Of a DNA stretch of 64,000 nt, positions 1 through 64,000 are shown in pieces. The notes beneath the pieces are model-generated. The model searched no databases and had not been told where the DNA came from. It worked only from the letters and a program-made list of their open reading frames with translations. A program made the translations under genes and the position numbers. Each line of letters starts with the position of its first letter. Position 1 is the first letter of the stretch. Origin of the DNA: Squalus acanthias (lineage: Eukaryota); NCBI GenBank assembly GCA_030390025.1, contig CM059434.1, forward strand, positions 85,126,001 through 85,190,000, given 5' to 3'.

Positions 1-348
1 CGAAGCTCCACTCTTGGCACAAACCTCCCTCGACAAAGGCCTGGGGTGAAAATTCAGGAGCCACCATGAATCGGGCTTGTGGACTTTCTACAACCTGCGC
101 TCCTGTTGAGTGAGGCTCTGGGGCAGGGAGCAGAACCTGGAAAACGGCACCTCGCAAATCTATCTTGATTTTCTAATAGGTGGGGAACATGGAGAGTGGA
201 TAGTTTCTTTTTTAAATCTAGAAGTGTGAGGCACTCTCAGAAAGACTTTTTCCATATTCAAAATTCCAGTCGTCTTAAAGCCTAGTCTTTTGACTAGTTG
301 TTCACAACCCAGTTATTAGGCGCACGTCTGAATCTCCATAGTACTTAC

Positions 349-550
349 ATACTCCTTATGAGGGACAATTTTTTTCTCAAAACCACACACCAACGCACTA
401 CTTATTAGGCCGTCTGTCTGTAAAGTGTACTTTTCTGGTGCAAAGGGCAGGCTTGGCTGGACATCTTGGCTTGTAAATTTCATCTGTGCCATGATATGGG
501 CGACAAAATTAATTTTGACAGGTAGACTTCTCAGGCTTTCATTAATTAAG
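349..550 (-). CDS. PIK3C2G: PIK3C2G exon, kinase C-terminus and PX start ([25 protein letters not shown]...PHKEY)
   Basis: Acceptor ctacag|C, donor TAT|gtaagt, 202 nt. Confidence 0.94.
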
Positions 551-3500
551 CTGTAGGTGAAAGAAATCAATTTCACTGGTCAGTGTCATAGAAAGTTAAA
601 CATGGTCAACACTCAATAAACATTTTCAGCTATACAGGAAGAACATTTCCCACAGCACTGGCATGGATTTTACTTCCGTTAGTTATGCATTGTGCCTTCA
701 GCTGAATTTTATGTATTCTGTTCAGTGATGTCAATGATGGATAAATATTAATCTGTTGCATTGACTCCTGTTCAGTGGAGAGACTAAGTTGCAAATGGCC
801 TTGCACAGATTACTACAAATCCTGCATTTGCTGCAATCGAGTTTAAGATCTCAATTTTCAGTGGTAGATTACGCCAAAGCTCAGAAGAACACCACTTACT
901 AGACACCCAGTAGTAAGTGGTTAACATATTACAATCAATTCAAAATATATATGGTAAATGGAAGGAAGGCTGCCTGTCCTGTTGTAGTTGACTGGGTCCT
1001 TGATGAATCTGCATTAAACACATCAGGACTGAATCTGTGGGTAGGGCATTTCAGCTACAGAAGAGTTGCAAATGGCTCTTCACCCATGATTGATCACCCC
1101 TGCAATATAGATCACGTTAAAATGTATTGATCGTGATTTTTACAGCAATGGAAATGTAATATTTAGCCCTTAGTTATCACTGCATTTCCTCGGTTTGCTC
1201 TTATACAGAAGGCTCCACTTAGTAACAGGCTGCTGCATATTCCAGTTAGCGTACTTGAGTCCCAATGATTCAGTTCTGCTTAGACAGTTCTCTGTAAACA
1301 AAACTTGACTGTAAAGCATGAATTTGCATAATCCACGTCTTTGCAACATTTATCTTTTGCATATTTCTCAGCATTCCTTCTTCATATGCCTAACTGATTT
1401 GAGGGGATTCCTGTCATGTGATCCTAGAAAACCTGGGCACACGGTCCCAGTTATTTACCATTTTCTTTGCTCCATTTATCTGCCATTTTACCGCGTTAAT
1501 TATAAAGCTTACTGGTTATGCGGTTCTGTAATTAGCTTGGCGGCCTATGGTACAAACTCATTTTATTAACAGTATCAGAGTTGAATTTAGACACATAACG
1601 AGCTGGGATTAGCAGGAAAGTAAAATGGGAAAACTAAAAGCTCAGCTTTCAACCTTGTGAAGTAAGAGGTGGCTTGTGCATCAGAGTCCTTTGGCCGCAA
1701 GTTATTGTAAACATACTTCAGGTCCTGGACTTCAGCCAGCTCAGGAAGTCCGGCTGACAGCATCTGAAGCAGACAAGAATGGAAGGTCTGTTATTATTAA
1801 ATTAGAGTCAGTGTCACAAACACTAATTACAGACAACGCCACTTCGGTGCACACAGTGGCTCATGGGATGCTGGAATTATGCCATTTTGCTCTTCTGCTG
1901 CAGAAAGGTGTCCAGGGCCTTCATTTGTTTGGCCTGATCTCGATCCATGAATCTTTATTATTCTTAGCGCCTGGTGGGGCCTGAACATTGGGCCAGAACT
2001 TGCTGGAGCGGGACATCTCGTGGCGTGCGCCATTAGTTAGACTTTTCCTGCACCCTTCAGCTCGAATATAATTTGCGCGAGGGCAATGGGGCATCTTGGA
2101 CCTCAGTGAATGAGGGGACTAACAGGATATCTCCTTAACCAATGAGATTTAAGGATTGAGAAAGAAACAGAGGAACAACAGGGAAGGGGGTGAGTTAGAG
2201 TTAAATCAGGTGCAGAAAGAGAAATAAAGCGAGGGAAAGAAAGATTGGAGTAAGAGAGAGAACATTTCCAATAATAATTTACTACCTGAAGGAACGAGAC
2301 TCCACTGTTTAAAGTATTCACTTTCTGGGCCAGAGAGATTGATTGGCAGTCATTAACAATTATCACGTTGTTAATTACTAGACTTAACTTTCTGCAGCGA
2401 GTTTAATGGATAATTAATGTGCAAATCCAGCAAGTTCTTAAGGGGAGGCGAAGCGCGAGATGCCTTTTGTGGAAAGCAAATAGCGGAGCAGTGTAAATCG
2501 AGCAGCAAGTTCTGGAGATTTGCAAGTCATGGCACATCTCTTAATCCCATGAATTTGCTGTTCGATTTGCACATTAATAACACCATGTGTCGTTCACACG
2601 CCATTATTTTTTTCAAGCAAGTTCTGGTCCAGTAACACCACTTAAAATGAATACTTCTCTTCTCTGCCTCACCTTCATTCTGGAAACGTAACCGTATTCA
2701 CTTATTTGGAGAAGGAATTCAGGGTGACCTTGGGGTTGAGTTAGCTACAAGATTAATACGTCTGTTAATGGGAGATTAGTACAATCCTCTGTGGCAGACT
2801 TGGTAGTCCCATGCCTGTGCCAGGTGGGACACAAATACTCCCAAGTCTGGTTCACTGTTAGGACCTGGAAGGGTAGACCTGTCCTCAGGGCCTGGGATTC
2901 TTCCCACTCGGCTTCTGATAATCCGGCAGGCCAATGTTGTATTGGGCAGGATCGTCCTAACTGGACAAACAGTGGGAAGCTTACCAATGCTGTTTTAGCC
3001 CATGAAATTTCAGTAGTATGTGCACTCTTGGGAGTCCTTAAGGCTTGGCTGTTGGTCTTGGCACCTATGTTTAGGTAAGCAAGCTGCGACCCTATGGGAA
3101 CAGAGTGCACAGACCATATCGGGCAAATGGAAAGTCTACTTATGTAAAAGTCTCTGTAAGTTGCTTTGGAGACGTTTGAGAATGGTAATGGGTTCCATGT
3201 GTGTCAGACACCTGGCTGACCAAAATATAATGTCATGGTCATGTTACTGACACTCTTGCTGGCTGACTCTCCCCGGTGTACGAGAACACTGATGAGCTGC
3301 TGCACATAGTAGCTGGAAAGTCTGCCTTCCTGTAGCACAAAAGTGAGAAGTTACACAATGCCAGGTTATAGTCCAACAGCTTTATTTGAAATCACAAGCT
3401 TTCGGAGCGCTGCTCCTTCGTCAGGTGAAGTGAAGAAATACAAATGGCCCATTTGTATTTCTTCACTTCACCTGACGAAGGAGCAGCGCTCCGAAAGCTT

Positions 3501-6500
3501 GTGATTTCAAATAAAGCTGTTGGACTATAACCTGGCATTGTGTAACTTCTCACTTTTGTCCACCCCAGTCCAACACCGGCATCTCCGCATCATTCCTGTA
3601 GCACATGGGAGCAGGATGTTAGCCTATCACAGTGCTAGTACAAACCTAGATACAAGACTTTCTTTCTGTCTTCCACTATTGCTAACATTTGTAGTCTCTG
3701 CAAGCATAACTGGCGTGCTGAAGCAGAGCTTTTGCTTTGCTTTGATGGCCATGCTGAGGCTGGCAGGGGTGGAAAATAGGACGGAGAAATCAGAAAAATA
3801 CCTGAATATCTGTTTGATAGTCACAGTATTGGTGAAGAAAAATGTATCCAGCTGGGATCCATTCATTCTTGATTTTTGGTCTTTGAGTAACGCTGACACC
3901 ACCGTTCAGTCCGTAAGGGTGACCCCGAGCTTCCCGTCGCCTGTCACTTTAATTCTCCGCTTCACTCCCACTCTGATCTCTCTGTCCTCGGCCTCTTATA
4001 TTGTTCCAATGAAGCTCAACGTAAGCTCGAGGAACAGCACCTCATCTTTCGATTAGGCACTTTACAGCTTTCTGGACTCAACATCGAGTTCAACAATTTC
4101 AGACTATAACCCCTGCCCCCATTTTTCAGGTTGTATGATTCTGCCATCCCCATCTGCAACATTTTATCTTTCCTGCCTCCTACCTTAGCACAGAATGTTC
4201 CTTCAGTTCCTTCCTTCCCCCCTCTCCCTGCCTCTGCACTTGCTTAAAATCTGTTACATCTCCAGCTTTTTCCAGTTCTGACGAAGGGTCATCGACCTGA
4301 AATGTTAACTCTGTTTCTCTCTCCACGGATGCTGCCTGGCCTGCTGAGTGTTTCCAGCATTTTCGGTTGTTATTCCAGCTCTCAGCTATTGTTTGTAAGA
4401 GGCTATATATAGAGTTTGGGCTTCATTTAAACATTGCAGGTGGCAAACGGGTGCCCACTGCTGCTCGTTGCTTGTGGGAGGGTGGGAAACGAGCTGGCTC
4501 GCCAGCTGACAGGTTGGATGTTGCGGAGGGGATGAGGCGATCCCAGGGGTGGGGAAAGGGGAGGGGATGGTCTTGAATGGGCCAGCAGTGGGCCAGTGTT
4601 TTTAAGTTGGCCCTGGAGGAGAACAAAAATAAAAAAACATTTCCTGGGCACTTTTTTAAGCAGCCCCGTAAAGGACCATTGGTTAGGACACCCGAGGCCT
4701 GGTACAGCACACTCCACCCATTTGTACCTGAAATCAGGGTCCTACTACTGGTGTAGGACCCCGATTTCCATAGTTAAGCAGCCTTACGCCCGTTTGCCCC
4801 TTACAAGCCCATTTGAAAATTGCATCGGGTGGGCCTTGGGTATCAATGGGGCAACAGGTTACACCTAATTATCAGCTGCCAGCCCCTCGTTTTTCAGCCG
4901 AGAAGTGGGTGGCAGTGAGTTGAAAATCTCCCCATGTTTATTTTGATTGTTCAGTGGAAAGTTGGGGAGTCCAGTGCTCTGGTCTGGAGCTCCATCTATC
5001 CCCGTCCTTCCCAGCTTCCTCCTCCCCTCTCCCCAGTTATACAGACTAGCAGACCTGCATTGCGGCCGCCAGGTGGTTGAACCTGCACCCTCGTGCCAGG
5101 TCCAATAACATGTTTGCGTCCCAAACATTGCCCAGTGTTTTTAACAAACCGACCTAGGCTACTAAACAATTGAGGCCTGAAATTCCCAGGGCCCGCACCA
5201 TCGGAGTAGAACAAGTCTGCACTTGTCCATAAGGACAGCCACCACCTCCCAAATTGTGGGGCGGGGTCATTTGAATGGCCAGGTAAGGCACATCGCACCT
5301 GCAAGAGCAATTCGGAGGTGACCACCTTGAACCACTGTTCAGAATGCCGGAGTAGCGCCATCTCTCTGTCGGTGGACAGCAGGCCTGGTAAGGCCCAAAG
5401 AACATTTCTTCTTAGGCCTGGAAGTTTCCCTCCGCTGCGGTAACTTTGCCGGAAGTAAACGGGGCTTCCGCTGCACTTCCAGTGAATTTACGGCGGTGGA
5501 ACGGGAGCAGCTCCGAGGAAATTCCCAGCTTTAGTCTTTTGCTCCTTAGGCAAGATATCGATCCCGGCTTCTCCCCAGTAAAGGCTTCTAAGGCCATTAG
5601 CATGACTCCTGTCAGCTCACAGGTGCCATGAATTCCCCTGATGTCTTAGGTAGAATGGGCAGAATCTCCAAGGGTGGCCCGGGAACTCCCCAGACATGCC
5701 CCCTCGCATGTGGGGGAGCACAGGTGGAAGAACCTAATACCACAATTTAAAGGGACCTTTAAACATGGAGGAATTCTGCCCCAAATTCCTGCCCTCCCCA
5801 CACCCAGGCAGAAATCTTCTTCTCCATGCTCCCTGAACCCAGGAATTTTGAGGACCTTGATATTTCAAACTCAACAACTCTCTTACCAGCTCCAGCAGAT
5901 TCATCAAGAGCTGAGTGTGTTGTCGGATGATGTTGTATGCCAGACAGCTCAGGTCCACAAACCTCTGGAAACGAGCCCCATCTTTTCCACCTTCTGTGAT
6001 GAAATGCTCCATTTCAGAAGTAAATATAAAAGGAGCGCGATCCCTGGTTGAAACCATGGACAAACACTCATTAATTAAAAAAGGTGCAGGCATTACCTTA
6101 ATGAATAAAAATTATACATTTTGATATAATAAAAGAGCTTGCGCCTTTCACAACCTCAGGATGTCCCGAAACGCTTTACAGGCAATGAAGCACTTTTTGA
6201 AGTGTAGTCAGTGTTGTAATGTAGGAAACACAGCAGCAATATCCTACAAACAGCAACGTGATAAATGACCAGATAATCTGTTTTAATGATGTTGGTTGAG
6301 GGATAAATATCAGCGAAGACACCAGGAGAACTCCCCTACTCTTCTTCGAATCGTGCCCATGGAACTTTTATGTCTGAGAGGCCAGATGGTGCCTCGATAC
6401 TGCACTGGACTACCAGACAATATTTTGTGCTCAAGTCGCTAGAGTGGGACTTAAACCCATGACCTTCTGACTCAGAGGCGAGAATGCTACCAGTGAGCCA

Positions 6501-9500
6501 CGGTTAATACCTGGCAGTTCGAGGTATTCTAAAGAATGTGTTAATCGCACTAACCTTTTCATGCTCCCAATCATCTGAGCATGCCCCAAAAACTTTCCAA
6601 AGTCTATGTGGAACATGTGGCCTGTGGTTTTCAGCATAATGTTGTCATTGTGACGATCGCAGATACCCAGAATAAAAGTAGCAACACACCAGCCCGCACA
6701 GGAGTTGATAAAGTTTTCCACAGCCTAGTCAACAAAAAAAAAAAACAATAAATATATGAAGCGACATGAACATTAAACCGGGTAAATGTAGCTGGACAGT
6801 TCTTGGTACAAAACCCCCATCACGGTATATAGAACTTTCCCGTGCGAGACTCGTTCTAGCAGCACGTCTGGGCTGCAACCCGAAGGTCAACCTGCTGGGA
6901 CTCGCTAAAACCGGCTAAAAAAAAAGCAACTGGCCTTTCCATCCATTAGCTTGAGCCACTGCAAGTGTGAGACTCGTGTGACAGGAACCAGTGGTGCCAG
7001 CATTGGGACTCACATAGTATCAATAGTCTCCGTTTTATTTTAGCACGATTACTGTCATCACCGATAGTAACATCTGTTACAATATGCACAAACTCGAGGA
7101 CTTTAAACATTCCCTCTCCAGTCCTTTTAAATGATTATTTGAAAGAGCAAACTAACCTGACAACCTATGGGAATAGCCAATTATTTCCGACTAACCTGCT
7201 GTCAGTCTTGGTTCAGTGGGTAGCACTCTCACCTCTAAGTCACAAGGTTGTGGGTTCAAGTCCCGCTCCGTGAGACTGGAGCACATAATCCAGGCTGACA
7301 CTTCAATGCAGTACTGAGGGAGCGCTGCACTGTCAGAAGTGCCGTCTTTCAGATGAAATGTTAAACTGAGGCTCCCTCTGCCCTCTCAGGTGGTGTAGAA
7401 GATCCCATGGTACTATTTTCAAAGAAGAGCAGGGGAGTTGTCCGCGTCAATATTTATCTCTCAACCAACATCACAAACAGATTATCTGGTCATTCTCTCA
7501 TTGCTGTTTGTGGGACCTTGCTGTGCGCAAATTGGCTGCCACATTTCCTACATTACAACAGTGACTACACTTCAAAAGTACTTCATTGGATTTAAAACGT
7601 TTTGGGACGTGCGGAGGTTGTGAAAGGTGCTATTGAAATGCCAGTTCTTTCTTTACTGGAATTTTTTATTTTTGGGACACTGCTGTGGTTCACTTTTCTT
7701 GCCAATGCTGTTCTTCACTCTGTCCTTTCAGGCTCTGGGTAGGGGTGTGTGGGAGGCAAGGGGAAGTGCCAGACACTGTCATTCCGCAGCTGGCAGAGTG
7801 ATTGCCTTTTGTTAACTTAGCTTTTTAAAAAAAAAAAGTCAACTCATCACAATCATTTGAGTGTGTGTGGTGCTCGGTCACCCGCTCTTCAAATCAGTAC
7901 AAGCAACTGAAAGAACTGGGCTCTCCCCGTTCACGCGCATGTGTAAATGTGGTGGCACTATTGAACTCGCACAACCAAAATTCACTCCTTTGGGTAACTA
8001 ATCACTGCCTTTATTGGAACACCTATCAAATGTCAGCCACCAATAGTGACCAAGATCCATGTGAGAATTAAAGATTACAACTGAATAGGACCATTCATTT
8101 GAGCATAATACTTTCGCCAGTGTTGCTCATTGTAACTCGCTAGCTCGGATTTTCAATCAACCTCATTATAAAACATTTTATGAAATCCTTTGTTGACTCC
8201 TCAGATAGATGAAAAATTGTAATGTTTTACAATATACTGGACAGGTATAGTTCAACAGTTCTAATTGACAATAGATATTGGGCCAGTCAGAAATAGGTTG
8301 AACATTCTCCAGTAGAAAAATGTACTGTTTTATTATTATTTTTTTTAGGAAAATTCAGCAACTTAAGGCTGATATCAAAGAACAATTTGTTGGGAATGGC
8401 AAATACATCAGAAAACATGGAACAAGAAAAGACCATTTGGCCCATCAACGTTCTACCCCACCTATTTCATGTTCTGAGGGAAACTTCTGCATAAATACCC
8501 TCTGCTCCCCAAAGATTATCAAGCAAAATTTCTAGAATATTCTTCCATCCGAACATCTCTACTATTTGAACGTAACCTGTTGCCCTTTACTGACAACATT
8601 CTGTCTCAAGACCCAGTCTCTGTCTCTACTTATCAACGCAATTTGTATTTATATAGCTAGTGCCTTTAACGTAGTAAAAAATGTCCCAAGGCGCTTTACA
8701 GGAGCGCTATTAGACAAAAATTTTCACCGAACCACATAAAGAGATATTAGGATAGGTGATCAAAAGCTTGGCAAAAAAGGGGTAAGTTTTAAGGAGCGAC
8801 TTAAAGGATGAAAGAGAGGTAGCGAGGCGGAGAGGTTTAGGGAGGGAATTCCAGAGTGTAGGGCCTAGGCAGCTGAAGGGACGGCTGCTAATGGCGGAGC
8901 GATGAAAATCGGGGTTGCTTATAATCCTGTTCAAAGAAAGTGCATTTAAATGGCATTTTTCATGACCTCATGAAGTCCCAAAACATATCATGACCAATGA
9001 CTTTCTAAGTGTAGTCACTGCTGTTATGTAGGCAAATGGAGCAGCCAACATTGCGCACAGCAAGGTCCCACAAAAAGCAATGAGGTAACTGTTAATTAAT
9101 ATGTTTTGGTGATGTTGGTTGAGGGATAAATATTGGCCAGGATACCTGCTTTTCTTTGAATTGTGTCATAGGATCTTTTACGTCCACTTGAATAAGCAGA
9201 CGTCTGTTTAATGTCTCATCTCAAAGTCAGTTGATCAACCAAATATTTATCCAGCTACTTTCTGAAGGAGTTAAGTGACTGCTTTTGCAGAGAGTCTGTT
9301 TCACATATACAACCTTAAATATACAGGAAGCCACATGAGAAGAGATTGTAAATTAGGACTCTACTTCGTGTTGTAGCCCTAAACCTCAAACGCAGGCCCC
9401 TGCGGGGGGTGCCGGAATGGTGAGTTTACTCAATGGTACTCTGTGACTGGAAAAAGTTTGTTCTATCTCTAATCTTACTTGAGGTTAGTTAATTTTAAAC

Positions 9501-12500
9501 CTGCACTTAGTTCTTCCCTTCAGTCTACGTCAAATAACTTGTTCACATCTCCATCATCAGATTCTCAGCATCTTAAAGGCCTAAATCATAATTGCCATCA
9601 ATCTGCTTTGCTGAAATGAAAATAAGATGGACTTCATGAAACTCTTCACAATTTGAAGACATCCTTGTAACTCTTCAAACACTTTAGAACACATCAATGT
9701 CCTTTGAAGGTAGAAATGACAGCTTCAATCCAAGGTCTGCTCTGATCTAGTGTAAGTTCCCTTCACTGTTCAATATGCTACAAATAGTAAAGGGTGAGAG
9801 GAATCAGAGAGAGCAGTGAAAGCAGCATTAAACAACCTGAGCAGACTGAGATTAGCTCCCAGATCTCTGGTTATATAATGGGAAGATACTTAACAGAAGG
9901 GGAGCGTAGCCCAATGTTTCGCTCATGAAAAAAACTTTTAATTAAAGCTCACATTTCTGTGCAACTCTTTGGTGGGGTTGTGTTCCTGGAACCATTTTGA
10001 AAGAATGTTTTCCTTGAGTGGCCCGATAATACCATGTTTCATATGGATCTTGGCGAGTGTCGTAGCACCAGGTACCATCTCCACCAGTCCTGCAAGAAGT
10101 CCAGTAACTTGAATGTAGCAGCGCAAAAACGCCATGCACATGTTGAATTGCTTTAACTTGCATTAAGTCCACTACTTGACATAACCACACAACAGTATTC
10201 AATATATGTGGTGAATTTTCATCATGACTTACTTTACAGTAAGTTGCTTATTGAAAGATAGTATAATTTTATATAATTGCTGTTAACCGTATACACGTGC
10301 TCTCATCTGCTTCAAGCTGTTGACACTTGCAGAGTAATTGCTGGTTAAGTTTTGGGGTGCAAACATATGGGCCGGATTTTGCGACCCCCACGGGTGCATA
10401 CGAGGTGTGTACGCGCCCGTTGGGGCCTCACAAGTGCCGGTTTCACGCCTGCCCGGGAGAAGGGCCTCCGCGGGCAGAGAGTTCCACTTTCTGCACAACC
10501 TCCGCCCGCTGAAAACCTTTAAAAATCTTACGCCTGGTAAAAGCCTGCGTAAGGCCTGCTTTTACCAGCATAAGAGTTTAAAAAAATAAAAAAATAATTT
10601 TTTCCCCCCCACTCATTTATAATTTAAAAATACTTTTAAAAAAAGTTTATTTTTAGCTCCGTAAAAAACTTCAATTTTTTTAAAAATTAAACTTTTGTTT
10701 AAAATATTTAATGTAATTTTAACTAATTTTAAATATGGTGATGTTTTAAAAAAAATGTATTTAATGTTTAACTGTTTTAAGTGATCCCCATTCATACTTT
10801 TGACAGATCTGTGCATAGAAACCTGTCAAAAGTGTGATGGGGGATTCCCTTCTTTGATTGGTTCCCCATGGCCCAAGTGATCCCAGGGATGCTTGCGAAC
10901 CGCATGCGCCCTGGGATACCTGGGCCTCTGAGCATTTCGTAGAGCAGAGGCCCAGGATCGGAAGTCTCGGGACCTACGGAGCCAGCAGGTAAGTGTGTAG
11001 ATTTTTTCCGATCGGAGGCATCCGCCCGTAGGAAGCCTCTGATCGGAAATTCAGGGTTGGCTTCTTCCCAGTTCTGATGAAAGGTCATCGACCTGAAACG
11101 TCAACTCTCTTTCTCTCTCCACGGATGCTGCCTGGCCTGCTGAGTTTTTCCAGCGTTTTCTGTTGTTATTTCTTCAAATGTGGTGTTGGAGATGCTGACA
11201 TGACATTCTAGTTATAAACACTTGAATAACCACCAAATACTGTGAGCAACTCTATTAGAGTGAGTACTAGGTCTTCAAAAAACAATGCTGGGGCAGAAAT
11301 ATAACCTACTCATTACTGTAACTTAGGGATTAAACTCTTTTTAATATGATTTAGTAATCAAAACAATATGCTGTAGCACAGACCTCTCCCCCTTCCTGTT
11401 GATGTGCACCTGTAGATGATCATGCTCATATTCAGCCCCTCCTGGCACCAGATCCTGTCCATTACTTTAACGATCTGCAGAACGAGCATGTCCTGTCGAA
11501 GGTCGTCTCCTGACTGGAAGGAGGGAACGTTCCAAACCAATTAGTTCAAAAGTCCAGTAAGAATGTAGTAGATCCCCCCCATTGCATTGCTCTTGGGGGA
11601 GTTGAAGCATGCATAGTTTAATAACAATAGCATTTGTCAATAACAAAGGAGTGTGACAGGAAAGTGTTTTAGGAAGTAGGTGAGACACTTACAGGAAGTG
11701 CACGCTAGATGCAAGACCTTTAATGTTACTGGTAGATCTCCTGTCGCATTACAGCGAGTTGAAGGAGATGTTGTTCTGTAACAATAGAGGTATTATCAAA
11801 AAGTAAGACTGGGTAAGTGTTACAGGATTCAAGTGTAACAGTCACAGGAAGTGTATGCTTTACACAACATTTTTAATGTATTACCGCAGACAGGAAGTGT
11901 GTGCAAACACAAGATTTTAATATTTTCCTTTCTAAATTCCTACATCCACATTTATAACTGAAACTGCCTATGAAAACTTATCACGCTGTAATGACACCCT
12001 GCCTTCAGTCAAGGTGCTGCAATGCCACCATTTGTGGGAGGGTGTAATTACAACATGACAAGTTTACACAGAGTTTTTCCATTATAAATGTGGACAAAGG
12101 AATTTATAATGGAAATATAAAATCTAGGACAGAATATTTAACTTTAAAATGGGCATTGTATTAAGTCTGTGCACCTGGTTCAAATATCCTTTGGCCTCTA
12201 GCCATGCTTTACTTGAAGATTTAAGTCATGACTCCCGTTTGCAACATCATGGAAAATTAACTTTCTTTTATATAAAAATATTCAGAGTTGTGTTTTCTTT
12301 CAGTGTACAGAATACTAAATTGGATTTTTAAAGTGAAATAAGTTAGCCTACATTTTTATAGTGGGGGGTGGGGGGAGGATCTTTGGGTTTCTCTTTGGTC
12401 AGGGAACCCTGCACACGGGCCTTGGTTGTTGGGATAATGATCTTTGTCTTCAACATTGCAAGTACCAGAATTTCAGGCTCCAAGTGAAACATGAAAAACA

Positions 12501-15500
12501 CTGAATGCCCATTTATCTAAATTCGCAAAATCTAATGTAACTTCAAAATAAACTTACTTCACATATAAAGTATGTATATTCTTCTGTACAAGGCTAAAAC
12601 ATTTCATGTTGCTACTTACAAGCTAAATTAACCCCTGGCCCCCTACATAGGTACATGGTCTTTTCTCGTCTAGCAATTCCTAAGATCCATCTAGCTCGCC
12701 TTCTACCATCCTGGTAGTACACAATTCTACTGTGTATTTAACTGGATTTTCAATTACCAAAAGGTCAAAAGGAATAAAACAGATACAATGTGTGCTTTTT
12801 TCATCAATCGGAGCTCATCTTAACCGTTTTGTCACTTATACCTGTCCTCACCAGTGATGTGTCAAGAGTGAACAAGTACTAGCCACACTCTTGGGTGTTT
12901 GAAATACACAAATCGGTTCAGCAGCTAGCATTTTAATGATAAATGTAGATTTATTTACTGGGTATCTTTTGTAATTTTAACAGTAAGCACTCTGAGGTCA
13001 TATCCACTGATGTACAGGGCTATTACAGTATCATCTTATAGAATGGGTTTTCAAAACATCTGTGGAAGAGCATAGATTGTACTGCTACCTATCCTATTCT
13101 GTTCAAAGGTGAGTGTGGCGATTAATTCTAGTCATTTACATTCAGAGCATGAAAAGACTGTAGCAGGCTAGAAAATGAAACTGCTGTATCTCTGTAATCA
13201 GCCTCTTCAGATACCTCTTCAAACTCTGTTCCAGTGCTTCACTTCTTATCTACTTATTTGATTTCAATCCCATCTCTTCTCTCTCCTTGGTTTCATTCAA
13301 TGTTCCAACCCCTCACCTTTCCCTCACTCTGCTCTGATCTCTCACATTTCCCTCACTCTTTCCCCCCCCAATCCCTCATCCTTCCCTCACACTCTTCCCA
13401 TGCTCCCTCGCACTGTTCTACTCCTTTACCCCTTTCCTACCCTTCTCCTCACTTTGTTCCAATCCCTCACCCTTCCCTTATTCAGTTCCAACCCTTCACT
13501 CTACCCTCATTCTTGCGCCATTGCTCACTCTTCCATCACACTGTTCCGATCCCTCACCCTTTTCCAGTGCCTCACCTTTTTTCCCAATGCCCCACCCTTT
13601 CCCTCACTGTTCCAACCCTCTACCCTCTGTCTTTTCCCGTGCCCCTTTCCTTCATTCTGTTCCAATGCTATCCATTGTTTTGTTTTTTAAATCAACTGCA
13701 TTGTTCTTGGTGTTTTGAACTTGAAAATATAATACATGATCTCCCTGGACACCATATTGCATTTGCCATGGCAACATTCTTGCAGCAATTGGACCGATTG
13801 GGACAGCTTCAGTTGTCTGATGTTCATATTGAACAGTGACAGTGGTGCAGGATTGGTCTTTTCAAGAATATCCACCAAGAATTATTTTAGAATATGTTCC
13901 ATTTTGACAGTCCACCAATTAGTTTGTGAAAAAACACACTTCACACAATATACTGGTGGGGAACTGACAACCACAAAAGGCACAGCTTTGATTTCATAAA
14001 CAATCATCACTCAGCCAATGCTAAAGTGGGGGTTTTCAGATATGCCACAATTAAGTTTCCATGAATGTCATTCAAGTCCTACCTTGTATATCACATTGAT
14101 ATTTTTGCCCAAAGGGTCTGCATTGATGAAAGAAATTTTCAGAGGAACAGCATTTGAGGTGAAATACGAACAAGCCTTTTCACAAAGAGAAAAACATGGA
14201 AATATAAGCATCATAAAAAAATGGTAACACTTGCATTGGATAAACATTTGAGGCATAAGAAGATACAGGTAGTGAGCAGGCCACTAGGACAAGTTTTGGA
14301 TTGCTTTAACAAAGAGCCAACACAGACTGATGACATCCTCGAGTTAGTGGTAGTGCTCTCCCTTCTGACTCAATAAGTCAGGGGTTCAAGTCCCACTACT
14401 AGCCTTAACATATAATCTAGGTTGGCACTCATGTTCACTACTAAGGGAATGCTTCATTGTAGGATGTGCTGTCTTTCAGGTAAGTTGTTAAATTGAGGCC
14501 CTGTCTGCCCGTTAAAGGTGCATGTAGAAGATCTCATGGCATATTTGGAGAAGAGCAGGGAGTTCTCCATGCTGTCCTGGCCAACATGAATCCCTCAACC
14601 AACTCCTCCAAAAATGGACTATCTGGTTATTTATCTCATTTACTGTTTGTGGAATTGTGCTCTTCACAAATTGGCTGCCCTGTTCGCCTATAAAACAGTG
14701 ACTACACTTCAAAAATAAATTCCATCAATTGTGAAATGGTTTGGGTAAATCCTGAGGACGTGAAAGATGCTACATAAAAATAAGTTCTTTCTTTATATAC
14801 TTCACATGAATGAATAAGGCCAATCAGAACATCTAGGCCCAAACCTTAGAAAAAGAGTCTGTAAATTATTTCACAGGGAGATTTAAAAAAAAGTCTTGTG
14901 TCAGCATAATACACCATGCAAATGCAGTACACACCCTCCTGCATTAGGAGAATGTTAATCACGCTCAAGAAATAACCATTTTGCACTGGGTCACATGATG
15001 TTTCTATAGAAACAGTTCCTCAGAGTACACCAGATACGTTGGAGCCTGGATCCCTGTGTTTCGAATCATGATGTCAAGCTAATCTCAGAAAAGCACCTCA
15101 TTTAAACAACACACACATTATTTTGTTCGACTGCTTGCAATCCAAGATTGAGAGCCAAGGCTGTGGAACCGAAGCAATTTTGTTTTAAGCACAGGCCTTG
15201 AAGCTATTACACTCCTTGTAATTTATTTCCCTTGTGACATCTTCCAGATATCAGACAATGTGGATCATTATTCACCTCACTCTGCGCTGAATTTCAATCC
15301 ATTTTCAAATTTAAAAATCACCATTTCACTCTTTGGGGTGAATGTTAACACTCAACTCTTTCAGTAAACAATGTTTTTCTGTTGCAATAAAATTAAATGT
15401 GTTGGTTTGAGAAGAAACGAGAGGTGTTATTGCACTGACTGCAGTTTGGAACTCTGGGAAGTTTTGACTGGCACAGTTTAGATGTTTTGCAAAAACTAAC

Positions 15501-18500
15501 TAGCTCTGTAAGAAAGATAAATCTATTTCATTTTCTGCTTGGCTCAGTTAGTAACACACTCGCCTGAGTCAGAAGGTTGCAGGTTCAAATCCTGGAGTGG
15601 GACTTGAATACAAAATCTAGGATGACACTTCAATGCAGTACTGAAGGAGTGCTGCATTGTCGGAGGTGCCACCTTTCAGGTGACAGACAAGTGAGAAATA
15701 ATTGCACTGGACCTGCTGCACCAAGAGTCTCAGTGTCAATACTTTGCAGTTAATTTGTAACTATAATGCTTTTTAAAACAATCAAAAGGAGGAACTTGCA
15801 TTTATATAATGCCTTTAATCTTCTCAGGATGTCGCAAGGTACTTCACAACCAATGAATTACTTTGTAAGTTCAGTCAATGTTTTGTAGGCAAACACAGCA
15901 GCCAATTTGTGCACAGTGAATTAGCAGTTAATTGTTTTTTTTGGATGTTATTGGTTGAGGGAGGAATATTGGCCAGGACACCAGGAGAATGCCCCACTCT
16001 TTTTCCTATTTGACTCTAAGCTGAGCATCCCACCCCACATCCCCATCATCCCCAAGACCACCTATTTCCACCTCCGTAATATTACCCGTCTACACCTTGC
16101 CTCAGCCCATCTGCTGCTGAAACCCTCATTCATGCTTTTGTTACTTCGAGACTTGACTATTCCAATGCTCTCTTGGCCACTTTCCACCCTCCATAAACTT
16201 GAGCTCATCCAAAACTCTGCTGCCCGGATTCTAACTCGCACCAAGTCCTGTTCACCCTTCACCCCATAAAATAAAATAGAAACGGAGCATTGCGCTGAAA
16301 GTGCTGATTCTTAATATTTAATCCTGTTTCTTAACACCAAACAACTGTAGCTTTGGGCACAGAACAGCAAGAAACACTTCCTCAAGGAGCTTTCTGAACT
16401 GCTCTGGTTCCCATTCGTTCTTTCTGATTTCTTAAATGCTGACTAAGTCAGAACACGACAGTAACTTTTAATTATGCGCCACTCCCATAATAATGAAAGA
16501 AAGAGAATATGGATGAGTATCTTGTTCTCCTAGTTTTTCAAGTTAAGTGTCAGCTTACTTCAGTGGTAGCTTGTTCACTGCTAAGTCATGAGTTCAAGCC
16601 CCGATCTAGGCCTTGAGCAGGTAATCTAGGCTGACACTTCAGTGCAGTACTGAGGGAGTGCTGCATTATTAGAAAGACTGTCATTTAGATGAAATGTTAA
16701 ACTGATGTCCTGTCTGTCTGTTCAGGTGGACGTAAAAGATCCCATAGCACTACTCGAAGAGGAGTGGGTCACCTGGTCAACATGTATCCCTGAACCAACA
16801 TCACTATAAAAGATTGTCTGGTCATTTATCTCACTTGCTGTTTGTAGGACCTTGCTATGTATAAATTGGCTGTCACATCTGCCTACATAACAGTGATTAC
16901 ACTTCAGAAATAATTCATTGGCTGTGAAGTGCTTTGAGGCAGCCGGAGGATGTGAAAGATGCTATATAAATGTATGTTCTTTCTTTAGTGTACCTCACCT
17001 AACCGCTTACGGACGTTTGAGAACAAAGGATAGGAAAAGACCACCTCGTCCATTAAGCCTGTCCCATACTGTTATGGTGCAGATCATACACATCATTGAC
17101 CCCCTCCCCCAAGCAGTCAGCCCAGCAATCTCCTGAGACAGGCAAAACTGTAGGCCGATTTTAGGTGAAAAAAACACTTTGGGAAATTCCTCTCTGACTC
17201 CCGAAGGTGATTAAACGAGTTCTAGGAGTCCACAGTGACTGGGAGACACATCCCCAATACCCCACCTACCTTCTCCACAGTGACTGGGAGACACATCCCC
17301 AATACCCCACCTACCTTCTCCACAGTGACTGAAAGACACATCCCCAAAGAGGGCGCAAAGCAATTGGTGCCCGGGTGCGGTGCCGCCCACAAAATTCAGC
17401 GGGAGGTTAGCGGCGGCGCTAACCGGTAGCGCCCCGCGGTGCTGCGCCACCGGCGATGACATCATCGACGTGCACAGCGCCCCAGCCGCGATCTTCAGGA
17501 GTGCCCCCTGACTTACTGCCGGACCATATGTCCGATGGGGTCAGGGGGGCCTACCTGCGGCCGGGGTGGCGCAATTTAAAGGCGAGGTGCGGGGCGGCCA
17601 TTTTTGTTGCTGGCCGCCTGCCAGCACCTGCCTGCGCTCCCGTCCCCGGCCTCCTGAACGCCCCCCGCGGAGTGCCAGCTGCGCTCCATGAGCCCGGCAC
17701 TTCGAGTGCTGGGCTCTTTTGCTGGCACTCCCGATCCCCGGGGACCCAGCTGGGCCCTGGGTCACGCTGCGCAAGGCCCCTCTTTAAGGGGAGGAAGGCC
17801 TGCAATACCGTGGCACGTAGCGGTGCGATATTGACACACAGCACCCTAAGAGGTATGCGGTGCGCTTCTAGTAGTGCCCCGCTTCCCTCTTGGGGTGCAA
17901 CCACTCAAGTTCCGGCGCGGGGGCGCTAATTATTCCGGGACGCTAAAAGTAGCGCCCCGACAAAGTTAGCGTCCCAAATGGGGCGCTACTCAATTTTTAG
18001 CCCTATGCTTTTCTAGGTTAAAAAGACCAGCTGTCTCAGCCTATCATGGTAACCAAGGGCCTTTAAACTAGCTATCAGTTTAGTGTCCCCCTCGGCACCA
18101 TTTCCAGGGCCTGTATATCAGCCACTCTGTCAGAAGACTAAAACTGGACACAGGATTTTAGATGGGCCCTAAACAAAGGTCTTATACAAGGACAGCATAG
18201 TATCTTTTGTTTTGTATTTAATCATCCTGACAAAACTTCCGAGCAGTCTATTTGCTTTTGCAGTAGCCTCGTGACACTGATCGTGAACCTTTCGAGATTC
18301 ACCTAGGTCTTATTCCCACTCAACATCCTTAAGTTCCTAACCCTGCATGGAATACATATGCTTAGCATTATTCCTACTCACATGGATAATACAACATTTA
18401 TCCATATTAAATGACGTCTATGGGCCCATTGCCTTATCATATCTAGATCTGCTTGTAATCTATTTTTTTCTCATCTAAGGTTCCAACACCTGCACAAATC

Positions 18501-21500
18501 TTTGCGTCATCCATGAACTTGCAGATAGTTTCCCCAGATCACTAATAAAGATGGTGAAGAGCAATGGCTCTTAAACCAATCCTTGCTGGACTCGACTAGT
18601 AACAGACCCCACGTAGAATCGCTGCCATTCAAAACATCCTGCTGCCTACAAGAACGCAACCAATTCCTGCTCCAACCCAAAATCTGCCCTCTGATCCCAC
18701 AGGATCCTATCAATGCCTATTGTGCATTGTTAAAATTTCAAAATCAAGGCATGCAATGTCAATTAGGACTACCTACATCCACCAACTGAGTAACTGCCTC
18801 AAAAAATTTAACCAGTGACCTTCTTTAATGGAAGCCATGCTGAGAGTCTCTAATAACCCCTTCTCTGTCTCAGTGGCCACACTGAGTATCTCCAATGATC
18901 CCATCCAGCAACTTGCCTATATCCAAAGTCAAGCTAATGGGCCTGTAATTTCCCGGTTCTGACTTATTGCCCCCGATTAATGGCAATGACTTTGTTTTTT
19001 TTTTAAATCATTCACGGGATGTGGTCACTGCTGGCACGAACAGCATTTATTGCCCATCCCTAATTGCCCTCGAGAAGGTGGTGGTGAGCCGCCTTCTTGA
19101 ACTACTGCAGTCCGTGTGGTGAAGGCCCTCCCACAGTGCTGTTAAGGAGTTCCAGGATTTTGACCCAGCGACGATGAAGGAACAGCGATATAAGTCAGGA
19201 TGGTGTGTGACTTGGAGGGGAACTTGGAGGTGGCGGTGTTCCCATGCGCCTGCTGCCCTTGTCCTTCTAGTTGGTAGAGGTCGCAGGTTTAGGAACTGCT
19301 GCCGAAGAAGACTTGCCGAGTTTTTTGGACATTCAAAAATACGATGTTTAAGAGGACAGAAAAAAAATAGGAAAACTTTAAAGATTGTGCAGTAATTCAG
19401 AACCTCGGCCAACCAGGATCATCTCTGTAAATAAGTCATGAGGCAGCAGCAGTTTCTATGTGAACTTACAGTGGCGTCAATGCCTTTTACTGCAAATGCA
19501 GGATTCAATGGCAGGCGGCAAACATGCTCCTGGTAGAAGAATTTCTCTACTTCTTCAATCTCTTTCATTAATAAAGTCTGCAACATGAAAACAATAAAAC
19601 ATTATCATTCTTTATTTCCATGCAAAAAAAAACTAGAACAGTAAAATATGCACCTTGGCAAAGTAGTCAAAACAATCATCATACCAGAATAAAGTGGACA
19701 GTTTTCTTCTTCGTACAGAGAGAGGCCCAGCCATAAGAAACTGAAGGATAAATTGAGTGATCCAGTGCCTCCCAAAGATGAACTATGCTCAAGAGGTTGG
19801 ATAATTTTCCCAGGTTATATAAAGGGCTGATTTTTCTGTATGCTGCAGCACTTCCACTGGGGGGAGGGTGTAATTACAGTGCGACATCTTTACATAGGTA
19901 ACGTGGACATGGGAATTTATAATGGATAAAAGCTGACAAAGTACATGGAGATATCAGATTCCTAAGTATATTATACAATAGAGATTTAAGTTATACATAA
20001 GCTTTGGAATAGTGTACTGGAGCAAAGAGCAAATAATACCGACCACATCAGACACTGTCTCTAGGTGCAGATATACTGATCAGAACCAAATCATGTCCAG
20101 CCTCAAAAATCATGAGGTTTCAGGATTGACTGTGCAGTCTGTCAGTTTTGCAGAGAAAATCAGTGAATCTAATGAGGAATAACTTACCTGATAGTTCTGT
20201 GGGTGAATGTACTATGCAGTACGGTACTGAGCCCTACGTACTGATAAGCTCCCAGCTTTGATCCCTCGTCACTGCTCAGTTGCCTATCTCTGCTGGGGTG
20301 GGGGGAAGGCTTCTACATTTAGACTTTAGGGGGGGAAACTTGGTGTCGTCCCGTTTGGGGCACAATTATCGGCCGGGCGCAAAGTTTAGCGCCTGGCGCT
20401 AATTATTGCCTCCAACTGCAAACTTGGCTTCTATCGCCCCTGGAGGTGATTGGAGCGCTAAATCAGGCGCTACACACCTGTCTTAAGGTGCTAACGCCGA
20501 GGAGCGAGGCGCTACCTCAGAGCGCTGGCGAAGCTCATGTGATGTCAGTCAGCAATGGAACACAGACACACTGGCGCTGGCCAGTTCTTAAAGGGGACAG
20601 TCGATCTTGCTCGCCTTGAATCTCGGCCTGGAGAGACCTGTACATCAAATCTGCTGGAAAGAACAATGGAGGCCCAGGGAAAGAGCTCAGAGTGCAGCCC
20701 CCATAGTCTTTTCTAAATCGATGCAAGGAAGGTCAAATCAAAATGAACCTGCAAAGTGCTGCTCAGTACCCAAAACTCCTTCACACAGTGTTGAATCTCT
20801 CCAGAAGTCTCTCTCTCTCAGAATGCATGGTGCAAAAATGTCGCCGACAAAAAAGGCTGGAAGCGCTCCCCCAGTCCCTTCCTAACTGCAAAACGCTCCC
20901 CTCAACCTGTCGTTGCTAGCGGCAGGCGGAAAGGCAGGGGGCGCCACTCAATATCCGGTCCGGGGCGCTACACGCTTGACTGAAGTCACGATTTGCGGGC
21001 GCAGGAGATCGTGGTGGCAGCGTTTTGCGCCGCCACAAAATGTCTGGTCAATTTTGCGAGCGGTGCAAACATCACCGCGCCCGGGCGCTAGTTGCTTTGC
21101 GCCCTCTTAGGGCACTAACGGGAGGCGCAAAGCAACCACATTTTCCCCCCTAGTACTCTAAGCTAGGAAGATGGATGGGGAAAAAGCAGTCAGGGTCCCT
21201 GCTCCCAATTGATGTCCACTGCTGGAAACTGTGCGGATGTCAGGCGAGGACAAGAGGAGGCTTAACTGATGCGATGTCCCCTGCAGTTCAACAGCCTGCC
21301 GACACCGATAGTCTGAGCTCACCCTTGACGAATAGCCATTACCTGGGAAACCACATCCCAGAATGGCAAGAATCAGCTCCGAGGATAGGAAGGGAGGAAA
21401 GCCCTCCCCATCCCAATCGTTTATGCTGAACATTTATTAATAATGCCAATACTTTCTGAACCACCTATCCATACAGGCCAACCTAGAAAATGTAGCAAAA

Positions 21501-21717
21501 ATGGAGTAGTGGTAAAAATGGCTACTTGGGCAAGTTACTGGAGAGCAGTTGGTGCCCATATCCAAGCACGGATCACTCCTTCTGGAGAGGCTGGGAAACA
21601 ATTGGGGGGTGAGGGGTAAAGTTTGATTATAAAATTGGGAAACAGTTAAAATTAATAAAAAGGAAGAACCTTACCATTGGGAAACAGTTAAAATTAATAA
21701 AAAGGAAGAACCTTACC

Positions 21718-21762
<45 letters not shown>

Positions 21763-24700
21763 CACATACACAAAGATAATGACTCTATTTGTATTGAAAA
21801 TTGACTCCCTGGCATCCTGACATCAGGCCTAGGCATTGGCTAAGTAAGTGGCCTTTATGTAGAGTAAGCATTTACCAAAGAGGCCATTGGACAGACCTTG
21901 CTTGTACTCACCGAGCGCTTTGATTGGTCAGCTGCCCAGACTTTCTCAGCCACCTCAGCCAACCTGTCGATGAGCTTGGTCTCTTTGTCAAATTCTTCTC
22001 GCATGGCTTGCCCTGAACAGCAGAGCACAGTAGCCAACAGCTGGCTGTACCGGCCCCTGAACTGAGAGTCTGCCAGGCAATCCTTCAGTAACCTGCGGAG
22101 GAACACAAAGAACAATCTCAACTCGAGACTGCAGCTGCACTCGTCCCACCTCGTTGACGGAATTACTTCAAAAATCAGGAACACTGGAACGGTCAAACGT
22201 TTCCTTTAAAGCACGGGATTCTAGATAATGTTCTGCAACATATTAGGGGAAATTTTCCCCAAAGGAGCAATCCTTTGGTGCTAATATCAGGCCAGGACTA
22301 TTTGAAGATGGGCATTAAGATAGTGCTGACATCAACGACTGCTCATCAGACACACTCGCCCCACCCCCGTAGCTTATGCTGAATATTAATAATGCCAATA
22401 CTTTCTTAACCACGTATCCATACAAAACAACTTAGAAAATAAAGCAGAAAGCTGCCCAACAGCTTCAAAGAAGCCAACAGCTCATAACAGCCCTGAGTGC
22501 CAATGTGAGGACAAGGAATTAGACGTATGCTGCAGCTGTGCCCGCTAGTGGATCACTTTTACTCTGGGGAAAAATCTGAAATACAGAAAAGAGCAGTTGG
22601 CAGTAGTGGTGGATTTAAAAATTGCTGAAGGAGAATGGGACGTGAAGTAGGACATTCAGACCCTCGAGCCTGCTCCGCCATTCAATTAGATCATGGCCGA
22701 TTTGCATCTTAACTCCATTTACCCGCCTTTCAATTAGCTCCATATCCCTTGATACCCTTACCTAAAAAAAAAATCAATCACAGTCTTGAAAGTTCCAAGT
22801 GACCCAGGATCCATAGACTTTTGGGGAGAGAATTCCAGATTTCTATTACCCTTTGTATGAAGAAATTTCCTGAATTCCCACCTAAATGGCCTAGTTTTAA
22901 TTTTAAGATTGTGTCCCCTTGTTCTTCATTCCCTCACCAGAGGAAATAGTTTCTCTGTATCTAAAACGTTAAAAGGATTCAATAGGGTAAACACCTCAAT
23001 CAGATCATCCCTCAATTTTCTATAAAGAGAATACAAGCCAAGTTTATGCAAAGTGTCTCATAATTTAACCTTCTAAGACCCGGTATCATTCTGGTGAATC
23101 TGCGCTGCACCCCCTCCAAGGCCAATATATCCTTCCTGAGGTGTGGTGCCCAGAACTGAACACAGTGCTCCAGATGGGGTATTTCTGCTCCCTTGAGATA
23201 AAGTCTAACATTCCATTAGCCTTTTTGATTACTTTTTGTACCTGCCTATGAGCTTTAACAGGAGACCGAGGCTGGGGTTTCTGCTCCCGAGCTCGCCAAG
23301 AGGCAATGTTCCCTCCATAAAAGTGAATGGACGGAAAATTGTGGGCTGGCGATCGCAGTAGTGGAAAACCATGGCCTTATTTTCCAGGAGGTCTTGGGGG
23401 AGATTGACTGTGCACTTTATTTGGCACATTTTACAGCATCTCAGAGTCCCTCACACCAAAAATAATTTCACAAGACAATAACTGCCATCTGTCCCCTCCC
23501 TGGACTCCATGGTAATCCAGGGGAAGGTGAACAGGGAATACCTGGACTGAGTTTATGCCGAGTCAGTATCATTGAAACCTTTGATGATGGGTCGTACCAT
23601 CTTTACATCAAACTTAAAAATACAGGAGTCTGGAACGTACTGCTGGTGATTGGTGGCAGATGATTGAAGTATTCGTGTGACATTCCTTTGTCCTAGTTTA
23701 ACTGAGCCACAAACCTATTTAAAATATATTGGTCAACACCTCCTTTAAAATAGCACTCAGAGCAATGTCACACAAGCATGTTTAGCTTTCATTTGCTATT
23801 ATCCTTTGAGTGAATTTTCCAGCCTATGTTTCTCTTGTCAAAATGTTTGTTTTCTCATGCTGGAAACAACAATCATTGCACTAAAAGTGTATGAAAGTCG
23901 GATTTGCAGGAAGAAATGCTGGAAGAAGGAATTGTATGCTCCCAGGCACACATGACCCAAGCGAGTCCTGTCTTAATGTAACTCCTCATCATACCCTGTG
24001 GATACCGACCGCTCCAATGTGGATGGTGCAGGCTTTCTTCTGAGTTACTGCATGGTAATAAAGAGACACCCACCAGGAGCGTGCAAACAAAATTAAAAAT
24101 GAGCTCTCATAGTTACAGAATACAACCGAGTGCCAAGTCCCGTTCACCCATTATCCCTGTGATAGCTCCCGGTCCACCAACACCTCAAACTTAAAATTAT
24201 CATCCTTGTGTTCAAATCCTTCCATGACGTCGCCGTTCTCTATCTCTGTAACCTTCTCCAGTTCCCTCCGAGAACTCTGCGTTCCTCCAACTCTGGTCTC
24301 TTGCGCATCCCCCAACTCTGGTCTCTTGCGCATCCTCCAACTCTGGTCTCTTGCGCATCCTCCAACTCTGGTCTCTTGCGCATCCTCCAACTCTGGTCTC
24401 TTGCGCATCCTCCAACTCTGGTCTCTTGCGCATCCTCCAACTCTGGTCTCTTGCGCATCCCCCACTTCCTTTTCCCCGCCATTGGTGACCGTGCCTTCAG
24501 CCGTCTCGGCCCCAAGCTCTGGAATTCCCTCCCCAAACTCTCTACCTCTCTCTCCTCCTTTAAGACACCCCTTAAAACCTACCTGTTTGACCAAGCTTTT
24601 GGTCATCTGTCCTAATGTCTCTTTCTTTGGCTCAGTGTCAATTTTCTTTCTGATTACACTCCTGTGAAGCACCTTGGGATGTTTTACTACGTTAAAGGTG

Positions 24701-27700
24701 CTATATAAATGCACGTTGTTGTTGTTACTACAACTCACCTACGAACAGGCATCACACATCACAGTAATGCTGTAGTCTAAATCCTAAATACCACCATCTC
24801 AATGTAAATTTTTTTAATTAAGTAAAACTTAAACACCATTCCAACCCCACTCCCTATTTAATTTCCAAACCCAGGCAATTCTGTAAATACAGTGACTGGA
24901 ATGCTCAAATAAAGGCAATTAATCACACCACGGATCATTCCCCTTGTATCAAAAAGCAGCTGCAACTAGTCTTGAAGAATTTTGGCACTAATAAGAAAAA
25001 GTAAATAAGATGACAGCTGGGCATATCCCAGAATAAACCTTTAAGGAAAATTAAAAGTTCAAAAAAAAAATGCATTTTAGTACCTTACTGGTTATGTGTG
25101 AATTTCTTTGGGAACAAACATTAAACACACACACGCAATTGTGACTCAGAAGCATCCGCTCATCTTAAACTGTTCTGCCTCAGGTTCATGTGCAACCAAC
25201 AGTGGGAGAAAGTAATATCCAATTTATTGTGACAGGCGACATTCCCACCCTTCAACTGATCTGTTTGCTTCTGACAACCTCCAGTCTCAGTGCAAAAAGC
25301 TGGTGTTTCCAAAGCTAAGAAGCTGGCACATGGGCTGATAAACTACCAGCGTAGGATGATGATGATGATGATGCTGTAATCACATCTGGAGCAACCTGAA
25401 GGTTATTTTTATCCCTCTTCTAACCTTCTCCACGTGCCTTCCTTTGAGTCCCGTTTCTTACACGTTGACACCCATTTTCAAGTATTCGTCCTGCTTCTTC
25501 CCAAGCTAGGGGACACTAGCTAACTGGATAGATCTTATACTGACTGAGATATCGCAACTTCCAATAACATTCCCAAAGTCTCCTTTTTTTTTTTTTAAAG
25601 AGCAAGAAATAACTGCGCTAATTTCTGAAAGAAGCATGAAAAAGGCAGGAGATGGGGGAAGGAAAACACAGTCACCAGGAGAGGTTATAGCAGCCGGATA
25701 TGTAGCTGCAATCTGCAACTTAACATCAATGGGCTACGTACAAGATGGCGCATGCGTGGTTGTTTTTATGTTGCTCCAGCTGCTGCGGAATATAAACAAG
25801 CCGATTAAACAGCACCTGGGACCTTAGCCAGCATATAAACACTAAATAAAAGATAGTTTTACTGTCTGGGGATCTGTTACAGACTGGTGCAAAGCTTGAA
25901 AGCCAGCGGAGCAGATAGTACTGAGTGTTCCAAGTATAAAGCATCGATTGCCAACTCCAGTCTACAGTAGGCACAGTAGTAATCCTGCAGAATGAAGCTT
26001 TACCCCAGGTGTCTTTTATCTAGCTGCACGACTGCTCAGCTGTGAAGTTTATTCTCAACTATTTTAGACTTGGTTTTGAAAGGATGGGTTTTCTAACCTG
26101 TGCTAGTTTTCAACAACATCCCAAGCCCCTGCCGGTCACGTTCTGCTGGCTGCAGCCCGATCTGGATGGCCGTTCATGTCGTAATTGAGCATTAAACTGC
26201 AGCAAAGCAACGAGAGATTGGAGCAGGCGGAGGAAAAGTGGCTTTCTGTGTCACACTGGCTGTCGATCTGCTACCAGGTTTCATGTAAATGTGTACTCAG
26301 TCAGCTGGGGTACCTCCATTGGAGGTAATGCTACTGGGGGTCATTTTAAGTTTTAGCTATAGCGTTAAATGGGCCATATCGAGTAAGCTGCCCATTATAC
26401 ACCACATGGCCAATTTTCCCTTCCATTAACTTCAATGGGAATGAAAATCGGGAGAGATGTATAATGGACGGTCGACCCGATATCGGCCACTTTAAACTAT
26501 CACCAAAAGTTAACATTACCGCCAATGGGTAGCCCAGTCCACAGAGAAAACCCTGCAAATACATAAAACCACAAAGTTTTGTGAGTTGCCTGACGCCGCT
26601 GGAGTGAAATGCGCCCATGCCGTGTGGTGCCAATGATAAGTCGGGTATGTTACCCACATGCTGCCCCGGTGCTGGCAGCAGTTCTTTAAAAAGAACGTCC
26701 TCTGATTCAGCTGCAGTGAACACAGGACTGTCTTGGATTAAGCATCAGTTCACGTTGAGGTGATGGGGGAAAGAGGGTGGACGACTCTTTGATGCCACTT
26801 CAGTGGGATTCACCATCTGGCTGCAGTCGCCTCAGGAACAGAGTCTTGTTTGGGTCTGGGGAAAGCGCAGTGGGTAAAACCCAGGAGGCAGCACGCTGGC
26901 TTTGGGTCACTTGTGCATTTGGTGATCTTTTTGGGTCTTCCAGTGGGTTCTTGGGCATGGCCAGAAGACGTCCAATGCTGAGCCCTTTCTGATGAAGCCT
27001 CTCCATCCGGGACCCTAGGGTTCAACGCGTGCTGGTGAGCAGTGGAAGACAGAAGTTGACTGTAGCAATGAACCTCGCTCTCAAGAATGTTGCCGCGGAT
27101 CTGGGGGCCACTTTACCGCCTTGTTTCCACCGAGCGCAGGGGGTGAAAATCAGGACCGTGCTGACCCTGAATTAGAAAGGATCTTTTTAATGTCGTTTTT
27201 ACAAAAACGTGAGAGGCAGGTGGTGGTTGATCTTACCCGTGGGGGGACAGGGCGAGGAGCGCTGGCACTGCCCGCCCGAACACCCTGCCGAGAGGCTCGA
27301 GCCAACTTAAGGGGCAGGCCTCATTTCAATATCGCAGGTGAGCTGCAAGCGTTGTGTCGTCCCCGCAGGCTGCTTGCTGGTCGGGGCGGGGTCAATAATT
27401 CCAGCAGCACTGATGCCGAGCCGAACTGCAAGTTATATCCTGGTGGGGGTGGGGGGCAGACAGTGGGACGGAAGATTTTTGTGGGGCCAGGAATTGTGAC
27501 CCCATAATTACGTTTTAAAAAGCACTCAAAAAACCTTCTCTTGAGTGGCCTGCAGCATTCCTATTAAAGGGGTGCTTGGTAGGCCACTCAACGTCTGTGA
27601 ACCACCGCGGTGAGTACACCTGGGCCACCAAAGCAGAGGCCCCATCCGAAATGGTGGCGGTCGGGAGCAGAGTGGGAAGTATGTTGCTGCGGATCCAGGG

Positions 27701-30700
27701 GCCACTTTACCGCCTTGTTTCCACCGAGCGGAGGGGGTGAAAATCGGGACCGTGCTGACCCTGATTTAGAAAGGAGAAGCTGGTATCTATACACTTACCA
27801 GTACAACTGATGTGCTACTCGAATACTCCTGATTGAACGCTCAAGTAAGAATTCCACAAGAGGGCTGTTAAGATGCCATTCAAACTTTACTGCCTGTTGA
27901 AAGTAGAACAGACTTTTAAAAGTAGATCGTTGCATTCTAGGCAATTTACCCGTCTACAATTCCAATTTCACTCACTAACAGAACCCAATGTTAATAAATG
28001 TTATTATTCTTTTCATAAATCTCTGAGATCATGATTAGCAATTTATATGTCAACCCATGAGTGAGATTTATGATCAAGGCACAGGGCCAAAGGGAAGGCT
28101 CCGTGTGTGTTTGACATATTTGTTCTGTCAGTCACTCAAGTACAGCAACTCAGAGTTTGTCAAAGGCACCCTACACCCTCTTTAAAATGTCAAACAGAGG
28201 TGCCCAAAAATCAGACCTTCATCTGTTATTAAAAACTATCTAGGGTGAAATGCTGAAATGGCATAATGGAGCTACACCTCAGGGGCACAAACTGCCAGTG
28301 TCCATTCACATGCCCGTCAGTATAAAGTGACAGCAAGGCTTCCAACTTATATCCGAGATTCATTCTTCCTGCTATTGCCATGTCCCTTCCCCCACCCTCC
28401 CCAAGTCAAGATCGTATGTGATGATGAATTATAATGTGCAGTGCAGGCATTTATTAATCTGTACCTTTGTGTAAACAGGGACCAATATTAGCACAAGGTT
28501 AAGATTACCAGTGACCAATGTCAATGTGCATCCAGAGGTTAGTAAGTTTTTAATAAGCAGCTCATCGGGGATTACAGATACAGACAGTCAACAAATTAAA
28601 AATGTCAAACCTGCAAATGCCACACTGGAGACATATTGTATTACAATATTGAAGGGTGGTATTATTATTGAACATTCCAGTGCTACTAGATGATCTACTG
28701 TCACACTTGAAGGTATGATTTGGTTATGAATGCTAGCTTGTTTTTGACTCTGCTTCAATAACCATTGACTTGATGTTGAGCTGCTGAATACAGAACAGTG
28801 AAGGGCTGAATGACATTCAAGACTGCAAATCCGAGTCATTTCTTACTCACAGGTCCAGTAGTCCCATATTAAGGAGCTTTACTATCAATAATTCAACGTG
28901 CATGTGACATAAAATATGATAAAAGAAAGTTTTATTTTGCTTTTGGTCAGTTTATTTTTCAACTGGGTTTCTGCAGACATGGAAGATATTTTGAATACCA
29001 GCGGAGCCTTTGAGTGAAGTATCTCCCCAGTTTACTATGCCGCAATAACAGCAACTTGCATTTATATAGCGCCTTTAATGTAGTAAAACGTCCCAAGGCA
29101 CTCCGCAGGAGTGTAGTCAGACAAAAATTGACACCGGGTCACTTAAGTTGATATTAGGACAGGTGACTAAAAGCTTGGTCAAAGAGGTGGGTTTTAAGGA
29201 GGGTATTAAAGGAGGAGAGAGAGGTAGAGGTGCAGAGGTTTGGGAAAGAAATTCCAGAGCTTAGGGCCTAGGCAGCTTAAGGCACAGCCGCCTATAGTGG
29301 AGCATTAGAAATTGGGGATGCGCAAGAGGCCAGAATTGGAGGAGCATAGAGATCTCAGAGGGTTGTAGGGCTGCAGGATGTTACAGAGATAGGGAGGGGG
29401 CGAGCTCATGGAGGGATTTGAAAACAAGGATGTGAATTTTAAAATCGAGACTTTGCTGGACTGGGAGCCAATATAGGTCAGCAAGTACAGGAGTGATGGG
29501 TGAACGGGATTTGATGCTAGTTAAGATAAAGGCAGCAGGGTTTGGGATGAGCTGAAGTTTATGGAGGCTGATTCCTGCTCTTTGATATCATACTCAAATG
29601 TGTGATCTTAGCCAGTGAGGCTATTTGACAGTGGAGGGCATTGCAGCCCCATCCCTGTCTCCAGCCCAGGTCCAGACACACACGCACTTCCTAGAAGAGC
29701 TCACTGAATACAGATCAGCAGCATGAACCTTGGTTCATTTCCTCCCTTCTTACCCTATGTGGTTCAGTGGGTAGCACACTCGCCTCTGAGTCAGAAGGTT
29801 GTGGGTTCAAGTCTCACTCCAGGGAATTGAGCACAAAAAGCTAGGCTGACAGTCCAGTGCAGTGTTGAGGGAGTGCTGCATTGTCGGAGCTGCCATCTTT
29901 TGGATAAGACGTTAAACCCCCGTCTGCTCTCTCAGGTGGACGTAAAAGATCCCATGGCACTATTTCGAAGAAGAGCAGGGGGAGTTATCCCCAGTGTCCC
30001 GGCCAATATTTATCCCTCAATCAACATAACAAACACAGATTATCTGGTCATTATCACATTGCTGTTTGTGAGAGCTTGCTGTGCACAAATTGGCTGCCAC
30101 GTTTCCCACATTACAACAATAACTACACTCCAAAAAAAGTACTTCATTGGTTGTAAAGCGCTTTGAGACGTCCAGTGGTCGTGAAAGGTGCTATAAAAAT
30201 GCAAGCCTCTCTTTCTTTTACCCTGGGACATAGAGGTCAATGGCACTGGCCAGACTGCCATCCCACTGCGGTCAGCTAACTCAGCACAGATCAGGGATCG
30301 TAACTGGAGCCTTCCTGTGCAGTATGTCTCAGTAACACCCCATGGGGTTTGACTAATCAAGCCAATAGGAGAATTCACAGCTATAGTCTTAGTTGAGTTA
30401 CCTTTGCCATTTTTATTGTGCATTTTGCATTTCCAGGCCACCGTAGCAGAGCCACAACGTCACACAATTACAACTCTCCCACTACAACAGTAGCTCTATT
30501 AAGTTGGCAGAATAGCCAAAAACTTTTTTTTTTTTTTAAAGACAAGCTTCACTTTGCAAGTCCCTGGAGGGTATAATAGTGAGGCTTGGCTGCAACCCTG
30601 TTGTATAATGCAGTACTTTATCAAAGCCTATTTACCTGAACTAACTGTGGCAGATAATCTAACAACTCATCATCCAGAATGGTTCCAATCTGTTGGACTG

Positions 30701-33700
30701 CAGCCTGACGAAGCTCTTGATCCGAAAAACTTATCAAGTGGAAAACAAAAGATACAAAATGAAAGAGAGTGAGTGAACTTACTTTAACCCCTTGGTACAC
30801 AAGTCACAGCTGAACGATATTACACTAAAGCCAAACCCAATTTTACCAGTAACTGAATTTTGAAAAAAAAATTAACAAACATGTTTACTCTCGAAACAAA
30901 GTTGATCCATCCAATTCAGGCACTTAGCTTGGAAGCCTCTTTAGAGCCAGATTCTCATTTTTTTTTAAAAAAGGGATTAGCTGCCTCTTTTCCTAAATTG
31001 TAAAACGACTCGCTACTAAAATGACGGGTGCAAAGGATTTTGCTATGGCGATTTAGTGCAACACGATTTCATTAGTTGGAATGACTGAGACCCAGTCAAT
31101 CATCATACACATCCAATGATGATCCTTTAACACCTCTGAAGTAACTAACGCGCCACTAAGGCGATGACAAAAAAAGCTCATTAATCTAGCTGTGCCATTT
31201 GCAAAACCACTGAGTATTGGCTTAGTGGCAAACTTGTAAAGCCAGGCTTTTGTTGAGCGCGTGATGGAGAAATTGGATGATCTGTTTTGCCCAGGGAGGG
31301 TGACCCTTAAACCTGTTTAACTGATTTAGACAGTGAGAAGTTAGAAGTAAGCTGCGTGGAAATTTAACATAGATCACGTGAGCTGCAGAAGCGTATTAAA
31401 GAAATTTCACTGCTTGAGAACGAAAACCAAGATTAAGCAAGAATATCACTGTAAAATAGCAGCATAGGACACATATGGAGATGGCATTCAGTGGCAGTTG
31501 TTAAAGATATAAACATGCAAGAAAAATGCTGCTTTCGCACAAAAGATCAAGAAGGATGTAACAAGGAACCAGAAATAGCAGGCTAATGCAAATAACATTG
31601 CACATGTCATGATAGCAATGGGAAAATACTGCAGGATGGAATTCCCATGAGGAATATCATCGTCCTCATTCACACTCTTCATACATTTGTGGAATTAATG
31701 GGGTGGGAGGCTCTCAATAGTATCGGGAGGTTGCAGGTCTGCACAGACATAGGAACAGGAGTAGGCCATTCAGCCCCTTGAGCCTGCTCCGCCATTCAAT
31801 TAGATCATGGCCCAACTGTACCTCAACTAAATTTACCCGCCTAAGCTCCACATCCCTTCATATGCTTACTTAAGAAAAATCTATTGATCGCAGTCTTGCA
31901 AGCTCCCATTTTCCCAGCATCCACAGCCTTTTGGGGGAGAGAATTCCAGATTTCTACTACCCTTTGTATGAAGAAGTTCTTCCTGATTTCCCTCCTAAAT
32001 GGCCAAGCTTTAATTTTAAAATGATGTCCCCTCATTCTTGATTCCCTTACCAGAGGAAATAGTTTCTCTGTATCTACCCTATTGAATCCTTTGAACATTT
32101 TAAACACCTCAATTAGATCACCCCTCAACCTTCTATACTCAAGGGAATACAGACCAACTATTATGTATCACCTTCATCACATATTCACTTATTTGTACCA
32201 TATGTTGCATCAATGTGTACACTGATTGTGCACAAGTGCTTGATAGATCATATAATGAAAATATAATACCCAATGGATATGTGTGAATCATAGAATGGTT
32301 ACAGCACAGTAGGAGGCCATTCGGCCTGTCGAGCCCGTGCCGGCTCTCTGCAAGAGCACTTCAGCTAGTCCCACACTCCCACCCTTTCTCCGTAGCCCTG
32401 CAATTTCTTTTCTTTCAGGTACTTATCTAATTCCTTTTTGAAAGCCACAATTGAATCTGCCTCCACCACCCTTTCAGGTAGTGCATTCCAGATCATAACC
32501 ACTCACTGCGTAATTTTTTTTTTGCTCATGTCGCCTTTGGACCTTCTGCCAATCACCTTAAATCTGTGTCCTCTGGTTCTCGACCCTTCCGCCAATGAGA
32601 ACAGTTTCTCTCAATCTACTCTGTCTTATAGACTTGTATGTCCCATCTGCTCTCCTAACAGAACAAGTATCAAACAGCTTTCTGCATACAGCCAGAAAGG
32701 AACAGTCACTGGAGCACCAATGGCACTTGCAGTAAGCACCCAATGAAGATACATTGTGACAAATGATTTGGATGAGAAAGTCCAGGGTAATTGGGGGTGA
32801 AGGGGTAGCAAAAGATGACTGGGGGTGAAGGGTCAGCATTTGGAGGGGAGATGCCCGTCATCCCTGAGGAATACAAATCTTAGGGGGACTATTTTCAAAC
32901 CGAGGAAATACAACATGAAAGAGCCACGCTGAGCAGTTCACTTGCCTCCATATACATGGCGGTACAAGGTGGTATGGTTAGGTTGGACAAAGAGTCATTC
33001 ACACTAGCATCTGCCATTTTGCAAGGAGCAAAACCAGTGGTAATTGTGGGTGTGATCTTAGTAATGTAGGCCGTGGCATCTCACAAATGCTTCCACTGTC
33101 GCTATGCATGTTTTGGGATCCAGAATCCAAGGAGTAATCCAGGCAGGCTTCAACTCATTTGTAGAATGTGTTACAAATAGCCATAAGGGTGGTATTCAAA
33201 GATCTTCTCGATGCCCAGCATTCTGAGAGAGCACAGACGAATGGGGATCATGAGATGTCATCTTCTAGCAGTGGCATGCGTGGAGAAGCAGCTGGTTACC
33301 ACTTGTGTCAGCAACCTCTGAAAGCAATGAGCCCACAGTGATGCCAGCAAAGGAGACTCTTGCCACTGATGCAGGTACATCAGGATTAGTTGTTCACAAA
33401 GGAAGCAGACTTTCCACATCCCACGGCTACTCCCTCAGCTAGGGACGCACTGAGAACTAGGGCACATACACAGGGCGCACTCAGAACTTTACAAGTCAGA
33501 ATGAGTGAATACAAGAGAAAGCCATCGAACGTGCCCATCACATGCACTTAACACATTTTATTATTAGTATAGCTTGCAGTCTGCCACCCTTTTATTGTGC
33601 AGAACAGAAAGTGTAAGTTGTCCCAAGTAAAGCCAACTGAAATGATGCCGTCTTTAGCAAAAGCTAAACAAGTAAAAGATCTGCAGTTCTGTGGTTATAA

Positions 33701-36700
33701 ATATATCCAATAGAAATTAATAGTGGCCAATTGCATACGACCCCCTCAGGCACCTGCCTCCTGGGCTACAGTGGCTGGTGAGTGTACCATTGGCTTATTG
33801 ATAACCATTGAATTGTCAATAGGGCACTGAGTGACTACATACCACCAAAGACGTTGTTATATGTTGGCATTTGATAGCTGCCTCTGTTGTTGCTGGTTCC
33901 CTTTGAAGTATAAGTGAGTGTGGGGTATAAGAGCGCTTCAGATACCTCCTTAAATGAAGGAGTGAGTGAGAAAGTATTTGATTCTCGTGGGGGGTTAAAA
34001 GGGCACTGTTCCATTCAAGTGGTGCTGTTCACGGTTACTGGTAGCGCAGTGTGGATGGCTGATTGTCCCCGAGGTCTTTGTGGCCTAGATGGCACACCCC
34101 AATCACAGCCTCCTGACTGTGCCTGAACCTCACCATGCACCAACTCTCTTTCATGCCAAGAGTTTATGATTTGATTGCTGTACATTGGTCGTCTGGCACA
34201 TTGTTTGCTCTCTGCATCCTCGAGCCACCATCCCTTCCTTCACTCAGATACCCCTCAATGGCTGCTGTTCCCATGTTGTGGGGATGAAAACTCCTCTGTG
34301 TTATTCCCTTCTGTCATTGCTGTGGTGGTACTTCTGAATTTGGCCCTTCATTCAGCTGACTAAAGCCAGGTTTGAGCTGGAATTCAGTACTCGCATTCTG
34401 TTTGTTTCTTTCTGTGTAATTCTGCACAAGTTTCTCTTGATCAGCAATTAAGAAAGCCGCAGCCGAGAGCAATAAAAATTATTTTCCCTGCTAATTTTCA
34501 AGAACAGGCTTGTGGCACAAATTAATAAATAGCTTTTCTACACTTCTGTCAAAATCATTGCATTGAGCAAAATATGGCCCTTACATTGCAAAAGCAATTC
34601 ATTTAGAGATTTATTTTGCAAGACTTTGGCAATAATATAAACACCTCGAGGCCATACTGTATTCATTGAAATTTTTTTGCCTCATTTTATCATTCTCCAA
34701 AACAATTTTTTCCCCTCATTTCAAAGACAAGTCCTCGCATCTCTCATCAAGAGCCAATGCCAGTTCCTCCCTCCTCCACATTACATCCTAGCAGCTGGCA
34801 AGAGCCAGACCCATTGAAGCAGGTGGTTTTGGTGGCAATGAGCCCTGTACGAAATGAATTAGGCCATGTCTGCCAAGTGCTGAACCCAACCTGTTTGACA
34901 TTATTTAGTGCGATTACAAATCCATTTGCTAAGCCAGTTTTTTTTCCCCCAAATTGGAGACAACAGGAGTGCAGAGTCGGGAACAGGCCTTGCCGGCAGA
35001 ACATTGTCTCAAATTGATTAGCCTGTGGTGACTGGCTTCTTATACTTCCATTGACGGGAATGTTGAAAGATGGTAATAGTTTATCTTGTAATCATAGGGC
35101 TGTGAGGCTGCCTATCAAAACCTCCTCCCACTACACACACTCTGGTGTCTGTAACTGCTGGTAACAGTATATTATCCTGTCAAAAACAGTTTAGAAATTC
35201 ATGAAAATAAAAACTCCACAGCAGCGTGGTGCAAGCTTTTTGTCTTCATGGCTTGCCAAAGTGTGTATTGTGTTAAATTAAATTAAAAGGGTTAAATTAT
35301 AAGGACAGGTTGCATAGACGAGGCTTGTATTCCCTTGAGTATAGAAAATGAAAGGGTGAACTAATTGAGGTGTTTAAGATGATTAAAGGGCTTGATAGGG
35401 TAGATAGAGAGAAACTATTTCCTCTGGTGAGGGATTCCAAAACAAGGGGACAGAACCTTAAAATTAGAGCTGGGGTGATGTCAGGAAGCACTTCTTCACA
35501 CAAAAGGTAATGGAAATCTGAAAAAGCTGTTGAGGCTGGGGGTCAATTGAAAGTTTCAAAACTGAGACGGATATATTTTTGTTAGGCAAGGGTTTTAAGG
35601 GATATGGAACCAAGGCCGGTAGATGGACTTAAAATATAGATCAGCCATGATCGAATTGAATGGTGGAACAGGCTCAAGGGGCTGAATGGCCTCCTCCTGT
35701 TCCTACATTCCTATAGAGTCTCAGGGCCCACATGTAAAGTTTAAATCAAAGTACCCGTCAATTTACAAGCATCTCCAGTTGCTGATATGTACAGATCGTG
35801 GTGCTCTGATTTAGGATTTATCCCCCATTGAGGCAATAGCCCTTTCCAAGCCTAGAAGCTTGCAAAACTCAAACAGGACAAATCAACAAGTACGAAACAA
35901 ATAAGCATAAATAGGTCGGAGTTATGGGGTTTCACGGGCCGGTTCCAGAAGGCTCGTGACCCGAGGGCTGCAGATTGGACAGCCCTGATCTATAGACTCT
36001 GCTTAATAACTTACCACACAGCTATGTTTAACTCAGACTCAAAACACTTTGTTCAATAAAAACAAACTGGCAAAGGCAATTAATAATAAAAAAATCCATT
36101 TATAGAAATTATTAGTACACAGAAATGTATAAAACACTAAATCCATATTTAGTCCTTTCAATCCCAGAGAGGTGAATGTGACAAAAATCACTAAAACACC
36201 TTCTTCCGTGAGTCACTGACGATTTCTGAAGTTCGGCACCCAAATGATCTAACCCGGGTGTCTGATTCTTCTGAAATGTTTGCGTTAGGGGAATGAAACT
36301 GTCGCACTTAGTGTCAGGTCACTCAGAGTACACCAGATGCATAGTATTGCTTCATCTACTTCTGAACCCTAACTTCATCATAACACTGCACCAATATGAC
36401 ACTTCCATTTACTACGCCAGCTATCCTTGTGCTCCCTCTGACTGAGTTGTGTGATTAAGGGCAGTTTTATGCTGTTGAATCATGCCCACTAGCCTTGGCA
36501 TTACACAAACACATTTTTCATGACAGAGAAAATAGACTACTATCCCGTCAGTTTGTATCTAGATCCAAGAGGTGGAAAGACGGTAATATAACTCACTGTA
36601 TCTCCTACTCCCAGTACCGAGTGAGTATTAGGTAAAATAAATGCAGTACTACAAGACTATGTTATCCCAAGCATGAAACTGATTAAAGATAGTCTATGAC

Positions 36701-39700
36701 AGCCATTTTTAAAAATAAAGACAAATAGTTCCATAACATTTTTAGATAAGGAGGAGGAAAATCACTGGGAGATAAGTCAGACTCCTACCTTGAAAGCAAT
36801 AATCCCAGTGACTCTAAAGGGTTTGCTGAAAAGCTCCACCTCCTGAGCACTGCGTAGATTTCAGGCAGAGAACCCAAGTCCCAGCTGGGCGCACTGCCCA
36901 GCAAGAGGGGAAGGAAGCAGTTTGAGCTGTTACAGAATGAACGTTTTGTCCAGAGCAAGTTTTTCTCTTCTTCTTCAATCCTGCAAAAACCAATAGAACA
37001 GCAGTGAAAATGTTGTGACATCAATGCTCAGATCCCTACAAGTGTCAGTGAATTATACCGGCACTCCAGAATTGGAACATTATTCCACTGAGTGAAAACA
37101 TCAAGCCAGACATTGACACAAGTCAAAACTTTCTCTGACAACGTAACTCAGCCCTAATCTGAGGCCAATCTTTCTGTACAAGCAGTCACCTATCTTTTAT
37201 ATTCTCATACTCCTAATCCCCATCACCTCCGACATGAGAATTGACAAATCAATGTCAATTAATATCATTTGGGTGACCGCTTTGCAGAACACCTCCGTTC
37301 AGTCCGTAAGGGGGACCCCGAGCTGCCGGTCGCCTGTCACTTTAATTCACCGCTCCACTCCCACTCAGACCTCACCGTCCTCGGCCTCTTGCATTGTTCC
37401 ACGGAAGCTCAGCGTAAGCTCGAGGAACAGCACCTCATCTTTCGATTAGGCACTTTACAGACTTCTGGACTCAACATAGAGTTCAACAATTTCAGATCAT
37501 AACCTCGGCCCCTATCATACATATATTTTTTATCCACACTTTTTGTTTGTGCCTTCTGTTCTTCTCTCCCACATGGCAGCTGTCTTTCATTCTGCCAGCG
37601 CAATTTACACTTCATCTAGAGCCATCCTTTGTTTCTTAACCTGTCCCATTACCATCTCCTTTTGCCTTGAATATCTCTTAACCTCTTCCGCCTTCTATCC
37701 TATCACAGACCTTACCTTTTGTTCTTTTATCCCCTCCCCCATTTCCCAGCCCCTACACTTGTTTAAAAATCTGTTCCATTTCCTGCTTTTTTCCAGTTCT
37801 GACGAAAGGTCATCGACCTGAAACGTTAACTCTGTTTCTCTCTTCACAGATGCTGCCTGACCTGCTGAGTATCTCCAGCATTTTCTGTTTTTATTTCAGA
37901 TTTCCAGCATCTGCAGTATTTTCTTTTTGTTTCAATTAATATCAAATTGATAGAGCACTTTTGTTTGAGGTATCCTCTGGAAATTTGATCAAATTGTTTG
38001 GCAGAGGACGTGAGCACTGCCTTTTAATAGCATGAGAAAGTGAGAGGAGTTGAATTTAAACCCAGATCGGAGAGATAAATAGTGTTCTAAAACACGGCGC
38101 TGGACAGGGCTATACAAAGAGGGGCGGTTTCATTAATCTTAGAACACAATATTGACTCAAAAACAGTACATAATACCTCAAATATTTAAATATATTAAAA
38201 TAAAATTCAAAGTACCTAATCACTCAGTGAATAAATGTACTGGGTCTTATAGGTCAGGATGGCCCCAAGTTTAATCTGTATTCTGCACTCTGATCTCAGC
38301 CAGGTTAGCAAAGATGGGACAATACCTGGCCTCAACACCATGGCTCCCTTGCTGGAGTTTCTAACCTGTATCCCAGGGTACTGAGGCTACTTCTACTGCC
38401 CCAATTCTCACTGCGACTGATCAGCCAATTCAAGACAAATCAGGATCAAATCTGGGATCCCTCTGGTCTGTATGCCTCAGTTCCACAACATGCAGTAAAT
38501 TGATCAACGGAGCTATTGGGGCCAGCTGCTTTCTGTTAGCTCTTTCCACGGGTATATCGATCTTTGTGTAACAGGTTCTGCCCGACTTCCCTTCTTACCC
38601 CTAACTTGATCATTTTTAAACTTGTTTATTCTGTATTTGAACCCTTCACCACAGTGAACAATTATCAGGATCAGCTTGGTCAAACCGTGGACATCAGAGA
38701 AATGAATTGGTGCGCAAGTCAACAAGCTCGTTATCAGATGCAGAAATCTAGGGCGCGATCTTGCCAGCCCTGGGGAGGAGGGTATGGAGGCAGGACTGCC
38801 AGGAAAATGGCAGAATCTGGGGGCGGGTGCCCATCCCGCCCCCAACCCGCCTCCATGCCATCTTCCCAGGAGGCGGGTAGCTGACCCACGCCAGGTCCCG
38901 TCTCCTGGAGGTGGGAAGGGGATTACAGCCACTTAACTGCCTGTTAAGAGGATTATCCCCATTTTTCCAGGAGAGGCGCAGGCTTCCTGACGTCTGGAAA
39001 CCCCGCCAGGGTCACCGAGGCGAGCAGTGGGTCTGCGGGGTGCAAAAGTGCGCTGTGAAGGTAAATGATGGGTGCAAGTGTGGAGAGAGGTAAGTATGTG
39101 AGGTGAGTGGAAAGTGTTAGAAAATGTTTACTTACCTTTGTTTCTTCCTGCAAGCTTCAACAGTTGGGGATGCGGAGAGTCTCGCATCTCACCAGCAGAG
39201 ATGACAGATGGCTGCTGCATTCTCCGATGCAACAACCATCTAATTTTTGCTGAAGAAAGGTTTGATGAGTCTTGAATACAAGGACTCATCAAACAACAGG
39301 GAATGTCAGTGTTTGACAGCTTCACAGAGCTGTCAAACGATGACAATTCATCTGCCAAAAATTTGACAGACAAAACGTCATTCGCTGACGCTCTCTGTAA
39401 CCGGCTTCCCCTTAATTGGCCTGCTAAGCTTGCTGGGCAGGCTTAACAAGGTCAATCAAGGGAAAATAGCATGGGTTGGCCATAAGTCGATGGAGGTGGG
39501 ACAACGACCCGAGAAGCAGCAGTCCCGCCTCCAACGCGCCCCCATTGGCAAAATCGCCCCCTTAGTGTCTGCATGATGGATCAGTGGCAACCAAATAGAA
39601 AACGTTACAGTCGCCAATCGACTGTTTGATTTATTTTAACTCTCATCCATGTGCAATTGTGTGGCTGGCATTGTGGACAAGGTTAATAGCCCAGCTGTAG

Positions 39701-42700
39701 CAGTCTCAGTTTTATGCATAAAGGTTGTGCGTCAAGGGTTGATCTGGCCACATGTATGATGCGACTATGTCAATCTTTGGAACTTCTAGGCCTCCATTGG
39801 CTGAAATAAACAAAATTGCCCTCAAAGCTGGTTTACTCTGGAATCTGAGGCAATTTTTTCCCATGTGTATTGCACTTCAAAAATGAAACAGTAGGGCTGA
39901 AGGGAAATAAATCATAAATTAAGTTATTTATTAGGAAGTCATTAAAGGCACTGCCTAGTCTAGCCCTCAACCATAATGACCAGGTTTGATTCTCGGTCAC
40001 GCAACGCAATTAAAAACTGATATGGAGTACTGTAACTTTCAAACTATTATAAAAACAGCAAATGCTGGAAATACTCAGCAGGTCGGCAGCATCTGTGGAG
40101 AGAGAAACAGAGTTAACGTTTCAGGTCGCTGATCTTTCGTCAGAACTGGAAAAAGATTTACAGAATTGACAGGTTATATCTATCAGGAAAAACTGAACGG
40201 GCTTCTCTAGAAAAGAGAAGGCTGAGGGTGACTTAGTAAAGGTCGTTAAAATTATCAAGGTATTGATAGGGTAGACAGAGAGAAGATGTTTCCACTTGTG
40301 TGGGAGTCCAAAACTAGGGGCCATAAATATAGATAGTCACTAATAAATCCAATAAGGAATTCAGGAGAAACTTCTTTGCCCAGAGAGTGGTTAGAATGTG
40401 GAACCCACTACCACATGGAGTAGTTGAGGCGCATAGCATTGATGCATTTAAGGGGAAGCTGGATAAACACATGAGGGAGAAAGGAATAGAAGGATAAAAG
40501 CCTGCGGTATCCAGGTAGGCCCCTCTTTTACAGCGGCGGACCTGGGCGAGAAGTGAGTGGAGCAGCGAGGCTAAAAAGCTATACAGGGTGATTGCTTTAA
40601 TAGTGCGGGTCGCAGTGGTTGCTGGGTAAGTTTTTTTTTTAAACCTGTATATAAGTTGGCGGTTTCTAAACCTGAGACACTACACTTGTAGTGTCCCCCA
40701 CTCTTCCACCTCCTCTAACCTAAAGGGGGTGAGTGTATATCAGGAGGCCCGGTGAGTATCTAAACTCACTTTCGCGGGCTTTTGTTTGCAGAGGCTGGTC
40801 GGGAGCGGAGAGAGCCGAGGCTCGGTGAGTATCTAAACTCACTTTCGCGGGCTTTTGTTTGCAGAGGCTGTGTCGGGAGCAGAGAGAGCCGAGGCCCGGT
40901 GAGTATCTAAACTCACTTTCGCGGGCTTTTGTTTACAGAGGTTTACCAATCTCAGACCGGCGGCGGCGTTCCAGAGCCACGTTACGATTCAAAACGTGAC
41001 GTGGGCAGGAGGGAGCGGCTGATTGGGTGAGTACGGCAGGTTAGTATTTATACTACTTTATAGTTTGATAGTTAAGGTTCATAGTTTATAAAGTTTCGAA
41101 GATCTTAATTTTGTGATTATAATTTCTAGTGCTAGTAACCAAGGGCCCTTGAGTAATTCATTTAATTGAGTGAAATTGGTGGTATTGATTTGATTTAGTT
41201 AAAGTTCAATTAATTAAAGGGTAAGTCATGGCAGGACAGCCCAGCCCCGTGTTGTGCTCCTCCTGCTCTATGTGGGAAATCAGGGACCCTTCCGGTGTCC
41301 CTGACGAACATGTGTGCGGGAAGTGTATCCAGCTGCAGCTACTGACAGCCCGCATTGCGGCGCTGGAGCTGCGGCTGGATGCATATTGGAGCATTCGCGA
41401 TGCTGAGAACCTCGTGGATCGCACGTTTAGTGAGTTGGTCACACCGCAGGTGAAGGGTGTACAGGCAGGAAGGGAATGGGTGACCACCAGGCAGAGTAGG
41501 AGGTGCAGGCAGGTAGTGCAGGGGTCCCCTGTGGCCATCCCCCTCTCAAACAGATATACCGCTTTGGATACTGTTGGGGGGAATGACTTAGGGGAAGGCA
41601 GCAGCAGCCAACTTCCTGGCACCATGGGCGGCTCTGCTGCACAGGCTGGGAGGAAAAAGAGTGGAAGAGCTATAGTGATAGGGGACTCAATTGTAAGGGG
41701 AATAGATAGGCGTTTCTGCGGCCGCAACCGAGACTCCAGGATGGTGTGTTGCCTCCCTGGTGCAAGGGTCAAGGACGTCTCGGAGCGGCTACAGAACATT
41801 TTGGAGGGGGAGGGCGAACAGCCAGCTGTCGTGGTGCACATAGGCACCAACGATATAGGTAAAAAAGGGGATGAGGTCCTAAAAGCAGAATATAGGGAGT
41901 TAGGAGGTAAATTAAAAAATAGGACCTCAAAGATAGTAATCTCAGGATTGCTACCAGTGCCACGTGCTAGTCAGAGTAGAAATAGGAGGATATTTCAAAT
42001 GAATACGTGGCTAGAGGAATGGTGCAAGGGGGAGGGATTCAAATTCCTGGGACATTGGAACCGGTTCTGGGGGAGGTGGGACCAGTACAAAGCGGACGGT
42101 CTGCACCTGGGCAGGGCCGGGACCGCTGTCCTAGGGGGAGTGTTTGCTAGTGCTGTTGGGGAGGATTTAAACTAATGTGGCAGGGGGTTGGGAACCTGAG
42201 CAGGGAGACAGAGGAAAGCATGTCAGGAAGGGACAGAAGGTATGGAGTAAAAGGTAAAGTGTTAAATAAGGAAAAAGCAGGAAGTAAGTGTCGCAAAACA
42301 CATTTGAAAGTTCTTTATCTGAATGCACGTAGCATTCATAACAAAATTGACGAGTTAATGGCACAAATAACTATGTATGGGTATGATCTTGTGGCCATTG
42401 CAGAAACATGGCTGCAGGGTGACAACGTCTGGGAATAAAATATGCCAGGGTATTTAACAATCAGGAAGGACAGGCAGGAAGGAAGGGGAGGGGGGGTGGC
42501 TATGTTAATAAAGGAAGGAATCACTGTAATACAGAGAAATGATATTGGGTCAAAAGATCAGGATAATGAAACAGTTTGGGTAGAGATAAGGAATGATAAG
42601 GGGAAAAAAACACTGGTGGGCGTAGTATATAGGCCTCCTAATAGTTGCAACTCTGTTGGAAGAAGTATTAATCAGGAAATAGTTGGGGCATGTAATAAGG

Positions 42701-45700
42701 GAACAGCTATAATTATGGGGGATTTTAACTATCATATTAACTGGACAAATCAAATTGGGCAGGGCAGCCTTGAGGAAGAGTTTATTGAGTGTCTTAGGGA
42801 TGGATTTCTTGAGCAGTATGTAACTGATCCTACAAGGGGGCAAGCAACCTTGGACCTGGTACTGTGTAATGAGTCTGGATTAATTAATAATATCCTAGTT
42901 AAGGATCCCCTTGGAATGAGTGACCATAACATGGTTGAATTCCATATCCAATTAGAGGGTGAGAAGGTTGGTTCTCAAACAAGCATACTGAGCTTGAATA
43001 AAGGAGACTATGATGGCATGAGAGCAGAATTGATTAAAGTGGACTGGGAAAATAGATTAAAGGGTAAGACGGTACATGAGCAGTGGTGTTCATTCAAGGA
43101 GTTATTTTACAACTTTAAAAAAATAAATATATTCCACTGAGGAAAAAAGGGTGTAAAAGAAATGACAGCCATCCATGGCTAAGTAAAGAAATTAAAGAAA
43201 GTATCCAACTAAAAACAAGGACATACAAGGTAGCCAAAGATAGTGGGAGGATAGAAGATTGGGAAGTCTTCAAAAGACAGCAAAAAGTAACTAAAGGATT
43301 GATTAAGAAAGGGAAAATAGACTATGAAAATAAATTAGCAAAAAATATAAAAACAGATAGCAAGAGTTTCTATAGTTATATAAAAAGAAAAAGGGTAGTT
43401 AAGGCAAACGTAGGTCCCTTAGAGGATGAGACCAGGAAATTAATGGTGGGAAACATGGAGATGGCAAAAATGCTGAACAAATATTTTGTTTCAGTCTTTA
43501 CGGTAGAGGACACTAAGAATATCCCAACACTGGACAAACAGGGGGCTCTAGTGGGGGGAGGAGCTAAATACGATTAAAATCACTAAGGAATTGGTACTCA
43601 GTAAAATAATGGGACTCAAGGCGGATAAATCCCCTGGACCTGATGGCTTACATCCTAGGGTCTTGAGGGAAGTGGCAGTAGGAATTGTGGATGCTTTGGT
43701 AATAATTTTCCAAAACTCCCTGAACTCAGCAAAGGTCCTGGCGGATTGGAAAACTGCTAATGTAACACCCTTATTTAAAAAGGGTAGTAGGCAGAAGGCT
43801 GGAAATGATAGACCAGTTAGCCTAACATCTGTGGTGGGTAAAATTTTGGAGTCTATTATTAAGGAGACAGTAACGGAACATTTAGATAAACATAATTTAA
43901 TAGGACAAAGTCAGCATGGCTTTATGAAGGGGAAGTCATGTCTGACAAATTTGCTCGAGTTCTTTGAGGACATAACGTACAGGGTGGATAAAGGGGAACC
44001 AGTGGATGTAGTGTATTTAGACTTCCAGAAGGCATTCGACAAGGTGCCACATAAAAGATTATTGCTCAAGATAAAAAATCACTGGATTGGGGGTAATATT
44101 CTGGCATGGGTGGAGGATTGGTTATCTAACAGGAAGCAGAGAGTTGGGATAAATGGTTCTTTCTCGGACTGGCAACCAGTAGCCAGTGGTGTTCCGCAGG
44201 GGTCGGTGCTGGGTCCCCAACTCTTTACAATCTATATTAACGATTTGGAGGAGGGGACCGAGTGTAACATATCAAAGTTTGCAGATGATACAAAGATGGG
44301 AGGGAAAGTAGAGAGTGAGGAGGACATAAAAAACCTACAAGGGGATATAGACAGGCTGGGTGAGTGGGCAGAGATTTGGCAGATGCAATACAATATTGGA
44401 AAATGTGAGGTTATGCACTTTGGCAGGAAAAATCAGAGAGCAAGTTATTATCTTAATGGCGATAAACTGGAAAGTACTGCAGTACAAAGGGATCTGGGGG
44501 TCTTGGTGCAAGAAAATCAAAAAGTTAGTATGCAGGTGCAGCAGGTGATCAAGAAAGCCAATGGAATGTTGGCTTTTATTGCTAGGGGGATAGAATATAA
44601 AAACAGGGTGGTATTGCTGCAGTTGTATAGGGTATTGGTGAGACCGCACCTGGAGTACTGCATACAGTTTTGGTGTCCATACTTAAGAAAAGACATACTT
44701 GCTCTCGAGGCAGTACAAAGAAGGTTCACTCGGTTAATTCCGGGGATGAGGGGGTGGACATATGAGGAGAGGTTGAGTAGATTGGGACTCTACTCATTGG
44801 AGTTCAGAAGAATGAGAGGCGATCTTATTGAAACACATAAGATTATGAAGGGGCTTGATCGGGTGGACGCGGTGAGGTGATGGGTGAAACTAGAACTAGG
44901 GGACATAATCTTAGAATAAGGGGCTGCTCTTTCAAAACTGAGATGAGGAGAAACTTTTTCACTCAGAGGGTAGTGGGTCTGTGGAATTTGCTGCCCCAGG
45001 AAGCTGTGGAAGCTACATCATTAAATAAATTTAAAACAGAAATAGACTGTTTCCTAGAAGTAAAGGGAATCAGGGGTTACGGGGAGCGGGCTGGAAATTG
45101 GACATGAGTTTGAGTTCGGATCGGTCATAGCCCTGTGGGTGGCGGAGTGGGCCCAGGGGCCTGGTCCTGCTCCTATTTCTTATGTTCTTATGATATATTG
45201 ATAGGGTGAGATGAAGTAAGGTGGGAGGAGGCTCGTGTGGAGCATAAACACCGGCACAGACCAGTTCGTCCGAATGGCCTGTTTCTGTGCTGTAGATTTG
45301 ATGTAATTCTATGATCACTGTCCACTGACCCTTGCTGGAAAGTCCACACAGTTAACGAGCTTGCTGATGTTCATTGTCTGGGCTCACGCATGAAGAGTGG
45401 CCCAATAGCATGAGCTACGAGGAGCAAGAGGTAATGGCTTCGGAAGAAGGGAAAAGAAGATAGAAAAAATAAAAGTGGTTGAATTGATTTGATTAGACAC
45501 AGATAAACTAAAGTACTATTGAAAGAAGAAAAATAAAAGGGAATAGGGATAAAGAACCGATAGGAGAAAAAGGAAAGACAGGCAAGAGCTTTAATGCCTG
45601 TGTTTTGAAAGATTTAATAGCAGGTCTCCTTGTTGCATTGCTGCTAGTACGGTGGGCGATGTTAGAATGAAAGGAGTATTGCAGAATGTATTATTCTGCT

Positions 45701-48700
45701 GCTAAGGTATCATTGTGTTTTAGGTGGTCTGTCCCGTTAAGACCAGAAAGTCTAACTACTACAATAAAAAAAAATAAAAAGAGAAAATGCTGGAAACGTT
45801 CAGCAGATCAGGCAGCATCAGTGGAGAAAGGAAGGTAGGATTAACGTTTCCGGTCAGGACTATCCACCCAAAACCTAAACCCGACCGTCCTCTCTCCACA
45901 GACGCTGCCTGACCTGCTGAGTGTTTCCAGCATTTTCTGGATTTTTTTTTTTTAAATTTCAGATTTCCAGCCTCTGCACTATTTTTGGCTTTTTGCTATA
46001 ATTAGACACATTCTGAAATCACTCCGTGTTTAATTGTTGTTTGTGCAGGGAACTTCTGAATGTGCTTGTAAGTTTCAGGCGGCGACTCTGAAGCATCCAG
46101 CATCGGTCACAATGTGTGAAGCCTGCACTGTGACATTAGCATGTGCTGCATTACTGCTTGCAAGACACTATCGATAGACATAGCTTTCCTACGAATTTTA
46201 CTTCTGCAGTATTGGGCTGGACAATAGCTACTGTTGGAATCCGGTGTCGTGTTATTGCTACTGTTGGAGGATTTTTTTTTTTACTATGATAGCCTGTGAG
46301 CTAAAACTTAAAATAAAAGCTGGCCCGGAGAGAACAGAATTATCTGGAGGTGTTGGCAGTCCCATGATGAATAAGATTGGAAGTTACAGCACAGCACATC
46401 TGTTTTGAGTTACACTGTGCAGAGCAGTCTTGGAGCGTAGATTTAATACAAACAATAGCACACAGAACCAAAGAATTTTCCAGCGCAGAAGGAAGTCATT
46501 TGACCCAACATGTCTTTGCTAGATCATTCCGAAAATGAATCCCACTGCCCTGTATCTGCTTCAAGTGTTGACATACTCTTTTGAAAGATGCAATGGCCTC
46601 TATTTCAACCCCCACTGTGGCAAATCACTCCACACTTACAACTTTCTGCAGCAATTATTGATCTGGACCTTTCTCTTGACTCCTATTCCGGCAACGCCTC
46701 GATTTTAAAATTCTCATCCTTGTTTTCAAATCCTTCCATGGCCTCGCCCCCTCCCTATCTCTGTAATCTCCTTCAGCCCTACAACCCTCCAAGATCTCTG
46801 TGTTCCTCCAATTATGACCTCTTGCACATCCCTGATTTAATTGCCCCACAATTGGTGACCATGCCTTCAGCTGCCTAGGTCCTAAGCTCTGAAAGTTCCT
46901 CCCTAAACCTCCGCCTCGCTACCTCTCTCTCCTCCTTTAAGACGCTCCTTAAAACCTACCTCTTTGACCTAGCTTTCGGTCACCTGTCCTAATATCTCCT
47001 TGTCAAATTTTGTTTGATAACACTTCTATGAAGCGCCTTGGGACATTTTACTGCGCAAAAGGCGCTATATAAATGCAAGTTGTTGTAGTTGACTCTCAAA
47101 GTGGCAATTTTTAATTGATTACCCCTCATCACCAACTCCTCAAACAGAGGAAATAGTCTTTCCCTATTCACCCTTTATGATTTAAAAAACTTCTATTAAG
47201 TCTCTTCTTAGGCTCCTCTGCTCAACTGGAAATAGTCCCAGTATCTCAGGTCTCTCCTCATAGCTATTATTTCTCATCTCTGCTATCATCTTGGTGAATC
47301 TACGCTGTACGCTCTCAAAGGTTTTGTTGTTCTATCTATAATGGAGCATCCAAATAGCACACAGTACTCTACTATGGTGTAACCACCGACACTTACAAAT
47401 TTGTTATAAACTCTTTGCTCTTGTACTTTAAGCCAAAATGCTATTGGCCTATTTCTATTGCTTTATCTACTTCCCCTGCACTGAACAGGAGTTATGTATT
47501 TTTATCCCTCAGTATCTCTGTTCTTCCACACCCTTCAGTGTCTTTTCATCGAGTGTCTGCACCCAGTCCTTATTTTTACTCCCAAAAAGCAGCACCTCAC
47601 ACTTCGACAGTAAACTGCATCTGCCGCCTGTCTGCCCATTCGGTTTAGGTTCTCCTGAAGTCTTTGACTGTCTTCCTCACTGTTTGCCAAACCCCTTACT
47701 CTTGAGCCATCAGTAAATTTTGATACAGTGTTTCCTATGCCCCCAACCCAAATCAGCCTTCTATATAGCAAGAACAAATGTAGATTCAGCAATGACCCCC
47801 CGGGGTGCACCACTTCCTGCTCTTCTCCCATCTGAGCAACACCCATTAATCCTAACCCTTTGTTTCCTGACCGTCAATCAATTTGCTATCTGTGCTGATG
47901 CCATAAAACTCAATTTTTGTAACAAGCCTCCTGTGAGATACCGTTTTGAATACCTTCTGAAAATCCATACAAACCACCTCTAATGCATTCCCTTTATCAA
48001 TAGAGCTAGTCACATCTTCAAATAAAATTCTAATAATTTTGCCTGTGACAAATTCATACAGAAACACAGAAATGACACGGACTCCCGCTTATTCATTCAC
48101 CAATTTGACACACTGCATAGAATTATACAGCACAGAAGGAGGCCCTTCTGCCCGTCATGCCTGTGCTGGCTCTTTGAAAGAAAGAGCATTACAGCAATCA
48201 TGTCATGGATGAGCCATGAGAATCAGTTTCCAAAGACACAGCCAAAGGGACGTTTCTCGCACACGGGAAGTACTTACAAAAGCAGGGAATGTTTCTGCTG
48301 GATGTTAGTAATCTGTTTTCTGGACCCTTCATCTATATCAGTGAAATACTGGCTGTACACTGCAGGAGCAGGTCGGCAAAACGTCACCAAGAGTGTGTCC
48401 GGGAAATCTATCTGCATTTAAAATGATACGAGTTGCATTTAGTATACTGGACACATACTTTACCACACTGACAATGAATAGTCTTGAAATTCATTGCCGT
48501 TATATTGCTACAATCTATAAAAGGGAGCAGCCAAATAAACATTTAAATGTACTAAAATGTGCATAACAATCAATCTATTTCAAAGTTATTCATTGTGTGA
48601 AGCACTTTAAGATGTTTCAACATGATGAGGTGCTATATAAATGCAACATTTTATTTATAAGTACCACAGATCACAAAGAAATCTGAGAATAGGAGAAGGC

Positions 48701-51700
48701 CGCTAATCTCCCCTAGTCTAGTGCTTCACTTGAGATCGCGGAATCTCGCCTCTGATTTACCAATCAATGGAAATAATCTACCCATGCGCACCTTATCTAT
48801 GCCTTTTATCATTTTGCACACCTCTGCTAAATCCGCCGTCAATCTTCGCAGCTTGAAAGAATATCACCTTGGGCGATGTAATCGCTCCATGTAACTCAGT
48901 CGCCTCATTTACAGTAAAGGTTTATGTTTCTGTTCCCAGTGAAAGACCAATGGCGCATTTGTACTGATTTATTGCTCACACTTGTCCTCCATACCAGAGC
49001 TATATGAACAGTAGCATTTGGCTCCCACTGGAACTACTTTCATAACAATCTCCTATACCTGGTAGGAAAATAAAGAAGGTCCACATATTGCAATTTTTAA
49101 TTCTCTGAGCAGTGAAACAGTTACCCTCTATAAATCAAAACACACAAAAAAAGTCTATTTATTAAAAAGTGCCCTTATGCTTACTATACATCATCAAATG
49201 TTGGGAATATAGCCAAGATTTTGAATTGTTTTGCAAGCAGGAATAAAGGATGACGTCTTCAGCTGAATAGAAACTTAACTCCAGAAACATTCACGTTTTA
49301 TCCCAGCTGATTAACTTCACTAAGGTTTATGCTGGACATTTTGTATGCTCCTTAATTGATCTATTTTGGTACGTGGCCACAACATTGTCCAGTCTTTCAT
49401 CTGAGCAAGGCACTGGAATAATTTTTCTTTTCTTGACAATTTTGCCTCACCATCTCCTGCCAGCATTGACTCCTTGCTGGCCACGGTTTCCATGGGCGCA
49501 GTCTACCCTCGAGTATTTCACCCAATTTCCCTACGTTCATGTTCAAGCCTTGGCAGCGCATATAGGCAGACAATGGAAGAGTGGGGGAGGGAACAAACCA
49601 CAGCCTGAAACTGTCCCCACTAGACATCTTGGAGATTGGGAGCGGAAACCTTATCTGATACTTCCACCCCCTCCTCCCACCCATCCTTAACCCAGTCCAA
49701 GAAATAAACATATATTAAAATAAGTTTTCAGCATTGACACAATAAATTGTTTATTCACTGGCACTCTGCACGACTATTCCTGCCAGTGATTACTGTTGGG
49801 ACATTGCCTTGGCCATAAGCTCCATTCTAGTACAGCACAACATGAAGATAAAATTGAAGTTCTGTGCCACTACAAAATTAAAAACGATAACCCCGAGCAC
49901 TATTTCAAGTTAAGCCATGACTGTAGGACAACGGGAAAGTAAGTACAAATTGATAAAAAGCAAGTTCAGGACTGATGTCAGGAAGAACTTCTTTCACATA
50001 AAGGCTGATTACTATCTGGATATGTCTCTATATCGGGTAGTGATGGCAAATACTCCGTGTGGGAACTTTCAATGTCGGTGGGGGCATAATACAGGCAGTA
50101 GCAGATCGGCCACCCGTTATTCACCCTGCCTGATTTATCGGACGAGGTGTATAATGGAAGGGTGATCTGCTAACGCCCATTTTACACTCCTGCTGAAGTG
50201 AAAAGTTCCACTGCATATTTCAAGAGGCAGGGTTGCTGTAAACATGGGGCTTGGTGGAGGTGCAGGGCGGGGGGTGGATTTTAGGCATCTGTGGAAGAAT
50301 GACTCAAAAAGCCAAATGGCCTCCGTCATCCATCTTTTATCTTGCGAGCAAATGGGATGATTGAAAAGCTGTAAAGGCTAGATTAATTGAAAATGTCAAA
50401 ACTGAGATTGATAGATTTTTTGTTAGGCAAGGGTATTCAGGGATATGGAACCAAGGCGGGTAGATGGAGTTAAGATACAGATCAGCCATGATCTAATTAA
50501 ATGAAGAGCAGGCTCCAAGGGCTGGATGGCCTACTCCTGTTCCTATCTTCCTAAAGCTTGGAGACTGCACCCTTCTTAGGGATGAGGCTGAACTGAAATT
50601 CTCAATCTGAATATTGGGTTAATTTGGATTTAAGAGAAAAAATAAGCTAGACCGTGGTTTTATTCAGACAATTTGAATTTAGACTTCATGTGCCCTGAGT
50701 GAAGAAGACGCTACCCCCATGCAGCCATTTAGTTAACTTTGTGCTGAAAGACTGTACAACTATTCATAAGTTCTGGGACTGACAACAGCAAGGGACTCAC
50801 TGCTCGGTGGGGCCTTTTGTTTATTCTCATTCACTTCATGTCAATATTCATCTGACACATGGTGGCTTAGTAATTATGTATCTGAGACACCTGTCCACCA
50901 ATGTTCCTCCTCATTTTTTTTTGGGTGCGCGGCCCCTTTAAGGGACTGTGCGGCCTATTCACAGTTTCGCACATGCGCAAAATTTAAAATGGGGAAAGCC
51001 GGTCCCGGAACACTGCTGTCCACCATGGTGATCTAGTGGGTCTCAGTAATGCCAACTCCACCGTCTCCTAAATCATGAGACAAGTTCTTAAAGATCATGA
51101 GATTTGGGAAGAAATCATGAGTTGGTATTTTTTGTTTTATAAACCTCATTAGTGACTTTATTTAAGAACATAAGAAATAGGAGCAGGAGTAGGCCATTCG
51201 GCCCCTCGAGCCTGCTCCGTCATTCAATAAGATCATGGCTGATCTTCTACTTCATCTCCACTTTCCTGCACTATCCCCATATCCCTTGATTACCTTAATA
51301 TTCAAAAATCTATCGATCTCTGTCTTGAATATACTCGGCATCTCCGCATCATTGAATATACTCAACGACTGAGCCGCCACAGCCCTCTAGGGTAGAGAAT
51401 TCCAAAGATTCACCAACCTCTGTGTGAAGAAATTTCTTCTCATCTCAGTCCTGAATGGCCGACCCCTTATTCTGAGACTGTGACCCCTGATTCTCGACTC
51501 CCCAGCCAGAGGAAACAGCCTCCCTGCATCTATCCTGTCAAGCGCTGTAAGAATTTTGTGTTTCAATGAGATAATTTAATCTCTAACAGGTCACAGCTCT
51601 TTACAAAATCTATATTACTGCATCTGAAAATGCTTTACAAAAAACTTTTTAAACATCCTACTTGTTCTCACCAATGTTCCCTTTAAGCTGTGCGGCTCCT

Positions 51701-54700
51701 CTCCCAGAGCCTGCAGGTATCTCCCCTCCCCCTAGACCTACAAGTATCTCCCCTCTTCCCTGAGCCTTCAAGTCCCCCCACTAGCTGTGATTTTGCCATC
51801 GGAGGCGGGATCGCGGTGGGAGAGGTCGTTGGTGGGTCCCGGTCGCGCTCCCGGATCCAGCCGCTCTGCAAAAAGGATTTGACGTTAATTGGGCTTGTTA
51901 AGCCCGTCCTGCCTGTTGCCCGGCCCAATTACAAGGTGCGGGTCAGGTGACGTCACCTGATGACGCGTTCGTTGCCGGTATATTTAAAGGGGCCATGTCC
52001 CCATTTGCTCTCAATTCTGATTTAATGCTCCCGAGTGCTGGTTCAGGCAACAATGACTGCAGATAGACAAAGGGCTGAGCCACGTTTCAATGATGACCCC
52101 CTCCATGTTCTTGTGGAGGGAGTCATAGGATGCAGGGAGGTTCTATTCCCTGGGTATGGAAGAAGGAGACCTCCTCAGCAGACGAAGGCAGCAAATAGCT
52201 GAGGAGGTCAATACAAGGTCTGTGTTTGTTCGCACCTGGGTGCAATGTAGGAAGAGGTTTAATGATCTTCTGCGTTCAGGACAAGTGAGTATAAAAGCAC
52301 ACTTACCTTCATTCTGCTGTGCCTGTCATCACATTCCCATCACTCTGCATTGCTAACCCTACTCCTGCACATCCTAACTCACCCCAACATCCCTTGCACC
52401 ATCACCCATCCCTCTCTCCCTATGTACAGAATCACATCCTCATCTTACTATGCACCACTCACACTCACCCTCATCGTTATGCAATGACAACTAACAACTC
52501 AAAAAAGGAGGCAACTTGGTATTGGCACCCCACTCCATCATAGTCTCCCTCTGAACATCTATCCCATCGATTCTTTACACTCATCCCATCACTCTCACTC
52601 AAACTTCCCTTGTTTCCCTCATTGCAGGAAAAGAGAGCCCACAATAAGGAGAGGGAGAGAACAGGAGGAGGACCGCCATCATTGGCTGTGCTCACCAACG
52701 TGGAGGAGACAGCTCTGGATATTACAGGAGTCGTTGACCAGCCTGAAGTGGGGGACGGAGAGAGGGGATCATTAGAACAACCTGGTGACAGAATTATTTG
52801 CCATACATCTTATTTGGCATTCATGAGTGACTCATATGGGGTCTGATGTCAAGAGAAATTGAATGCTCATCATGTGCACAATGGGATGTGTCTACAATCT
52901 ACATATCACATGTCTAACTCATGTTGTTACTCTCCCACAGGACCATCAAGAGGCCCGCTCACTGTCCAGGAGGAAGAGCAGGAGGACTCCTCAGAGGATC
53001 CTCCAGCCTTTGAGGGAGCAGCGTCAGTAGAAATGAGCGCACCCAGCACCAGTGCAGAGACGCACACCTCGGTGGGGTCCTATGTGAGATAGAGTAGTGT
53101 TGTCACCTGGTGTATCAGAAGTCACAAGTGAGCAAGTTCAGATGGTGGAGACAGGGACAGCAGTGGAGACTCCTCGTCGGAGGCCGCAGGAGTCTCCTAG
53201 CGCTGCTGCGCAGCATGCAGATGCTGAGCCTCGGGGGCCATCAAGGAAGAGGGTGATCCTGGAGCTTCAGGAACAAGTTCAGGAGGCTCTGACAGGGTTT
53301 GCAACTACGGTGACTGAGAGTGTGCAGAGAATGGAGGATTCCATCTCAAATATGAGCAATGCCGTGGTGCACGCACTGGCAACTGTAGGTTCCGCCATGG
53401 AAAGGATGGCAACCTACATGGAGGACATAAATCACCAGACTCAGGAGAACATGGTAACACTTCTAAATAGATGGTCATCTATGGAGGATAGATGGGCATC
53501 TATCGAGGAGAGAAACCAGAGGTTCATGGATGTCCTTGTTGTGAGGAATGTCAGTACAGACATGGGTCCTCATGGCCCCACTGATGTGCAGCAAGGTGCT
53601 TTCCATCTACTTGCTAGCAGAAAAGTGCAGGTGGCCCATGAGAGGGATGATGGAGGGAGGGGACATGGAAGTGGGGGCTCCTCTCCAGGCGATCAAACTT
53701 CCACCCCCTTGCCAACCCCTCGGTCAGAGCCCCAGATGCCTCCCCGGACAGTGATGGCCGAGTCTGCCCCTGCACAGCCGCAGGAGGAGCAGACTTTGGT
53801 GGGGCCCTCACAGGCTCCAAAACCCAGCGGACAACCGCCAAAGGCGTCTAAGCATGCACAGCAGGGAAGTGAGCAGGCTGCCTCTACATCTGCTGAAGCC
53901 ACAGGGGTAGCACCACGTAGAAGCACGCGTAAAAGAAAGATCCCACATAAATAGTCACAAGGGTAGTCACAAGGGTGATTTGCTATAAATGAATGTTAAG
54001 TTTCTGTTCTTTTACTTTGTTGTAATAAATTATTTTTTTCTGAATGTTTGCATTCGTTGCCATATGTGGGCTCACAATTGTAAGTGGCAGAGTGAAGGGT
54101 AAGGGCGCCTTTTGTGTCCAGCAATGGTGGTGACAGTGCAAGGAATGCACAGTTCATTGTAGAGATGCTCTATGGTGTTGAAGTGGAGTGATGCCAACCT
54201 TCATGTGCATGTGGCAGCCACATGTCTTTACTGCATAAAGTTAGGTGAATCTGGCATTGATGAGGCCATCCCTGGCATCACGGGCAGCAATGTACTCGCG
54301 TTCTGGTCGCATTGGGACAGCTGCCTCCTTCAGGTGTTCCTCATGCTGAACCTCATTCTGCTCCTCCTCCTCCGCCGCCGAAGAGACTGTGCGCTCGGTG
54401 CCTTGTGCCTCACCCAGCGCTAATCCTCGTTGCAGTGCGATGCTGTGCAGGGCACAGCAGACAACGACGATTCTCGAGACCCTGGCTGGTGCGTACTGTA
54501 GGGCTCCACCAGGTCTGTCCAGGCATCTGAAGCGCATTTTGAGCAACCAAATTGTTTGCTCTGAGACACTTCTGGTGGAAATGTGGCTTTGATTATAATG
54601 CTCCTCAGACTCGTTTGATGGCCTCCTCAAAGGTGTCATTAGCCATGTCTTCAGGGGATAGCCCTTGTCTCCACGGAGCCAGCCGGAAAGTTGGTTTGGC

Positions 54701-56053
54701 GGTGCAAAGAGCTGAGGGACAGTGGACTGGCGCAGGACGTAAGAGTCATGGCAGCTGCCAGGGAACCTGGCGCACACATGCATGATGCTCTTCCTATGGT
54801 TGCACACCAGCTGCACGTTAAGGGAGTGGAAGCCCTTGTGGTTGACAAATGCTGCTGGGTTCTGATGGGGTGCCCTGATGGCCACATGTGTGCAGTCGAT
54901 GACACCCTGCACCCGTGGGAAGCCAGCCAGATTGACAAAGCCGAGCGCCCGCTCGGTAACACTGGCTTCATCAGTGGAAAAGTGGATGTAATTGGCGGAC
55001 TTGTCAAAGAGGGCATCGGTGACCTGCGTGATGCATCTGTGGGCGGCCGGCTGGGAGATGCCGCTAATGTCTGCTGCTGATCCCTGGAAGAAGCCTGACG
55101 CAAGGGCGGTGGTGACTTTCACAGCCGCTGGTAAGGGGTGTCCACCCGCTCCTCTGGGCTGCAGGTTTTGCTCCAGCAATGTGCAAATGTCTGCGACTAC
55201 CTGTCACGATAGTCTCAGCCTCCTTTGCTGCTGCTCAGTCATGTTGAGGAAGCTCATCCTCGGCCTGTAAACTGTGTTGGGGGTATCTCCTGCGGCGCGG
55301 TGCAGCCCTGCGCTGATGCCCTCTGACCTGTGCAGCATCAGGTGGTTGAAGAGAAGGTTGGCCCTCTTGTTGTTGGTGCTGCTGGTGTGCCTGGTTCTGC
55401 TGCTGCTGTGGCTGATCGTGGTCTGATTCTGAGGACCAGGGTAAGAGAGTATAAATCGTTCCCATTCTGCTGTTATATATGACAGGTGAGGATGAGATGT
55501 TAGAAGCAATCTGTCAATGGGGAGAGAGGTTATTCCAAGGAGGTGACAGTGGATATAGAGTTTACACCACACACTTACAGCCTCAATAAAAATCAAATGT
55601 GTCTTCCAAATCCTGAAATCAGCAACTTTTGACATTGGAAAGTGAACAGATGTGAAAGGTTAGCTTATATACTACATTTACAGCTGGGAACTATTCAGCT
55701 TGATTGAACTCCCATCCTACTTACCTGACGTGATCTCCGAACGATGTGAACCTCGTTAAAAATGTGGTAAAATAGAAATAGGCTGGCAAAATAGTTAACT
55801 AGTGTTTAACTATCTTAAATGCCTCCCCGCTGCTTGGTGTTGGGTCTGTTTTGAAATCGCAGACCCGACACTTTGGAAACTTACATGGAGGCGGTTTCGG
55901 AGTGGGCTCCCAACCCGCTGTCAATCATTTCGATTTTGACAGCGGACTCGCCCTCTGAGTGCAGCCATCGTGTATAAGCTGCATATTTTTCTGTCTCTCC
56001 CAGGCTTTGAGTTGGATTCCAAGGTTCACCAATAGCTTTGGCCAGGGCACAGA

Positions 56054-56084
<31 letters not shown>

Positions 56085-59000
56085 CCATCCGCTTCAGTCA
56101 CTTCGTTAGCTGTGTGGCCAAGCTGCAGAAGCTCAAGAGGACAGGGGTCCGGCTCCGGCTCCGGGTTCCTGTCCTGGCCGTGAAGCTGGCGGCACCTCAA
56201 GCGGGCTTGGCTGCCACCGCCGGCGTCGACATGATCCGGGGCCTTTTCAGGAGGAGGAGGGGGCGCGGTGGGGGGAGTCCGAGCACGCCTCACCCCTTTA
56301 AGAGTTTTAAAGTGAATAAAAATCCAGGCCCACTCCCCCAGCATCAGTTTCAAGTCCCCACCCCCGACTTTCAAAATCGCAGGAAGCATGCGCAGCTTGG
56401 AAGACACTGAAGTTGCTGAATAGAACGTCATGTCATCAAACTGGAAATGGGCAGGCGCGAGAAATTTTAAAGGAAAATCATAATTTTTTTTTTATACAGT
56501 TGCCTCGCGAGATTGCGAGTTGGGGAATTTTTTAAAAATTAAAAATTGTGTGTCTCGCCATTAATTTGCGAGAGTTGGCATTACTGGGGACAATTAATTT
56601 GTTCCTGACTGTTAGTTCAGACTGTCACAGATGTCCGTTTCCTTGCTGGTCTGGGGGGATTATTCTCAAATGGTGGTTTTTTCCCACTGGGGTTGACAAG
56701 ACTATTGTCAAGGTGTCCACTTCCCTGTTGGTCTTGGAAGGATCAATCAGCTGAACTCGCACAATAGCAATTTTCAACGTTCCAAATCTAAACCCAAAGC
56801 ACACGATGATCTTGATGCCTGATTCTACCATGCATAGAGCCTGCCAGTAATGTAAACAGACTTGCACTCAATTCATTGTCTTCCACATAGCTCGATGTTA
56901 ATGAATTGTGCCAGTACAATATTCAATTACCTCATCATTGGGCATATAAAGTTGTGGCCTCTCACCCATATGGCTGACAGTTGGTCAATTAATCAATGCA
57001 GTAAACAGTTCAGACAATTCAAAATTTAGAAACAGCCCAAATAAAGCACAAATTTTATTTAATCATTTATGTGCACTTGTACCCTGCCCATTCCTCTTAG
57101 ATGCAATCATTATACAAATACAAAGGGAGCTTTAATGAAACCATTATGACATAACCTTTTTTGACTTTGGTAGCCTAGCAACAGGTTGCATTATATTATC
57201 TGGCTTTGCTCCAGCTTGCTCTTTTATTGTATTTATTGCGTAATTCAACCCAAGTGCAACATTGCTTACCTGCAGGATCAAGCTGGCTGCTTGGCTGGTG
57301 TTAGCTGGGGGAAGACACAGCAGCTTTATACTATGGACCAACACTCTGTTTCAAAATGAGGAACATGTCACTTTTAGTAATTGCACTAATTAAATGAAGA
57401 TCACATTTTATTTTGCAGGTAGCATTTTAAGTGGATCTACTGTGAACTCTGCCTATACTTACATCATCCATGAGTTATAATGCTTTATAAATCAGACACA
57501 AAGGGCAAATTCAGCCAGGCTCTGCGTCAAGAGTGATGATCTCAATAAAAAGGAGAATGAGTCAGAGATATGTATGTAACACTATAGTCCTGGGTCTCTG
57601 ACTCATGCACCGAGGCCCTGCTCTGGAGTGCAGCCTCACTGAATTTGCCCTGAAGTGTTTGCCTTTTTGACTTTGGCCGGGAATTTCCTCAAAGTTGCTC
57701 CTTACCCGCTGCCGTCTCTTTGGCGGTAATCCGGTTTACACGCGTAAATGGGGTTTTCTAGCGCAGTTAGGATGACAAGTAGGTTACACTTCCAAGGAAA
57801 TTCCTGGCATAGAAGCATAGAAGATAGGAGCAGGAGTAGGCCATTTGGCCCCTCGAGCCTGCTCCGCCATTTAATGAGATCATGGCTGATCATCCAAATT
57901 CAGTACCCTGTCCCTGCTTTCTCCCCATATCCCTTGATCCCTTTAGCCTTAAGAAATATATCTATCTCCTTCTTGAATATATTTAATGAATTGGCCTCAA
58001 CTGCCTTCTGTGGTAGAGAATTCCACAGGTTCACCACTCTCTGGGTGAAGAAATTCCTCCTCATCTCAGTCCTAAATGGCTTACCCCTTATCCTTAGACT
58101 GTGACCCCTGGTTCTGGACTCCCCTGCCATCGGGAACATCCTTCCTGCATCTAGTCTGTCTAGTCCTGTTAGAATTTTATAAGTTTCATTGAGATCCCCT
58201 CTCATTCTTCTAAACTCTAGCGAATATAAGCCTAATCGACCCAATCTCTCTTCATACGTCATTCCTGCCATCCCAGGTATCAGTCTGGTAAATCTTCGCT
58301 GCACTCCCTCCATGGCAAGAACATCCTTCCTCAGATAAGGCGACCAAAACTGCACACAATACTCAAGGTGTGGTCTCACCAAGGCCTTGTACAACTGCAG
58401 CAAGACATCCTTGCTCCTGTACTCGAATCCTCTCATTATGAAGGCCAACATACCATTTGCCTTCTTAACCGCCTGCTGCACCTGCATGCTTACCTTCAGC
58501 GACTGGTGCACAAGGACTCCCAGATCTCGTTGCACTTCCCCTTTTCCCAATCTATTGCCGTTCAGATAATAATCTGTCTTCCTGTTTTTGCCACTAAAGT
58601 GGATAACCTCGCATTTATCCACATTATACTGCATCTGCCATGCATCTGCCCAATCACCCAACCTGTCCAAATCATACTGGAGTTTCTCTGCATCCTCCTC
58701 ACAGCACATACGCCCACCCAGCTTTGTGTCGTCTGCAAACTTAGAGATATTACATCTAGTTCCCTGGTCTAGATCATTAATATATATTGTGAATAGCTGG
58801 GGTCCTAGCACCGATCCCTGTGGTACCCCACTAGTCACTGCCTGCCATTCGGGAAAAGACCCGTTTATTCCAACTCTTTGCTTCCTGTCTGCCAACCAGT
58901 TCGCTATCCAAATCAGTACCTTACCCCCACAATCCCATGTGCTTTAACTTTGCACGCTAATCTCTTATGCGGGACCTTATCGAAAGCCTTCTGAAAGTCC

Positions 59001-62000
59001 AAATACACCACATCCACTGGTTCTCCCTTATCTATTCTACCAGTTACATCCTCAAAAAATTCCAGTAGATTAGTCAGGCATGATTTACCTTTTGTAAAGC
59101 CATGTTGACTTTGTCCGATCCTACCACTGTTTTCCAAGTGCTCTGCTATTACATCTTTTATAATGGACTCTAGCATTTTGCCCACTACCAATGTCAGGCT
59201 TACCGGTCTATAATTCCCCGTTTTTTCTCTACCACCTTTTTTAAATAGTGGGGTTACATTAGCTACCCTCCAATCCTGGCCTGAAAGGGTGGTGGAAGCA
59301 GATTTAATAGTAACTTTCAAAACAGAATTGGATATATCCTTGAAAAGGAAAAAGTTGCAGGTCTATGGGGAAAGAGTAGGGCAGAGTGGGACTAATTAGA
59401 CAGCTCTTTCAAAGAGCACAGAAACGAATGGCCTCCTTCTGTGCTGTATGATTCTATGATATATGTTGTCCTCCCAAGGTGTGGAGTCTTTTCAGATACT
59501 ATCCCTTTCACACTTATGCAAACACAATGGCTTATTTCTTTGTTTCCTCCCATGTAAATTCTATCAGAATATAGTGCAGAATATTTGAAAAAAGAGTCAG
59601 GTTGAAGAAAATAAGAAATAGGAGCAGGAGTAGGCCATTTGGCCCTTCAAGCCTGCTCCGCCATTCAATAAGATCATGGCTCATCTTCTACCTCATCTCC
59701 ACTTTCCTGAACTATCCCCATATCCCTTGATACCATTAATATTCAAAAATCTATTGCGCTCTGTCTTGAATATGCTCAATGACTGAGCCTCCACAGCCCT
59801 TTGGGGTGGAGAATTCCAAAGATTCACCACCCTCTGAGTGAAGAAATGTCTCATCTCAGTCCTAAATGGCCGACCCCTTATTCTGAGACTGTGACCCCTG
59901 GTTCTAGACTCCCTAGCCAGGGGAAACATCCTCCCTGCATCTACCCTGTCAAACCCTGTAAGAATTTTGTATGCATCAATGAGATCACCTCTCATTCTTC
60001 TAAACTCTAGAGAATATAGGCCGAGTCTACTCAATCTGTTCTCATAGGACAATCCCCCCATCCCAGGAACCAGTCTGGTCAACCTTCGTTGCACTCCCTC
60101 TATGGCAAGTATATCCTTCCTTAGGTAAGGAGACCAAAACTGTACACAATACTCCAGGTGTGGTCTCACCAGGGCCCTATATAATTGCAGTAAGATGTCT
60201 TTACTCTTATACTCAAATCCTCTTGTAATAAAGGCCAACATACCATTTGCTCTCCTAACGGTTTGCTGTACCTGCATGTTAACTTTCAGTGATTTGTGTA
60301 CAAGGACACCCAGGTCCCTCTGAACACCAACATTTCACAATCTCTCACCATTTAAAAAATACTCTGCCTTTCTATTTTTCCTACCAAAGTGGATAACTTC
60401 ACATTTCTCCACATTATATTCCATTTGCCATGTTCTTATCCACGCACTTAGCCTGTCTATATCCCCTTGAAGCCTCCTTGCATCCTCCTCACAACTTATA
60501 TTCCCACCCAGCTTTGTATCATCAGCAAACTTGGATATATAACATTTGGTCCTGTCATCCAAATCATTGATGTAGATTGTGAATAGCTGAGGCCCAAGCC
60601 CTGATCTTTGCGGTACCCCACTAGTTACAGACTGCCAACCCGAAAATGACCCGTTTATTCCTACTCTCTGTTTTCTGTCCATTAACCAATCCTCAATCCA
60701 TGCTAGTATATTACCCCCAATCCCATGAGCCCTAATTTTGTTTAATAACCTCTTGTGTGGCACCATTTTGAATGCCTTCTGAAAATCCAAATGCACCACA
60801 TCCACTGGTTCCCCCTTATCTATTCTGCTAGTTACAATCTAACAGATTTGTCAAACACGATTTCCCTTTCATGTTGACAAATCCGTGTTGACTTGCCCAA
60901 TCCTATTATTATTTTCTAAGTGTCCTGTTACCGTGTCCTTAATAATAGATTCTAGCATTTTCCCTACTACTGATGTCAGGCTAACTGGTCTGTAGTTCCC
61001 TGTTTTCTCTCTCTCTCTCCTTTCTTAAATAGTGGGGTTACATTTGCTACCTTCCAATCCATGGGAACTGTTCTAGAATCTATGGAATTTTGGAAAATGA
61101 CAACCAATGCATTCACTATCTCTACAGCCAACTCTTTCAAAACCCTAGGATGTAGGCCATCAGGTCCAGGGGATTTATCAGCTTTCAGTCCCATTAATTT
61201 CTCCAGTACTACTTTTTTACTAATACTAATATCTTTCAGTTCCTCATTCTCGCTCGACCCTTGGTTGTCTACTATTTCCGGGAAGTTTTTTTGCTTCTTC
61301 TTCCGTGAAGACAGACACAAAGTATTTGTTTAATTTCTCTGCCATTTCCTTATTCCCCATTATAATTTCTCCTGTCTCAGCCTGTAAGGGACCGACATTT
61401 ACTTTCACTAATCTTTTCCTTTTTACATACCTATAGAAGCTTTTACAGTCTGTTTTTATGTCTCTCGCGAGCTTACTCTCATATTCTATTTTCCCTTTCT
61501 TTATGAATTTCTTGGTCCTCCTTTGCTGAATTCCAAAATCCTCCCAATCCTCAGGCTTACTACTCTTTTTGGCAGCATTATAAGCCTCTTCCTTTGATCT
61601 AATACTATCTTTAACTTCTCTTGTTAGCCATGGTTGGACCACTTTTCCTGTGGGGTTTTTGTGCCTGCAAGGAATGTATATTTGTTGTAAATTATGTATT
61701 AATTAATTAAATGTTAGCCATTGCTCGTCCACTGTCATACCTTTTAATGTAGTTTCCCAAGCTACCTTAGCCAACTCGCCCCTCATACCTATGGAGTTTT
61801 CTTTGTTTAGATTTAAGACCCTAGTTTCGGATTTAACCAAGTCACTTTCAAACCCAATATAAAATTCTATCATATTATGGTCACTCTTCGCTAAAGGCCC
61901 CATTACTACAAGGTTATTAATTAACCCTTTCCCGTTGTACAATACTAGATCTAAAATAGCCTGTTCCCTAGTTGGTTCCTCAACATACTGATCTAGAAAA

Positions 62001-63755
62001 CTAACTTGCATGCATTCCATGAATTCATCCTCCACACTATTACTGCAAATTTGGTTTGCCCAGTCTATATGTAGATTAAAGTCCCCTATGATTACTGTAT
62101 TACCCTTGTTACATGCGCCTCTAATTTCCTGATTTATACTCTGCCCTACATTACAACTACTGTTTGGGGGCCTATAAACAACTCGCAGCAATATTTTCTG
62201 CCTTTTAGCTCCACCCAAACTGATTCTACTTCTTGATTTTCGGAGCCAAGATCCTTTCTCTCTACTGTCTATCCCATCCTTTATCAGGGCTATCCCTCCT
62301 CCTTTTCCATTTTGCCTATCTCTTCTAAAAGTTAAGTATTCTGGAATATTTAGTTCCCAACCTTGGCCACTTTGCAACCACGTCTCCGTTATGGCTATTA
62401 GATCAAACCTGTTAATTTCTATCTGCGCTATTAATTCACCTATTTTGTTGAGAATGCTTCGCGCAGATATAGAGCCTTTAGCTTGGACTTATTTCTCTTT
62501 TTCCCTGATGTCACCTTAGTCACTCATGCCTTATTACCTTTGTTACTCTTTCTGTCCCTTCCTGATCCACTCCGCTTATTTTTATCCAAAACTCTACTCT
62601 GTTCTACAGCCTTGACATTTCTCTCGCTGCTTTTAAATTTACTCTTTCCTGAATCCTCCCACCCCCCCTCATTAGTTTAAAACACTGTCTACTGCCCTAG
62701 TTAATTGGTTCGCCAGGACACTGGTCCCAGCCCTGTTTAAGTGGAGCCCGTCCCAACTGAACAGCTCCCTCTTTCCCTAGTGCTGGTGCCAGTGCCCCAT
62801 GAACTGAAACCCCTTCCTCCCACACCACTCTTTGAGCCACACACTTAAACCTCTAATCTATTTGTCCCTATGCCAATTTGTGTGTGGCTCAGGTAACAAT
62901 CCAGAGATTATTACCTTTGAGGTTCTACTTTTTAATTTGGATTCTAGCTCCTCAAACTCACTCAGCAGAACCTCATTCCTAGTTCTACTTATGTCATTGG
63001 TTCCTACGTGGACCACGACAACTGGATCCTCCCCCTCCCACTCCAAGTTCTTCTCCAGCCGTGAGGAGCTGTCTTTAACCCTGGCACTGGGCAGGCAACA
63101 CAACTTTCGGAACTCTTGTTTATATTTTGTTTTATAATAACAGGTAAATATGATCAATTATGAAGCAAGTAACAGGGAGTAACTATTCTGAAGTTAAGGC
63201 AATTTTTTGGAGCAGAGGTGGGGAGCTATACCCTACCTGGGATATTGGTATGGTACCAAATGTGAAGAAATAATGTATTAGCAACACAAAAATAAACCAC
63301 ATCATAGAATAAATGGGGGGAAAATACATCCTGCACCATCACAAATTGTTACAAATGGAAAAACCTCAGTGGGCTGTGGAAGGGGTTGTGTGTTGCTATG
63401 GATACAGGCGATGTTCTGAGCGTGTGCTATAGGTAATCCTCTGACCTCTGATAATGTCGAGCGATAATGTGAAACGGGGCTTCTGATTGTCCGGGTGGGC
63501 CAATAATGATGTTCAATGCCTCATTTGAAATATCTAAGTAATTACAAGCAACCGAGTGAGACCAGTCAGCCTCTGCCTTCGTGTACTTACAGTTTAGAGC
63601 TGTAGAGAGGCATGGAGGCACTCGCTAAGATTTCAGCACTTTTGGAGTGCCTGCTGGCATCAGAATAGCTCCCAGTGGCGGTACGGTATCCGTGCAATGC
63701 CAGGTTGAGTGTCACCTCACAGGGCAATTGCCTAATTTCAATGGGCATGTATATT
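349..63755 (-). CDS. PIK3C2G: Class II phosphatidylinositol 3-kinase gamma, partial gene span (15 internal coding exons; 5' and 3' ends outside the window)
   Basis: All introns are GT-AG with matching phases, giving 2044 nt of uninterrupted frame. Kinase motifs [15 protein letters not shown] and DFG are intact. AVKFEW, AGWCV, [19 protein letters not shown] and YVYNNLRP match recalled C2-gamma rather than C2-alpha or C2-beta. Confidence 0.93.
1654..1763 (-). CDS. PIK3C2G: PIK3C2G exon ([36 protein letters not shown])
   Basis: Acceptor cttcag|ATG, donor AG|gttgaa, 110 nt. Absent from the ORF track. Confidence 0.95.
1990..2630. mobile_element. Non-autonomous DNA transposon (Harbinger-type MITE)
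   Basis: TIRs GGGCCAGAACTTGCT and AGCAAGTTCTGGTCC match at 14 of 15 positions. The 3-bp flanks are att and agt. Confidence 0.75.
3340..3592 (+). mobile_element. Penelope-like element derivative with inverted pseudo-LTR (perfect palindrome 3337-3559)
   Basis: Perfect 111-bp arms surround a 1-nt centre at 3448. A 13-bp TSD ttcctgtagcaca lies at 3327-3339 and 3593-3605. A hammerhead core is present in the arm. Confidence 0.85.
3468..3504 (+). ncRNA. Minimal type I hammerhead ribozyme motif (mirror copy on the minus strand at 3392-3428)
   Basis: TCAC-CTGACGA-A-GGAGC(agc)GCTCC-GAAA-GCTT-GTGA. Stem I is tcac/gtga, stem II is ggagc/gctcc and stem III is the palindrome AAGCTT. Confidence 0.7.
3899..4378 (+). 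mobile_element. Penelope-like retroelement 3' fragment (GIY-YIG endonuclease C-terminus plus pLTR)
   Basis: Highly similar to 37268-37931 ([15 protein letters not shown]...GLNIEF). The hammerhead core at 4274-4310 has GAAAt instead of GAAAc. Confidence 0.85.
4418..4933. mobile_element. Probable Harbinger-type MITE
   Basis: GC-rich block bounded by degenerate termini gggcttcatttaaac and gttgaaaatctcccc. No clear TSD. Confidence 0.45.
5174..5782. mobile_element. Probable Harbinger-type MITE
   Basis: Termini ggcctgaaattcc and ggaattctgcccc form an imperfect inverted repeat around a GC-rich interior. Confidence 0.55.
5887..6043 (-). CDS. PIK3C2G: PIK3C2G exon ([20 protein letters not shown]...LLMNLLEL)
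   Basis: Acceptor aaccag|G, donor CTG|gtaaga, 157 nt. Confidence 0.96.
6133..6505 (-). mobile_element. tRNA-derived SINE (Deu-domain / SacSINE1-like)
   Basis: Reverse-complement homolog of the copies at 7203 and 29758, with a Pol III A/B-box head and an L2-like tail. Confidence 0.75.
6555..6724 (-). CDS. PIK3C2G: PIK3C2G exon, catalytic and activation loops ([14 protein letters not shown]...DRHNDN...[12 protein letters not shown])
   Basis: Acceptor gactag|GCT after a T tract, donor AG|gttagt, 170 nt. Confidence 0.97.
7203..7655 (+). mobile_element. tRNA-derived SINE (Deu-domain / SacSINE1-like)
   Basis: A box tggttcagtggg, B box gggttcaagtcc, conserved core cagtactgagggagcgctgcac, tail aaggtgctattgaaatgc. 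Confidence 0.8.
8634..8918 (-). mobile_element. L2-clade LINE 3' end
   Basis: Encodes [13 protein letters not shown]...[10 protein letters not shown] and is homologous to 24150-24725. Confidence 0.8.
9953..10089 (-). CDS. PIK3C2G: PIK3C2G exon ([16 protein letters not shown]...NPTKELHRN)
   Basis: Acceptor ttgcag|GA, donor AAT|gtgagc, 137 nt. Kinase hinge region. Confidence 0.95.
10369..11057. mobile_element. Probable non-autonomous DNA transposon with GC-rich ends and AT-rich core
   Basis: The left end gggccggatttt resembles Harbinger TIRs elsewhere in the window. The right end is degenerate. Confidence 0.45.
11066..11172 (+). mobile_element. Penelope pLTR fragment with hammerhead core (11070-11106)
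   Basis: AGTT-CTGATGA-AAGGTC(atc)GACCT-GAAA-CGTC-AACT, which includes the canonical GUC cleavage triplet. Confidence 0.8.
11384..11513 (-). CDS. PIK3C2G: PIK3C2G exon ([22 protein letters not shown]...STGRGR)
   Basis: Acceptor ttccag|TCA, donor G|gtctgt, 130 nt. Carries the GDDLRQD motif. Confidence 0.96.
11912..12125. repeat. Old imperfect palindrome (hairpin MITE-like)
   Basis: Arms of about 90 bp are imperfect reverse complements (tccacatttataa / ttataaatgtgga; tgtaatgacaccct / agggtgtaattaca). A related half-copy lies near 19860-19930. Confidence 0.65.
13235..13675. repeat. Pyrimidine-rich degenerate tandem repeat / low complexity
   Basis: Recurrent ccctcac, tgttcca and ttccc units. 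Confidence 0.75.
14083..14175 (-). CDS. PIK3C2G: PIK3C2G exon, kinase N-lobe ([31 protein letters not shown])
   Basis: Acceptor gaaaag|GCT, donor AAG|gtagga, 93 nt. It ends on the ATP-binding lysine. Confidence 0.95.
14340..14795 (+). mobile_element. tRNA-derived SINE, diverged copy
   Basis: B box gggttcaagtcc; body and tail match the copy at 7203. Confidence 0.75.
15540..16266. mobile_element. Cluster: SINE head (+, 15540-15685), SINE tail (-, 15790-16005), L2 ORF2 fragment (+, 16010-16266)
   Basis: Homology to the other SINE copies. The L2 piece encodes [10 protein letters not shown]...[13 protein letters not shown]. Confidence 0.7.
16555..16985 (+). mobile_element. tRNA-derived SINE
   Basis: Same family as 7203, with tail gatgctatataaatgtatg. 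Confidence 0.75.
17229..17347 (+). repeat. 45-bp tandem repeat, about 2.6 copies
   Basis: tccacagtgactg...acacatccccaa recurs at 17229, 17274 and 17319. Confidence 0.9.
17347..18003. mobile_element. GC-rich Harbinger-type MITE, left end truncated; inverted relative of 20330-21150
   Basis: aagagggcgcaaagcaa at its left edge is the reverse complement of the right subterminal region of the 20330 element. Many agcgcc motifs; right end aatttttagccc. Confidence 0.65.
18010..18990 (-). mobile_element. Decayed CR1 LINE ORF2 (RT) fragment; its 3' end probably lies at about 17020-17230
   Basis: Minus-strand translation [14 protein letters not shown]...RQQDVLNG matches the CR1 RT motif [23 protein letters not shown] seen at 44090. 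Confidence 0.7.
18995..19320 (-). mobile_element. Non-LTR retrotransposon 3' end with poly(A) tail
   Basis: Encodes [11 protein letters not shown] and ends in ggcaattagggatgggcaataaatgc plus an A tract. Same family as 63806-64000. Confidence 0.7.
19470..19577 (-). CDS. PIK3C2G: PIK3C2G exon ([36 protein letters not shown])
   Basis: Acceptor ttgcag|ACT, donor ACT|gtaagt, 108 nt. Carries the CRLPLNP motif. Confidence 0.93.
20330..21150. mobile_element. Harbinger-type MITE, complete
   Basis: TIRs GGGGGGAAACTTGGT and ACCACATTTTCCCCCC; 3-bp TSD tag at 20327-20329 and 21151-21153; many agcgcc/ggcgct subterminal motifs. Confidence 0.8.
21634..21770. repeat. Perfect 42-bp tandem duplication followed by a (TA)n/(CA) microsatellite
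   Basis: attgggaaacagttaaaattaataaaaaggaagaaccttacc occurs at 21634 and 21676. (TA)n runs from about 21721 to 21756. Confidence 0.92.
21912..22092 (-). CDS. PIK3C2G: PIK3C2G exon ([11 protein letters not shown]...[11 protein letters not shown])
   Basis: Acceptor ccgcag|G, donor TCG|gtgagt, 181 nt. Confidence 0.93.
22640..23260 (-). mobile_element. CR1 LINE 3' fragment
   Basis: Homologous to the CR1 3' ends at 57809 and 59605 (ctcgagcctgctccgccattcaat). Confidence 0.8.
24150..24725 (+). mobile_element. L2-clade LINE 3' end with internal minisatellite
   Basis: Encodes [12 protein letters not shown]...[17 protein letters not shown]...[14 protein letters not shown] and ends in a (gtt)n tail. 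Confidence 0.85.
24284..24458 (+). repeat. 25-bp minisatellite, 7 copies
   Basis: cctccaactctggtctcttgcgcat x7; one copy starts cccccaac. No spacers. Confidence 0.95.
26336..27752. mobile_element. Cluster of Harbinger-type MITE pieces with an internal 95-bp duplication
   Basis: Left end gggggtcatttt. Right-end-like aaaatcaggacc and aaaatcgggacc occur at about 27157 and 27751. Confidence 0.5.
27799..27893 (-). CDS. PIK3C2G: PIK3C2G exon, helical domain ([32 protein letters not shown])
   Basis: Acceptor caacag|GCA, donor TG|gtaagt, 95 nt. Confidence 0.94.
29044..29570 (-). mobile_element. L2-clade LINE 3' end
   Basis: Reverse-complement homolog of 24150-24725, with a single copy of the unit amplified there. 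Confidence 0.85.
29758..30220 (+). mobile_element. tRNA-derived SINE, well preserved
   Basis: Head gtggttcagtgggtagcacactcgcctctgagtcagaaggttgtgggttcaagtc; tail aaggtgctataaaaatgcaag. Confidence 0.82.
30636..30729 (-). CDS. PIK3C2G: PIK3C2G exon, helical domain ([31 protein letters not shown])
   Basis: Acceptor gataag|T, donor CAG|gtaaat, 94 nt. Carries the PI3K YLPQLVQ motif. Confidence 0.94.
31745..32625 (-). mobile_element. Two CR1 LINE 3' fragments (about 31745-32155 and 32288-32625)
   Basis: Encodes [13 protein letters not shown]...[14 protein letters not shown]; both pieces have CR1-type tails. Confidence 0.8.
35285..35715 (+). mobile_element. CR1 LINE 3' fragment
   Basis: ctaattgaggtgtttaagatgattaaaggg ... 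ggctgaatggcctcctcctgttcct. Confidence 0.8.
36789..36980 (-). CDS. PIK3C2G: PIK3C2G exon, helical domain ([13 protein letters not shown]...[12 protein letters not shown]...[10 protein letters not shown])
   Basis: Acceptor ttgcag|G, donor AG|gtagga, 192 nt. Confidence 0.93.
37268..37931 (+). mobile_element. 5'-truncated Penelope-like retroelement with TSD
   Basis: GIY-YIG C-terminus [12 protein letters not shown]...CHFN...[24 protein letters not shown]; hammerhead core at 37795-37831; 13-bp TSD tcaattaatatca at 37255-37267 and 37932-37944. Confidence 0.88.
38751..39561. mobile_element. Harbinger-type MITE, complete
   Basis: TIRs GGGCGCGATCTTGCCA and TGGCAAAATCGCCCCC match at 14 of 16 positions. 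Flanks cta and tta are TWA-like. Confidence 0.8.
40051..40155 (-). mobile_element. Penelope pLTR fragment with hammerhead core (40111-40147)
   Basis: The reverse complement reads AGTT-CTGACGA-AAGATC(agc)GACCT-GAAA-CGTT-AACT. Confidence 0.78.
40200..40496 (+). mobile_element. Older CR1 3' fragment, split by the long CR1 and resuming at about 45192-45312
   Basis: ...gaaaggaatagaaggata on the left joins tattgatagggtgagatg...ggcctgtttctgtgctgta on the right. Confidence 0.75.
40744..40941 (+). repeat. 73-74-bp tandem repeat (about 2.7 copies) in the CR1 5' UTR
   Basis: gaggc(c/t)cggtgagtatctaaactcactttcgcgggcttttgttt occurs at 40744, 40817 and 40891. Confidence 0.9.
41228..42175 (+). CDS. CR1 ORF1p: zinc finger, leucine zipper and SGNH/GDSL esterase (intact, 315 aa)
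   Basis: CSSC...CGKC, heptad leucines, GDSIVRG, HIGTND and DGLH motifs. Confidence 0.88.
   Translation: MAGQPSPVLCSSCSMWEIRDPSGVPDEHVCGKCIQLQLLTARIAALELRLDAYWSIRDAENLVDRTFSELVTPQVKGVQAGREWVTTRQSRRCRQVVQGSPVAIPLSNRYTALDTVGGNDLGEGSSSQLPGTMGGSAAQAGRKKSGRAIVIGDSIVRGIDRRFCGRNRDSRMVCCLPGARVKDVSERLQNILEGEGEQPAVVVHIGTNDIGKKGDEVLKAEYRELGGKLKNRTSKIVISGLLPVPRASQSRNRRIFQMNTWLEEWCKGEGFKFLGHWNRFWGRWDQYKADGLHLGRAGTAVLGGVFASAVGEDLN
42175..45107 (+). pseudogene. CR1 ORF2 (APE endonuclease plus reverse transcriptase), disrupted
   Basis: [30 protein letters not shown] and FADDTK motifs. One in-frame stop (42436) and three frameshifts (about 43120, 43555 and 44878). Confidence 0.9.
45773..45995. mobile_element. 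Penelope-derived inverted pLTR remnant
   Basis: agaaaatgctggaaac...gcagcatcagtggaga is the inverted copy of tctccacagacgctgc...gtttccagcattttct. The hammerhead core is eroded. Confidence 0.7.
46690..47088 (+). mobile_element. L2-clade LINE 3' end
   Basis: Homologous to 24150-24725, with tail ggcgctatataaatgcaagttgttg. Confidence 0.82.
47100..48060 (-). mobile_element. Decayed CR1 ORF2 fragment
   Basis: Minus-strand [25 protein letters not shown] and VSKFTD remnants. Confidence 0.7.
48278..48411 (-). CDS. PIK3C2G: PIK3C2G exon ([11 protein letters not shown]...QQKHSLL)
   Basis: Acceptor atgcag|ATA, donor TT|gtaagt, 134 nt. It starts with the class II 'LQ|IDFP' junction. Confidence 0.88.
50899..51015. 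mobile_element. hAT-superfamily MITE (117 bp)
   Basis: TIRs CAATGTTCC and GGAACACTG; perfect 8-bp TSD ctgtccac at 50891-50898 and 51016-51023. Confidence 0.88.
51166..51572 (-). mobile_element. CR1 LINE 3' fragment
   Basis: Tail aagaacataagaaataggagcagg; closely similar to 59605-59990. Confidence 0.88.
51337..51351 (+). mobile_element. 15-bp Penelope 3'-terminal micro-insertion
   Basis: ggcatctccgcatca is identical to 3578-3592 and is flanked by a 12-bp TSD ttgaatatactc (51325-51336 and 51352-51363). Confidence 0.85.
51925..51988 (+). promoter_or_regulatory. Putative promoter of the Harbinger Myb gene
   Basis: CCAAT at 51925, 18-bp palindrome tcaggtgacgtcacctga containing a CRE (51943-51960), and TATTTAAA at 51981, about 70 bp upstream of the ATG at 52053. 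Confidence 0.55.
52053..53954 (+). pseudogene. Harbinger Myb/SANT-like DNA-binding protein; 3 exons (52053-52284, 52628-52784, 52941-53954); frameshifted
   Basis: [15 protein letters not shown]...IAEEVN...[13 protein letters not shown], then [15 protein letters not shown]. Introns are GT-AG. The basic C-terminus is RRSTRKRK and AATAAA follows at 54024. Frameshifts near 52190 and 53088. Confidence 0.82.
54241..55465 (-). pseudogene. Harbinger (HARBI1-like, DDE_Tnp_4) transposase, disrupted in its N-terminus
   Basis: [53 protein letters not shown] and CCALH motifs. A frameshift near 55272 and a TGA at 55204-55206 precede an open 312-aa core. Confidence 0.9.
56056..56083 (+). repeat. (CAG)n microsatellite
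   Basis: About 9 perfect cag units. Confidence 0.9.
57270..57345 (-). CDS. PIK3C2G: PIK3C2G exon, end of C2 domain ([25 protein letters not shown])
   Basis: Acceptor aaacag|A, donor CAG|gtaagc, 76 nt. Phases fit both neighbouring exons. Confidence 0.82.
57502..57651. mobile_element. Short MITE
   Basis: Perfect 13-bp inverted termini agggcaaattcag and ctgaatttgccct. Confidence 0.65.
57675..57808. mobile_element. Short Harbinger-type MITE
   Basis: Termini ggccgggaatttcct and aggaaattcctggc. The right end abuts a CR1 tail. Confidence 0.6.
57809..59275 (-). mobile_element. Young 5'-truncated CR1 LINE (RT domain, one frameshift near 58915)
   Basis: ORFs 58913-59275 and 57900-58895 carry [18 protein letters not shown] and FADDTK; tail (cttctatg). 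Confidence 0.92.
59277..59462 (+). mobile_element. CR1 3' end of a different subfamily
   Basis: gaaagggtggtggaagcag...gaatggcctccttctgtgctgtatgattctatgat. Confidence 0.75.
59605..63112 (-). mobile_element. Long CR1 LINE: ORF1 esterase C-terminus plus fragmented ORF2
   Basis: [10 protein letters not shown]...VHVGTND (ORF1); YRPP, GDFN, SDHN and FADDTK in several shifted ORFs; complete 3' tail. Confidence 0.9.
63591..63755 (-). CDS. PIK3C2G: PIK3C2G exon, C2 domain ([22 protein letters not shown]...ASMPLYSSK)
   Basis: Acceptor tttcag|A, donor CT|gtaagt, 165 nt. It carries the PI3K-C2 'I..LP.E..L.L.L.G' pattern and is absent from the ORF track. Confidence 0.88.
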
Positions 63756-63805
63756 CTGAAACAGAAACAGCATCTTGTTTAATCCAAACCAGAAAACAGT
63801 TCTCT

Positions 63806-64000
63806 TAAAAAAAAAAAATTCTCGGGATATAGCCATCGTTAGCAAGGCCAGTATTTATTGCCCATCCCTAGTTGCCCGTGAGAAGGCTGTGGTAAGCCGC
63901 CATTTTGAACCGCTGCAGTCCGCATGGTGTAGGTTCTCCCACAGTGCTGTTAGGTAGGGAGGCCCAGGATTTTGACCCAGCGCCGACTTCTGTGCCTGAT
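63806..64000 (-). mobile_element. Non-LTR retrotransposon 3' end with poly(A); runs off the window
   Basis: Homologous to 18995-19320. Confidence 0.7.

Follow-up and report, generated by a model that had tools for sequence, protein, structure and literature searches.

What do six small ribozyme motifs do in the introns of a shark gene? The stretch analyzed here (64,000 nt in total, hereafter the window) carries six 37-nt hammerhead motifs of two families, A and B. Our analysis makes it highly probable that they are minimal hammerhead ribozymes (min-HHR) in the pLTRs of dead, 5'-truncated copies of Neptune-type Penelope-like elements (PLEs). In this answer the ribozyme likely serves the RNA of the element, likely at the very start of its transcript, and would cut only when dimerized and helped by the protein; the copies left in the introns are likely passengers without activity. 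That PLEs carry minimal hammerheads, their covariation and the idea that they work as dimers are already known (2014-2017).

The motifs and the elements that carry them

The preliminary description had listed six motifs, and all were found again at the same positions and strands. Family A is represented by 3468-3504 on the plus strand, antisense to the host gene and with a predicted cut after position 3500, and by a mirror arm at 3392-3428 on the minus strand, which is that of the host gene. Family B has four copies: 4274-4310 (plus), 11070-11106 (plus, with C at H17), 37795-37831 (plus) and 40111-40147 (minus, again the strand of the host gene). An Rfam search of the window with E<=5 gave no match to a hammerhead family. 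All that matched were hairpin look-alikes, among them MIR399 on the family A palindrome, which was discarded.

The two family A motifs are arms of one insertion and thus not independent. This insertion (3337..3593) is a head-to-head pLTR palindrome whose arms of 111 bp (3337-3447 and 3449-3559) are 100% complementary, followed on one side only by a 34-nt tail (3560-3593) and bounded by a target-site duplication of 13 bp (3327-3339 and 3593-3605, plus strand). Among the family B copies, the one at 4274 belongs to a 5'-truncated element (3896..4378, plus) with the end of a GIY-YIG frame (3896-4122), an internally deleted 3' untranslated part and a pLTR. The one at 37795 lies inside a second 5'-truncated element (37269..37938, plus) with GIY-YIG end, pLTR and tail, around which we found a 13-bp duplication (37255-37267 and 37932-37944). 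The other two are solo pLTRs, at 11060..11172 (plus), beginning about 9-14 nt before C3, and at 40049..40155 (minus), beginning about 12 nt before it. Besides, an older head-to-head family B pLTR stub with no complete core was located at 45772..46004. A target duplication was sought for the 4274, 11070 and 40111 copies and found in none of the three. In the case of non-inverted truncated copies elsewhere in the genome, duplications were present in 11 of 27 for family A and 11 of 43 for family B, against 5-8% in mismatched controls.

The claim that the motifs are PLE-borne minimal type I hammerheads is borne out, as the pLTRs in which they lie flank or follow RT and GIY-YIG frames. In family B they come after an RT (YIDD), a C-x4-C-x2-C linker and a GIY-YIG domain with two Cys, with Pfam matches (RVT_1, E 3e-6; a weak GIY-YIG, E 0.001-0.006) that are both below the cut-off of Pfam. 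One family A locus (L222) is a full tandem of pLTR, 877-codon frame (Met at the tail end; RVT_1, E 2e-9) and pLTR. A single frame with RT and C-terminal GIY-YIG (CCHH motif) was found in L222, L199 and L211 of family A and in L036 and L055 of family B; family A gave no GIY-YIG match in Pfam, and its motif was recognized by eye. The proteins of the two families are 31% identical, and both have the linker Zn-finger, a feature common to Neptune and Nematis. A CX2-5CxxC Zn-finger in the RT-EN linker has been described in Neptune and not in Penelope or Poseidon (PMC8557442, in the passages used). Hence both families would be Neptune-type PLEs, a placement that comes from motifs rather than from a tree. 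The features of EN+ PLEs are all present: pLTRs in tandem or inverted, a one-sided tail and a target-site duplication. These elements are very abundant: core matches numbered 161,785 genome-wide versus 10,584 with a reversed control, that is, about 150,000 cores net, with 20,896 exact cores of family A and 18,232 of family B.

Fold and variation of the ribozyme

The catalytic boxes (C3-A9, G12-A15.1, U16.1 and H17) are present in all six window copies. Stem III has no loop, so that it could not close inside one copy; the proposal that it forms only between two copies agrees with this. Its description as a palindrome stands for five of the six and fails at 4274, where C15.2 is U and self-complementarity is lost. 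All three stems differ between the families and still pair, as had been noticed (four of four pairs in stem I, three of five in stem II and the variable pair of stem III). The copies at 4274 and 40111 had been credited with single substitutions; actually, each has two differences from 37795. At 4274 one of the two, 10.1 G, is frequent in family B (25 of 46 copies), and at 40111 one creates an A.C mismatch in stem II.

We analyzed the variation in 77 family A copies, picked by a motif located 3' of the ribozyme, and in 46 copies of family B. In family A nine of the 11 core bases were invariant, G8 was kept in 76 copies and U4 in 72, while N7, H17 and loop 2 were free to vary; in family B the boxes had singleton changes. 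The unpaired extra base between 9 and 10.1 was A in 76/77 and 46/46 copies, respectively. Pair 3 of stem I in family A was C-G in 51 copies, U-A in 24 and U-G in 2, and pair 10.5 of stem II was C-G in 70 and U-A in 4. The 15.2-16.2 palindrome was GC in 77/77 family A copies; in family B it was CG in 33/46, with CpG-type changes in 11 and others in 2. The G10.1-C11.1 pair, found in 77/77 copies of family A, was replaced in family B by A-U (18), G-U (25) or unpaired bases (3). Over 20 chosen family A haplotypes, 97.8% of the cells pair and two pairs have changed on both sides; a shuffle test on these haplotypes is inflated by their relatedness. The covariation that had been claimed therefore holds within family A (stems I and II) and between families; within family B it is reduced to the one-sided A-U/G-U change. 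Judging from these sequences, the fold of the family A ribozyme is under selection. The comparison of core and flank conservation is ill-posed for dead copies, and we used the comparison between subfamilies instead.

The predicted double-hammerhead fold of family A has -19.1 kcal/mol versus -21.6 for two monomers, and that of family B -9.7 versus -18.2 kcal/mol for competing folds. Most family B copies have U at H17. Activity is uncertain because family B lacks the G10.1-C11.1 pair and mostly has U at H17, and because in both families the double hammerhead is less stable than competing folds.

Copy ends, palindrome junctions and the proposed replication cycle

The dead copies may indicate where the RNA of the element begins. 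We took the first 100 listed matches on one contig (C1), using all 100 for family A and 95 for family B (the last 4 listed were left out). Between about 12-14 nt before C3 and 11 nt after it we found the 5' ends of 30/100 family A and 40/95 family B listed copies, rate ratios of 4.8 and 6.9. The cut site (±1) had 0/100 and 4/95 ends, and three of these four were, on inspection, internal microdeletions. Copies that begin at the cut site were thus not in excess in these samples (0/100 in A; 1/95 in B after removing the microdeletions). The modal end was -7 in family A (7/100 copies; 20/95 arms) and -4 in family B (4/95). Each of these bases is an initiator-like A that follows a TATA-like box at a distance of 30-32 nt. 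In family A it precedes C3 by 7 nt; in family B it precedes C3 by 4 nt and is the base with which stem I begins. This geometry was noticed after the modal bases had been found, which makes its p-values post hoc, and the single-base mode of family B is weak (p 0.07, also post hoc). Among copies with no inverted arm nearby the pile-up was not significant in family A (5/60, ratio 1.8, p 0.19) and held in family B (21/68, ratio 5.3). In one group of family A subfamilies, comprising about 13 of the 49 long copies, the TATA-like box lies at -42 to -45 and the initiator match at -7 is mostly missing. Some of the upstream mapped ends are artefacts that arise where the reference lacked a subfamily, and the two arms of an insertion do not count as independent. 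Contigs from two runs of two other studies have loose ends before 37794, which is C3-5 (13 and 8 contigs); these runs are only guessed to be RNA, and neither starts nor ends nor strand can be told from contigs. In a comparison by eye of 12 flanks upstream of family B copies ending at -5 to -2, we saw no spliced first exon in common. As a separate observation, this end region of family B has a branch-point/pyrimidine/AG-like signal.

The palindromes are mostly joined at the same edge. Genome-wide, 3,868 family A palindromes have 0-24 nt between cores versus 803 with 25-49 nt, and in counts made with the same flanks 7,071 were joined at the front edge versus 347 near the cut site. We compared the arms of the first 50 palindromes listed: the tail was on exactly one arm in 45 and on both in none, and no allele bias was seen between arms with and without tail. 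Loop 2 differed between the arms in 12 of 37 young palindromes, with 14.8 expected for independent draws. Many junctions show microhomology.

From the ends of the copies we infer the following cycle. Transcription of the element would start at the initiator-like A (-7 in A, -4 in B). The element protein would begin to copy 110-145 nt downstream, from either of two sites separated by about 34 nt, and would run off the 5' end of the RNA, leaving short pLTR stubs. Priming of both DNA strands would lead to a head-to-head join of two such copies, of which 3337-3593 would be an example. Uncut RNA would serve as template. Published work on such ribozymes describes cleavage as low and dimer-dependent (PMC4209133, passages used) and as protein-assisted, the uncut RNA being the dominant substrate in vitro and cleavage requiring the protein (PMC11167929, passages used). 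On the evidence of the copies, the ribozyme likely opens the RNA of the element, which is likely copied uncut.

The 5' ends could instead pile up because the RT stalls or folds back on the ribozyme structure, or because ends are joined via short complementary stretches, and would then not mark the RNA start. We consider this possible and rather unlikely. The family A pile-up, concentrated at inverted junctions, and the microhomology speak for it, and self-priming has been proposed for such palindromes (PMC3846280, passages used). However, stalling is expected 3' of the stems, where the ends are rare, as the junction counts given above indicate; the -7 end was seen repeatedly, joined to partners that differ; and the family B pile-up appears in non-inverted copies, several of them with target duplications. 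Fold-back of DNA would not give the differences between arms in loop 2.

A bolder proposal starts from the same front edge. The ribozyme would be the first ~35 nt of the element mRNA, dimer-dependent cutting would remove the cap and act as a concentration sensor that silences an abundant element, and the palindromic stem III would also pair two uncut RNAs, both of them copied into the same insertion. Such a scheme would explain the ends at the front edge with almost none at the cut site, and arms that often differ in loop 2 yet share a subfamily marker. We regard it as unlikely.

The roughly 150,000 genomic copies have some value as a record of how PLEs replicate. They suggest that the RNA starts at the ribozyme, that it serves as template without being cut, and that in inverted insertions two independent copies of it are made. 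A search of openly accessible papers found neither a paper on shark PLE hammerheads nor a published link of the ribozyme to the transcript start site.

The host gene, lesser alternatives and known systems

The minus-strand PIK3C2G-like host gene of the preliminary description is confirmed by 15 exon matches in the window (328..63757) and by its best named relatives, shark class II PI3K gamma-like proteins. The six motifs all fall in its introns, those at about 1763-5884, 10147-11379 and 36979-48277. It had been suggested that pairing with a matching PLE transcript could let the two minus-strand copies cut the intron of the host pre-mRNA. Both are indeed on the strand of the gene and within introns, and the substrate half of 40111 is intact (stem III palindrome, H17 and the 3' strand of stem I), so that a partner core could in principle cut it. 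However, the mirror arm of 3392-3428 is made earlier in transcription, and in the predicted fold the motif pairs over its whole length with that arm, locked in a 111-bp hairpin (predicted probability of the 10.1-11.1 pair in pre-mRNA context about 4e-19). In 40111 stem II is broken, with a predicted probability of 0.03 alone and 0.004 in context and a double-hammerhead fold at +3.7 kcal/mol, and a partner would hold by only about 8 base pairs, the one role that could in principle remain to this copy being that of substrate. Besides, even tandem constructs of min-HHR have shown low activity (PMC4209133, passages used), and the genome as a whole tolerates about one core per 25 kb. It is thus very improbable that the host intron is cut. 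According to these models the copies are likely inert passengers for the host gene, and their significance for it is small.

Also very improbable is a reading of the palindrome as a non-autonomous element in its own right (MITE-like or a retrozyme), amplified as a whole. The form is very common, as the short palindromes counted above attest, and has target duplications. Nevertheless, other genomic copies have the same head-to-head layout with different centres, which rules out a palindromic element of fixed centre; the identical pLTR terminates protein-coding elements; and the window has no tandem array of ribozyme-bearing units, its copies being solo or inverted. That the motifs are chance matches to a pattern with only about 11 fixed core bases has almost no probability: one of the seven window matches (14997-15023) is probably random, but the other six are the named motifs, 0.30 matches were expected, at least seven occurred in 0/100 shuffles, the genome-wide excess over the control is 15-fold, and the motifs have compensatory changes and a fixed position in the element ends.

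The comparisons that follow refer to the passages used of each source. The shark motifs resemble the min-HHR found in pLTRs of metazoan PLEs (Cervera & de la Peña, 2014; PMC4209133) in the type I core, the extra base between 9 and 10.1, the 4-bp stem I, the loopless palindromic 15.2-16.2, the covariation-rich families, and the prevalence of solo copies with close opposite-strand pairs. They differ in the host, since a shark was not found in the searched passages and supplement file 2 of that work, and in number, about 150,000 cores here versus about 4,000 in coelacanth and 9,000 in Xenopus, counts made with different descriptors. Stem II has 5 bp here, and in family B A-U or G-U replaces G10.1-C11.1, a common trait in that study that lies outside its descriptor. 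Non-LTR retrozymes (bioRxiv 10.64898/2026.07.22.740005), in a study that sampled one chondrichthyan, also have type I hammerheads derived from pLTRs; they are tandem arrays with a ribozyme per unit, whereas the window copies are solo or inverted stubs.

The insertions are like EN+ PLE units, with an inverted 5' pLTR giving head-to-head arms, a one-sided tail of 30-40 bp and a target duplication (Arkhipova, 2013, PMC3846280; Craig, 2021, PMC8557442), and a TATA box and an initiator-like TCACT were noted in the pLTR before (PMC3846280). Here, unlike in those works, the junctions were counted genome-wide and tied to the front edge of the ribozyme, and the frequent difference between arms argues against self-priming as read there. 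The closest parallel to the proposed cycle is Poseidon_Ac in vitro (Frangieh, 2024, PMC11167929), where two copying start sites define the tail and both strands are extended. Its substrate is the uncut RNA and its ribozyme needs the protein, as is only proposed for the shark elements. Poseidon_Ac is a member of the Poseidon clade with a frame that begins within the ribozyme, whereas the shark elements have a Neptune-type linker and the family A Met lies at the tail end.

Hammerhead motifs and the elements that carry them

The six 37-nt hammerhead motifs of the preliminary description are all present in the window, two in the Penelope-like retrotransposon family A (3468, plus strand; 3392, minus) and four in family B (4274, 11070 and 37795, plus; 40111, minus). 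The generic core pattern matched seven times, whereas 100 shuffles gave an expectation of 0.30. Six of the matches are these motifs and the seventh, at 14997-15023, is probably due to chance. When the window was searched with Rfam, no hammerhead family was hit at E<=5. None of the six copies has a loop on stem III, which therefore cannot close within a single copy; its restriction to dimers stands. Its palindrome is self-complementary in five of the six copies and lost at 4274. The copies at 4274 and 40111 had been credited with one substitution each; both have two differences from 37795, one of those at 40111 disrupting stem II.

We took copies from the first genomic matches listed on one contig to a motif downstream of the ribozyme, leaving the core free of pre-selection. 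Of 100 A copies, 77 held the whole motif; in these, C3, G5, A6, A9, G12-A15.1 and U16.1 were invariant, G8 was changed in one, and U4 was C in five, four of them with a common haplotype. N7 appeared as all four bases, H17 (the cut is predicted after it) as U or C, and loop 2 had from 2 to 9 nt. Pair 3 of stem I was C-G in 51 copies, U-A in 24 and U-G in 2, and pair 10.5 of stem II was C-G in 70 and U-A in 4; the outer stem I pair was mismatched in 13. Among 20 hand-chosen haplotypes, 97.8% of the cells (sequences, not independent events) were paired, with two pairs changed on both sides, against 17-50% in slid controls. Changes in the 46 B copies (47 had the motif, one poorly parsed copy being excluded) were mostly single decay events, the sole recurrent stem change being A-U/G-U at 10.1, so that family B lacks the G10.1-C11.1 pair that PMC4209133 describes as highly conserved. 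Pair-preserving change is real within A; within B it comes down to this one-sided replacement. A multi-copy A subfamily (L140, L201, L217) carries U4>C in the core plus a compensatory U-A in stem II, so this core variant was amplified. The motif is the minimal hammerhead of Cervera and de la Peña 2014 (PMC4209133), where covariation, the palindrome in stem III, pairs on opposite strands and a low activity of dimers were already described; it is real and of a known kind, in new host families.

The family B end repeats (pLTRs) stand after frames in which a C-x4-C-x2-C linker connects RT to a GIY-YIG nuclease (Pfam domain matches below cut-off). Two copies in the window retain the ends of such frames, at 3896-4122 and 37269-37515. 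Family A pLTRs have the same architecture upstream; L222, a full A tandem, has an 877-codon frame with a Met at the tail end (RVT_1, E 2e-9). The A and B proteins share 31% identity over 351 residues. Across the genome the generic core was matched 161,785 times and the reversed control 10,584 times. At this density of about one core in 25 kb, 2.6 would be expected in 64 kb, and the six of the window are only slightly above average (P 0.05). In a young A subfamily (L067:5383-5480, minus; L078-L107) a decayed B-like pLTR lies directly 3' of the stop codon. Its hammerhead is broken, with stem II retained and the GAAA box lost, and older A subfamilies have shorter remnants. From these sequences, one of the two elements seems to have captured an end of the other.

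The window also holds a long LINE copy (41225-45200) whose first frame encodes a GDSL esterase (Lipase_GDSL_2, E 5e-14) and whose RT frame is broken; many fragments related to it are spread over the window. About seven near-identical units of a 25-bp tandem repeat (24258-24489) lie within a LINE fragment. A Harbinger-like DDE_Tnp_4 transposase frame (53088-55203, minus, E 6e-36) is faced by a 288-codon plus-strand frame. There are also a 73-bp tandem duplication (40744-40941) and an imperfect palindrome (11935-12104) with a MIR6224 score far under cut-off.

Where copies begin

Long copies served as references along which every copy was extended to locate its 5' end. Ends accumulated at the front edge of the ribozyme, between C3-12 and C3+11 in 30 of 100 A copies (4.8 times the rate elsewhere) and between C3-14 and C3+11 in 40 of 95 B copies (6.9 times). 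In the window, the 11070 and 40111 copies start about 9-14 and about 12 nt before C3. None of the 100 A copies ended within 1 nt of the cut site, and of four apparent B ends near it (95 copies) three were internal microdeletions. Independently of alignment, head-to-head A pairs genome-wide numbered 3,868 with 0-24 nt between cores and 803 with 25-49 nt. Among A palindromes with identical flanks, the join lay close to the cut site in 347 and at the front edge in 7,071, that is 1:20, against about 1:5.5 expected if both arms ended uniformly.

The commonest end was -7 from C3 in A (7/100 copies, 20/95 palindrome arms) and -4 in B (4/95 copies). Compared with the initiator and TATA consensus, both coincide with the A in an initiator-like sequence. 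In most of the long copies a TATA-like box precedes it by 30-32 nt, a geometry spotted only after the modal ends were known; in one group of A subfamily copies the box is spaced differently. A similar pair is described for a rotifer pLTR (PMC3846280). Element transcription likely starts at this A by the ribozyme front. When copies with a nearby inverted arm were left aside, the pile-up was not significant in A (5/60, ratio 1.8, p 0.19) and was kept in B (21/68, ratio 5.3). Contigs from two other studies gave a weak hint, with loose ends at C3-5 in B.

Origin of the inverted copies

The two A motifs of the window are not independent: they are arms of one insertion, which consists of a perfect 111-bp inverted repeat plus a 34-nt tail and has left a 13-bp target duplication; its arms are identical and its cores 45 nt apart. 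In the first 50 short palindromes among the matches listed (L296-L345), the tail was on exactly one arm in 45, on neither in 5 and on both in none. In 37 young palindromes the arms were discordant for a marker 3' of the ribozyme in only 2 (19.6 expected at random), differed at H17 in 3 (6.4 expected, an intermediate value) and in loop 2 in 12 (14.8 expected). Fold-back of DNA would leave the two arms identical, so independent copying of the arms is likely, be it from two RNAs, from two pLTRs of the same subfamily or with an error-prone loop. Neither this two-template reading nor the start site was found in the literature searched. The window also has, at 45772-46004, a head-to-head stub of family B, which is older and lacks a complete core.

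The host transcript and known systems

A homology search led to a class II PI3K gamma-like protein from a shark. On the minus strand it gave 15 exon matches between 63757 and 328, the gene extending past the window. All six motifs are intronic, and, as had been noted, 3392-3428 and 40111-40147 are on the gene's strand. The suggestion that these two copies could cut the host intron is not supported by the fold predictions. As the host gene is transcribed, the antisense arm of the A palindrome comes first, and the predicted 111-bp pairing with the sense arm would lock the copy in a hairpin; the probability of its 10.1-11.1 pair is about 4e-19. At 40111 the broken stem II has a predicted probability of 0.03 alone and 0.004 in context, with +3.7 kcal/mol for the double hammerhead. 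By pairing with a partner RNA over about 8 base pairs this copy could in principle serve as its substrate, though this is unlikely. The double hammerhead is predicted to be less stable than competing folds even where copies are intact, in a model that ignores tertiary contacts. This weak stability fits the protein-assisted hammerhead cleavage reported for an anole element (PMC11167929).

In family B a pyrimidine run that closes with CAG precedes stem I (37775-37797, 4255-4276), in some subfamilies together with a branch-point-like word; no spliced exon in common was seen in 12 upstream flanks, compared by eye, of B copies ending at -5 to -2. The signal resembles the intron end at helix I of D. 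virilis Penelope, as described in PMC4209133. The linker finger is given in PMC8557442 as a mark of Neptune/Nematis, missing in Penelope/Poseidon; both shark families have it and by this motif would group with Neptune/Nematis.
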